A stretch of DNA of 64,000 nucleotides from contig NC_059427.1 of the NCBI RefSeq assembly GCF_021028975.2, positions 159,650,001-159,714,000 on the forward strand. Reading direction: 5' to 3'. The position numbers and the translations under genes are program-made. Shown here piece after piece: positions 1 through 64,000 of the stretch; within the stretch, counting starts at the first letter, position 1; every line of letters starts with the position of its first letter. This stretch comes from Sphaerodactylus townsendi. Taxonomy: Eukaryota. The notes under the pieces are model-generated. The model was not told where the DNA came from. It did no database searches and worked only from the letters and a program-made list of their open reading frames with translations.

Positions 1-46
1 GGGGAGGAAAACATAAAGTCTCCATATATTTGTCTCAAGACAAATA

Positions 47-591
47 CCTTATATACTCATGTATAAGTCTACTTTTTCAGCACATTTTTGTGCTGAAAAA
101 GCCCCCCCTCGACTTATACGCGAGTGAGAGTCCCACTTAATTCTTGTGTGGTGATCCCCCTCTCCCGTCTTTGCTTTCTCCTGCCTTCTCTGCCTCCCCC
201 CTTTCAGCCGCTTTCTCTGCCTCCTCTGCTTCACTCTCCTCTGCCTTCTTCTCTGCCTCCCCCTTTCAGCTGCTTTCTCTGTCTTCTTCTCGGCGGTGGC
301 CGGCCCCTGGCTCTCGGCAGGTGACAGCCTATCGACCTGGGTGAGCTGGACAAGCTGCGGGATGGAGGGGTCAGTGGCAGAGACCTTGGGATTGGTGAGA
401 TGGGGGGGTCAGTGGCAGAGACCCCCCAAATAGCGCCCGACCATATCTATTTTTATTTTTGAAATTTACCAGTAGCTGCTGGATTTCCCACCCTAGACTT
501 ATGCTTGAGTCAATACGTTTTCCCAGTTTTTTGTGGTAAAACTAGGTGCCTTGACCTATATTCGGGTCGACGTATACACGAGTATATACAA
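47..591 (-). mobile_element. Non-autonomous Tc1/mariner (Tc2/pogo-like) element, short copy
   Basis: TIR-like ends cc(t)tatatactc(a)tgtataag ... cgtatacacgagtatatac after TA; reverse-complement homologue of 12880-14063. Confidence 0.75.
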
Positions 592-1499
592 TGGTTATCT
601 GGTGTTGTGCTACACCATGTTAAATGTTTTCTGAAGGTTTGAAAAAAGTTGCTGTCAAGCTTCCACTTTGTTAACCTTTGTCTGTCAATTAACCAGTTAA
701 TAGCAAGGTCTTCTATAAATCTATAAACCTTTAATAGCAAGGTCTGCTATAAATCTATAAACCATCATCAAGTCTGGCTATGAAACATCACTATTTGTTT
801 TGAATATGAATCTCCCAGTGTGTGCTTTCACAACATTTTTAATTTTTGTAATTCTATCTGAAATGTGAATATGAAAGCTCTAGTTTTAAATGTGATTTAA
901 AACAGGTTATCTTCTTTCTATCTTGATTTAATCATGTTTACTCATATACAAACAGCAGGTAGATATGGCTTTAAAAGATTTCTGGGTAAATTAGTACCCC
1001 CCTGAATATATGCTCCCCAACCCATGCGTTCACATTTCTGCCTTATACCCTTGTCACAAAACTAGATAGAAAGGATTTCAGATAAGCTGTATGATACAGA
1101 AATGCGTGGAATTGAAAATCTGAGCACCTTGTCTAGGGGGAAAAATGAGATTGCCTGGTAATTGTTTTATTGTTTGGAGTGCAGAGATGGTCCAGTTTTT
1201 AAACACTGTAGGTCCATGTGCCCTTCTTTGTTAAGAAAGCATTGATAATCTGCCATATAGGCAAGGGTGAAATAAGCCAGTGATAGAATCTCACATGTCC
1301 AAGTATCCTGTCCATAACATCAGTTTGCACTAACTGAAAGGATATCAGCATGACAAGTTGAAATCATTGTGAATGGTTCCAGTCTCACTATCCATCTCCA
1401 ACTCTCTCACATTTGTTAAATTGTTAAGTTAGGGAACATTAACTTAAATATAATCATTTGAGAATTAAAAAAAAAATTCTTTAAAATCCTGATTCTTAC

Positions 1500-1615
1500 C
1501 TGGGTGGGGTTTCAATTAATTCGTTTTTTTCTAAATTAACGAAGAATGGACTGTCTGGTTTATCATGATCCTGTTTTTGCTCCAAGAGCTGAAATTCCTG
1601 ATTGGACACAGCAGC
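1500..1615 (-). CDS. SYCE2: Coding exon (116 nt, phase 0 to 2) of a probable SYCE2 orthologue: AAVSNQEFQLLEQKQDHDKPDSPFFVNLEKNELIETPP
   Basis: Acceptor tcttctcccttgtccttaaag, donor AG|gtaaga, open frame. NQEFQLLEQKQDH resembles the recalled human SYCE2 DQEPQPLGESKEH. SYCE2 lies on the opposite strand upstream of CALR in human. Downstream exons not found in the window. Confidence 0.5.
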
Positions 1616-1751
1616 CTTTAAGGACAAGGGAGAAGACCTTCAGAGCACAGCAAAAAAAAACCCCTGTCCTTTTCCTCCTTTTATTACATAGCTTTTTTGA
1701 ACTACTAACAATACAGTAAAAGTGATTCCTATATTATAATCCTATCTTATA

Positions 1752-2257
1752 CAGTGGAACCTCGGTTTTCATTGCCTTCGGTTTTCATCGGTTTCGGTTT
1801 TCATCAATTTTTCCAGTGAAAAATTTGTCTCGGTTTTCATCGATTTGCCTTGGATTTCATCGATTTGCAGTAAGGTGCAGGGGTCTGTGGAGAAAAATCA
1901 CTCGGACAAAGCTGTTGCAGGTCGTGTCTGCAATTTGTTCAATGACCATGTCTTGCCCCATTTCACACAAATCTTAAAGAGGCGTCAGAAACAGACCTCT
2001 TTGGACAGCTTTCTCATGCGACATTGGTCCACTGGCTGTGAAGCTGGTCCTAGTGTTATTGTTTGTTACTGTTTTCAGCATTAAACACTATGTTTATTCA
2101 CCAAAAAATGTGTTTTTGGTATGTTTTTTGGAGAGCCTAGAACAGATTAATTGGATTTACATTGATTCCTATTGAAAAGTTTGCCTCGGTTTTCATTGGT
2201 TTCAGTTTTCATCGATTCTTTTCGGACGGATTACCAACGAAAACTGAGGTTCCACTG
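1752..2257 (+). mobile_element. Tigger/pogo-derived MITE
   Basis: TIR cagtggaacctcggtttt ... aaactgaggttccactg, TA/CA flanks; internal remnant ILKRRQKQTSLDSFL resembles a Tigger transposase C-terminus; second copy at 63463-63947. Confidence 0.8.
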
Positions 2258-2589
2258 CAATTTAAACTGATTAGAACCTGGCCCTCAAAGTTCTGATTAA
2301 AATTCTGGAACTCCAGCGGGCATGCTAATCTCAGATGAGTATAAAGCTCTGGAGAAGGTTACAGCATCGAAGTAATTCCCTTTTAGATCAGTCAAACTTA
2401 TTTCCATATAATTTTGATGTGGTTAGAAATGGATATAATGGAAGTATCACTCTTACTTCAAGCATCTTATATGCAATCCAGAAGGAATTATTATGTTTTT
2501 TATGTATTGTATTTTATGCATTTTATTTATATGGTAAGCTGCCTTGAGCTCCATAGGAAAGGCAGTTAATAAGTTTTTAAAATAAATAA

Positions 2590-2933
2590 AGAAGAAGAAG
2601 AAGAAGAAGAAGAAAAGGAAGAAGAAGAGGAAGAAGAGGAGGAGGAGGAGTTTGGACTTATATCCCCCCTTTCTCTCCTGCAGGAGACTCAAAGGGGCTT
2701 ACAATCTCCTTGCCTTTTCCCCCTCACAACAAACACCCTGTGAGGTGGGTGGGGCTGAGAGAGCTCTGAGAAGCTGTGACTAGCCCAAGGTCACCCAGCT
2801 GGCGTGTGTGGGAGTGCACAGGCTAATCTGAATTCCCCAGATAAGCCTCCACAGCTCAGGTGGCAGAGCTGGGAATCAAACCCGGTTCCTCCAGATTAGA
2901 TACACGAGCTCTTAACCTCCTACGCCACTGCTG
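2590..2933 (-). mobile_element. Squam3-type tRNA/CORE SINE
   Basis: Reverse complement of a tRNA-like head (A/B boxes), CORE gctgggtgaccttgggctagtcac and (CTT)n tail. Confidence 0.85.
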
Positions 2934-3309
2934 AATGAATGAATGAGTGAATGAAATGAATGAACGAAAGAGCGTTTTTAACAAGCTGAAAGTTTGCTTA
3001 TATCATATTTTAAAATGGAAATGACCCACATAAATATTTTGATACCATGACATGAAGTAAAATGTGGGCTAGACAATGCAACTGTAATGTGAATTTGTAA
3101 TGTACGATACTGACTTTGTAATGTACAATATTATGACTTGTTATTTTGTTGACTTTATTGCCCATTTCTATAAATTTTTCTTGTATATTGTGATGCTTAT
3201 TGATGTTTGCTAGTATTGATATTGCTGATGTTGATATTGTTACTTATATTATTGTTGTGCGCTGCCCTGAGCCCTTCGGGGGAGGGCGTGATATAAATTG
3301 AATAAACTA

Positions 3310-4845
3310 ATTGGTTGAGTGACCGAATGCAAAGGGTGCTGCTCATCGTGGAGAGAAGTGACTAGTGGGGTGTAACAGGGTTTGGTCCTGGGCCCAGTGC
3401 TATTCAATATTTTTGTCAATTATTTGAATGATGGAATAGAGAGCAGGGTAATCAGATGTGAAGATGACACCAAGTTAGGAGGGGAGTTAATGCCCCAGAG
3501 GACAGGGTCAGAATTCAAAATGACCTGGACAGATTAGAGAGCTGGGCCAAAACAAACAAAATGAATTTCAGCAACGATAAATGTGAGATACTACACTTAG
3601 GCAGAAAAAAATGAAATGCGCAGATATAGGATGGGGGACACTTGGCTTGACAACAGTACATATAACAGGGATCTGGGAGTCTTAGTAGACCACAAACTGG
3701 ATGAGTCATCAGTGTGATGCAGCAGCCAAGGAAGTCAATGTGATTTCGGGCTGCGTCAATAGGAGTATAGTGTCTAGATGAAGGGACATTATAGTTAGAG
3801 GCAGAGCTTACAAGGGTGTGTGCGTTACACCAAACGTGCTCCGAGGGGAGGGGGGCAGCAAAAATTTCAGTTTTTTTGTATTTTTTAAAGTGTTTTTCAG
3901 TTTTTGGCGTGCAGGGTGCGCAGTTTTTAGGCTAGCTGCAGCACCAAAATTTCAGGGAGTTTTCGGGGGACTCTCCTGATGATACCACCCAAGTTAGGTT
4001 AGGTTTGGTTCAGGGGCTCCAAAGTTATGGACTCCCAAAGGGGGTGCCCCATCCTCCATTGTTTCCAATGGGAGCTAATAGGAGATGGGGGCTACACCTT
4101 TGAGAGTCCATAACTTTGGACTCCTTGAACCAAACTTCACCAAACCTGGCTGGTATCATCAGGAGAGTCTCTTAAAGATACCCTGAAATTTTGATGCTGC
4201 TAGCCTAAAAATTGTGCCCCCTGCAGGCTGAAAACTGAAACAATACTAAAAATACAAAAAACAAATGAGCACGGGGGAGCAAAACTCAGATTTTGCACGG
4301 GGCTCCATTTTCCCTAGCTATGCCTCTGATTATAGTACCACTCTATTCTGCATTGATCAGACCTCACCTGGAATACTGTGTCCAGTTCTGGGCACCACAA
4401 CTCAAGAAGGATATTGACACGCTGGAATGGGTCGACCAAAGTGATAAAAAGTCTGGATTCCATGCCCTATGAGGAGCAGTTTAGGGAGCTAGATATGTTT
4501 AGTCTGGAGAAGGGAAGGTTAAAGAGTGACATGATAGTCATGTTTAAATATTTGAAGGGATGCCATGTCGAAGAGGGAGCAAGCTTGTTTTCTGCTGCTC
4601 CGGAGACCATGAAAAGGAGTAATGGATTCAAGATGTCGGAAAAGAGATACAACCTAAACATCAGGAAAAACTTCTGGATGGTAAGAGCAACAGTGGAATT
4701 CGTTGCCTCAGAAGGTGGTGGAGTCTCCTTCTTTGGAGGTTTTTAAACAGAGGCTGGATGGCTGTCTGTCAGGAGTGCTTTGAGTTTTTGCATGGCAGAG
4801 GATTGGACTGGATGGCCTTTGTAGTCTCTTCCAACTCTATGATTA
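3310..4845 (+). mobile_element. CR1 LINE 3' fragment (RT C-terminus and tail), interrupted by a hAT element
   Basis: Translated remnants such as [32 protein letters not shown]; CR1-type tail ttccaactctatgatt. Confidence 0.85.
3796..4328. mobile_element. Foldback hAT-type MITE inserted in CR1
   Basis: 8-bp TSD attatagt on both sides; ends tagaggcagagct / agctatgcctctg; long internal inverted repeat. Confidence 0.75.
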
Positions 4846-4848
4846 TAT

Positions 4849-4925
4849 ATATATAATTTGAATAAATTATATATAATTTGAATAAATTATATATAATTTG
4901 AATAAATTATATATAATTTGAATAA
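4849..4925. repeat. 20-bp AT-rich tandem repeat, about 4 units
   Basis: atataatttgaataaattat repeated. Confidence 0.9.
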
Positions 4926-5104
4926 AATAATTATAATCGTAATTACTGAATATTTGTATTGAAAAAGTATCAGTTATACATAGGATATGAACATACAACT
5001 AATGTTGATAATCATGGGCATTCAAAACAAATATTTAGAAGGAATATAAATATGTAAATGTAAATATCTCAATCATATAACTATTAAAACTGTTTATGTC
5101 ATAC

Positions 5105-5204
5105 CATTCCAAACAGCAGTGATTAATCCACTTATTTAGCTTGTGAATTATGAAGAATGTTAGGATCCCAGTACAATTCCACTTCCTTGGTCTGTTTATG
5201 AATT
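5105..5204 (-). CDS. SYCE2: 5'UTR exon ending exactly in the start codon (ATG at 5107-5105) of the SYCE2-like gene
   Basis: Acceptor ttttatgtctttcag, donor ggaATG|gtatga; in-frame TAA 6 codons upstream; splicing to 1615 gives GGAATG|G, a strong Kozak context, and MAAVSNQE... Confidence 0.45.
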
Positions 5205-5894
5205 CTGAAAGACATAAAATTTTAATTTACTGGTAGTTCCACATAAAATATGCATTTAGTAGTAAATCCCACCCCATTATAAGTGCACGTTTATATGGTA
5301 GCTTGTAACTAAGGACTGCACTCGGGGGGTTGTTTTTGTTACAATCTGCAAACTACTTCTAAAACTTCAAAATAACTTGCAGAGGAATACAGGCATCTAC
5401 TAAGAAGATAATCCCACTCTGCATTGGGATACAACATTTGTAAATAAATTTGTAAATTAATAAGTGTGTATGCCCTTCCTCCACTACCTTTGCTAGTCAG
5501 ATCAGTAACACAATGGGAAAGATTTGTTGGGGTTAGATTTTGAACCACTCCAGGTGGAGAGAATTTATTGGGCAATTTTTCTCTGGTTGGAGGGGGGCAA
5601 ATTTCAGCTAAATTGAGATTTATCCTGGTGCATTGCAGGCCTTGCATTTGTGTAATTCCAGAAAGAAGAAGGGGGAAAAAATAAAATAATTGACAATGGA
5701 CCAGTGGACTGGCACGGTGGTTGGTTCTTCTGAGTTTTGTTCTTCTAGGACCTGAGAAAACCAAGCTGAAACATCCAAGATGAGAGCTAGATGTGGGGTG
5801 GGGGTTTGAACTGGTTTCAAGTGTCTGGCATCTGGGCTTCTGTCAAGTCACTTAAAGTATTGAATTACTTTGGATGAAAAGAGGGGAATTAGAC

Positions 5895-6167
5895 ACGCCG
5901 GGCCTTTGGAGGGACCAGCCGCTGAAACGGTGCCCCCCAGTTGGCCTTTCCACCTAGGCCACCATCTAATATGACTCGCCACTCTCCTTCCCCCCCCCCC
6001 CTTTCTCTTGGGGAGAATTTTAAAGTAGGGTTGGTCGGACGCCCTATTGTTATTATTATTACTGTTTGTACCGCTGTTTTAAAGGTTTTAGTAACTTATT
6101 TTATCTACGCTTTGTTGTACACCGCCCAGAGCCCCTTGGGGATGGGGCGGTATAAAAGCCGAAAAAA

Positions 6168-6202
<35 letters not shown>

Positions 6203-6205
6203 ATG
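5895..6205 (+). mobile_element. L2 LINE 3' tail
   Basis: gccgggcctttgg ... ccgcccagagcccc ... gggcggtataaa followed by (TAAA)n; shared with other L2 ends in the window. Confidence 0.7.
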
Positions 6206-6242
6206 TTTGGAATACATTTGGAAGCATATGAGGAATTAATGA

Positions 6243-6565
6243 AGAGCAGCAGTGGCGTAGGAGGTTAAGAGCTCGTGTATCTAATCTGGAGGAACCGGGT
6301 TTGATTCCCAGCTCTGCCGCCTGAGCTGTGGAGGCTTATCTGGGGGATCCAGATTAGCCTGTATACTCCCACACATGCCAGCTGGGTGACCTTGGGCTAG
6401 TCACAGCTTTTTGGAGCTCTCTCAGCCTCACCCACCTCACAGGGTGTTTGTTGTGAGGGGAGAAGGGAAAGGAGATTGTAAGCCCCTTTGAGTCTCCTGC
6501 AGGAGAGAAAGGGGGGGATATAAATCCAAACTACTTCTACTACTACTACTACTTCTTCTTCTTCT
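6243..6565 (+). mobile_element. Squam3-type SINE
   Basis: Full head gagcagcagtggcgtaggaggttaagagc, CORE segment, (CTA/CTT)n tail. Confidence 0.85.
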
Positions 6566-7769
6566 AATATTTCAAATATGAGAGTCTATGGCCATCATTT
6601 TTCATTCCATCTCCTTTTCTCTGGAAAAGTTTGGACTAATTTTATAATTAATAGGAGTGCTGCCTAAATAGAGGTGGGTGGATGAGTATGGTGCACCCCC
6701 CCCCCCCTTCTGTGAAGTAATAAAATGCCTCAGATAATCTAAAGTACAGTTTATCCCTGAGAAAGAACTCTCCAGGTGAATACAATGCTATGTAGCTTTA
6801 ACAGTTTCCCCCCCCAGAGAGGAACATGGGTCTACTCTGAGGAGGGACCTCCAAAGGAGCTTTCCGCGTGCCTCCACAGCCCTCTTCCTCCTCACAAGAG
6901 CCAAAAAGGTCAAATTCTGCCCTCAGGAGACGCCCCTCACGAGAACCGCCTCAGGAAGGCCAGTCTGGCCCGTCCTCCTCCAATCAGAGAGGTGGGGGAG
7001 GGGGAGTGGATCCCACGGGAGAGGAGGGGGCAGAGGGATCTCTTCCAGGCTGGAGGCGAGGCCTTGGGTTTGTGTGGGCACCGTGGCCGCCTTTCTGCTT
7101 TCTGTACACACCGAGTAGGCCTTTGGTTGGCCTCCAGCCTGTGGGTGGGGAACACCGGCAGAAGCCAACCTCCTGATGGGCCCTGGAGATCTCCCGGAAT
7201 CACAGTGACATACTCTCTCTCCCTCTCCAGGCAACGGAGACTGATACCGTGGGGGAATTGGCTGCTTTGGAAGGTGGGCTGTGGCATTATACCCTGCCAA
7301 GTCCCTCCCCTGAATCTCCAGGAATCTCCCTGTCGAGTTGGCAACTGCACCCCCAGCTGCAGAACAGCTTGGGGAACTTAGTGCAATGAAGGGTGACTCC
7401 AGGTGCTGTAGAGCTGCCAACCTCCAGGCGTGGCCTGGAGTTCTCCTCCAAACGACAACTGATGTCAAGACTACATAAGTCACCCGTTTTATTTATTTAT
7501 TTATTTAAAACGTGTATTCCACTTCTGGAGAAAATGGCTGCTTCCGAAGGCATGGCAGTCTACCAAGATTACTCGCCTCCCTCTCCCAGGCTCCACACTC
7601 CAATCTCGTAGGGGATGCTCTCAAGCCCAGAAAATGGCTACTTTGAAGGTGGGCTCTATGACCTCATGGCCCGCTGAAGACCCTTCCCTGAGCTCAGTCA
7701 ACCCCCAAATCTCCAGGAATTTCCCTGGCCAGAATTGGCAACCCTAACTAGAGAAGAACCAAATTCAGT

Positions 7770-8600
7770 ATAAGTCTAACGGCCATAGCAAAAAGGCTAG
7801 TCTGCAAGTGCTGGAAATGCAACTCCAGCCCATCGGCCCCGCTCCTCCGGCGGCGACCCTGTGGTCAAAGTCCCGGCGGGAACCCTTTCCGTGACGTCAG
7901 GCGCGTGGACTCCAGGACGCCCCGCCCCTCCCGGGCTTCCCCCGCACGTGGCCCGTCTCGGTCGCTGCCGGCCGGCCGGAGAGAAGCCCAGGTCCGGAGC
8001 CGGCTTGCAAAGAGGCCGCCGCAGATGCGCCGTTGGGGCGAGGAGGCTCCCTGCGCGGCGCCCCGGTGAGAACGGGGCGCGCAGGCTGGGCTGGGCTGGG
8101 CTGGGCTGGGCTGGGGGTCGCCTCGGGGGCAGCAAGGGCGTCTCTCGTGGGCGTTGGGGGCGCATCTTGAGCAGGGCGCAGCCTGGGGAGGGAACGACGG
8201 GGGAGGGACTCCGCAGGGGTCGAGGGGGTCCTGGGTCGTCGCCCTCCAGAGAAGGGATCTCTGCGCTCCGGAGCTCGGCTGGAGTTCTTAGGGCCCCGCC
8301 GGGAGGCTGGCAACCCACGGTCGAGGCTGCGTCACCATCCAGGGCAGAGGCCGGTCGAAGGAGCGGCCTGACCCCGGCCGGTTATTTTCAGCGGGCTAAG
8401 TCGCCAGGCGGTAACCGGATTGCGCAAAGCCCCTTTGCTGCGCTGCAAACGCCTGCTGGGCTCGCCGCGGGGATGGGAAAGGTTCGTGCTCCGAAGAATC
8501 GGGGCCCTCGTCGGGACGGACCAGAACGCGCAGCAAGGAATGGGCTTGGGCAGTGCGGGGTCTGCTCTGGCAAATCGGAGGGGGGGTCTTCTCCCCGCGC
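7770..8600. promoter_or_regulatory. CpG-island promoter, probably bidirectional (SYCE2-like on -, SMIM44-like on +)
   Basis: CpG-rich; CRE TGACGTCA 7892-7899; GC box about 7920-7928; E-box CACGTG 7945-7950; MYB-type TAACGG 7777-7782 and CCGTTG 8030-8035; + strand donor ccg|gtgaga at 8066. Confidence 0.7.
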
Positions 8601-8704
8601 CCCCCACCCAGAAAACAGCAAAGAGCCCCGTGGCTCGTTTCCAAGGTGCCCCAGGAGGGAACAGGCCCTCCAACCCACCTCCTTCTCCCCCTTCAGGTGC
8701 TTCA

Positions 8705-9003
8705 GGAGAGCCAGCGTGGTGTAGTGGTTAAGAGCAGGTGGATTCTAATCCGGAGAACTGGGTTTGATTCCCCATTCCTCCATCTGATTGGCAGAGGCTT
8801 ATCTGGTGAACCTCATGTGTTTCCACACTCTTACATTCCAGCTGGGCGACCTTTGGCTGGTCACAGTTCTCTCTGAACTCTCCCAGCCCCACCTGCCTCA
8901 CAAGGTGTCTGTTGTGGGGAGAGGAAGGGAAAGGAGTTTATAAGCCACCTTGAGTCTCCTTACAGGGGAGAAAGGTGGGGTATAAATCCAAACTCTTCTT
9001 CTG
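8705..9003 (+). mobile_element. Squam3-type SINE
   Basis: ggagagccagcgtggtgtagtggttaagagc head, CORE segment, tail. Confidence 0.85.
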
Positions 9004-9518
9004 CTTCTCTTGTTCTTGTTGAGCAGTTGCACGTTGGGTCCGGGAACTGGGTGGGACCTAATCAAGGTTCTGGCAAATCTACCTTTTCTCCCAGTCTGCT
9101 TTTAAAAGCTGGTTCCGCTTTGGTGGGATGAAGAATCCTGAAGACCGGACAGAGGCCCCTTAGGTGGAAGCCAAAGGGAGCTTCCATCTTTCATGCCCCT
9201 GTTCATTGAAAGTATTATTACCTGCACCAGGAAATGTAGCGCTTTGATAAAACAGTGTTTATATTGCTCCAGACGCCAGTTAGTGAAACCTGCCTTTTTG
9301 TAAAGTTGTGCCTGCCGTTCTCTGTGAAAATGGTGGGCACAACTTTACCAAAATTCAGGTCTTGCTAATAGGCGTCCTGAAGAATATAAATGCTATTTCA
9401 TCAAACTATGTTTCCCAGTGCAGAGAATAGTGGATTCGACAGCAGCAGCACGTAAAGATTTTAAAATGATGCCAGTCTCGGGTGACAAAGTTTGCCAAGG
9501 CCTGGGGACTGTGTAAAT

Positions 9519-9755
9519 CAGACCTGGGCATTATACGGCCCGCGGGCCACATCCGGCCTGCCGGATGACCCTGACTGGCCCCCCTGCCGTGCTGGGGAGC
9601 GAGGCACCTTTGAAAGCCCTGCAGAAGCCGGTTGCCTTGGCTGCCGGCTTCTGCGGGGCTTTCAAAAGCGCCTCGTCCCGGCCTTTTGGCCCGGCCCTCC
9701 ACAATATTTTCTGTTTCTTATGCGGCCCCATGGAAAAAATAATTGCCCACCCCTG
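9519..9755. mobile_element. hAT (Buster/Charlie-type) MITE
   Basis: Perfect 8-bp TSD gtgtaaat; ends cagacctgggca / tgcccacccctg; internal hairpin. Confidence 0.8.
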
Positions 9756-10210
9756 GTGTAAATGCAGCACCCCCTCTTCCAACATCCCCTGCTCCGTTTG
9801 CTCACGTGAGCGGAGTTGGCGGAAGGGGTCACCAGGCAAGCCAGCATTCAAGCAAGTAGTTGCTTCAGTCGGGAAAACTCTTTGTCACTTGAATGTTTAC
9901 CTGCTGTGCTGCTGTTGGCAAAACCTCTGTCAGGAAACACTTGGAAATTGTAGGGACGGAGGACTGCGGTAATCTCCTGGCTTTCGCTCCCTCCGTGTTC
10001 TGCGTCCAGAGATGTTGGACCCCCTTTTCTCAGCAATGGTTTGCCAAGCAGGAATCAGTAGGAAGATGTTTCGTGGCAACGATCCCACCTCAAGGGACTA
10101 GAACTCATATCTCCAGCTGTTTTTAGCAAAAAGTTGCAGAGATTGAGGTAGAAAGTATTTGGTGAACCAGATGTGTTTCTGCACTCCTGCATAGTGACCT
10201 TGGGCTAGCT

Positions 10211-10393
10211 CAGTGGCTCTCAACCTTCCTAATGCCGCGACCCATTAATACAGTTCCTCACGTTGTGGTGACCCCCAACCCTAACATTTATTCATTTTAC
10301 AGATGGAGAACACTGATGCAGAGTCTTAGGCGACCCCTGTGAAAGGGTCGTTCGACCCCCAAAGGGGTCGCGACCCACAGGTTGAGAACCACT
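10211..10393 (-). mobile_element. SPIN (Space Invader) hAT MITE nested in a Squam3 SINE
   Basis: Reverse complement reads agtggttctcaacctgtgggtcgcgacccctttgggggtcgaacgaccctttcacaggggtcgcctaagac ... gggtcaccacaacgtgaggaactgtattaatgggtcgcggcattaggaaggttgagagccactg, matching recalled SPIN ends. Confidence 0.85.
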
Positions 10394-10963
10394 AGCTAGT
10401 CACAACTCTCTCAGCCCCACCTACCTCACAAGGTGTCTGTTGTGGGGAGAGGAAGGGAAAGGAGCTTGTAAGCCACCTTGAGTCTCCTTACAGGAGAGAA
10501 AGGTGGGGTATAAATCCAAACTCTTTTCTTCTTCTTCATTGGAAATACCTCAGGTGGTAGAATGCAGGGGCTGCTCAGAAAGCTCACGGCTGATTCTTTC
10601 ATTAACTTGATTTATACCCTGCTTGAGTATCCAAAGCGGCTTACATCATTCTCCTCTCCTCCATTTCACGTTCACAACAACCCTGTGAGGTGGAGAGTAT
10701 GTGACTGGCTTAAGATCACTCAGTGAGCTTTGGTGGCACAATCAGGGACTCGAACCTGGCTTTCCCAGATCACTGTTTGGCCCTACCCTGGCTGATTAAG
10801 CTACTGCAGGGGTCTGCAACCTGTGGCTGTCCAATTGGCCATACTGGCAGAGGCTGATGGGAATTGTAATCCATGAACATCTGGAGAGCCACAGGTTGCA
10901 GACCCTGGGCTACAGGAAATGAGTTTTGGTTTCCCAGTTTGCTCTACCGCCACCCCAACATAA

Positions 10964-11296
<333 letters not shown>

Positions 11297-11475
11297 TGAG
11301 GTGGTGTGCGAGGCGGAGATCGCAGGCCCTTGCGGATCTGGTTTGGGTACCGTTGGACTGGGGACACAGGTTGGTTGGGGCGGCGCACAAAAGGTCATGG
11401 GGTGGGGTGAACCTGGCCAGGCTAATAGGAATTCTGGACATTTCAGGCAGGAGCTCTGTTGAACAAGATGCCCTG

Positions 11476-11780
11476 GGCAGCAGTGGCGTAGGAGGTTAAG
11501 AGCTCGTGTATCTAATCTGGAGGAACCGGGTTTGATTCCCCGCTCTGCCGTTTGAACTGCTGGAGACTTTGCTCCTGGGACCTGGGATAGCCTGTACACT
11601 CCCACACACGCCAGCTGGGTGACTTTGGGCTCGTCACAGCTTCTCGGAGCTCTCTCAGCCCCACCCACCTCACAGGGTGTTTGTTGTGAGGGGGGAAGGG
11701 CAAGGAGATTGTTAGCCCCTTTGAGTCTCCTACAGGAGAGAAAGCGGGGATATAAATCCAAACTCTTCTTCTTCTTCTTC
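11476..11780 (+). mobile_element. Squam3-type SINE in the SMIM44-like intron
   Basis: Full head, CORE segment, (CTT)n tail. Confidence 0.85.
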
Positions 11781-11796
11781 CTTGTGTTGTTTCAAG

Positions 11797-12011
11797 ACAT
11801 TTCCTTGAATACACAGCTGACCTTTGGGAACACAGTGAAGACCAGTGGTGTACTGGGCCTAAATAGCGCTCGGGGGCATGACTGCCTCTCTGTTCTCCCC
11901 CCGCCCAGCTCCCTTTCCCCCCACCCGCTCATCTCCCTGTACCCCCCTTACAGGAGCCAGTGGGGACAGGCAGGACTCGGGGATACGCCCCATGTCCCAT
12001 TCTTCAGTTGA
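11797..12011 (+). CDS. Candidate terminal exon of the SMIM44-like gene (would give 148 aa in total)
   Basis: Acceptor ttgtgttgtttcaag; phase-1 join makes GAC, restoring the conserved D of DLAHDLAD; open to TGA at 12011. An alternative acceptor at 11953 is also plausible. Confidence 0.35.
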
Positions 12012-12879
12012 TACAATCCCCATCTGGGTCTGGGGAGGGCAAGAGCCAGACTGAACTGGAGGCAGAAATGCAGTGGCGAGGCTCAGTGGCATACGGATGT
12101 ACATTGTTTTATGTTATGATGAAACAGCATGCATCTGGGAACATGGGATACCCCATGCCCCCATTATTGATAAGCCACTGGTGGAGGCCCTAGTACTGGG
12201 GGGAGGGGGCAGCTGCTGCTGAAGCAACTTAAAATTGCACAGCCGATCACTTTTCCAGTGGCCAATCAGAACCTACTTCCTAAAAACATTTGGGGACGCC
12301 AGGAAAGGTGCCTACAGACACCACATTGAGGATCCCTGGTTCTTCATGAGAAACAAATAATTGTTTACATTCTGTGATCTCAGTGGGGATGATTTATTTT
12401 GGTTTGTGGCATACAACCACGGGCAGTCATATTCGGCCACTTCTCTGGTTTCAAAGCCTTCTGGCCACCTTGCTCAGATGCATGCACAAGCATCTTGTAC
12501 CTGTTAGGGCTAGAATCTCTCTTTTTTTTTAAAGAAAAAAATTGCAATTGTCAGAAAGCTTAATTCTTAAAACAATTTAAAAGATGTGCCACATTGTCTT
12601 TAAATCTTACAAGTATTATTCCAATAAAAATACATTCTATATCGTTTTATATATAACATTTGGATTATNNNNNNNNNNNNNNNNNNNNNNNNNNNNNNNN
12701 NNNNNNNNNNNNNNNNNNNNNNNNNNNNNNNNNNNNNNNNNNNNNNNNNNNNNNTCATGACTGCACAGATTGACATTTGTTTAGCAAAGTTTTTCTCCCC
12801 ATCTCCTCAGGAAGCATTTCACTTGCTCTCAGAGGCAGAGGGGAAAGGTCAATGCAAGAAGTCGTCAGCTGCAGAGGCA

Positions 12880-14063
12880 CCGTATATACTCGTGTATAAG
12901 TCAACCTGAATGTAAGTCGAGGCACCTAATTTTACCACAAAAAACTGGGAAGACTTATTGACTCAAGTATAAGTCTAGGGTGGGAAATGCAGCAGCTACT
13001 GGTAAATTTCAAAAATAAAAATAGATACGGTCGGGTGCTATTTGGGGGTCTCTGCCACTGACCCCCCATCTCACCAATCCCAAGGTCTCTGCCACCGACC
13101 TCTCCATCCCGCAGCTTGTCCAGCTCACCCAGGTCAACTGGCTGTCACCCGCCAAGAGCCAGGGGCCGGCTGCAGCTGGGAAGAAGGCAGAGGCAGAGAA
13201 AGCGGCTGGAAGGGGGAAGGCAGAGAAGAAGTCAGAGGAGAGTGAAGCAGAGAAGGAGGCTGAGAAAGCGGCTGAAAGGGGGGAGGCAGAGAAGAAGGCA
13301 GAGGAGAGTGAAGCAGAGGAGGCAGAGAAAGCAGAGGAGAGCAAAGCAGAGGCAGAGAAAGCTGCTGAAAGGGGGAAGGCAGAGAAGAAGGCTGAGGAGA
13401 GTGAGGCAGAGAAGGAGGCTGAGGAGAGCAAAGCAGAGGCAGAGAAAGCGGCTGAAAGGGGGAAGGCAGAGAAGAAGGCAGAGGAGAGCGAAGCAGAGAA
13501 GAAGGCTGAGAAAGCGGCTGAAAGGGGGGAGGCAGAGAAGAAGGCAGAGGAGAGCGAAGCAGAGCAGGAGGCTGAGAAAGCGGCTGAAAGGGGGAAGGCA
13601 GAGAAGGAGGCTGAGGAGAGCCAAGCAGAGAGGAAGGCTGAGAAAGCAGCTGAAGGGGGGAGGCAGAGAAGAAGGCAGAGGAGAGCGAAGCAGAGGCAGA
13701 GAAAGCGGCTGAAAGGGGGAAGGCAGAGAAGAAGTCAGAGGAGAGTGAAGCAGATAGGAAGGCTGAGAAAGCAGCTGAAAGGGGGGAGGCAGAGGAGAAG
13801 GCAGGGGAGAGCGAAGCAGAGAGGAAGGCTGAGAAAGCAGCTGAAAGGGGGGAGGCAGAGAAGAAGGCAGAGGAGAGCGAAGCAGAGGCAGAGAAAGCGG
13901 CTGAAAGGGGAAGGCAGAGAAGGCAGGAGAGAGCGAAGACGGGAGAGGGGGAACGCCACACAAGAATTAAGTGGGACCCTCACTCACATATAAGTCAAGG
14001 GGGGAGGCTTTTTCAGCACAAAAAATGTGCTGAAAAAGTAGACTTATATGCGAGTATATAAGG
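12880..14063 (+). mobile_element. Tc2/pogo-like non-autonomous element carrying an expanded GA-rich minisatellite
   Basis: TIRs ccgtatatactcgtgtataagtc ... gacttatatgcgagtatataagg, CA/TA flanks; homologous to 47-591. Confidence 0.8.
13180..13945 (+). repeat. GA-rich minisatellite (about 54-60-nt units)
   Basis: Repeats of gagaaagcggctgaaaggggg(g/a)aggcagagaagaaggcagaggagagcgaagca. Confidence 0.9.
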
Positions 14064-14459
14064 TAAATCTGAAATGATACAGCAAGCTGAAGGGCTGAGG
14101 ACCACAGATGCCAAAGTCCCTTACAGTGGTCCTCAAGGACTGCTTGTGCGTCTTCCCAGAAAGCAAAAAGTGGAGAGAGACACTCATATGCAAAAGTAAA
14201 CACAGACACTCTGAGATTCTTGCAAGCTCAACACTTCTGAGAAGACTGGCAACCTGTGCTGTCTGGCAGCCTCATCCCACTTGTCACTCATGTCTGACAG
14301 GCTCTTTCTGTGTCATTTAACGTGAAGGGCCCGATCCATCCTGCCAGGATTTGCCAGTAATATACACATTATAACACCAGTTCCTGGATGTTGCAACATA
14401 CTCCATCCATCTAGGAAGCCTTTCTTTTCAGGCCAAGAAATATGGCAGAGGAGATAGAA

Positions 14460-14944
14460 GTCGTTACGGACGATGCAATGAAGAGACGAGACGCAGCGAT
14501 ATCAGGATCCGGTGGAGAGAAGCCAGTGGCAATCTAGCGTGATCTGTGGGTCTGGCTAATCTGCCGAGCTGGGGTCCCTGGCACCTTTTATTAAGGGTTT
14601 GGGAAGGTGGGAGAGCGGGAGAAGGTTGCACAATTCATGACTCATTGGGGCTGCGTACGTGCGGGAGGAAACGTTCCTGTCTGGGTCGAATCCACATTGG
14701 GGGTCTTGTGACCCTTTGTCTGGGGCATCTTGTGACCCATGAGTCAGAGGGGTCTTGTGATGGGTGTGCGTGTGCGCCCAGGAGGGGACAGATGGCGCAG
14801 GCATTCCTGTGCACTTTCTGAGGCTCTACTGGGTCAGCTGGCGCACCCCTACAGGAGATGCCACTGAGGTAGTCACAGAACACTTCCGGAAGGTCCAGGG
14901 GCACACGGGCAGCCTTGGGACCACCTCAGACTGTGGAAACAACA
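14460..14944 (-). mobile_element. Possible solo LTR (ERV-like)
   Basis: Two AP-1 sites, a - strand TTAATAAAAGG box and a U5-like gcgtctcgtctcttcattgc; no clean TSD found. Confidence 0.3.
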
Positions 14945-15351
14945 GTGCCTCAGGATCCCTGCCTCAGATGGACTGTCTTGCCTTGGGGCTACGAAGAAAT
15001 CTTATTTAATTTGAACACTTTAAACTTAAATATCATGCTTCACTAGCATTGTTTGCCTGTTATATTTCCATTGTGGCCCTTCATATTTAGACCATGCGGG
15101 ATCTAATTGCCGTCTGGTGCCCCCAACTGACAGCTTGGCTTGTTTGAATGAGAAAGCTTCCTGTGATGATCCTCAAGCTCGTTTCAAAGGGCAGCCATGT
15201 TGGTCTGGAGTAGAACACCTGGGTTCCAGTCCTGGAGCACCTTAGAAACCAACAAAAAATATTTTTGGGGTGGGGGGTGTATAAGCTTTCAAGTGTCAAA
15301 GCTCCATTCATCAGGTATCAGGGGAACTTTGACTCTTAGCTGTTTTGCAGC

Positions 15352-15655
15352 AGGAGAGCCAGCATGGTGCAGTGGTTAAGAGCAGGTGCACTCTGGTCTG
15401 GAGGAACCGGGTTTGATTCCCCGCTCTGCTACTTGAGCTGTGGAAACTTATCTGGTGAACTAGATGAGCTTGTGCACTCCAACACATGCCAGCTGGGTGA
15501 CCTTGGGCTAGTCAGAACTCCTCAGCTCCACCTACCTCACACAGTGTTTGTTGTGAAGGGGGAAGGGAAAGGAGTTTGTAAGCCCCTTTGAGCCTCCTTA
15601 CAGAAGAGAAAGGGGGGATATGAATCCAACTCTCCTCCTCCTCCTCCTCCTTCTT
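15352..15655 (+). mobile_element. Squam3-type SINE
   Basis: Head, CORE segment and (CCT)n tail. Confidence 0.8.
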
Positions 15656-16767
15656 TATATTAAAAGCCCTCTTGTGGCAGTAAATGGTGTTATCTTTTGA
15701 TACAGCACAGACAGTAAAACAGTCATAAATAAATGGGTTTCTGAAAAAGAAATCATACTGTTCAGTGTTCATTGAAGTCAGAGATGCTTCTGGCAGCAAG
15801 TCTACTTGGAGTGTTTTGGCACATACTCAGTTGGGGGGTGGGGGGGGAAAGGTACCTAGCAGGAATTTGAGCCATTCAAGGTGAACAGACTGGCTGATCA
15901 GCTTGTATCTGATTGTCACATTCAAACAGGTCTGACTGTTAAATGTTTAATGAGGAATGCATGGCGTCATTATTTGCCAGAGTGTGATTTCCTCTGAGCT
16001 CACTTTTGTGCCAGCCTTCCCACTTCTGGGCTCGTCAGCATTGGGCAAGGTAGATAGGGCATCTTCAGTACCCCTGAGCAACCTGTTCTATTCCTACCTG
16101 TTCTATTCAACTCATCCCCTTCCTTGTTCCGCAAAGCGCCCTAGGTAGAGACCAAAGAAGGTTTCTTGCAAACTGCTTTATGTGTGGGGTGTGTGTTGCC
16201 CTGTCCCATGTAGGGCAGAAGAGGGGGATGGTCACAGGGCCAAGGGGTGGAGAAGGTGCCCATAGAATCCAAGTGGAATGGTCACAGCCCCAGTGGAAGA
16301 GTTGTGCTGAATCCAAATGCAACACAAAGCCAGCTTGGAAACCTTTTCTGGGGTGGCGGCAGCCCTGATGGTTTTGTCTTCTGTGGTTCTGGCATATTTG
16401 CAGCTGGCTGGGAAATCAAAGGTCTGCATTTTCTTAGACCTTCCCTTCTGAACCGGGAATTGTCTGCTAGCCACTCAAGGTCATATTTCACAATTGGCAG
16501 GTGCTGCCATAATTGGCTACCTGCTGTGCCTTTTGCCTGGAAGAATTCCAGCCTGATTTCACCTGGTGACGTCAGCAGGAAGCTTGCTGAAGAGTGGATG
16601 GCCATAGATGCCAAGCGGTGTCCATCATGATGGGCGAATGTAAACTGAGAGAGGCTACTGCAGGGGTGTCAAACTCATTTGTTGTGAGGGCCAGATATGA
16701 TATAAATGTAATTTGGTCAGTGTTTGGAACTTTTCTAGCCCCTTCACCATGACAACCAACACAATTG

Positions 16768-16907
16768 AATGTATTGTCAAAGGCTTTCACGGAAAGATGC
16801 AACTGGTTGTGGTGGGCTTTCCGGACTGTGTGGCCGTGGTCTGGTAGATCTTGATCCTAACGTTTCACCTGCATCTGTGGCTGGCACCTTCAGAGGTGTA
16901 TCACAGA
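16768..16907 (-). mobile_element. Penelope-derived short repeat with a degenerate hammerhead core
   Basis: Same family as 22211-22545; core reads CTGAAGG (A to G change). Confidence 0.7.
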
Positions 16908-17084
16908 CAGAGGCATAGCTAGGCCAGAGTGCGCCCGGTGCACACTCTGGCTTTTTCGCTCCCCGCGCGGCGCCCACGACCCCCGCTCCTCCCGCGGCAG
17001 CCCCCCCGCGGCACTTCATTCCACTTACTTTTAGGAAAGGAGGAGGCCAAAGAAGCCTGCCTGCATTGCCTGGGGCTGGTGGGA

Positions 17085-17895
17085 ACTACCAAAGACAAGG
17101 TGGATAACGAAAAGACCTGGCTATGGTTAACAACTGGAACTCTGAACAAGGAAACTGAATCCCTGATTTTAGCCACCCAAGAGCAAGCTATCAGAACAAA
17201 TTCGATCAAGGCCAAAATCGAAAAATCCTCAGATGATGCAAAATGCAGATTGTGCAAGGAAGCTGATGAAACTGTAGATCATGTCCTCAGCTGCTGCAAA
17301 AAGATTGCCCAGACTGAGTACAAATAGAGACACAACTCAGTGGCCAAGATGATCCACTGGAATTTATGCAAGAATTACATCATAAGAACAGCTAAGAACT
17401 GGTGGAAACATTGTCCAGAGAAAGTAATTGAAAATGAGAAGGTCAAGATCCTGTGGGACTTTCGAATCCAAACGGACAAAGTGTTGAAACACAATACACC
17501 AGACATCACCGTGATCGAGGACGAGAAAGTGACCATCATAGACATAGCAGTCCCCGGTGACAGCAGGGTCATTGAAAAAGAACAGGAGAAGGTCATTAGA
17601 TACCGTGATTTGAAAATCGAGCTTCAGCTACTATGGCACAAACCAGCTGAGGACAGTGGTAATCGGCATGCAAACCATCCCAAAAACACTAGGGCAGCAC
17701 TTGAAACATCTTCCAAATTGACAAAATTAACATCCTTGAAATTCAGAGAATGGCCCTACTGAATCCATACAGATACTACGCCGATACATTACAACTTCCT
17801 AGGCTTCTGGGTGAGGCTCGAAGCCCAATGAAGCCCAACAACCAGCTACAGATCTGGCAGCTGTGAAATCTACAACAACAACAACAACAATAATA
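17085..17895 (+). mobile_element. R4/Dong-clade (RLE) non-LTR retrotransposon 3' fragment
   Basis: CCHC knuckle CRLCKEADETVDHVLSCC, then RHN, then endonuclease LWDFRIQTDKVLKHNTPDITVIE...IIDIAVP; (ACA)n(ATA)n tail. Confidence 0.85.
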
Positions 17896-18089
17896 AAAGT
17901 CCCCGGTGACAGCAGGGTCATTGAAAAAGAACAGAAGAAAGTCACTAGATACCGCGATTTGAAAATCGAGGTTCAGCGTCTATGGGGCAAACCAGCTGAG
18001 GTCGTCCCAGTGGTAATCGGCACGCTGGACGCCATCCCCAAAACACTAGGGCAGCACTTGAAACATCTTTGAATTGACAAAATTAACAT

Positions 18090-20530
18090 TATTATTATTA
18101 TTTATTATATTTATAAACCCCTCTCCCCTGAAGGGCTCAGGGCGGCGAACAAACAAATAGATAGAGCACAAATAAAATCAAATTTTTAAATAGTTATTAA
18201 ATATGGCTCTATATATTAAAATCGACCCCCATTAAAATGCAGCATCTATCAAAATTACCGATTAAGTGATCCTACTCGCATTGGTGCACCCCTAAGAAAG
18301 GGGGGGGGAGGAAAAGAAGAGGGAGGAGGAACGGCAGGAGTCCACAGATTTTTTTTTAGAAAGAGGGGGGGCATCAGGGGGTGGGCTCCCCAAAGGCCCG
18401 GGGGAACGGGTCCGTCTTGCAGGGCCACTGCAGGGGAATTCATTAAGATCCCGCCCAGAGACCACGTAGCTGGAGGTGAAGCGTTCCACCAGGCAGGGGC
18501 CAGAGCTGGCAAGGCTCTGCTGCCCGAGGTGGGCTTTCCTTGCGCGCATCATTGAGGGCCAGAGATCACCAGTAAATTTGCCTCTGCTGAAGCGCAGAGG
18601 CCAATTCCAGGACATATGGGGCAAAGGCAGGTCCCGTAGGTCACAGGGGTGCCAGGCCAGCGCCAAGGCCTTAAAGGTCAAAACCAACACCTTGAAAGCT
18701 TGATTAGGAATTCAATGCGGTAACCAGTGCTGGCGGCACAGCACAGGCGGGATATGGTCTCTGGCGGCACCTCCTGTGAGCAAAGCGATGCCTCCGGCAT
18801 TCTGGACCAATTTTAATTTCCGAATCAGTCGCAAGAGCAGGCCTCGCGTAGAGTTGAGTTGCAATAATCCAGTCTGGAAGTTGACCGTTGCGTGGATCCA
18901 ACGATGTGCCAGGTCCGGTGCAGAAAGAGAGGAAGGGGCCAGCCGCTGGGCTTGCGGCGACCAGATGGAAAAAAATGCAACCGGGTTACACTTGGGCCCA
19001 CCTGGGTCTCCCGTTAGAAAGAGGAAGCGAATCCAGTTGGACCCCACGGGCTTTCTGAGCGGCTTGGAAGGCCGGTGCCAATGTAGCCCCCTGCCATATC
19101 GGCGGCTGGAAATCCCCACCCCTCCTTCCCGCTTCCAGCCAGAAGGATCTCCGATGCCTTTGACAGGTTCAGTTTGCTAACCTAGCTCTGCTTCAGCTCA
19201 ACCAGCAACCGCGCTCCAAACTATGCTGGAGAGGCGCAGGGGCAATGACCAGTTCCCCTCTCCATCAACTCGCGGAATGAGCTGAGTGTCATCAGGTAAA
19301 AGGTCGCAGCTCCAAGCCCGGCATGCTTGTAATATAGCCAGGAGGAGACGCGGATCAGAAGGACAGGTAGTAGGTCTAACAGCAGCCAGGACCCTGTCCC
19401 AGCTTAGCGGCTTCAGAAGAGAGCAGGGAAAAGCTGGGTCAAACAAGCAATAGAGATGGCAAAGGGAGCCTCCAGTTCATTTATTGTCTCTAAGGTGGAA
19501 GGAAGGTCCTGGCGGAGTGACGCGACTTTATCCGCAAAAAAGCTCATAAATGCCTCACAGCTAATAGCCAATTGGTGATTTGTAGAGCCCTCAGACAATG
19601 AGGTGAGTGACCGAATGATACGAAATAATTGTGCCGGGCGAGAGCTAGCAGATGCGAGAGAGGAGGAGAAGATTGTCCTCTTCACCTCCTTCATTGCCAT
19701 CTCACAGGCCTTCATAAACGTCCTATAACAGTGGTGGCGAACCTATGGCACGGGTGCCAGAGGTGGCACTCAGAGCCCTCTCTGTGGGCACGCATGCACA
19801 GAGTTCGTCATGTGATAATAGTGTAATTATTTCAGGGAGATTATTAGCATTAAACCCAAGACCTAGTTTTGGGGAAGCTATTAAGCACTGTTAAACCCTA
19901 CTGATTTTCATGGGAAGAATGAAAGCGTGATCCTTTACCTGGGAGTAAGCTCGGTTGCTGGCAATGAGGCTTGCTTCTGAGTAAACCCTCCTAGAGTCGT
20001 GATTCACCTGTTCGAAGCGTTGCACAGTTGCTTCAAAGCAAAGCCACCGACTACCACCAAGCTTACTCCCGAGTAATGCGCGCCTTGGAGCCAACCGTTT
20101 TTTCTATACTAAAACCTCAGTATTCAGGTTAAATTGCCATGCACAACTTTCGCGATAAATAGAAGTGGACAGGTTTTGGGTTTGCAGTTTCAGACGCATG
20201 CGGTCACCGAAAAGGTTAGCCCGTCACTGTCCTATAAGATGTTCGCGCAGCCCCGTCACGAGATTTCCTCCACACTCGCTCTAGCCGTCTGAGCTCCCGT
20301 TTCATATGGCGCAGCTCCTCAGTGTACCAAGGGAGGCTAAGCAGCGACGGCGGGAAGCGCAGAGGCGCGAGGCAGCTAATAACCTCGATGGCATCGGAAG
20401 GCTGGGAATTGAAGTGTACCGCGCCTTTCGAGGTGGTGCCGAGTAGAGTTCAAGGTCCACGCTAGAGCATTCTAGGAGATCGGCAATAGGATCTATAAGT
20501 CTCCGCGGGCGGGCATAAATCCGCCCGTCG
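18090..20530 (-). mobile_element. Degraded L2 LINE
   Basis: Remnants HIPPVLCRQHWLP, LTFKAL, QLFRIIRSL...FFADKV; L2 tail at the left end. Confidence 0.75.
19729..20229. mobile_element. hAT MITE (CAGTG(G/A)TGGCGAACCT family)
   Basis: TSD tcctataa on both sides. Confidence 0.85.
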
Positions 20531-20617
20531 CCTAGAAGGCAGTCCTGCTGGGATCCGCATGAATACTTCGCCTATACATTACAACTTCCTAGGCCTCTGG
20601 GTGAGGCTCGAATTGCA

Positions 20618-20660
<43 letters not shown>

Positions 20661-21166
20661 TTGAGTTGATTTGAACAATTGATTGAATTTGAATTGATTG
20701 TGATTGATTGATAGGCTGCTGCCCCATCCTCAAAGGGCACAAAGGCGGAATTTCACAACCGCCGGCTGTTATTCAAGCAGCAATCACATAAAACTTAACC
20801 TATTAGCCAATTAAAATTAAGCAGCAATTATATACGACAACTAAGATTGAACAACAGAAATAATTTAACAGTTGATCAAATCATTAATTAAGTTAAAATT
20901 AAAAAGTTAAAATCGGCGCCCGATCTATAGGCCAGAAAGAGAAGGGAGCAGGAGGGCCTGTGATGGTATCAGAGAAACAGGCCCAACCGGGATGGAAAAG
21001 GATGGACACAGACAGCCTCACTTGCAATTCCAGCTTCAGTGGGGGGCAGTAAAAGAGGCCAGCCCCTCCAAAAGCCTGGTGGAAGGCCAACAACCAGCTA
21101 AAGATCTGGCAGCTGTGAAATCTACAACAACAACAACAACAACAATAATAATAATTATTATTATTA

Positions 21167-21500
21167 TTTGGATCATAGATGTTGCAGTGCCAGTTGACAG
21201 CAGGGTAGAGGACAAAGAGCTGGAAAACAGCACGAAATACAAGGACCTACAAATTGAAGTTGAACGATTGTGGCGAAAAACAACAACAGTAATCCCAATA
21301 GTAGTTTGTGCTCTAGGTGGAATCCCAAGAAACCCTGAAAAGCATCTGGAAAGCCTGAACTTGGACAGAACATCAGTTTACATGCTGCAGAAAGCAGCAC
21401 TTCTAGGAACTGCTACACAAATACCTCTAATATCCTAGGTCCTTGGGGCCTATACTTGTGCTGTGTTGTTATGTGTATAACAACAACAACAACAGTTATT
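21167..21500 (+). mobile_element. Third R4/Dong-like 3' fragment (different subfamily)
   Basis: WIIDVAVPVDSRVEDKELENSTKYKDLQIEVERLW...MLQKAALLGTA; (ACA)n tail. Confidence 0.75.
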
Positions 21501-21502
21501 AT

Positions 21503-21790
21503 TAAAAGGTAAAAGTCCCGTGTACAGACACTGTGCAGCCACTGCACATGCGGTGATGTCACACCATGACGTTTCCTAGGCAGATTTTGTGTATGGGTTG
21601 GTTCGCCATGGCCTTCCCCAGTCATTTATGCTTTATCCTCAGCAAGCTGGATGTTCTTTTTGCTGACCTTGGAAGGATGGAGGGTGGAGTCAACCTTGAG
21701 CCAGCTGCTTTCCATTGGGATCGAAGTCAGGTTGTGAGCACAACTTGGACTACAGGACAGCCGCTTACCCATCTGGGCCATGGGGCTCCT
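21503..21790 (-). mobile_element. Sauria/Squam1-like SINE
   Basis: aaaggtaaaagtccc tail; gaccttggaaggatggagggtggagtcaaccttgagcc and gggatcgaa head remnants. Confidence 0.55.
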
Positions 21791-22210
21791 CATCATTATC
21801 ATCATCATCACCCATCTATTATGATTATTACACCTCTAGCATGGCATTTTATAGAGAAGTGCAAATGAGATCACAAAGGAAGTGTGCATCGAGTTTATTT
21901 ATTTAAATGTCATTTATAGCCCACCTTTCAGGTGACTGATATTTTATGACTCTCTGGTTTGGTTGTGTGTGCTATGTGAACTGATGAAAAATGGTTTGGT
22001 AATCAGTTCAGCTATTTTTAATGGTTTCAGATACCTTTTGAATCTTCAGTTAAAAATGGATCGCAGGGAGTGTGGCTGGGCAAGACCCATCCAGAAGGCA
22101 TCCATCCCTCAGCTCCAGGGATCTTGGCTCATTTTAAGGCAGCTTCATGACCTATTGAAGCCTGCTGAATAACAACAACAGCAGCCTTTATTGGGATACA
22201 AAAGCAAGAA

Positions 22211-22545
22211 TGGTTGTTGTGGGTTTTCCAGGCTGCATGGCCGTGGTCTGGTAGATCTTGTTCCTAACGTTTCGCCTGCATCTGTGGCTGGCATCTTCAG
22301 AGGTGTATCACAGAGGGAAGTCTGTTCTACACTGTGTCCAGTGTATAACAGACTTATCTCTGTGTCAGTGTATAACAGATTCCTCTCTCTGTCTGTTATA
22401 CACTGGATATCTCTCTGTGATACACCTCTGAAGATGCCAGCCACAGATGCAGGCGAAACGCTAGGAACAAGAACTACCGGACCACGGCCACAAAAGCCCA
22501 GAAAACCCACAGCTAGTTGAATCCGGCCATGAAAACCTTTCACAA
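22211..22545. mobile_element. Inverted pair of Penelope-derived terminal repeats
   Basis: The left arm is the reverse complement of the right arm; each contains a hammerhead-like motif. Confidence 0.8.
22262..22304 (-). ncRNA. Minimal type-I hammerhead ribozyme motif
   Basis: acct-CTGAAGA-t-gccagc-cacagat-gcaggc-GAAAC-GTT-agga. Confidence 0.6.
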
Positions 22546-24113
22546 TGCAAAAGCAAGAATAATTACAAAACAAAAAAATGTATAATAAAAGAAAAATAAA
22601 GATAAAACACAATTAAAAATTACGGTAATTTCAAGTATGAAATTTGCAACATTTTCACAAAAGAGGTGTTCAGGAGATAGGGAATGTTGTAACACTCGTG
22701 CCATTGAGAACACTGCAGAAAAATGGAATTCATATGTTTCATCCATATTTTATATTTGGTCAAGTGTTTCGACTTGGTCAAGTGTTTCGACAGTAACCAA
22801 ATCACAAGAACAAAGCCTTTTAGAACATTCCATATGTTTAAATCTCTCATCCAAGAGAACTGATGGCAACACACAATATTAACATATAGCATAAAATAAA
22901 TGTTTCCCCAACTAAAAATAAAATATATGGACCCTCAGACCCTTTCAATCCACGTTTCCAATGTATCTGAGCTAGAATCGGACATATCTTTTGCAAAATT
23001 CAATCATACTATTTTGTTCCATATAGTCTTAGAGCAAATCTTTGAGACTGCCAGTGCAAAAAGGCCAACCCTATAAAGGACATAAAAGATTCCGAGTCCG
23101 AGAGGAGGAGATATATTTTATCTGCATCAGAATACATCTGGGGCATGAATATAAAGCTGAGAAGGAACTTGGCCCTTGGCTCATACAGGGGGCAGTTCAA
23201 CACTCTACGTCATGCCTGCAAATACAAATTTGCTGCTCCAATGGTGTTTGAGCGTATCTGCCTTCTAAATACTTTGTTGGCATTGACCAAAAACGTAATG
23301 CTGTCAGAGCCTTTCTTATATTATATTGAGTTATGCCAACAAGATAAGGGGCTCTATAACGGTCTTTTTTTGATGAGGCTGTACCAAGGGGCAAACTTGG
23401 AATGCAGGAATCTTCACAGAGAATCTGTGGCACTACACCAAATGGTGGGCGTCACTGGGAAACTGACAAGACCTCCATGTTGCAGGCAGGGGAAAAAGTT
23501 CGCTTTGGTTGGCAACGCTTGTGTTCTCCCACACTGTGGAAAAAGATCTTTTCATAACATCCTCAAGCCATTGTAGTTATGGTGTGCATAATCCACCACA
23601 GAGGGGCGAGGGCGTGCACAGAGGTGGCGGGGCTGGGGAATCGCTCTGCCCGAGACCTTGGAGAACAGCGACCACCCAGCACCAGCAGCAGCCCCTCCTA
23701 AACTGGGTCCGACCATCCGTCTCCACCCACGCCCAGCAATGCTCTTTTGCAGTTGCGCAATGGTTCGAGCCCAGCCCCTGCCAGTCAAGGTTTCCTAGGG
23801 ATCCCCCACCCAACTGCTTCCAGTTGCATCTGGCTGCAACGTGCTCCGGGGGAACGGTGCTTGGGTGGCTAGGGGGCGGGCGGGGGTCGTGCAGGGAGAT
23901 CTGACTGTTGCAATAGAAGCAAAGGGGGCACTCCTGGTTGTTATGGAGGGGTGCACCAGTGGGATGCCCAAGCGGCGACCCCTCCCCTTCTCCCGGGGGT
24001 CGCCGTGGTCTCTCGCTGGCCCTTTAAGTCCCGCCGGGGTCACGTGGGCAGGGCGAAGCGCAGCGATGCCGCCGCCGCCGCGGCGGAGGGGAGGGGGCGG
24101 CTCCCCCCGAACG

Positions 24114-24295
24114 CGTGGTCGTGCCCGATTGGCCGGGCGTAGCGACCAATGGACGGCGGCCATCTGGGACGCCAACGTTCCGGGGTACCGCCTTGCGCGC
24201 CGTGCCGCGGCCGGGCCAATGGGGGCGCGCGTGCGAGCCGAGGCAGCCAATAAGAGCGCGGCGGGGAGGGCGCACCGCGGGGGCCCGCTATAAAA
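24114..24295 (+). promoter_or_regulatory. CALR: CALR promoter: ERSE, CCAAT boxes, TATA box
   Basis: CGTGG-N9-ATTGG at 24114-24132 is a perfect reverse ERSE; CCAAT-N9-CCATC from 24146; CCAAT at 24216 and 24247; TATAAAA 24289-24295; CpG island. Confidence 0.9.
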
Positions 24296-24389
24296 GGGCG
24301 GCGAACCCGCCTGCCGGGCTGCAGTCGCTGGGGGTGTCCCACCGAGAAGAGAGGGAGGCTGTCGCCCGTACCCCGCTAGAGGAAGGAAA

Positions 24390-24480
24390 ATGAGCCCCGT
24401 CCTGTCATTGTTTTTTTGCCTCCTGGGCCTGGCCTCGGCCGGCCCCGCCACCTATTTCCGGGAGGAGTTCGGAGACGGAG
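24390..24480 (+). CDS. CALR: Calreticulin exon 1 (signal peptide)
   Basis: MSPVLSLFFCLLGLASAGPATYFREEFGDG, 91 nt, donor gtgagg. Confidence 0.95.
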
Positions 24481-26048
24481 GTGAGGGGCGGGTAGGGTAG
24501 GGTAGGGTAGGGAAGGGGGGGGGGCGGGCGTCCGCCTTCTGCTGGGCGGTGGGGGGGGAGAGAGCGGCAGGCCGTGGTTCTTCTCTGGATCTAGGCCTCG
24601 CCTCCGCCGGTGGTCCCGGACTGAAGGGGTCTGGTCCGGGGTGACGGGAGATCCCCGCCCCCCTTGGGCCGCCGCTTCTGGTCTGGGTGGACAATGCCGA
24701 GGGGCTGTTGTATTGGCCCCCCGCTGCCGGCCAGAGCAGGCGATACCGAGCTTGGTGGGTCCCTGGTCAGGCTGGAGGTGAGTGAGGCTCACCTGCCTGG
24801 AGGTCCCCGGTTCTCTCCCCACCATCTCCAGTTGGGAAGCTGCTGCCGGTCAGATCAAGCAACGCTGACCTTGATGGACCCGTGTCCTGGTTCAGGCGAA
24901 GGAGGAGATTCAGGGGGCTTGGCTGGCCCAGTGGGCTCAAGGTTGGTGAGGCAGTCCGATGCTGGCTCTCAGGTGGCACGGGGACCCTTGCCCGGCTGCG
25001 CTTCACTTTGGGTGGGTAAACAAGCCCCCACATTTGCCAGGCTTCACACAGTGAGTGCCACACAGTGGGGAGAAGTGTGAAAAGGACATGAGCGATTGTG
25101 CCGTGGGAGGGGACCCGCTGCCACTTAGAAGATGCCTGCTTCCAGGGTGATCTTCACACGTGTCTCTAGGCTTTCTGCAATGATTTTGCACTCAAGGTTG
25201 TTGAGATGTGGCTTTTAATAGCTTTCTTTGACCATCAACGGTTGTGGCCCGAAAACTGATGTTCAGAACACCGGTTGGTTGACTGCCTGTGTGTCAGGAG
25301 GTGGCTCCTGTGTTTGGTCTAGACCTTTGATGCAGCCGGGAGTTGATAATTAATCTGCAGTCATCTGGGGCCCAGGAGGCCCAGCGGGTGGACTAAGTAG
25401 CAACCTGGGGGATGGCTGCAGACACACACACAACGCCCACTGCTGCTGTGGAATCCCAGCCGACAAATTCCAGCAGCGCCCAGAACAGATTTGCCTGCTC
25501 TTTGGCTCCATCAGGTACAACCTGGGTCTGCCAGGGCCTTCATATGCAAAGACTGAGCGCCTGCCCAATCATGCGTGCCCACGGCTAAAAAGATGGTCCT
25601 GGAGATTGGCGTCACGTTAATAAGCTGGGTGGGGTAACTGGGTGCATTTCAAGTTGTTGGGATGTGCGTGATGGAATCATGAAGCTCTCCGATGGAATTG
25701 GAAATTCTGGTCTGGGAGCTTCTGGCAGCTGTTCTACTTTTGACTGTGGTGATAGCATGAGCCCTTCCTTTTAAAAACCTGAGCATTTTTTCATTGTATG
25801 ATCAAATAAAGGCATGTGTGTTTTTGGGTAGTCACGGTACTGTTCCCTGCAGAGGAGCTGTGCTAATGCTGCTCTGGCGTTACAGTCAAGAGTGGGTCGA
25901 TGCTCTGCCATCGTGAGAGTGGCTCAGACTTGGCAGTGTTTTGGGCAGGTCACTTGAGATGGGTGCAACTCAAACTGTGAGAGCCTGAACACTACAAATT
26001 AGACTGGGTGTCCTTACAACTCACTGTCATGACCCAGACGCCCTAAAC

Positions 26049-26179
26049 CCGTGGTGGCGAACCTTTGGCACTCCAGATGTTATGGACTACAATTCCCATC
26101 AGCCAATTGGCCATGCTGGCAGGGGCTGATGGGAATTGTAGTCCATAACATCTGGAGTGCCAAAGGTTCGTCACCACTG
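26049..26179. mobile_element. Palindromic 131-bp hAT MITE
   Basis: TSD ccctaaac on both sides; near-perfect hairpin. Confidence 0.85.
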
Positions 26180-27297
26180 CCCTAAACCAAATAGCTCCAT
26201 CTCTGCCAAGCCAGGTTGGCTTTGGTTAGAACTTGGATGGGAGGTAGTCCAGGGTTGCTAGACAGAGGCAGGCAACGGCAAACCACCTCTCTCTTGCCTT
26301 GAAAATCCCATGAGGAGTCAAGTTATCTTCAGTCTGACTGCATTATCCTCCACCATGTTCACAATGAGCAAAGCCAACTTTGGGCCAAGGTTGTAAGGGC
26401 TGGAGTGTGTGCATTTTGGATCCCCACCAAACCTATGCCACTCTGCCTGTACAACAATCCTGTAAAGCGGGCATGTTGAAAGCAAGAGAGTTACCAAAAT
26501 AGTGTGCTTAAGCTGTGCATGCATTTCCAACTTTGGAACAGGAACAGCAAGGCATGGATGTTTTGATCCATTGCCGGGGGGGGGGGGGGGGGGGGGAACC
26601 AGTTCTGTTTAGGAGACTTTCAGCAAGCAGTCTTTGAAGTTCTTGGAGGAAGTTTCCATTTCACCAGTTTTTCCCCCTCAATGAAGAATCTACAGCTCTG
26701 CATGGGTGGGCTTGGCTGTACCAGCTTTGGTCATCGCAGTTGTATTGATTATCTCTCTCCGGGTTAGCTGACGTAGCATGAATTGTCCCAGGGCTTCTTT
26801 TGGATAAATGGCTGAGCGGGAATTTGTATCCAGATTGCATTTTCCATCAGCAAACACCCCCCACTTGGGGCTGGCAGTGGTGGAGGTGGAGACCCTGATT
26901 TTGTGTGTATGTGAGAGAGACATCTCTGTGGAACTACCACTTTGGTCTGGATCCAGCCCTGGGTCTCAAGTTAAATTGCAGACTGTCCATTATAGTGCAC
27001 TTGCTTTAATAAATCAAAATGAGGCCTGAATTTTTAATGGGCTGACATTGTAAAGGAAAGATTTTGTTTCCATCCTTCTGCATTCCCAGGAAGGATGCCT
27101 ATACTAAATGCAAGCATGTCAGAAAAATGTCCCCTTCAAATGGATCAAAAACGGTTGAATTACATTTGACACTTGAGAGGAACTTTGTCGCTCAGTAACC
27201 TCCTACAAAGCAGTGGTACACCAGAGTTAACCACTTGGTGAATTGTTGTAGCCCCTCAGACTCAAACTGTGGTCTTTTTCTCTCCCACCACGCCCAG

Positions 27298-27399
27298 ATG
27301 CCTGGACAAGCCGCTGGCTGGAGTCAAAGCACAAATCAGACTATGGGAAATTCAAACTTACTGCTGGCAAATTCTACGGAGATGCAGAGAAAGACCAAG
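27298..27399 (+). CDS. CALR: Calreticulin exon 2
   Basis: (D)AWTSRWLESKHKSDYGKFKLTAGKFYGDAEKDQ, AG/GT, 102 nt. Confidence 0.97.
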
Positions 27400-27629
27400 G
27401 TAATAATGTGACGTATTAGAGCATGGTTGGCTGCTTACTGAAGTCCTGGAGATTGCAACGGTTGAGATTAGGCAACCTATTGAAATTGACTGAGAGTCAA
27501 TCTGGTGGCACATGGATTGCAGAGTCCCAGCCCCAGATGCACTCTTACCAGTGCAGACCTGACTAGTTCTTGACCTCACCTGCGTCACAGAGTGGTTCAG
27601 GTAAACTGCAGTGGGATCCCCAGCTTGCT

Positions 27630-28265
27630 TGCTTGCTTATTATATTATACATTATATTACATTATGTTACATTATATTATTCAGTTTTATATACCGCTCT
27701 ACCCCCGAAGGGCTCTGGGCGGTGAACAACATAAGATTACAGGTATACAATAAACTCTTAAATAAATTAAATTAAAATGCAGCAATCGACATATTAAACA
27801 ATGTCCGCAATAATCCTCATTAAATCCTCCCAAGAGGGGAGAAAGAAAGATGGGTCCCATAGATAATAAGGGACCCTAAAAACAGGAGAGTAAAGGGGGC
27901 ACTTATCAGCGGCTGGACACTCCAAAAGCCTGGTGGAAGAACTCCGTCTTACAGGCCCTGCGGAACTCACCAAGATCCCGCAGGGCCTGGACAGCTGGAG
28001 GAAGAGTGTTTCACCAGGCAGGGACCAGGGCTGTGAAGGTCCTGGCCCGAGTGGAGGCCAGCCGCATCATTGAGGGGCCAGGGACTACCAGCAGATTGGC
28101 CTCTGCTGAGCGCAGAGGCCTAGTAGGGACATATGGGGTAATGCGGTCCCGAAGGTATGAGGGTCCCAGGCTGCGTAAGGCCTTAAAGGTAAGCACCCAT
28201 ACCTTGAAGATGATTTGGAACTCAACTGGGAGCCAATGCAGGTGACGCAGCACCGGTTGAATATG
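27630..28265 (-). mobile_element. L2 LINE 3' fragment
   Basis: HIQPVLRHLHWLPVEFQIIFKVWVLTFKALRSLGPSYLRDRI plus L2 tail. Confidence 0.85.
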
Positions 28266-28690
28266 CCAAGAAGGCTGGAATATTTTGTAATAAATAGCTT
28301 GCATTTTGTTTAAATCAGTGGGATTATGACTTCCCAGCTATGTCCATGATGGCGGCATTCATGGTGGGGCCCCCCCCCCCCCCCCCATGGATAACTGGTT
28401 CATTTAGAAATATGTAGTGGTAAGGACAGCCTGCTTGGTTAAGTGGTAAGGTAACTTTCAGGTCACATAGTACAGAATGGGTTGGTTTTATAGATGATTA
28501 ATGGAATTTTGGAATTAATGAAAATTAGGTTCACTTACAGAAAATTATGAGCCTTATTTTTTAAAAAAAATCTGTAAAAATACAGATAATATTTCCCTTT
28601 GGCGCAGCTGCTTCTGATCACGTTTCAAGTTGATGGTAACAGTATCCTGGTCCCTCAGATAGACTTTCCTTGTACTTGTTGTTTTCTCAG

Positions 28691-28894
28691 GGCTCCAGAC
28701 AAGCCAGGATGCCCGTTTTTACGCTCTGTCTGCTCGATTTGAGCCTTTTGGCAACAAGGACAAGACTATGGTGGTGCAGTTCACCGTAAAGCACGAGCAG
28801 AACATTGACTGTGGAGGTGGCTACGTGAAACTATTCCCGTCCAGCCTGAACCAGGAGGACATGCACGGGGAATCTGAATACAACATCATGTTTG
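28691..28894 (+). CDS. CALR: Calreticulin exon 3
   Basis: GLQTSQDARFYALS...KHEQNIDCGGGYVKLF...YNIMF, 204 nt. Confidence 0.98.
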
Positions 28895-29548
28895 GTGAGT
28901 TTTTAGCCAGAGGATTCTGATCGAAAGAATGTCGAGTGCTGCCTGCTTGTTACGGAAGGGTCGGTCAGAGATGGGTTGATTACTGCCATTTTCACTTGTG
29001 GGTCGACTGATGGGTGAGAGGAGAGCAGACTTTCCCATCTTGTATGGTGCAAGACACTGCACACAAGCCCATAAGGTTAGTCTGGAACAATGGCCTAGCT
29101 TTGGGAGTGCAATTGCCTTTTATAATAACAAATGAGGTTGTGCCGTAGTGAATTGGTAACCCTGTTCTGCTTTGAGGTAGAATTACATGGTGTGGCCACA
29201 GGACACATAGTAGATTTGAACAAGTCACTGTGGTTACGCAGTGGTGGGTCGGAGTGGGGTTTTAAATACATGTGTGAGGTTTATGATATTGCCTCCTGGC
29301 ATGTTCCCAATGGATAGAGATGGAGAAAGACCACAGACAAGCTGTATTGAGGGCATTCAGCACTCAAGGTGCTGTGGGGTTTCCTGCGTCAGGGTGGGGG
29401 CAGGCTGGATATCTGAGGACAGACTGTGACCGTTCTTGTCAGAGGGGGGTAGGAGACCAATTCCTGAAGATCAGTTCTTCACAGTAAGTCCGAAGTATCC
29501 TTCTTGGTCGAGTGGTGTTTCCTGACAGAGCATCTGTCTCCACTGCAG

Positions 29549-29643
29549 GTCCTGACATCTGTGGCCCAGGTACCAAGAAAGTTCACGTGATCTTCAATTA
29601 CAAAGGCAAAAACGTCTTGATCAATAAGGACATCCGTTGCAAA
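29549..29643 (+). CDS. CALR: Calreticulin exon 4
   Basis: GPDICGPGTKKVHVIFNYKGKNVLINKDIRCK, 95 nt. Confidence 0.98.
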
Positions 29644-29752
29644 GTGAGTGTCTAAAGGAATGTCTTCCATACCAGTGCTTGAAGTTTTGTGGTTTTCTTG
29701 GAGGGTGGAAATGGCTCCTCTTGTAAGCTAATTATTGTACTTCATTTGGCAG

Positions 29753-29962
29753 GACGATGAGTTCACCCATCTCTACACCCTCATTGTACGGCCTGACAAT
29801 ACGTACGAAGTGAAGATTGACAACAGCAAAGTGGAGTCGGGTAACTTGGAGGATGACTGGGATTTCCTGCCCCCCCAAAAAATTAAGGATCCAGAGGCAA
29901 AGAAGCCAGATGACTGGGATGAAAGGGCAAAGATAGACGATCCAGAAGACACAAAACCAGAG
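29753..29962 (+). CDS. CALR: Calreticulin exon 5
   Basis: DDEFTHLYTLIVRPDNTYEVKIDN...IDDPEDTKPE, 210 nt. Confidence 0.98.
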
Positions 29963-30152
29963 GTGAGTGGGCAGCAGTTATGGTAATACATAGTCATTAT
30001 TCTGTATGGCACTTAAGAGAGGCTGCAGCAGAAAAATTTATCTACTCCAAAAAGCTTGACAGTGGAGGAGACAGCAGAGCAGTCCAGTACGCAGCAGTGT
30101 CTCTTGTAGGTGGATGAGGAAGATAACAGTAGTGATCTCACTCTAAGGAACA

Positions 30153-30948
30153 AGAGCAGCAGTGCTGTAGTGGTTGGGAGCAGGTGCGCTCTAATCTGGA
30201 GAACCAGGTTTGATTCTCCACTCTGCCACTTGAGCTGTGGAGGCTTATCTGGGGAAATAAATTAGCTTGTGCACTCCAACAAGAGCCAGCTGGGTGACCT
30301 TAGACCAGTGATGGCGAACCTTTTCGAGACCGAGTGCCCAAATTGCAGCCCAAAACCCACTTATTTGTCGCAAAGTGCCAACACGGCAATTTAATTTGAA
30401 TACTGAGGTTTCAGTTTAGAAAAAACGGTTGGCTCCGAGGCATGCATTACTCAGGAGTAAGCTTGGTGGTAGTCGGTGGCTTTGCTTTGAAGCAACCGTG
30501 CAACGTTTCACATGAGTGAATAACGACCCTAGCAGGGTTTACTCAGAAGCAATCCCCATTGCCAGCAACTGAGCTTACTTCCAGGTAAAGGATCGCGCTT
30601 TAGTTCTTTGCATGAAAATCAGTGGGGTTTAACAGCGCTTAACAGGGTTACCTACACTGCTTCCCCAAAACTAGGTCTTAGGTTTAATGATAATAATGGA
30701 GCCCAGGCCAGCCAAGATGCGTGTGGGGGGGACTCTGTTTGCGTGTGCTCACAGAGAGGGCTCTGAGTGCCACCTCTGGCACCCGTGCCATAGGTTCGCC
30801 ACCACTGCCTTAGACTAGTCACAATTCTTCAGAGCTCTCTCAGACCCACCCACCTTATAGGGTGTTTGTTGTGGGGGGTGGGGAGGGAAAGGAGATTGAG
30901 TCTCCTTACAGGAGAGAAAGGGGGATATAAATCCAAACCTGCTCCTTA
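30153..30948 (+). mobile_element. Squam3 SINE interrupted by a hAT MITE (30306-30807)
   Basis: SINE halves flank a MITE with perfect TSD ccttagac. Confidence 0.85.
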
Positions 30949-30980
30949 ATTTCTCTGGTTGTTTCCCATTTTCTTAACAG

Positions 30981-31094
30981 GACTGGGATAAACCAGAGCA
31001 TATTCCTGATCCTGACGCCAAGAAGCCAGAGGATTGGGATGAAGAGATGGACGGGGAGTGGGAACCGCCAGTAATCCAGAATCCGGAATACAAG
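30981..31094 (+). CDS. CALR: Calreticulin exon 6
   Basis: [38 protein letters not shown], 114 nt. Confidence 0.98.
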
Positions 31095-32840
31095 GTAACA
31101 ATGGTTTCAGTTGTGTATTCCCTGAATTTCTTTACAGTCTTTTCAGTGACTCAGATCACCTCCCCTTAACTTTTTGAAAAATAAAATTGCCAGACAAAAA
31201 CGGGAGGGTGGCATCCATCCTTTCAGATGAAATGGTGGCCTGGGTGGTGTTGTGGTTAAGAGCCATGGACTCTAAACTGGAGAACTGGGTTTTGCTTTCC
31301 TGCTGCTCCACATGAAGCCTGTTGGGTGACCTTGGCCTAGTCCAGTGGTGGCGAACCTTTGGCACTCCAGATGTTATGGACTACAATTCCCATCAGCCCC
31401 TGCCAGCATGGCCAGCAGGGGCTGATGGGAGGCTGAATCCATAACATCTTAACATCCTGGAGGTGGGGTCCTCCTGAGCTAATCACAATTCTTCAGAGCT
31501 CTCATCAGCCCCACCTACCTCTGGAGGTGTCTGTTATGCAGGAGGCAGGAGGCGTTCTTAAGCTCTAGTTCAAAAATAGAAAAGTGGGATATTAACAAAG
31601 CCTCTCTTCCTCCGCTGGTGAGGTCCTGTGACTCTCCAGGTGTTCATGGTCACAGTCCATCCCAGCCCACATGCTGCTCAGGGGGCTGAGTTATGTTTCC
31701 CTGGAGGCATGACCCTATTCAGGGTATGTGTTCATCAGATTGTGCTCTTTTTTTCAGCTGCAAGGTTCATAGGCAAACCTACAGACATAACTAGATGAAA
31801 GTCTACTTGGTAGCCTCTGAGGGATGTTTGGTACAGAAAGGGCAGGGGTGCCAAGCTGTCATTAGCTTGACCATTCAGGCTCTGTCCCTGAACTGGATTT
31901 CAAACTTCCATATAAAACTGTGGATGTTTCTGGCTGAATTGAATTGGGAGTGTTTGGTTGGTAGTTGTTAGAAGAACAATGCATGCTCAAGAAACAGAAA
32001 CAGTTTGTTGGATGCCTTGGTAAGGTGAGAACTAGTGTCCTTGTACAAGATAGTTCTGAGGATCTTTGTAGAATGAGGTGTCTGTCCTGAAGAACCATGA
32101 AGACGAGTTGGAACGGATGCAAAAGAGCCGCTGTAGCAAACTGCAGCCAGTTAGAGGCTCTGCAGTAGGGAGCTCGTGTTGGGGGGCAGTTTTGAAGTAT
32201 CCTTATTATGGCTTTGGGCCGTAATTGAACAGACTGGAGATCAGAAGTGTGGAGTCGAACTAGGAGCAGAGTATAGGGTGGATCCTGCTTCCTTTACTGT
32301 TGTTGAGAAGCGAAGATCAGCCCTGAAAGTTACACTGCATATCAGGGGAACCTGTACAGATAAAAGTCGTAGGGGAGAGAGGGTGTCGTTAGGACATTGA
32401 GCAAGTTTTGAGTGGAAATGCCAGTTGAAGCCACCCTAATACCTTAGTTCCTTTGTCCTGTGCTTTGGTGCAGCGCTTGACGTACAGAAAATTCCTCCCC
32501 ACCCCTGGCAGCCATTTCTGACCCTGGGAAAATTCATTGCCCAGTATTGCAGGACACACATGGGTTGGTGGTTGCAGGTAGAAGCAGGAAAGGAAATGAA
32601 GTGACCCTTCTGTCTCTCTGAGAGTGTGTGTGGTGGAATTATATTAGTATTCCCTTCAGTTAATGCTAAACATGTGTTGGAAGCTGTATCGGAGCCACAT
32701 GCTATGACGGTGGACTTTTCTGTTCGTTTTTTTCATATGCTTGAGCTTAACAAATGTCTAGTTTATTACAAGTCAGGTGAGCTTGTGAGCCATTTGTAGT
32801 ACCTTTTTGATTTCACACTTCATACGTTTCGGCTTCCCAG

Positions 32841-32984
32841 GGAGAATGGAAACCTCGTCAGATTGACAACCCCAATTACAAAGGGAAATGGATTCATCCT
32901 GAGATAGATAATCCCGAGTATACTCCAGATTCCAATCTGTACAAGTTTGATGATATCTCTGTCATTGGCCTGGACTTGTGGCAG
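32841..32984 (+). CDS. CALR: Calreticulin exon 7
   Basis: GEWKPRQIDNPNYKGKWIHPEIDNPEY...GLDLWQ, 144 nt. Confidence 0.98.
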
Positions 32985-33686
32985 GTAAGTCATTCTTGAC
33001 AGGGCTACCATTCTTTCTTGATTTTTATATGGGATGTCCAGGCATGCTTTAAACTTTTCTGTGTCTCTGCTTTAATGGAGAGCTAGCAGTACCATCCAAG
33101 GATGCAAATTGTCACAGTTATTAACGCTTTTCAGTCTTTGCTTGTGCAGATACTAACCTTGCATTTGCAAAACAGGGTAGTTAATCAGAATACCCAATGT
33201 CAAAGCAGGCTGACAATCCCCTTTCTTGCACATCCATTGTGATGTGGGGTCATTGTACGTACATCACTTTGGGGTGGTATAGAAAGATCTACTCTGTTCC
33301 ATATAAAGAAGATTGTATATTCCCCGGCCACAGCATGCTGGAGCTTCTTTGATGTAGAATGTCCTGCCTGGGTCCTAGTTCCTACCTAACCCTGCTCTCG
33401 GGTCCGTTTGAAGCTAAAATGCGTTTGGCAAGAATGTTGTTGTCTTAAAGTACCAGCACCATGTTCAGTAATGCACAAAATAATAGTTTTGACCAAGGCA
33501 GTGTGTAAAAATACTCATTTGGGATTATATTCTAATGCAGAAGCATGCAGCTTTCTCAACCGCTGCACTTCAGCAGATCGAACTGTCATCCTTCTATGCA
33601 ACAGAGTACAGTGTAGCAAATGCCTTTAACAAAATAGTTTCTTCTAATAATCTCCTGGAAGTGTGTGTTTTCTGCTCACTCTAGTT

Positions 33687-34143
33687 CAGTGGTGGCGAAT
33701 CTATGGCACAGGCGCCAGAAGTGGCACTCAGAGCCCTCTCTGTGGGCACGCGCAAAGAGTGGGCTCAATTATTAGCATTAAACCTAAGACCTAGTTTTGG
33801 GCAAGCAGTGTAGGTAACCCTGTTAATTCAGGAGAAGAACTAAAGCGCGATCTTTTACCAGGGAATAAGCTTAGTTGCTGGCAATGGGGCTTGCTTCTGA
33901 GTAAACCCTCCTAGGGTCATGATTCACCCATTGGAAGAGTTGCACAGTTGCTTCAAAGCAAAGCCACCGACTACCACCAAGCTTTCTCAGAGACTACCAC
34001 CACGCATGCCTCAGAGCCAATTGTTTTTTCTAAACAAAAACCTCAGTATTCAAGTTAAATTGCCGTGTTGGCACTTTGCGATAAATAAGTGGGTTTTGGG
34101 TTGCAAGTTGGGCACTCGGTCTCAAAAAGGTTTGCCATCACTG
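33687..34143. mobile_element. hAT MITE
   Basis: TSD ctctagtt on both sides; family TIRs. Confidence 0.85.
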
Positions 34144-34738
34144 CTCTAGTTCAACTGAACTCTTAACTGGACACCTTAGCAAAATCATAATTAAATGCTG
34201 TTGCACAATATATTTATCATTGCGCCGAACAGCATAATGGCTTGACTGTTGTGGTGCTGCCTTTTGAATACTGTCTCTGATCCAGAACACAGGAGTTCAG
34301 CTGATCTTTGGAGTTAATTGACAAAACCTTTATAATGATGTTGAAAATGTTTAAAGCACATTGTGACTCTCCTGTTCAATCCAGGGCAATTTCCAAAAGA
34401 AAGGTGTACAGAGACCTGCATGGCAGAGGGTTAGATTTAATGGTCCTTGGGGTCTCTTCCAACAGTACGATTCTATGAGACTGGCCATTGTGGTTTTTCT
34501 GCGCTGTATGGCCATAGTCTGGTAGTGTTAGCTCTTACCATTTCACCCACAGGCTAAAACTTATCAGACCACAGTCATTCAGCCCAGAAAAACCACCATA
34601 GCCACTTGATTCCACCTGTGAAAACCTTCAACGATACAATGAAGTACAGAGAATTGCTATGTAGGCCCAAAAGACTCAGGGCAATGTGTTTTGCCCATCG
34701 GAAGAGTCAGCGCTGTGTCCTGTCTTAGTCTACTAGAC

Positions 34739-34856
34739 CAGGGGTCTGCAACCTGCGGCTCTCCAGATGTTCATGGACTACAATTCGCATCAGCCTAGGG
34801 GCTGATGGGAATTGTAGTCCATGAACATCTAGAGAGCCGCAGGTTGTAGACCCCTG
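34739..34856. mobile_element. Palindromic hAT MITE (CAGGGGTCTGCAACC family)
   Basis: Hairpin element; related copies at about 10807-10907, 49998-50087 and 53030-53167. Confidence 0.8.
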
Positions 34857-36153
34857 TCTAGACAGAACAGTCTTGCAAGCCCTGCAGAAGACCATTAATG
34901 TTGATGCTGTCTGGACCTCCTGGCAGCCGCCTCCATAATAAAGGGGCAGTGTTAGGAAAGGCCCTGAGATTAGAACCAAGGCAGAGTGGGCCACTCAAGG
35001 AGGGACTGGGTCAGGAATGAGACGAACAACTACTGCAAGGATCACGATTAGTGCCTGGGAGGGCAGGGGCAGTCCTTTCGGGTAGCTGGGGCCCAAGAGC
35101 TTTAAACCTTTTTAAAAGAGCTTTAAACCTTTTTAAAAAAACAAAGCTTTGAGTGGAAGCCCAAGAACAGGTTTATCTGCTTTAGAATTAGAGGAATTAT
35201 GCGTAAAGTGGCCATCACTGCAGCTGCCTTCTGCACGAGGTGTGGTTGATTTCAAGGGCAGATCCCTGTGGAGTTTGAGCCAGTAGTCTAGTCTACAGGT
35301 GTAGCTATGCTGGCAGTCAGAGCATAGGAGAACATATGTTGATAGGATCCAGGGGCCTGCTGTGTGTGAAATGATCCCGACGCAATGGCGGGGGGGGGGG
35401 GGGGGTTGGTTGGTTGCAAAATCGCCCCCTCCTCCCCCTGCAGGAGGTGGCCTGCAGACCAGCTTGGTGGGGGTGTGGCTTGGCTTCTGCAGGAGGTGGC
35501 CAGTGGGCTGGCTTGGGGGGGGGGGGTGGCTTGCCACTGCGGTGCCCCCAATCCCCACCCCCTGAGAGTGGAGGGCGCCCAGAGCAGGTGATGTCTCTGA
35601 GCGCCATCTCCCCCAATTCGTCTCTGATAGCATCCCTGACGCCTCTAATGAGATGTTGTTGCTTTGTATTTGCGTTCTGTGGTCAGCCTTTATTCTTAGT
35701 GAAATAAAGGAAGAGTTTGATTAAGTATCAAACTAAATTTCTTTGGCGTGCTCAAGTAGTGACTTCATCCCACAGCTTTGTATCTTTCACTAGTTGCCAG
35801 TTTCTTTGGTCAAGTTTTGGGGAGCTGGGCTTTAGCCTTTACAATCTCACACTGCTTGGATCAAGGATATTTGGGCATACCTCCCCACCCCAAATTTGAA
35901 CGTGGGGGTGTCTTTTGGATGGGGCTGTAAATATGATTGTCAAGAGCAGTCATGAGAATGTGGCCTTCAAGAGGCCAGGGCATAGCTAGATAACGCACCT
36001 GGTTGTTGGCAGGCTGCGAGCTAGCTAAAACAGGAATTCACACAGAGCGAAACAACCCCCACCAAAAGCAGGCCCGACAATGATCCTTTCCCCTCTATTA
36101 TATGCTGACATTTAATGGCAAAAAAATAGTGTAAATGTTTGAAGATTCTAGAG

Positions 36154-36626
36154 CAGTGATGGCGAACCTGTGGCATGGGTGCCAGAGGTGGCACTCAGAG
36201 CCCTCTCTGTGGGCACGCACACATAGAGTTCGTCATGTGGGGGGCAGAAAATCACCCCCTCCCCCCCCACACACATCTAGGCTGGCCTGGGCCACTGAGC
36301 ACGACATGCACGCATCGCAATGAGGACTCGGCTGGTGGGCCTGGTGCCTGTGCTCCAAGTGGCTGCTGCCCAAGGAGGGGGGGGGGCGCGCAGAGGAAGT
36401 AGAGATGCTAGAGAGGCACAGAGCGGTGCGCACGGGACTTGCTGGAGGCCAGAGCAGGCTGGCCCCTGCTCGAGTGGGTGGGGCTGAGGAAGAGGGAGCT
36501 AACTTTTTTTTTCTAAATTAAAACCTCAGCATTCTGGTTAAATTGCCGGGTTGGCACTTTGCGATAAATAAATGGGGTTTGGGTTGCAATTTGGGCACTC
36601 GGTCTTAAAAAGGTTCGCCATCACTG
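36154..36626. mobile_element. hAT MITE
   Basis: TSD ttctagag on both sides. Confidence 0.85.
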
Positions 36627-36923
36627 TTCTAGAGTGAGCTGTGGGTTGTAGAAGAAGGTGGTGGATAAAATAACCTGCCAATAGTGAGAGTAGAAGTAGG
36701 ATTATATGTACTCTTAAGATGCCAGCCACAGATGCAGGCAAAACATTAGGAGAAAATGCTACTGAAACATGGCCATACAACCCAGAAAACCCACAACACC
36801 CTAGTGATTTCGGCTGTGAAAGCCTTCGACAATACATAGGATTATGTATTGTATGGAAAGCTGTAGGAACTGTTCAGGACATGGTAGGGAGCTGGGAATT
36901 CACTGTTCTTCCTGTTGCTTCAG

Positions 36924-37016
36924 GTTAAATCCGGCACAATCTTTGACAATTTCCTGGTCACAGATGATGAGAAATATGCGGAAGAAGTTGGCAAAGAAAC
37001 CTGGGGGGCTTCTAAG
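36924..37016 (+). CDS. CALR: Calreticulin exon 8
   Basis: VKSGTIFDNFLVTDDEKYAEEVGKETWGASK, 93 nt. Confidence 0.98.
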
Positions 37017-37453
37017 GTGAGATGCTTTTATCTGTATTTTGTGTGGCAAAGGGACTGTGCTACCTGGGTATTGCTTCTGTTTAACTTTTGCAGTGCATTC
37101 TACGTATTTTGTTAAGGGATTGTAAGCAACTTAATAACTGATAGATTCAGAAGCTACAGTAGACAAAGTTAGCTAAGTAGGTCTGGCGAAAATTTCATGG
37201 CATAAAAAATTGTGTACTAGATCTGGTTTTGTCTGCAAAACCTGGTTAATGTTAATAATCCATGAAGTCCCCTGTTGAAAGGCACCCGAGCTAGCAGGCG
37301 TTGCCACATTTTCGGGTAGGGAATTTCTGAAGTCAGAGATCCTTGAGGCTTCTTGAGCTACTTTGTACCAAGGGAGAGGCGTATCTCTTTCTGGCTCCTG
37401 TCGCAGTCTACTCTTCCAGCCGCGTTTTGAGCTGTCTCCTTTGTCTTTCTCAG

Positions 37454-37651
37454 GAGCCTGAGAAGAAAATGAAGGAACAGCAGGATGAGGAGCAGCGGAA
37501 GAAGCAGGAGGAGGAGGACAAAAAGAAGAAAGAGGAGGAAGGAGAAGAAGAGGCTGAGGGTGAAGACAATGAGGAGGAAGACGACGACGAGGAAGATGAA
37601 GAGAAGGAGGAAGAGGAGGACACAGAGAGCCCCTTAAAGGACGAGCTGTGA
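37454..37651 (+). CDS. CALR: Calreticulin exon 9 (acidic tail, KDEL)
   Basis: EPEKKMKEQQDEE...ESPLKDEL*; the nine exons sum to 1251 nt, i.e. 416 aa. Confidence 0.98.
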   Translation, partial: EPEKKMKEQQDEEQRKKQEEEDKKKKEEEGEEEAEGEDNEEEDDDEEDEEKEEEEDTESPLKDEL

Positions 37652-38509
37652 GGGGGGTGTCTGCTGCACCTCGCCCTGGGCCTGTACCATGCAGTTCGCT
37701 TGGTTGAACCCAACTAAGGAGGGGGATAACAGTAATGTCTCTATGAGACACAAGAACTTTCTTTTTTTATTGGTGTGTTTGTTTTGTCTTGGCCCCCTTC
37801 CCAGATGCCATCAGTTGTCCATTCATGTGTGTAGAGGGGAACTAGAAACCACATCCTAAGAAGGCTAATCAGAGGGACATAGAGTCTTTGGGGGACCGTA
37901 TACCATCCGCATGCCGTTTTGAACGTGGCCACTCCTGTCACTGAAAGCTGCTGCCTCCAGTGGCCTTCCAGGAAAGCAAACATCTCTCTTTTCCGAGCTT
38001 GCCTCCACCTGCCTGTCCGCTCGTCCTTCGAAGCGGTGTTTTCGTATTTCCATTAATAGGGTGTGGGGAGAGCGGCTTCTGTGCCTGGGAAAATCGAAAG
38101 CAGTATTCAGCCATGAGGGAGGGAAGACCAGTAGTGTTGAAATACTGGAAAGAAGGAGCAGAAATGCCCTTTATTTTTAAACACACACACCCCCCCCCGG
38201 GGGGGCTGCTTTGCCTATCAGACAAATTATTTCGCGCTTTTTTAAAAAGCCAAGTGTAAAGATGGGTCTACCTTTTCTGCCCTGTTTTTCTAGCCACTTG
38301 GCTATTCCATATGGTAACTTTCCCTGTTGGAAGGGGGTAGAGGGGAGATTGGCAAGTGACAGTAAAAGATGTGGGAATTCTGGAGCTGCTGAAAGGATGA
38401 AAAATGTTCTTTCTTGGCAGCAGAACATTTTTCTAGGCGGAGGAGCAGAAAAGGCTGCTGGAGGGAGGAGGATCACTAGTTCACACTTGAATGTATGAAA
38501 AAAATTTCT

Positions 38510-38520
38510 ATTAAATTAAA
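38510..38520 (+). terminator. CALR: CALR polyadenylation signal (tandem ATTAAA)
   Basis: aaaatttctATTAAATTAAA followed by G/T-rich sequence; resembles the recalled mammalian CALR 3' end. Confidence 0.75.
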
Positions 38521-39539
38521 CTTCATGTCTGGCCCATGTTCTGATTCCAGTGTGGCTTATTGTGGGGGTTTGGCTGTGCAAGGGGGCTTGTGTTACCTAA
38601 AACCACACAACTGTATTTCCAATGTCAGAGAGTGTGTGTGCCATAGAAACCCATTTGTTCACATTGCAGGTGGTTTAAACCGGGGATCTCCACTTCTTCC
38701 ATCTGTGTTTCTGTTTTCCCCCCAATGATACTTGAGGCTGAGACCCTGAGAAAAGGAACGAAGGATGTTTAGAATATGCCTTGCGAGATCAGCAGACATG
38801 GGGCATGCAAAAGAGCTATTTGGCCCCTTGAAAGGATTTATGGTGCCCCTGAGATAGCTGAAGCAACTCCCATCCCAGCAGGGTTGCTGCAGGCCCATCA
38901 ATGGTGGCAGCCACTGTGCCAGAACTGACCACCTCCCCCAGTGTTGTTCTGGGCTGACAAGTTCGCTGCTTGCTCAACCGTCCACACAACCACCCCCACT
39001 TGCTTCCAATCTGACCTGGTGAATCACCCAAAGTGCCAATCTGCCAGCTGAGGTAGCCACCTGCCCCCCAGTGCTGACCACCTTCCCCAGTGCCATTCTG
39101 GGCTGGTGAGCCTGGGGAGGGTGGGAGAAGGGGAACCAGTTCCAATCTAGGCTGTCAAGGGCTGACCCCTCCTTCCCCAGTGCTGATGTGGTCTTGCAAA
39201 TGGAGGGCTGGGGCTCTTGGTTCTGTCCATCCGTCCGGGTCTTGACTTCAGGCTGGGTTTGACCCTCCAATCTACTCAGGTATCTGTCTGAGGGGCTGGC
39301 ACCTAAGTGATTCCCAATTTACGGCCCTCTTGTGAATCACGTCCTCCCAAATGCTCTCTTGTTAACAGCCTGGCAAACAGAATCCGGCTTCCTGGATGGT
39401 CCGTCCGACTCCAGGTGTGGGGAGGGTCCTTTCTGGGAGTTCTCCAGGCCCCACCTAGAGCTTGGCAAGCAGAGCGCATGGCTGGTCCAGGGCTTCAGTC
39501 AGGTTCCACGCCATGACGCTGTAACCACTGCACCACCCC

Positions 39540-39720
39540 ACCGCCCCTCCACTTCGCACCACAACCGGAAGTCGAGGCCGCTCTGGCCTCTGTCTCCATG
39601 GTCGGTGCCGCGCGTCTGACCGGCGGCGTCGCCCCCGTCCCCCGTCACGTGGGGAGGGCCAGGCCGGGGCCGGAAGTGGCGCGCGGGCGGGATTAAAATG
39701 GCGGCGGCGTGAAATTGCAT
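39540..39720 (+). promoter_or_regulatory. RAD23A: RAD23A CpG promoter
   Basis: ETS CCGGAAGT at 39565 and 39670, GTCACGTG at 39644, YY1 AAAATGGCG at 39695. Confidence 0.8.
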
Positions 39721-39782
39721 GTTGTTGTGGGGGCCCCGCCGAGTCCGTTGGGAGGAACCGCCAGTTGCCCCCCCCCCCCGCC

Positions 39783-39854
39783 ATGGCGGTGACCGTCACC
39801 CTGAAGACGCTGCAGCAGCAGACCTTCAAGATCCGCATGGAGCCCGAAGAGACG
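39783..39854 (+). CDS. RAD23A: RAD23A exon 1 (UBL domain)
   Basis: [24 protein letters not shown], Kozak gccATGG, donor gtgaga. Confidence 0.96.
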
Positions 39855-40204
39855 GTGAGAGGCCCGGGCTGGGCGGAGGAGGCACTGCCGCCCTCCGGGA
39901 GACACGGTTGCGGGGGGGGGGGGGGAGGAAAGGGGGTGTCAGTCGACCAGGCTCCCCGCCTCGCCTTCGTGCGCTGGACCGCCTCCCTTTCAGTCTGTTG
40001 GTCCTTTCCTGTTATTACCCCTCCCCAAAAAAGATGGAGGGAAGGGTCTTGCCATAATGCGGGGGCGGGCAGGAGCCCCCTCTGCGGAGCCACCGGTTGA
40101 TCTGCCCGCGAAGGCTGCCGCCCTCCGTTCCCATGGAGAAAAGGACCCCTTCCGAGAGCAGCCCCGCAGGTTGGAGATGGGATTGGTGTTGTGGGTGGGT
40201 CCAT

Positions 40205-40545
40205 TCCGGGTTTTCCGGGCTGTATGGACGTGTTCCAGTAGCATTTTCTCCTGACGTTTCGCTTCATCTGTGGCTGGCATCATCAGAAGATCTGATGGTA
40301 GTAAAGCAAGTGGAGTATATCTACCTGCGGAATGCCCAGGGTGGGAGAAAGAATTACTTGCATTGGTTGAAAGTGTTAAGGGTGCAACACTCCACTTGCT
40401 TTACTACCATCAGATCCTCTGAAGATGCCAGCCACAGATGCAGGCGAATATTATGAGAAAATGCTACTGGAACAAGGCCATACAACCTGGGAAACCCACA
40501 ACACTCTAGTAATTCTGGCCGTGAAAGCCTTCAGCAATACATTGT
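40205..40545. mobile_element. Inverted pair of Penelope-derived repeats; the - strand hammerhead motif at 40249-40290 has an intact core
   Basis: tctt-CTGATGA-tgccagccacagatgaagc-GAAAC-GTC-agga; the + arm core is mutated (GAATA). Confidence 0.75.
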
Positions 40546-40744
40546 AGGTGGGATTCTCTTCTCTGCCAAAGGAGCCCCCAAATCTACAGGAATTCTCCCC
40601 AAGCCTGAGTTGTTCTCTGGCCATACCCCAGGAACATGTTGCTTGTGTCCTTCCCTCCCCTTGGATATGCTTATTAGCCTTGGGCGAGCTTGCACCATTG
40701 GGGGTTTGTGCCAGTGGGACTTTATGTCTGTCAGCACACTCCTA

Positions 40745-40991
40745 CCATGTTTCTTTGAAAATAAGACTGGGTCTTATATTAATTTTTGCTCCAAAAGCTG
40801 CATCAGAGCTTATTTTCAGGGGATGTCTTATTTTTTCCCCATGAACAATATGGTGATTTTGCGTGCACCCCACCCCCCACATGATCGGGGAATCTGTAAC
40901 TTGGGCTTATTTTTGGAGTAGGGCTTATATTTCAGGCATCCTCCAGAAATCCTGAAAAATCAGGCTAGGGCTTATTTTCGGGGAAACAGGG
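40745..40991. mobile_element. Tc1/mariner (Tc2-like) MITE
   Basis: TA flanks; TIR-like ccatgtttctttgaaaataag / cttattttcggggaaacaggg. Confidence 0.65.
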
Positions 40992-42028
40992 TATGCAGAG
41001 TCCCGGCCATCTAAGTGTATTGAAAGGAGTGGCCTTAGACTGGATTAACTGTTTTTAGGATTACTGTCTTTGCAAAGAGTGCACTGCTCATTCACACTAG
41101 TGCTACACACCCTGTTCTTAGTACCAGCAATTTAGCATCTTCCAGAATTCATTGTTCTGGTTTAACTCTGCACTGAGACTATAGTGCCAGATTGGGATGC
41201 AAGTGATGGGGATGGCAACCATTTTGTAATTTATTTATTTATTTATTGTTTCGATTTATAAACCGCCCCATCCCCTGTTTTTGATTTAAAGTTTGAAGCG
41301 TGGAGTGCTCTGAGAAGTGCATCAGGTGGCTGTTGTTGGATTTTTCTCATGCTCAGGTTGTCTGGGGAAATTGGTTAATTTTCTTTGAATAAAGAAAATG
41401 TTTGTATTCTTCTCTAGGTTCATTTGTAAATGAATAAATCCTGAGGGTTTACACAATGCTAATGCAGCTTGTTTTTAATATTGTGTCTTGGTTTAAATGG
41501 CAAACCTGTTTGTAGAGACCTCCAGGATTCCTTGTGTGTTGTGTGACTTTGTTTTGTCATTTACTTTGCAATATCTTCTGACATAAGACTAGTATTATGG
41601 ATGCAGAGTCTTGCTTCAGGCAGATTTCTGGCATCCTGACAGGAAGTCATATTGAAGAGAATGAGAACATGATGAATGGGAACCATTCTGGCTGCACTCC
41701 GCGCAGTGTTTCTGTTTCAAGGACTTTGTTCTTTGCCATGATGTATGGATAGATGCATTAGTTCTGCATTTCAGGGTAGTGAATTGTCAGTTCACAATAT
41801 CCTGTGATAGGTCTCGAACCTGAAGCCAATAAAGTGACGCTGTAGTGTTGATCAGTAGCATTTATTGATAAGCATCAGAACACCAAAGCTGTTTCTGACA
41901 AACCTGGCATTTGCCATCGCCTTCATCCCTGTTGTCAGTCCCCCCCTCCCGTTTTCCCAAGAAGTAGTGAAAGGTCGATTCCCCATGGACAATTTGTCGT
42001 GTGATACTCATGCGAAAAAATATGGTTT

Positions 42029-42437
42029 CAGAGGCGTAGCTGGGCCAAACTGTGCCCGGTACGCATTCTATATTTTCCACATACACCCCCATAGCACCCC
42101 CCCTTCCCACACTTACCTTAGTTCTTTTCCTTTTTCTATAACTTTTTCAGGCTGCAAAAGGCCTGTTCTCAGTAAAAACGGCCTGATGGGAACTATACTT
42201 CCCAGGAGACCTTGTGAGCCCCAAGGTCTCCTGGGAACTGTAATTTCTCAGGCCATTTTTACTGCAAACAGGCCTTTTGCAGCCTGAAAATGTTCTGAAC
42301 AAGGAAAGGAACTAAGGTAAGTGTGGGAAAGGGGGTGGGGTGGGCGCTGCGGGAGGGGCCTGGGGGCGATTTTCCACGCCCCTAGGCGTGCACCCGGGGC
42401 ATGGCGCACCCCCCGTCCCCTGGGAGCTCCGCCACTG
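42029..42437. mobile_element. hAT MITE (CAGAGGCGTAGCT family) with internal hairpin
   Basis: TSD tatggttt/catggttt; relative at 61107-61259 with TSD aggtacac. Confidence 0.75.
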
Positions 42438-44424
42438 CATGGTTTAAGTAAGAGCTCCCCACCACTTAAGTGCCGAACACAGATTCATTTTGGTTCTGGC
42501 ACGCGCTCTCCCCCCCCCGCCCATCCCACGTTTTTTCAGAACCTGCATTGAAGTGCACCTTTTTCCCAATCACAGTCTGAAGTCGGATTGGTGGGGAGAA
42601 ACGGGACAGACACTGCTTATTGTTCCCACCCTTCGATATTTCCAGCCAATCAGAGGGCAGTGGGCTGTGTGCAGAGCGCACGCAGCCTATTTATTTATTT
42701 ATTTAGTATTCAGATTTATATACTGCCCTATCCCTTGAGGGCTCTGGGCAGTGTACAACACAAGGATTTCCCCACAAAATATAGCCAAACCCAAAAAACA
42801 GGTGGAGCAAATAAAGCAAGTGAATAGATTACAAATAAATAGCACAGGCTCCACGAACTATAGCTATAAAAACATAAGATCCATTAAAACAGCAATTACT
42901 ACAATATTACAATTAATACAGTCTGTGCACTGAGTGTGGCTATGAAGGAGCGTAAATATGAAACTACTGTACAATGATTTTTGATAAATTATTTATGCGT
43001 GGCTACGTTCAAATGTAAAAACGAGAAGAAGAACAACATGAATTTTCAATCAGGGGCGGAGTAGCATTCCTGGTCCAGCACAATAGCCAATCAGAAGGCG
43101 GGGAAATTCTGCCTACGCATCTATGTGGCAACGTAGTTGTGCAAAAAAATTTTTTTAAAAAAAGTTCTCGCCCTAACCCAACAGAACAGCCAATCAGGAG
43201 AAGGAAGAACAGACCCGTCGAGCAGATCGCGTGTTTGTGGGGAGTGTTACATCATTTGAAACCACGATAGACATTGAGGTCTTCACTAGACACACGCTGC
43301 AATGGGGAGGGAGAAACTGTGATGAAAATTTCTTTTGGAAATGGGATGTATCCAGCTTAATTTCTCAGTGGGAATTTGACTAAAGATAGTCAAGGGCGGT
43401 GATAGATAGCAATAGAAAGCCACCTGGCTTCCTGCCCCCATGAGATAATGGAAATCATACTGTTTCTTATGGGACCAGGGTGTCGGGGAAGCCCAATTAT
43501 CTACAAAGCGTATGAAGCCATAAAGTAAAAATCAAGGAAAGAATGCCCCGGATGGCAGTGGTTACATATAGCAGACTGGTTACATATATGTTGTAGCAGC
43601 ATTGATTTGTAGTTGCAAGCAATTACATCAAGTTAGGAATGCATCTCAACCACCTAGATACAATTCCTCTGAACTTTCCAAATGAGTCACTAAATGGGAG
43701 GGAGGCATAAAATGAGACAGGTTGGTAGACTGATTCTTTCTGTATGGGCAATAGAGAGTGACAGTCCCTTCAAGGTGGACTGGGACCTTTACATGAGGTT
43801 TACATGAGCAGCCTGAACTGTGATCAGCACGTGGATTGTCCATCTATAAGCTACTTTGCTGTGTGTCTTGTCCGGTGACAACCCTGAAAGTGTATGTCTC
43901 ACCCAAGGTCCCCCAATGCATTTCATGGCTGAAACATGATCTCCTAGTTTACAGCTTTTACAGTACAATTCTAAACAGAGTTACACTGTTTTAAGCTCAT
44001 GAACATAGAAGAGAATAACTCTGCTTAGGCCAGCATTGTTAGTTACTGCTGAGACTAACGCAACATGAATTCTTTCTTCACACCCAGCAAGCTATTTTTG
44101 CTCTGGATGGATGCATAGATTGCAGCTGAAATTCTAGCAAAGTATAATCTTGTTTTCATGGAATTGTAGTTGGAGGGACTAAATAACCACATTGCTCCCT
44201 TTTTAAGTATTTGAAGGAGGGCAGAGAGCTGCTCTTTTTGGCAACAGAGGATGGAACTCGCAATAATGGGTTTAAATGTTGGGCAAAAAGGTTCCAACTG
44301 GATATTTTTTGGGGGGGAAATTACGCTAAGAGTTGTGCAACAATGGAATTGACTGCGTAGGAAACCTCTCATCGGCAGTCTTCAAGTAGCAGCTGGACAA
44401 ACATTTCTTTGGAATGGCCTAGGC

Positions 44425-44919
44425 CAGTGGTGGCGAACCTATGGCGCGGGTGCCAGAGGTGGCACTCAGAGCCCTCTCTGTGAGCGCAGAGTTCGTCATG
44501 TGATAATAGTGCAATTATTTCAGGGAGATTATTAGCACTAAACCTAAGACCTAGTTTTGGGGAAGCAGTGTAGGTAACCCTGTTAAGTGCTGTTAAACCC
44601 TACTGATTTTCATGGGAAGAACTAAAACGTGATCCTTTACCTGGGAGTAAGCTCGGTTGCTGGCAATGAGGCTTGCTTCTGAGTAAACCCTCCTAGGGTC
44701 GTGATTCACCCGTTGGAAGAGTTGCACAGTTGCTTCAAAGCAAAGCCACTGACTACCACCAAGCTTACTCCTGAGTAACGCATGCCTCGGAGCCAAATGT
44801 TTTTTCTATACTAAAACCTCAGTATTCAGGTTAAGTTGCCATGTTGGCACTTTGTGATAAATAAGTGGGTTTTGGATTGCAGATTGGGCATTCGGTCTCG
44901 AAAAGGTTTGCCATCACTG
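44425..44919. mobile_element. hAT MITE inserted in a CR1 3' end
   Basis: TSD gcctaggc/gcctgggc. Confidence 0.85.
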
Positions 44920-45459
44920 GCCTGGGCTGATCCTGTGTTGAGACGGGGGTTGGACTAGATGGCTTGTATGGCCCCTTCCAACTCTATGATTTTATGTTCC
45001 AGAGGCCATCAAAAAGCTCTATCCAAGTCCACCCCACCCCCATCCTCTGCCTGTGCTGCACATTGTCAAGGGCAATAACGTCTCATGATCAAATTGACCT
45101 CCCATTTCCTTTGAGAATTCAAAATTGCCAGTATTTTGGCAAGACTTCCTGGTATTTGCAACGTGCGAAGGTTTCTGTTTTAAAATCCAAGATTTGATTT
45201 CCACTCTGTTAAATTGCAAGGACCACGGTTTCCTTCAGTAATTTGCATTAGATTCAAGCTGATAACAAATTCAAGGCTTTACTTCAAATTCCGAGCCTAC
45301 ATTCCAGTGCAGCAGAATTGCTGTTTGTCCGGTGTATCAATGCGTAGTGTTTCTCCTGTAGGTTAGGCTTTGCTTGTGCAGGAACGAGGAGCATTCCCTT
45401 ACAAGGGAAAAGATTTCAGCTGTTCCTGTAGTTTCTTTGGGCTTCCAGGAGTACAAGGG

Positions 45460-45945
45460 ATAATTTATTTATTTTATTTTTATTAAACTTGTATACCGCC
45501 CTTCCCCGAAGGGTTCAGGGCGGTGTCCATCAATTATATAAAAACAGTTAAAATCCATTTCACATTCATCCCAGTTAAAAACATATATAAATTATTAAAA
45601 TTCAGATGGCGATTGAAATTGTTTCCCCTTCCCCATTCTTGCACCCACGGAGGCCAGATATTTGTCACAGAAGTGTGGTGTTATCCCGGCTGGCCAAATG
45701 CCTGGCGGAACAGGTCCGTTTTACAGGCCCTACGGAAACTCTGCATGTCCCGCAGGGCCCTGATCTCACCTGGGAGCCTGTTCCACCAGGTAGGGGCCAG
45801 GGCCGTAAAAGCCCTGGCCCTTGTGGAGGCCAGGGATCACCAGAAGGTCCGCCTCTGAGGAGCGGCGGGGCCTAGCAGGGCGATATAGGGAGAGACGGTC
45901 CCGTAGATATGCTGGTCCAAGGCCACAAATAGCTTTAAAAGTCAG
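45460..45945 (-). mobile_element. L2 LINE 3' fragment
   Basis: LTFKAICGLGPAYLRDRLSLY plus L2 tail. Confidence 0.8.
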
Positions 45946-46315
45946 CGGCAGTGGTAATGGTAATATAATGGTAATGGTAATATAATGGTAATATAATGCT
46001 AATGGTAATATAATGGTAATGGTAATATAATGATAATGGTAATGGTAATATAAGCATTTGGTGTGAATGGTAGAGGGTCGAAAAGCCAAAGTTTTGCTGT
46101 CTTTAAATGTTTGTGGAACTCAAAGCTTTGTTCTGTCATTACTGGGGACGAAGCGTGAGTTACCTACCTATGAGTGGACATAGTGCTGAAGGATTATGAC
46201 TTGGAGGGGGCTGTTGGGCCTCTGTGCTTCTCAGTGCTGGTGGGAGCCGGAAGATTTGCCTCCTGGATCTTCAGCCCAAGGCAAATGGTAGATCCGGTTT
46301 GGTCTTTGTCTGCAG

Positions 46316-46477
46316 GTGCGAGTTCTTAAGGAGAAGATTGAGGCCGAGAAGGGCAAGGATGCTTTCCCAGTGTCGGGCCAGAAGCTCATCTACGCTGGCA
46401 AGATCCTGAGCGACGATGTCCCCATCAAGGAGTACAAGATTGATGAGAAGAACTTCGTGGTGGTGATGGTCACCAAG
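46316..46477 (+). CDS. RAD23A: RAD23A exon 2 (UBL domain)
   Basis: [54 protein letters not shown], 162 nt. Confidence 0.97.
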
Positions 46478-46575
46478 GTATGGCTGGGCACTTCTCTTCA
46501 TAACAAAGCTGCTTGGAGGCAGGAAGGTGGCCGTGCTGAGCTGTCTCCCCTTGCCGTGTCCAGAGGACTTCCTAG

Positions 46576-46907
46576 GAGCAGCAGTGGTGTAGTGCATTCT
46601 AATCTGGAGGAACCGGTGCATTCTAATCTGGAGCAGGTGCATTCTAATCTGGAGGAACCAGGTTTGATTCCCCGCTCTGCCGCCTGAGCTGTGGAGGCTT
46701 ATCTGGGGAATTCAGATTAGCCTGTGCACTCCCACACACGGCAGCTGGGTGACCTTGGGCTAGTCACAGCTTTTCGGAGCTCTCTCAACCCCACCCACCT
46801 CACAGGGTGTTTGTTGTGAGGGGAGAAGGGCAAGAGGATTGTAAGCCCCTTTGAGTCTCCTACAGGAGAGAAAGGGGGGATATAAATCCAAACTCCTCTA
46901 CTTCTTC
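46576..46907 (+). mobile_element. Squam3 SINE with a triplicated gtgcattctaatctggag segment
   Basis: SINE consensus with a local tandem duplication. Confidence 0.8.
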
Positions 46908-47334
46908 TAGCAGCTGGAGGTGTAACATTTTCAGACGTTCTAAAGCCATGTTTTTTCTGTCCGGGAAAAACATGGAGATGGGAGGATGGAAATATATACA
47001 ACACTTAGCTGCCTCAATAAATTTGTGTTACTGCTATAGTAATGTACAGGGTGTGTTGGTTAAGTAACCAGGGCACACAGTTGTACAATTTTCAATTGAT
47101 GAAATTTAAAAATGTAGTTGCCTTAGTTTTCTACAAGCACCCTGGTATTAACAAGACAGCTGCAAAACTGTCCCTCCTGTTCCCACATATGACTTTGTTA
47201 TTTGCCACGGGACAGGAAAGGGAGGGGAAGGGGGAAGTGGAAAACACAGCTTTGCAGTAAAAAAAGAGGAAGTAAGTTACAGAGACAGTCTCATGCATTC
47301 CCAATAGTGCCCGTTATATATTTGGATACCAAGT

Positions 47335-47725
47335 TAGAATCATAGAGTTGGAAGAGACCACAAGGGCCATCAAGTCCAACCCCCTGCAATGCAGGAACAC
47401 ACGATCAAATCACTCCTGAAAGATGGCCATCCAGCCTCTCTTTAAAAACCTCCAAGGGAGGAGACTCTCCGAGGTGGTGCATTCCACTGTTGTGCATTCC
47501 TTACTGTCAGGAAGTTTTTCCTGATGTTTTGGTGGAATCCCTTTTCCTTCACCTTGAACCCATCATTACTCCTGGTCCTAATCTCTGGAGCAGCAGAAAA
47601 CAAGCTTGCTCTCTCACCAACATGACATCCCTTCAAATATCTAAACACTATCCTGTCACCTCTTAACCTTTTATTCACCAAACTAAACATCCCCAGCTCC
47701 CTAAGTCTCTCCTCGTCGGGCACTT
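47335..47725 (-). mobile_element. CR1 LINE 3' fragment
   Basis: [20 protein letters not shown]... Confidence 0.85.
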
Positions 47726-48867
47726 GTGAACACTGGACAGATTAGTGCACTATTCCCAGACCTGTTACAACATATTCACTGGGCAAATTAGCCATGCTTT
47801 GACCATAAACAGATCCATGACCATACTGCCACTACCTCCTGCAAGGAAAGGAAAGGTGAGGCAATAAACACCTGGCGTCCCAGTCTATGAGGACTACAAA
47901 GGTGGACTGCTGGTGTCCGAGTTGAGTGGACAGCAGCTTGAAGGGCCCGGCTCACCCTTTCTCAACTGAGTGAGGCCGAAGCAAAGAAGGACCCTCAGGG
48001 AGATGGGAGCACCTTCTTAGTGTGGAAAGACATTCTGGATTGGAATGGTGTGAATCCAGGAATCATACACTATTTCCTGCATGTGTGTGTTGTGCTGTCA
48101 AGTCACTTTCAGCTTGTGGCAATCAACCCTACGGATCAGTTTCCTCCACAATGTCCTGTGCTCAGGTTTTTCCGGCTGAAGGCCGTGGCTTCCTTTATAG
48201 CAGAGGTGTCCAACTCTGGCGCTTCAGATGTTCATGGACTACACTTCCCATCAGCCCCTGCTGGCATGGCCAATTGCCCATCTCATGCTGGGCCTTTCTC
48301 TTTTCCTGCTGCCTTCATCCTTTCACATTATTATTGTCTTCCCCAGTGACTCTTGTCTGTTGATTACGTGACTAAATACAACAGCCTCAGTTTAATAATG
48401 CATCCTCAGTCTTACATAAAAAAAGTCCAACAGTGATTTAAAAAGCATTTTGCTCATTCTAAAACAGCTCATATTTCCTTGAAGTTTCTTTCAGCGCTCC
48501 CAAAAATTATTTTTCCCCCCTTTGTTTTATTGGTTAAATCATTTATATCCTGCCTTTGCTCTTGGTTCAAGGCATGTTACAATACCAGTTTAAACTTTCC
48601 CCGCTGAACCATAAGTAAAATAATGAGCCCTAGATGATGCGGCTGGCCTCCACACGGGCCAGGACCTTTACAGCCCTGGCCCCGGCCTGGTGGAACTTTC
48701 TTCCTCCAGCTGTCCGGGCCCTGCGGGACCTTGGTGAATTCCGCAGGGCCTGTAAGACTGAGTTGTTCCGCCGGGCCTTTGGAGTGTCCAGTCGGTGAAA
48801 TGTGCGCCTCCCCCCTTACATATTTGATTTACCATCTTATGCTACCCTCTTAGAGGGGAGTCCGGCT

Positions 48868-48898
48868 GGGGGGGGGGGGGGGGGGGGGGGGGGTGGGT

Positions 48899-48958
<60 letters not shown>

Positions 48959-49278
48959 GGTGGGGGGGGGGGGGGTTTGGGGGGGGGGGGGGGGTGGGAG
49001 GGGGAGGGGGTGGGGGGGGGGGGGGGTGGGGGGGAGGGGGGGGTGGGGGGGGGGGGGGGTGGGGGGGGGGGGGGGGGTGGTGGGGGGGGGTGGGGGGGGG
49101 GGCGGGGGGAGGGGGGGGGGTGGTGGGGGGGGGGTGCGGGGGGGGGNNNNNNNNNNNNNNNNNNNNNNNNNNNNNNNNNNNNNNNNNNNNNNNNNNNNNN
49201 NNNNNNNNNNNNNNNNNNNNNNNNNNNNNNNNNNNNNNNNNNNNNNNNNNNNNNNNNNNNNNNNNNNNNNNNNNNNNN
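48868..49278. other. Poly-G run plus N gap (assembly break)
   Basis: About 280 nt of near-homopolymer G directly before the Ns. Confidence 0.9.
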
Positions 49279-49504
49279 NGGAGAGCCACAGGTTGCAGAC
49301 CCCTGCCTGGAGAAAATGGCTGATTTGGAGGGGAACTGTAGGACACCATAGTCTGCTGAGGTTCCTTCCCAAGCCCTCCCATCCTAAAACTCCGTTCCCT
49401 AATCTCCCAAGAATTTCCTAAGACACAGTTGGCAACATTACCCTCCCCACGGATATCCGTCCCCTCTCTAAACACTGCCTTGTTCATGGACTACAAATCC
49501 CATC

Positions 49505-49804
49505 AGCAGCAGTGGCGTAGGAGGTCAAGAGCTCATGTATCTAATCTGGAGGAACCGGGTTTGATTCCCAGCTCTGCCCCCTGAGCTGTGGAGGCTTATC
49601 TGGGGAATTCAGATTAGCCTGTGCACTCCCATACACACCAGCTGGGTAACCTTGGGCTAGTCACAGCTTCTCAGAGCTCTCTCAGCCCCACCTACCTCAC
49701 AGGGTGTGTGTTGTGAGGGGGGAAGGGCAAGGAGATTTTCAGCCCCTTTGAGTCTCCTGCAGGAGAGAAAGGGGGGATATAAATCCAAACTCTTCTTCTT
49801 CTTC
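49505..49804 (+). mobile_element. Squam3-type SINE
   Basis: Full consensus match. Confidence 0.85.
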
Positions 49805-50264
49805 CCCAGCTCCAACCCAAATCTCCAGGAATTTCTCTACCCAGAGTTTGAAACCCTAAGGTTAACGTCAGCGTGTGCTTAATGTCTGGGGCCTCTTTGG
49901 CTTTTAATCTCTCCATTAATTTCTTCTTTCTCTCTGTGCTTGCAATTGCAGATAACAGTGTATTCACTGGCCTTCTCCGGGAAGGGAGGGGTAGAGTCAG
50001 GGTCTGCAACCAATTGGCCATGCTGGCAAGGGCTGATGGGAATTGTAGTCCGTGAACATCTGAAGAGCCGCAGGTTGCAGACCTCTGCCTTAGACCTTGG
50101 GAAAGGACTTTCGCTTTCCTCCACTTTTCCCGCTTTTACTTTGCGAAGTTGGGGGCACGGGAGGGAGTGACCAACAGAGGTAATAAATGTATTGTCGAAG
50201 GCTTTCACAGCCGGAATCACTGGGGTGCTGTGTGGTTTCCGGGCTGTATGACCATGCTCTAGCA

Positions 50265-50641
50265 CAGTGATGGTGAACCTTTTCGAGACCGAGTGCCCAA
50301 ATTGCAACCCAAAACCCACTTATTTATCGCAAAGTGCCAACACGGCAATTTAACCTAAATACTGAGGTTTCAGTTTAGAAAAAATGGTTGGCTCTATGGC
50401 ACGTGTTACTCGGAAGTAAGCTTGGTGAAGTAACCGTGCAACACTTCGAACGGGTGAATCACAACCCTAGGAGGGTTTACTCAGAAGCAAGCCCCATTGC
50501 CAGCAACTGAGCTTACTCCCAGGTAAAGGATCACGCTTTAGTTCTTCTCAGCCCCCACATGACAAACTCTGTGCATGCGTGCCCACAGAGAGGGCTCTGA
50601 GTGCCACCTCTGGCACCCGTGCCATAGGTTCGCCACCACTG
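50265..50641. mobile_element. hAT MITE inserted in a Penelope-derived repeat
   Basis: TSD ctctagca/ttctagca. Confidence 0.85.
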
Positions 50642-50657
50642 TTCTAGCAGCATTCTC

Positions 50658-50700
50658 TCCTGACGTTTCGCCTGCATCTGTGGCTGGCATCTTCAGAAGA
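50658..50700 (-). ncRNA. Minimal hammerhead ribozyme motif (intact core)
   Basis: tctt-CTGAAGA-t-gccagc-cacagat-gcaggc-GAAAC-GTC-agga. Confidence 0.65.
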
Positions 50701-50722
50701 CCTGATAGGATCATCTATCAGA

Positions 50723-50764
50723 TCCTCTGAAGATGCCAGCCACAGATGCAGCGAAACGTCAGGA
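50723..50764 (+). ncRNA. Minimal hammerhead ribozyme motif (inverted partner)
   Basis: tcct-CTGAAGA-tgccagccacagatgcagc-GAAAC-GTC-agga, with 1 nt lost in stem II. Confidence 0.55.
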
Positions 50765-51437
50765 GAGAATGCTGCTAGAACACGGCCATACAGCCCGGAA
50801 GCCACACAGCACCCCAGAGGTAATAAAGCTACAGGCATTTGGGGATTTGGGTCAGAACTGGCTTTGCAAAAGCCAGGGGTTCAATGTTCGCTCCAGTGGA
50901 CTTTGGATTGAGGAAATCCTGAATCTGTCACTGAATGAATCATAGACCTGACAACTAACCCCATTTCCTAGTTCTCCTCTATCAGCACATAACTCCTTGG
51001 CAAAAACCCTCTGGAGTCTACAAGAGCTACCTGGTATGTCCAGCTGAGTACTCAGACGGCAAAGAAGTATAGCCACGTCATTCCGCTGACTTGCGTGATA
51101 TAGTTCCAGACCAGTCAAGGGGATTCTGTGACCGGGGCGGGTGAGGAACAGACTGGCTGCTGAGGCGTTGTGTGGAGGATGCGGACCCCCGCTTCAGATG
51201 CAGCACGGCCTCCCTTGCCCTGCTGACAATCCCAATCCCACCTCCTCCCAAGCAGCTCCAGTGCCGTCCAGCGCCAGGCCATGCAGCCCTCGCTCCAAAT
51301 GATCCTCGGGCCACCCTAAACCACAGGCCCCACTTCTGGCCAGGAGACGGTGCTGTGCCATGCCCCCAGTGGAGAGTGGAAGGGCCTTCCTCTCCTGGCC
51401 TGCCCCTCCTCCTCCTCTCCCAGCCCAGCATTTTTAC

Positions 51438-51602
51438 CCTTTCGATGGCTTCTTTTTCCTGAGGCGTGACTTGGATGTAATTCATCTGAGGCGCTTCTTC
51501 CCCAATGGCGCCCATCTCTCCTTCTATGTCTGCAACGTCGGCCATTTCGCCCAAGGGTTCGTTGAGCATCTGGATGAACTGTTCTTGATGCTGGCTGATT
51601 TG
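51438..51602 (-). CDS. RAD23A: RAD23A exon 8
   Basis: [55 protein letters not shown], 165 nt. Confidence 0.96.
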
Positions 51603-52406
51603 CTGGAGGAGGAGGAAGAGGAGGAGGAGTGGTCTGTATGTCTCTGAAGCACCCTCTCTCTCTTACTCACCCACACACCACGCTCCGTTCCTTCTCTTGT
51701 CACAATATCACAAAGTAACACAGATCTGCTTTCAAGGAAAAAACTTAAAATGATGGCAGGAAGGCTCCTGGGTGGGTCCAAAAATCCGCCCTGCCCGGCC
51801 TTCCCATCGGCATCCTCGCCAGGTTCTCTAGTTTTCTCTAGAAGTCAGGGCTGGAGTTTGCCCTTGTCTGGTTCAGGCAAGCCAGTATGCTGCAGTGGCC
51901 ACGGTTATGACCTCTCAGACTAGGGTTCAAAAATACATCCTCTGCCCTGATGCTCGTGGGTGACTTTGGGCTGGCCACGATCAGCCTCACTCACTTGAGA
52001 GCCCAGATGGCACAGAGGTGAGAGTGTCGGACTAGGATCCGGGGGTCCCGGGGCCAGTCACGCTTTCTCAGCCTAGCCTACCTCACAGGGTTGTTGAGAG
52101 GATAAAATGGAAAGGAGGAGAACGACGGCAGCTGCACTGCAGGGGAAGGCAGGGCACAAATGCCACAAATAAATGCAAACGCGCAGGAATGTTGTGAGGG
52201 TAAAACAGGAGGGAAAGGGTCACGTACACGACCTTGAGCTCTGGGCAGAAAGAACAGGATCACGCCCAATCTGTGCAAAAACACCAGGCAAAGGCAAGAC
52301 GACTTGACTTTGGCCTCCACGGCAGTTCCAGCACTGCCTCCAGACACCTGAAATGCTGAGCAGACCCTGCAGCCCGCCCGCCCAGCCCCCCGCCCCAGTC
52401 ATTCAC

Positions 52407-52537
52407 CTGCAGCAGCTGAGGGTTTTCTTGGCCTAACTGCTGGAGCAGAGCAGGGAGCAGAGCCGGGTTCTGTTGGATCACCTGCCGCATGTTCTGGAAC
52501 TGGGGCTGGTCTCGTAGAAATTCAAGAGGATTCTCTC
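52407..52537 (-). CDS. RAD23A: RAD23A exon 7 (XPC-binding/STI1 domain)
   Basis: (G)[43 protein letters not shown], 131 nt. Confidence 0.97.
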
Positions 52538-52786
52538 CTGTAGGGCCCAGGTGGCGTTAAGAGCCAATGCATCCAGCAGGAGTCCACATTATCCTGAAGC
52601 ATCACACCTCCACCCCATTTGCCAAAGCAAAGTGGAAATGAACCGGGGGGGGGGGGGGGATGGAGCACAGGCGGGGGTGAGCAAGGGAAGGTATTCTCCA
52701 GTTGCTGGAATCCCAGCAGTCACTGGCGCTTAACTCTCTCCCCCATTCAAAACTACCGGCACGGAAGTGAGGGAAAGGCCACCCAC

Positions 52787-52862
52787 CTTCTGGGGCTGAC
52801 TGCTCTTGGGACTGGCTCTCCTGCAGGGGAGTGCTCTCTGGTTCCGGACTGTCTGGGATTCC
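52787..52862 (-). CDS. RAD23A: RAD23A exon 6
   Basis: GIPDSPEPESTPLQESQSQEQSAPE, 76 nt, phases consistent with neighbours. Confidence 0.9.
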
Positions 52863-54392
52863 CTGCAATGGCAAGAGAAGCAGAGGTGATGGAATCATTT
52901 CCGTCTTGGGTGCTTTCCAAGGCTTCCCCCCCTCCCCCGACACATTTCGACTGATCAAATGACCAGCCGGCTGGTGTGAATTGACCCGGGCGAGCAGGAT
53001 CTATGCCCTGCTGCAGAAATTCCATAGGGCAGGGGTGTGCAACCTGCAGCTCTCCAGATGTTCATGGACTACGATTCCCATCAGCCCCTGCCACCATGGC
53101 CAAGTGGCAGGGCTGGTGGGAATTGTAGCCCATGAACATCTGGAGAGCCACAGGTTGCACACCCCTGCTATAGGGAGTGTGTGTGTGTGCGTGCGCATGC
53201 CCGCTGTTGGATGCAGAAATTTGTTGGAACACGTTTTATACCCATTCACGTAAATCCAAACAAGTGGGGGACACCTCATTTTCCCTCCCTCATTACTTCC
53301 TGTCTCTCTGAAAGCTCCCAAAGGTTCTGCCACCTTTTCCTGCTCCCTTTCCCACCCACCAACCAATCTAACTTTATCTGCACTGCCGCGCCCACCCACC
53401 GCCTTCAGCTTCCCCTTCTTCCCTCCCCTTGGCAGCCTCTACCAATGAAAAGGCTGGCCCAGTAACACTGTGTCAGCCTGGCTGTTGGGCTGGGCCCAGA
53501 TGCGCAGAGTCTGACCCTCTAACTACTGTACCACACTGACTTCTGTGTGGTGGCTGTCGATGAACAGTAAGCAGCAAGCAGTTCGGGCCATGGCAAATCA
53601 TGCAAGTTGCAGGTTGGCAGCTTGCCCTCTGCTTGGTCCCATGCCTCACCTCATTAAGTCCTTTTTCAAAGGCCAAAACCAACCTGGAGAGTGCCCTGCT
53701 CTTCCCCCCACTTTTTACTAACAGAGCCAAGGCTTGAGGACTGGCAATACTGTGACGATTGCCTAGCACCTGCCACTGAGGTCATTCACTTCTTAAAGCT
53801 ACAAGCGGTGCTTCTACTCTTTTTCGGGGGGGGGGGGGGGGGCCCCCTCCAGTGTACTTTTATTGAGATTTCAGGTTTTCTGCAAACCTGGGACTTTTCT
53901 CAGGCTTGTAGAAAGCTGTTTGTTTGCCCAAGGTCCCAGTCTCTAGATTTAAGTATCCACGGAGCTCTCCAGTACAGGTTCCTCCCACCCCACCCACACA
54001 CTTCTCTACCAGTATTTCTGTGATCCAAGCACAAAGATCACAGACAGGCATCACATTTCTTATTAATGTAAGTTTACTGGAGGTTGGATCAAGCATCGAC
54101 CATCCCCTTTTCTCCTGAAAGGGCACTAACCCCACAGGAAGGCCAGCTGAGTCCCTGCATTCCTGGGACCAGAAGTGAAATACACAAGGACCTGGAGTAA
54201 TAAAAAAATGGCTAATGGAAAGTCAGGCAAGCAAAGAGGTATTCTTGCATTTACTAGGCACTAATTCTTCATTCAGATTGGAATGTTTTCTTAACTGATG
54301 TTTTTAATGTATTGTCGAAGGCTTTCACGGCCGGAATCACTTGGGTGCTGTGTGGTTTCCGGGCTGTAGGGCCGTGTTCTAGCAGCATTCTC

Positions 54393-54435
54393 TCCTGACG
54401 TTTCACCTGAATCTGTGGCTGGCATCTTCAGAGGA
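54393..54435 (-). ncRNA. Minimal hammerhead ribozyme motif in a Penelope-derived repeat (54305-54435)
   Basis: tcct-CTGAAGA-tgccagccacagattcaggt-GAAAC-GTC-agga. Confidence 0.6.
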
Positions 54436-55014
54436 CCAAATCACACCACTGGCCCTTTCAGCTGGGGTTTGGCTTCTCTTGGCAGGCAGGTTGGTCTTTC
54501 CACATGTTACTGTCAGGTAGTGAGTGGCAGCCTGGCCTGGATGCCAAACCTCTGGAAACTCACCGTGCAAAAAGGAACAGCAGCAGCACCCAGCGAGCAA
54601 ATCTGAGCCAGCTCAAGGGGAGGCAAGACAGTGGCACGCACTCACGCACAGCCAGCTCCTTCCTGGGCTCAAGCGTGCGGATGCATTTGCATTTATTTAG
54701 TTCTCCCCAGCTGGGAGTCAAAGCAGCACAGGACATCTTTCCTCTCCCATTTTCTCACAACAACCCAGTGAGATAGACCAGGCTCAGAATTTTTGATAGG
54801 CCTAAGGTCAACTTCTGTGGTAGAAGTGGGAATTTGAACACTAGTGGCCCACGGTCCCAGTCTGCCACTCATGTCCACTACTCCATACTGAAGAGCCTGG
54901 GAAGTCCTGCAAGGAGCTGTATGAGCTCCGGAGGCCCTTCCTCTCTCCCAGTCTGCAATGCGGCCTGCTCTGCAAGGCTGGTTGCAGCAGCTGCAAGACT
55001 GGAGAGACAAGAAG

Positions 55015-55990
55015 AATCATAGAGTTGGAAGAGACCCCAAGGGCCATCAAGTCCAACCCCCTGCAATGCAGGAACACACAATCCAAGCGCTCCTGAATGA
55101 TGGTCATCCAGCCTCTCTTTGAAAAGAAGGAGACTCCACCACACTCCGAGGTAGTGAATTCCACTGTCCTCGTAGGGCATGGATTCCAGACCCGTTACCA
55201 TTTTGGTTGCCTGGCTGTGCTGGCCCTGTCTGGCTGTGCTGGTCAGTCTAGGCTGTGACATTTCCATAGTCAGGTGCATAGAATCATAGAGCTGGAAGAG
55301 ACCACAAGGGCCATCAAGTCCAAATCCCTGCAATGCAGGAACACACAATCAAAGCACTCCTGAAAGAAGGCCATCCAGCCTCTCTTTAAAAACCTCCAAA
55401 GGAGGAGACTCCACCACACTCCGAGGAAGTGAATTCCACTTTCAAACAGCTTTTACTGTCAGGAAATTTTTCCTGATGTTTTGGTGGAATCTCTTTTTCT
55501 TCACCTTAAACCGATGTCTCCTGGTCCTAGTCTCTGAAGCAGCAGAAAACAAGCTTGCTCCCTCACCGACATGACATCCCTTCAAATATCTAAACATGCC
55601 TATCATGTCGCCTCTTAACCTTCTCTTCCTCAAACTAAACATCCCCAGCTCCCTAAGTCTCTCCTCATAGGGCATGGATTCCAGACCTTTGACCATTTTG
55701 GTTGCCCTCCTCTGGACCCGTTCCAGCGTGTCAATGTCCTTCCTGAATTGCGGTGCCCAGAACTGCACACAATATTCCTGCACACAATAACCAATGTAGG
55801 TTCAATTACATTCCTCGATCTAGACACAATATTGCTATTTATACAGCCTGGAATCGCACTGGCTTTCTAGCCCGCCGCATCACACTGCTGACTCATGTTA
55901 AGTTTGTGGTCTGCTAAGACTCCCAGATCCCTTTCACATGTAGTGCTGTCAAGCCAGGTGTCACTCATCCTATATTTGTGCATTTCATTT
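55015..55990 (-). mobile_element. CR1 LINE 3' fragments (two copies)
   Basis: [49 protein letters not shown]. Confidence 0.9.
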
Positions 55991-56233
55991 TTTGTGTGTT
56001 CCTGCATTGAAGGGGGTTGGACTTGATGGCCCTTGGGGTCTCTTCCAACTCTATGATTCTATGCTATGATTCTATCCCATTACCTTGCTGAGTCCGGTAC
56101 CCAAATATTCAGCCCCGACTTACTGCCAAGAACTCATCTTGCCCATCTGCAGGTGGCGAAACATGACCCTCCAAGCTATGCCAGCAGGAAGGATGTACCA
56201 GTCATTGCCATACCTATTTCAATGCTAGCCTTA

Positions 56234-56531
56234 AGAAGAAGAGTTTGGATTTATATCCCCCCTTTCTCTCCTGCAGGAGACTCAAAGGGGCTTACAATCT
56301 CCTTTCCCTCCCCCCCCCCACAACAAACACCCTGTGAGGTGGGTGGGGATGAGAGAGCTCCGAGAAGCTGTGACTAGCCCAAGGTCACCCAGCTGGCGTG
56401 GGTGGGAGTGTACAGGCTAATCTGAATTCCCCAGATAAGCCTCCACAGCTCAGGCGGCAGAGCTGGGAATCAAACCCGGTTCCTCCAGATTAGATACACG
56501 AGCTCTTAAACTCCTACGCCACTGCTGCTCC
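56234..56531 (-). mobile_element. Squam3-type SINE
   Basis: Full consensus match in reverse complement. Confidence 0.85.
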
Positions 56532-56608
56532 TTTCTGGGTGTGACCCAGAAAGCACGTCGCCACGCCTGTTTCAAATCACCAAAGCAAGAGGAAGGGACA
56601 CAGAATTA

Positions 56609-56977
<369 letters not shown>

Positions 56978-57713
56978 CTAAGACACCACCCTGGGAAGTT
57001 CTGGGGCCCCAATCTTTAAGAGCCACCAAGAGCCAGAAGCAGAATTTAGAAGTCAAACTCTCCAGCACCCCGCACTACAAGGGTGGCTTTGCATCTCCAA
57101 ACCCCAGGAAGACCACCATGTCTAAAGGAACCAGAATCTGGCTGCTAAACCTTGTAGACTTCCCTTCTGAGGGGGGAGATGGGGCAATTGGGATTCCGGA
57201 GCTCTAGCCACTAGATTTCTTACAGAGACGAAGCAACAACTCACAACTGCAGCGTCAGAGCCTGCTGCTTTTGCGGTGGGGCCCCCAAAACACAAGCAGG
57301 CTCAGTGCAAGCACGCTGCCCCAAACATGCCTCAGTCCTAAGGCAGAAAACTCAGCAACAGTGAAGACTGGGGCCTGAACAAAAAACCCCAGGACGGCTC
57401 CCAGCATAAGCCCCATGGTTAGCAGAGACTTTGGTTCAGCTGGACTCTTCAGCCTGGTCGTTTTAAATCCCAGTCTTCCCCGTGGAGCTCACTGAATTTC
57501 TTTACCAAGCAGGTTCAACTTTCTCCTCCTGTGTCCCCATCCCTAAAACAACAGAAAACGGTAGCACCACCTCTCCAGTAAACACAGCCCACCTGTGAGT
57601 CCCAAGCTGAAAACCAGTGACCCACAGCATGCTAGATGGCTCTGTATCCGTCAAACAGAAGTAGATGTGTTTTGACCAGCAGCAGCCACTAGAGGGCAGC
57701 AGCAGCATCCAAT

Positions 57714-58012
57714 GAAGAAGAAGAGCTGGAGTTATATCCCCCCCCTTCTCTTCTGTAAGGAGACTCAAAGACTCAAAGTTTTACGAACTCCTTTCCCTTC
57801 CCGCCCTCACAACAAACACCCCGTGAGGTGGGTGGGGCTGAGAGAGCTCCAAAGAGAACTGTGACTAGCCCGAGGTCACCCAGCTGGCGTGTGTTGGAGT
57901 GCACAAGCTAATCTGGTTCACCAGATAAGCCTCCACAGCTCAAGTGGCAGAGCGGGGAATCAAACCCGGTTCTCCAGATTAGAGTGCACCTGCCCTTAAC
58001 CACTACACCACC
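57714..58012 (-). mobile_element. Squam3-type SINE
   Basis: Consensus match in reverse complement. Confidence 0.8.
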
Positions 58013-58183
58013 CTGAACCTTAGTGAACCTGGGAAGCCGGCTAAAGGTGGGTTCGGGGGCGGGGGGGGGGGGCACCCAACAGTTACCAATCAGAGCTGAG
58101 GCAAAGGGGGAGGGTGGCCCACTGCAGCCAAGCAGTGCTGAGCACTCTTCACGGCGACCTGTGAGGGAAAGGCTCTCACCTAC

Positions 58184-58239
58184 CTAAGGTAGAGGCTGCG
58201 TCATCTTCGCGTCCCATGCTACCTGAAGAGGGAACAGAG
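58184..58239 (-). CDS. RAD23A: RAD23A exon 4
   Basis: SVPSSGSMGREDDAASTL, 56 nt, AG/GT. Confidence 0.93.
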
Positions 58240-58975
58240 CTGCGAATTTAAGAGAGAGAAATAGTAGCTGGGTACTTCCAGATCACTGGCCAAGAAAACT
58301 GAAAGAGCAGCTGATTTCCCCTTCAGAGTCACAGCTCCTCTTGGGCTCCCGTGGCTCACCACGAGCTGGTGGCTCTCGGCATGGCCACAACTGGGGGGCT
58401 TCCATTGCAGAATGCTCCTGGGGGGTGGGGGAAGGGGGACAGAGGGATTCCAGGTACTAAGCTAGGAGGCAGGCATGGTCCCAAGAGGACAGCTGACCCC
58501 CAAACTGTGTGCTCCCCCCCCCCGCCGCCCCTTTTTTGCACTTCATCATACCCAATCCCAAGAAAAAAACCCTGGCTGCCCTCAAAAGGTCCCTCACGGA
58601 CCACGGAGGCAGCCATCTTGTCAAAGCAGGACAAGAAGTTCTGGGGCCATTCAAAGCAGGCCCGCATTTCTGTAGGCACAAAGCCGCACCCAAACCCCTC
58701 CCTCCACGTAGGCTGACTCTTCGGCTGCCTTCCAGTCCCCAAACACAAGGATTTTGCTGCCAGGGCTAATGTCCTGGGATGCGCCCAGCTCGCTTTTGAC
58801 TGGCCACTGAGATGGGAGGCGCCGTCTGTGTCCCGGTCTACGCCTCCGGTTCTGCTTGCTCTGCTGCCCCAGAACAAGCCCTGGTGCCAGAATTGCAGAA
58901 CTGGCTGCCAGGAGCTAAGACACCACCCTGGGAAGCGACGGAGACCTGTTGAGCAGGGGGACAAACAAGACTTAC

Positions 58976-59148
58976 CCAACTGTGGTTTCCAGAGGAGAAA
59001 CGGTCATGGCCTCTTCGGGAGGGGGCTCCTCACTTAAAGGAGCAGTAGCTGCTGCAGGCACCGTGGTCGGCCCAGAGGATGGGGCGGGATCTGCGGGGGG
59101 TGCTGCGTCACTGGGGGATGGAACAGGAGCTCCAGAGCCACTTTTATT
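58976..59148 (-). CDS. RAD23A: RAD23A exon 3 (Pro/Ala/Ser linker)
   Basis: NKSGSGAPVPSPSDAAPPADPAPSSGPTT...PLETTVG, 173 nt, phase 0 to 2, fits exons 2 and 4. Confidence 0.9.
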
Positions 59149-60409
59149 CTGATAGGAAAACCAAAAGGACTCTCAGGAAGGAAGAAGCCACAGAGTTCAG
59201 AAAGTACACCGGATCCCTCTTCAGGGTATTGGGGGAGCAGCCAGAAGACCCGTGGTATCTCTTGAGACCAGCAACAACACCCCGTTGCCCGGGTCAAAGC
59301 CCTGAGATAACATACACAACATCAGAACTAACTTGAAGGCCTGAGAGCAAAATAGAGATGTTCACCCACCTACTCCAGAATTTCTTCCAGTGTTACCTGT
59401 CAGGTCCATGACTGTCAGTGCTTAGATGTCTTGCTGTGTGGGAATTGCAAATGTTTCCTGTAAAGGCTTTCCTGTTTCCCTCTCCCCTCCCTGGCAATTC
59501 CCTGGCGCCAGCCCTCCTGCGGGAAGGTGCGAACGTTCCCAGGTTTCTTGAAGCTCTGTAGTGCAAATGTTATACACTTTGTGAAACACATTTGGTGGGA
59601 ATCAAATGGGGGGGGGGATTGAAGGATATAATCGCTGGATCTAAGCAGGAGAGCTTAGATTCAGCTTTCTTTGTTACTCTACACGTGGTAGAAATAAACT
59701 GCTTTAGGACTTTCCTACGGTCTCTGTTATTTCCACGTTCGAGAGCCTGACAGCACCAGGCACGCAGTGTGGTGTGGCAGGAGGGGGCGAGGCGGGGGCA
59801 CAGGACACAGGCATGCCCCAGGCACAGTTCCCCCTCGCTCTGCCCCTGCCTTCCATGTACCCACACCTGCCATACGTTAATGTGGCTTCCTTGCTTTGAT
59901 TTGTTTCCATGTGCTTAGACATGTAGATAAGTAGGCTGCTTGGTACTCTGGATGGGAGTGGGGAGTAGTGGATCCCGGCAGGAGACTATCGCTGTTCTGG
60001 CCTTTGGACACCTGTCTTTGAAAACAAAGTCTTTCACACCTTGTTTTCTCACATTCTCTGGGAAATTGGGAGGGGGGATTCCAAGGGAGACAAATGGGAA
60101 TAAACATGATTGTAAAAGCCAGGATTGCCAGAACTTTCTGAAACCAAGTCCTTGATGCCAACCCAATAAAGACTACTGATCCTGTACCCAGAGTCCGCTT
60201 ATTGATTGTTGGTCCAAGACCTAACACTTACAGATCGCCAACGTTTTCAGGAGATAAGCTTTCAAGAGCCAAAGAGATGACAAAGGGAGGTTTGATTCTC
60301 AAGAGCTCATACCCTGAAAATCTGGTTGGTCTCTAAGGTGCTACTGGATCTGAATCTAGTCATCTTACTGCAAACCACAGCTACCTTGGAAACTATGGTC
60401 AGATTAAGC

Positions 60410-60813
60410 CAGTGATGGCGAACCTTTTTGAGAGCGAGTGCCCAAATTGCAACCCAAAACCCACTTATTTATCGCAAAGTGCCAATACGGCAATTTAATC
60501 TGAATACTGAGGTTTTAGAAAAAACAGTTGGCTCCGAGGCGCATGTTACTCGGGAGTAAGCTTGGTGAAGCAACCGTGCAATGTTTTGAATGGATGAATC
60601 ACGACCCTAGGAGGGTTTACTCAGAAGCAAGCCCCATTGCCAGCAACTGAGCTTACTCCCAGGTAAAGGATCATGCGCAGGCCAGCCTAGGGGTGTGTGT
60701 GTGTGGGGGGGTGATTTTCTACTCCCCCACATGATGAACTCTGTGCATGCGTGCCCACAGAAAGGGCTCTGCATGTCACCTCTGGCACCCGTGCCATAAG
60801 TTCGCCACCACTG
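60410..60813. mobile_element. hAT MITE
   Basis: TSD gattaagc on both sides. Confidence 0.85.
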
Positions 60814-61942
60814 GATTAAGCCAACTTCGGAAGGGGGGGTGGTCAACCAGAAAATGACTTTTTACACGAAAGCTCAAAATTCAGAAGGGGTGCCATGACA
60901 TCTGCTGACACCTTTCGTGGTACCCAGGTGTTTTTAGAAAGTCGGCAGAGCAAGGTGGGGCTGCTGAACAGCTAGGCTTTGGATGGACCGCTGGAGATTT
61001 GACTGGCTGTGAAGATATTTAAAAATCTTGCTTCAGTAGCAACTGACATCACAGCTCAAGGTGATATTATACCTTTAGTCACAGCACTGTATGGCCAAAG
61101 GTACACCAGAGGCATAGCTCCAAGGGGGCCGGGGGGGATGCACCAGATGCGCACCCCTGTGGGGGTGTGGTGAGGGTGTTCTGTGGGCACGGCGAGGCGT
61201 TCCGGGGGCGGAGGACGCACCGGTGCACCGGGCCCTCTCCCCCCCTTGCTATGCCTCTGAGGTACACTGTGTGTATGCAAAGAAACATTTTTAAACAATA
61301 AGTGGTTCACTTTACCTAGAGTTGCCTGTCAGCAGCTGTTAATTGATGGGGGTCTGGTGGGAAACGTGGGGGGTATCGTTGCCTGATGGCAATTATTTTT
61401 CATTATTTTCCCCCTGCCAGCTGCAGGAACAGCGGGGGAAAATGTGTCCGCAGCAGGACTATGGTAAATCACACTCCAATTTCTGTGGTTGGCAGCCATT
61501 TTGGCAGCCATTTTGTGGCTGTACCCACCAAACTGTGAGAGGATTCCCAAGCTGTCCACAGACTCAAAAAGTCTGGGGACCCTTATAGTGAATCACAGCA
61601 CTAGACAGTTACACTGCTGTGCCACGCAATCTAAAATATGCAGATTTCTTAAGAAGTCTGAAAAAACCCCTCCAATGGTGGTGGGGAAACTGTGCCCTCC
61701 AAAGGCTGAAGCAAGAGAAGGGGTTCAGACATGGATGGGCATCTTCCATTCCCTACAGTGGGCAAAGCCTTTTTATCTGTAACCCAGCCCGAAAGATCTT
61801 ATCACAGCAGGCTTGGGAAATGATAATTTTTTAATAACGGTTTTATATTACTATATTACGTTACTATATTTTATGTTGTTCACTGTCCTGAGCCCTTTGG
61901 GGGAGGGCAGTCTAAAAATCCAAAGTATGTATGTACGGACGT

Positions 61943-62235
61943 ACAGTGATACCTTGAAAATCGACACCTTCGATAATTGTTGATTTCAGTAATCGACGAT
62001 TGCCAGGCGCCGATTTCCGCACTCGAAAATCGTCAGCCGCTTCGATTTTCGGCAGCCGCCGAGGGTACGCAAATGCTGTTGCGCATACCCAAATGCCGTT
62101 GCATGATCTTCGCTAAAGAACTTTAGCATGCGCATAAGCGGCGTTCTCCGATGCGAAAATGCGCAAACGAAAGCTGATCAATCCCTTGAAATACGTCGTT
62201 TCCGGAAATCGCCGATAATCTCCGGACAGATTATC
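61943..62235 (+). mobile_element. Tigger/pogo-like element end, truncated by the N gap
   Basis: TA then cagtgataccttga terminus; CpG-rich, so probably young. Confidence 0.5.
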
Positions 62236-63462
62236 NNNNNNNNNNNNNNNNNNNNNNNNNNNNNNNNNNNNNNNNNNNNNNNNNNNNNNNNNNNNNNNNN
62301 NNNNNNNNNNNNNNNNNNNNNNNNNNNNNNNNNNNNNNNNNNNNNNNNNNNNNNNNNNNNNNNNNNNNNNNNNNGAGTTGATTATATCATATGGACATGC
62401 CAAAGGGGGGGGGGCTGCTCTGCTTTGGATGCCAAACCACATCAAAACCTCAGTGTGGAAGCAACCACTTTTCCAATCAAAGCTGATCCCTAATGCCCCT
62501 GTCAGCAATGAAGAGTAGCAAATTAAGCAACAGGCTAATAATGGGAGGAGGAGGAGACACCGCCTGTACACTTGGCCCATGTAAACCTGATGTTAAAGCC
62601 AAAGGTTAATGGATGCTGAGGCCTGAGTCTCAGGCAGCTTCTATTCATCTTCTGGGTGGGCTGCCTTGTGCGAAGCATTGCCAGAACAAAGTCTGTCTGC
62701 TGACCTGCACATGATTCTCTCTTTCTCCAAAAAGGAAAAATAATCCACAGCTGAGAGGGCAGCTAGAACACAAACTGGGCTACAGAAGGGTTGGAGTGAA
62801 AAGCAGCCCCTTCCCTCTCTGTCTCTCAGGATGCCCCAGGGATACAGAAAATGAGGAACCAATTTTCCTGGACACAGAAAATGAAAGCAGCAACCTGGAA
62901 TGCTCCCCGTTTGCAAATCATCAGCAAACCCTGGAAATCTCTTAGCATAGCTTGTCATGCTGCTCTTTCCCTAAGTCTCCTTCTTGCTGGCAAATGAGGA
63001 TATTTTTCACACGATTGGGGTGTTGTGGGGTTTCAAGGTTGTATGGCTGTGTTCCATGCCGAAGATCCTCTGAAGATGCCAGCTACAGATGAAGGCAAAA
63101 AGTTGGGAGAAAATGCTACTGGAACACGGCCATACAACCCAGAAAACCCACAACACACCAGTGATTCCGGCTGTGAAAGCCTTCAACGATACATTTTCAC
63201 ACAATTGTTCAGCACCAGTCTTTGCTCAGTCTGTGACAGACTTCTCCCTCATGCGTTTGCCCAACCACTACGGCCATCTTTTGAGGCCCTATTTTGGGTT
63301 CCTCCACTTCCTGAGATTAGGTGGGAAGCAACCCAGAAAGGGTTTTCCAGATCAGGGCACCAAAGCTCTGGCACTCTCCAGGGAGATTCACCCATCTCCT
63401 TCAGTGATCCCTCCTTCTTAATCAATGCTTTCATTGCTGTTTTTATATTAGTGTATATTATA

Positions 63463-63947
63463 CAGCAGAACCTTGGTTTTCGTTGGTAATCCGTCCGAAA
63501 AGAATCGATGAAAACTGAAACCGCTGAAAACCGAGGCAAACCTTTCCATAGGAATCAATGTAAATCCAATTAATCTGTTCTAGGCACTCCAAAAAACATA
63601 CCAAAAATACATTTTTGGTGAATAAACATAGTGTTTCATGCTGAAAACAGTAACAAACAATAACACTAGGACCAGCTTCAGAGCCAGTGGACCAATGTCG
63701 CACCAGAAAGCTGTCCAAAGAGGTCTTGTTTCTGATGCCTCTTTAAGATTTGTCTGAAATGGGGCAAAACGTTGTCATTAAACAAGTTGCAGACACGGCC
63801 TGCGACAGCTTTGCCCGGGTGATTTTTCTCCACAAACCCCTGCACCTGACTGCAAATCAATGGAAACCAAGGCAAATTTTTCACTGAAAAATCGATGAAA
63901 ACCGAAACCGATGAAAACCAAAGGCAATGAAAACCGAGGTTCCACTG
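63463..63947 (-). mobile_element. Tigger/pogo-derived MITE (second copy)
   Basis: TA TSD; reverse-complement homologue of 1752-2257. Confidence 0.85.
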
Positions 63948-64000
63948 TAATTCTTTTTATCGTTTTAATGGTGTGTGTTAGGGAGGGGTTGCTCTTAAGC

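What the first reader, a model, noticed from the sequence alone, without database searches (positions are those of the whole stretch)
22211..63195. Dispersed family of hammerhead-ribozyme-bearing Penelope-derived mini-elements, often as inverted pairs
Seen: about ten copies of (t)cct-CTGA(A/T)GA-t-GCCaGC-loop-GCaGGC-GAAAC-GT(C/T)-agga. This is stem I, the CUGANGA core, stem II, GAAA, a palindromic ACGU stem III and a GUH cleavage site. Cores are intact at 22262, 40249, 50658, 50723 and 54393. Three loci (22211-22545, 40205-40545, 50188-50820) are short divergent inverted pairs with no ORF. Established: Penelope-like elements carry minimal type-I hammerheads thought to cleave as dimers, and their insertions often have inverted ends. 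Inference: a very high-copy non-autonomous ribozyme retroelement family in this lineage.
Basis: partly seen in the sequence, partly recalled or inferred. Interest (0 to 1): 0.7.

Follow-up and report, generated by a model that had tools for sequence, protein, structure and literature searches.

The report
Truncated Poseidon retrotransposon stubs with hammerheads
These short repeats match the end of a known lizard jumping gene (a Penelope-like element of the Poseidon type), carry its hammerhead ribozyme motif and often sit head to head; they are likely dead insertion stubs rather than a new self-copying ribozyme family, so the finding is ordinary.

Summary
The repeat is real: 13 arms at 8 loci (5 head-to-head pairs, 3 singles); 10 arms cover the hammerhead region, 5 keep every core nucleotide, only 2 also keep stem II. 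It is the 3' end of a Poseidon-clade Penelope-like element: one copy is 106/129 identical (by eye) to the anole element PAc, and its 40 codons match residues 1-40 of the 836-aa anole RT/GIY-YIG protein (27/40). Each pair has one arm ending near +118 and one near +83, the known optional tail, and 4 of 5 pairs sit inside a 13-14-bp target duplication. No RT or nuclease remnant is in the window; 5' ends and junctions all differ; cores decay like neighbouring DNA. Sequencing runs show a very abundant family and, in a relative's RNA, reads that continue into the ORF. In PAc this hammerhead cuts only with the element's protein and is not needed for insertion in vitro; inverted pairs would bury it in a hairpin, so they give no dimer. 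Verdict: truncated insertions of a known kind, not a new mini-element family. The pair anatomy favours priming from both DNA nicks, a modest mechanistic lead.

The parts
16768..16912 (-).
22199..22211 (+). Left copy of a 13-bp target-site duplication (right copy 22548-22560) around the whole 22k pair
   Evidence: 15/16 match, score 13, 0 of 589 random pairs reach it
22212..22333 (-). Short-tail arm of the 22k pair, subfamily B, about -40 to +84
   Evidence: upstream 30 nt match a family loose-end line at 27/30 by eye
22263..22303 (-). Minimal type-I hammerhead motif, full core and stem II; predicted cut after U17 at 22266
22334..22409 (.). Junction patchwork of short pLTR pieces in both orientations
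22410..22547 (+). Long-tail arm of the 22k pair, -24 to +118; core U16.1>C
34483..34557 (-). Short arm of an old pair, about +19 to +75; hammerhead remnant only
34558..34638 (+). Long-tail arm of the old pair, +46 to +118; no hammerhead; no significant target duplication
36711..36836 (+). Single stub, -7 to +119; core G5>U and G12>A; 9-bp duplication at 36697-36705 and 36837-36845
40186..40388 (-). Short-tail arm of the 40k pair, subfamily A, about -108 to +84, the longest pLTR remnant; full core, stem II broken; lies in intron 1 of a RAD23-type gene
   Evidence: pLTR part about 33/47 alike to the PAc UTR printed, by eye
40389..40541 (+). Long-tail arm of the 40k pair, -36 to about +118; core broken; pair flanked by a 14-bp duplication (40171-40184, 40542-40555; 12/14)
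50188..50264 (-). Tail part (+42 to +118) of the long arm of the 50k pair; pair flanked by a 13-bp duplication (50175-50187, 50815-50827; 13/13)
50265..50641 (.). hAT-like non-autonomous DNA transposon inserted later into the long arm (8-bp duplication); not part of the family
   Evidence: the hAT label is inferred from the 8-bp duplication and terminal inverted repeats
50642..50708 (-). Hammerhead part of the long arm of the 50k pair; full core and stem II (50658-50700); predicted cut after C17 at 50662
50715..50814 (+). Short-tail arm of the 50k pair, -18 to about +83; full core, one base lost from stem II
54306..54435 (-). Single stub, -10 to +120; full core, weakened stem II; 54306-54425 encodes the 40-residue ORF start; no target duplication found
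63018..63056 (-). Short arm of the 63k pair, +47 to +83; no hammerhead
63063..63193 (+). Long-tail arm of the 63k pair, about -13 to +118; core broken; pair flanked by a 14-bp duplication (63004-63017, 63194-63207; 13/14)

Best explanation
The repeats match the end of the pseudo-LTR, the hammerhead motif and the first 28-40 codons of a Poseidon-type Penelope-like retrotransposon, and are likely dead stubs left when the element's reverse transcriptase stopped soon after starting at nicked AT-rich DNA. Shown here: homology to PAc, two fixed 3' ends (about +118 and +83), variable 5' ends, 13-14-bp duplications around whole pairs, no RT or nuclease remnant, neutral-looking decay. Taken from the PAc paper: the protein nicks and extends both DNA strands, starts inside its RNA at two sites that define the tail, needs the first 172 ORF nucleotides, and the hammerhead cuts only with the protein and is not needed for insertion in vitro. 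Inferred: staggered nicks 13-14 nt apart each prime a cDNA, one from the +118 site and one from the +83 site; both abort after 40-230 nt and are joined head to head; with one productive priming a single long-tail stub results. The hammerhead rides along because it lies just upstream of the start sites; in the stubs it is likely inert.
For: Copy 54434- against the PAc template printed in PMC11167929: 106/129 identical without gaps, counted by eye; the ATG begins at hammerhead A9 as in PAc. Its 40 codons match P0023 (836 aa, Anolis carolinensis, RVT_1 E 8.9e-14, GVY..YIG motif at 700) residues 1-40 at 27/40, E 1e-16. tblastn of P0023 gives 12 window hits, all starting within residues 1-27 and none past 55. 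5 of 5 pairs have one arm ending at +75 to +86 and one at +118 to +120; 3 of 3 singles end at +119/+120. Reads and contigs of other runs end at +116 to +120 and at +83 with unlike, A/T-rich flanks (table 7); window flanks are 122/180 A+T against 51% overall. Target duplications at 5 of 8 loci. In 3 of 5 pairs (22k, 34.5k, 40k) each arm holds element sequence the other lacks. In run X21, 485 reads go on past +120 with a majority line 26/30 alike to the PAc ORF continuation (by eye). Core and non-core columns depart from the majority equally: 4/100 vs 12/260 outside CpG, 2/10 vs 6/30 in CpG. Inverted 5'-truncated copies and a one-sided 30-40-bp tail are described as typical of PLEs (PMC8557442; PMC3846280).
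Against: No full-length donor was seen in this species: no genome is held, and none of the named proteins among the 120 best relatives of P0023 is from a non-anole reptile. All 13 arms are under 230 nt, which a short ORF-less donor would also give. The ORF continuation was seen for 30 nt only, at agreement 0.44, in one RNA run of a related organism; the other three runs show only its first 4-6 letters. No duplication at 3 of 8 loci. PAc showed no difference in start site between top and bottom strands in vitro, which does not predict the strict long/short pairing. Five pairs is a small sample. The PAc DNA comparison is by eye, not a tool result.
Confidence: 0.82

Rival explanations
1. The stubs come from a short ORF-less donor (pLTR plus about 200 nt of ORF, perhaps in tandem, retrozyme-like) that borrowed the Poseidon protein in trans; the family would then be non-autonomous at its source, though each stub is still dead.
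For: All 13 arms are short and none reaches the ORF's 3' end; very high abundance; no non-anole reptile ORF among the named top hits; pLTR-derived non-autonomous tandem repeats are reported in vertebrates including 4 of 5 reptiles (bioRxiv 10.64898/2026.07.22.740005).
Against: No head-to-tail copies in the window. Strong 5' truncation is normal for PLEs. Reads continuing into the ORF exist, although 30 nt cannot tell a full from a short donor.
Confidence: 0.13
2. The stubs or the inverted pairs themselves are the mobile unit: a self-cleaving mini-element processed by hammerhead dimers and reinserted.
For: Family majority keeps the core and stem II (letters at 54405 and 54410 revert to the paired form in 63% and 94% of X1 depth); whole pairs lie in one target duplication; the family is in RNA reads (7,418 of 16.75 M and 11,510 of 16.16 M records).
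Against: All five junctions differ. No arm starts at the cut site (+30); the truncated ones start at +19, +46, +47. Copies lack +121 to +172, needed by PAc in vitro. Pairs fold into hairpins that bury the motif (z -26, -19, -17). No pile of read starts or ends in either RNA run (table 6; weak, since libraries are fragmented and unstranded). No compensatory changes.
Confidence: 0.04
3. Same identity as the best explanation, but the second arm of a pair is made by fold-back self-priming of the first cDNA (or on an antisense template), as proposed for rotifer Penelope elements, not by priming at the second nick. Confidence is for this step only.
For: PMC3846280 reads palindromes at inverted junctions as self-priming. 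The 50k and 63k pairs are nested or symmetric, the 50k centre is 6 nt, and the 22k junction has pieces in both orientations.
Against: In the 22k, 34.5k and 40k pairs the short-tail arm reaches further 5' than the long-tail arm (72 nt further at 40k), so neither arm can be a copy of the other. Later deletion at the hairpin centre could, however, mimic this.
Confidence: 0.35

Closest known systems
PAc / Poseidon_Ac, Poseidon-clade Penelope-like element of Anolis carolinensis (Frangieh et al. 2024, PMC11167929)
   Same: 106/129 nt by eye over hammerhead and tail; ATG at hammerhead A9; 27/40 residues to the ORF start; same 3' end near +118; AT-rich targets.
   Different: Another squamate; at least two subfamilies in the window (75-82% between, 80-95% within) and a third upstream type in reads; stem II has an A-A mismatch where PAc has U-G; only stubs, no ORF; copies are decayed (arms of a pair 88-97% alike).
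Minimal type-I hammerheads in PLE pseudo-LTRs (Cervera and de la Pena 2014, PMC4209133)
   Same: Core boxes, extra base after A9, G10.1-C11.1, palindromic 15.2-16.2, short helix I; mostly single motifs from truncated PLEs, some close pairs on opposite strands; similar motifs noted in reptiles.
   Different: Higher apparent abundance (order 1e5, rough) than the thousands counted by that paper's descriptor; cleavage of these copies untested.
Inverted pLTR plus one-sided tail structure of EN+ PLEs (PMC8557442 Fig. 2 legend; PMC3846280)
   Same: Head-to-head inverted truncated copy, 30-40-bp tail at one end, short target duplication.
   Different: Here both arms are so truncated that nothing but the two ends remains; duplications 13-14 bp against 8-10 bp in the rotifer examples.
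Non-LTR retrozymes (PMC7229834; bioRxiv 10.64898/2026.07.22.740005)
   Same: ORF-less, type-I hammerhead, PLE pLTR ancestry.
   Different: Those are head-to-tail tandem repeats, mostly with canonical hammerheads, giving circular RNAs; these are dispersed singles and head-to-head pairs with a minimal motif.

Membership tests
5'-truncated insertion of a Poseidon-clade PLE | Sequence homology to a characterised Poseidon element | tested here: met
   27/40 residues to P0023 1-40, E 1e-16; 12 tblastn hits at the stubs; 106/129 nt to PAc by eye
5'-truncated insertion of a Poseidon-clade PLE | 3' end carries hammerhead and ORF start, with an optional 30-40-bp tail at one end only | tested here: met
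   ends at +118-120 or +75-86; one of each in 5 of 5 pairs; same two classes in reads
5'-truncated insertion of a Poseidon-clade PLE | Variable 5' truncation and inverted truncated copy at the 5' end | tested here: met
   5' ends from about -108 to +47; five head-to-head pairs
5'-truncated insertion of a Poseidon-clade PLE | Short target-site duplication | tested here: met
   5 of 8 loci above the 99th percentile of 589 random pairs; boundaries were chosen after seeing the sequence, with the same slack in the null
5'-truncated insertion of a Poseidon-clade PLE | A donor with RT and C-terminal GIY-YIG ORF exists or existed in the lineage | tested here: inconclusive
   30 nt of ORF continuation in 485 reads of a related organism; no genome held; no non-anole reptile ORF among named top hits
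Autonomous full-length PLE | RT plus GIY-YIG ORF in the copy | tested here: not met
   0 of 176 ORFs of 90+ aa match RVT_1 or GIY-YIG; 120 PLE proteins give no tblastn hit beyond the N-terminus
Minimal type-I hammerhead | CUGANGA, GAAA and NUH core | tested here: met
   5 of 10 arms that span the motif; family majority
Minimal type-I hammerhead | Helix I, helix II with G10.1-C11.1, palindromic 15.2-16.2 | tested here: met
   together with a full core in 2 of 10 arms (22303-, 50699-)
Minimal type-I hammerhead | Covariation supporting the helices | tested here: inconclusive
   91% of cells pair, against 21-47% when slid, but 0 of 9 pairs show a change on both sides; copies are closely related
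Minimal type-I hammerhead | Self-cleavage after N17 | not testable with these tools
   homologous PAc motif cleaves only with protein; predicted lowest-energy fold pairs the CUGA core away; no end pile-up in RNA reads
Non-LTR retrozyme | Head-to-tail tandem units each with a hammerhead | tested here: not met
   no two same-strand copies adjacent among 13 arms
Non-LTR retrozyme | Circular RNA from the unit | not testable with these tools
   short fragmented reads only
Self-propagating non-autonomous mini-element | A fixed unit with shared 5' end or junction | tested here: not met
   five different junctions, 5' ends spread over 150 nt; many different joints in contigs (tables 5, 5c)

The most novel reading that the evidence does not exclude
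The ORF-less pairs are a genome-wide fossil record of the unsolved step of Penelope insertion: a dimeric protein makes two nicks 13-14 nt apart and primes two separate cDNAs in a fixed order, one at +118 and one at +83, which then join head to head. With copies on the order of 1e5, tail class, nesting and duplication length could be counted at scale and would decide between two-ended priming and fold-back self-priming.
Probability: 0.4. Interest if true: 0.4.

Novelty: new member of a known kind. Interest (0 to 1): 0.17.

Why it matters
As a ribozyme or element discovery it matters little: the element, its hammerhead and its inverted ends are described, and the anole homologue has been studied biochemically. 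What is usable is the anatomy: one long and one short tail per pair, non-nested arms and 13-14-bp duplications bear on how Penelope-like elements finish an insertion, a step the PAc paper leaves open. The stubs also add long hairpins to host introns (about 2.6% of this window), and they contaminate gene models in squamates.

Tried and rejected
No whole genome is held, so no direct count. Rfam: no hammerhead among 25 matches at E<=1. Exact-pattern scans found nothing in metagenome contigs or viral contigs. The 40-residue peptide alone found no longer protein; among 13 representatives the named ones were host gene models that run through the repeat (caspase-14, caskin-1-like) and P0011 looks unrelated; only the 7-row profile reached the full ORF. 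The Pfam copy used here gave only RVT_1 for P0023; the GIY-YIG call rests on the motif at residue 700 and the paper. The depth step at 54393-54395 lies near the predicted cut site but was rejected as a cleavage sign: it is where subfamily B diverges (loose ends agree 0.88-0.90 with the 22k-type sequence) and it appears in DNA contigs too. Loose ends at 54306 partly follow from the reference ending there; the ends at 54343 do not. X22's 2,140 reads ending at 54310 agree 0.94 and look like one expressed locus, so they were not counted as many insertions. Summed contig depth (1-2e7 against 44-86 on flanks) is not a copy number by the tool's own warning. Dimer energies ignore tertiary contacts and are indicative only. 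Rejected: a retrozyme (no tandem), inverted pairs as hammerhead dimers (opposite strands), selection on the cores. Earlier scan notes near this place or by sequence: none. PMC6050309 and PMC7561263 passages added nothing specific.
Full report
Setting. The window is vertebrate DNA around a RAD23-type gene (ubiquitin, UBA and XPC-binding exons). The repeat's named relatives are from Anolis carolinensis and Sphaerodactylus townsendi, so the host is a squamate; a gecko is a weak inference from the closest peptide (76% against 63-68%). No whole genome is held. Positions written +n or -n count from the A of the element's ATG.

Observation. The strict hammerhead pattern matches 3 times (0.00 expected) and a 17-nt motif 7 times (0.13 expected). 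A profile of six copies gives 24 hits: 14 at 21-131 bits and 10 at 5.2 bits or less, against a best of 6.9 bits in 10 shuffles. The 14 segments are 13 arms at 8 loci, because a 377-nt hAT-like insertion splits one arm: five head-to-head pairs (22k, 34.5k, 40k, 50k, 63k) and three singles (16.8k, 36.7k, 54.4k), about 1.7 kb or 2.6% of the window. Ten arms span the hammerhead. Rfam does not list a hammerhead here.

Identity. PMC11167929 (main text parts 1-3 of 4 read; two supplementary PDFs gave labels only; the GenBank consensus is unreadable here, and Fig. S2, which maps genomic ends, could not be seen) prints the RNA template of PAc, the Poseidon element of the green anole. Copy 54434-54306 aligns to it without gaps at 106 of 129 positions by my count by eye, from -9 to +120, and the ATG starts at hammerhead A9 as that paper states. 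Tool confirmation: 54306-54425 translates to 40 residues; a 7-row profile of such peptides finds P0023, an 836-aa anole protein in a cluster of 49, with RVT_1 and a GVY..YIG motif at residue 700. The window peptide matches its residues 1-40 at 27/40, E 1e-16. tblastn of P0023 gives 12 window hits, all at the stubs and within residues 1-55; 119 further PLE proteins give no hit at E<=1e-3; 0 of 176 low-complexity-filtered ORFs of 90+ aa match RVT_1 or GIY-YIG (one LINE-type zf-RVT hit is unrelated). The 72-nt centre of the 40k pair continues the minus arm into pLTR sequence about 33/47 alike to the PAc UTR (by eye).

Anatomy. Every arm ends at one of two places: +118 to +120 (8 arms) or +75 to +86 (5 arms). 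Each of the 5 pairs has one of each, and all 3 singles are long. [quoted passage not shown] 5' ends range from about -108 to +47 and all junctions differ. Direct repeats of 13-14 bp flank four whole pairs and 9 bp flank one single; three loci have none; the 99th percentile of 589 random pairs scores 7 against 13, 8, 13, 11 and 9. So a pair is one insertion event. In the 22k, 34.5k and 40k pairs each arm holds element sequence the other lacks; the 50k and 63k pairs are symmetric or nested. Arms of a pair are 92/101, 97/107, 66/68 and 35/40 alike (34.5k not measured), so insertions are of different, mostly old, ages.

Beyond the window. Of 23 listed runs four were laid on 54200-54560. 66,388 contigs of X1 and 40,060 of X5 fall on the stub, with summed depth 1-2e7 against 44-86 on the flanks; the tool warns this is no copy number, but it agrees in order with one locus per 8 kb here (1e5 per genome, using a recalled lizard genome size). 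The majority letters restore stem II at 54405 and 54410. G12 and the helix III CpG change in 8-13% of X1 depth, other CpG positions in 8-17%, so there is no sign of selection; within the window core and non-core columns also decay alike. Loose ends fall at +120, +118, +116 and +83 with A/T-rich, mutually unlike flanks (24 rows shown, 793 not shown). Three upstream pLTR types appear, two of them in the window. In RNA run X21 (a related organism holding 52-61% of the query's words), 485 reads continue past +120 with a majority line 26/30 alike to the PAc ORF by eye, at agreement 0.44; the other three runs show only its first letters. RNA reads are 0.04-0.07% of records, unstranded, with no pile of starts or ends.

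The ribozyme. The motif fits the minimal type-I hammerhead of PLE pseudo-LTRs (PMC4209133, parts 1-2 of 4 and supplement part 1 of 3 read), which already notes that most such motifs are single, probably from truncated PLEs, that some lie close together on opposite strands, and that dimers cleave weakly. For PAc, C3G or G8C abolish cleavage, the double mutant partly restores it, cleavage needs the protein, mutants insert normally in vitro, and no RNA-seq reads end at the cut site. Here the two best copies are predicted to fold with the CUGA core paired to the 3' strand; a dimer with the four-pair helix III lies about 17 and 5 kcal/mol above the lowest-energy dimer at 37 C (tertiary contacts ignored). 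A transcript across a pair is one long hairpin (z -26, -19, -17) and holds only one sense motif. No compensatory change is seen in 9 pairs. Activity of these copies is untested and, in the pairs, unlikely.

Mechanism. Shown: homology, two 3' end classes, variable 5' ends, duplications, absence of coding remnants, neutral-looking decay. From PAc biochemistry: nicking and extension of both strands, internal starts, AT-rich targets, a predicted dimer, a need for ORF nucleotides up to +172. Inferred: staggered nicks each prime a cDNA (one at +118, one at +83); both abort early and join head to head; the stubs lack +121 to +172 and so would not serve as templates again. I put 0.82 on 'dead truncated insertions from ORF-bearing Poseidon donors', 0.13 on a short ORF-less donor, 0.04 on self-propagating mini-elements. 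For the pair-forming step I put about 0.4 on two-ended priming, 0.35 on fold-back (PMC3846280's reading) and the rest on mixtures; against two-ended priming in fixed order, PAc showed no strand difference in start site in vitro.

Comparison and novelty. Works like, and files as, truncated Poseidon-clade PLE insertions; not an autonomous element, not a retrozyme (PMC7229834, passages; bioRxiv 10.64898/2026.07.22.740005, parts 1-3 of 5, supplements closed), not a fixed mini-element. PMC8969392 (passages) describes the same structures as routine. I found no paper stating the long+short rule with non-nested arms as evidence of two-ended priming in searches, but PMC8557442 already attributes inverted pLTRs and the tail to endonuclease cleavage properties, and the older Penelope papers it cites (2004-2006) were not read. 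An earlier unchecked note of this scan describes the same kind of stubs in another genome. Verdict: real, abundant, ordinary; interest 0.17.

Noticed in passing
window 39700-59200: A RAD23-type gene appears split in orientation: first exons on + (39784; 46292-46684, ubiquitin) but UBA (56609-56977) and XPC-binding exons (52263-52556, 51081-51662) on -, between N gaps 49147-49279 and 62236-62374, with a long poly-G run before the first gap; likely a mis-oriented scaffold piece.
   Followed up: partly
window 50265-50641; relatives near 19.7k, 30.3k, 33.7k, 36.1k, 44.4k, 60.4k: A hAT-like non-autonomous DNA transposon family with an 8-bp duplication; one copy inserted into a Poseidon arm, so it was active later than that stub.
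   Followed up: partly
window 16923-17759 (+): Broken 3' remnant of a LINE (zf-RVT, E 4e-05, below cut-off; R4/RTE-like by recall) starting about 11 nt from the 5' end of the 16.8k stub; similar text at 20911-21438.
   Followed up: no
window 10.8k, 26075-26153, 31369-31449, 50.0k, 53057-53140: A palindromic repeat that scores against Rfam mir-5408 below its gathering score; looks like a short inverted-repeat transposon family.
   Followed up: no
window 13009-14061: Minisatellite with 66-nt period and open frames on both strands beside an N gap; inverted match to 277-589.
   Followed up: no
proteins P0006, P0002: Annotated squamate gene models (anole caspase-14 isoform X3, gecko caskin-1-like) contain the 40-residue tail peptide, probably from gene prediction running through a stub.
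   Followed up: no
one search hit list: After anoles, the closest named relatives of the anole Poseidon protein are beetle proteins at 56% identity, closer than a fish hit at 38%; a hint of horizontal transfer, not tested.
   Followed up: no
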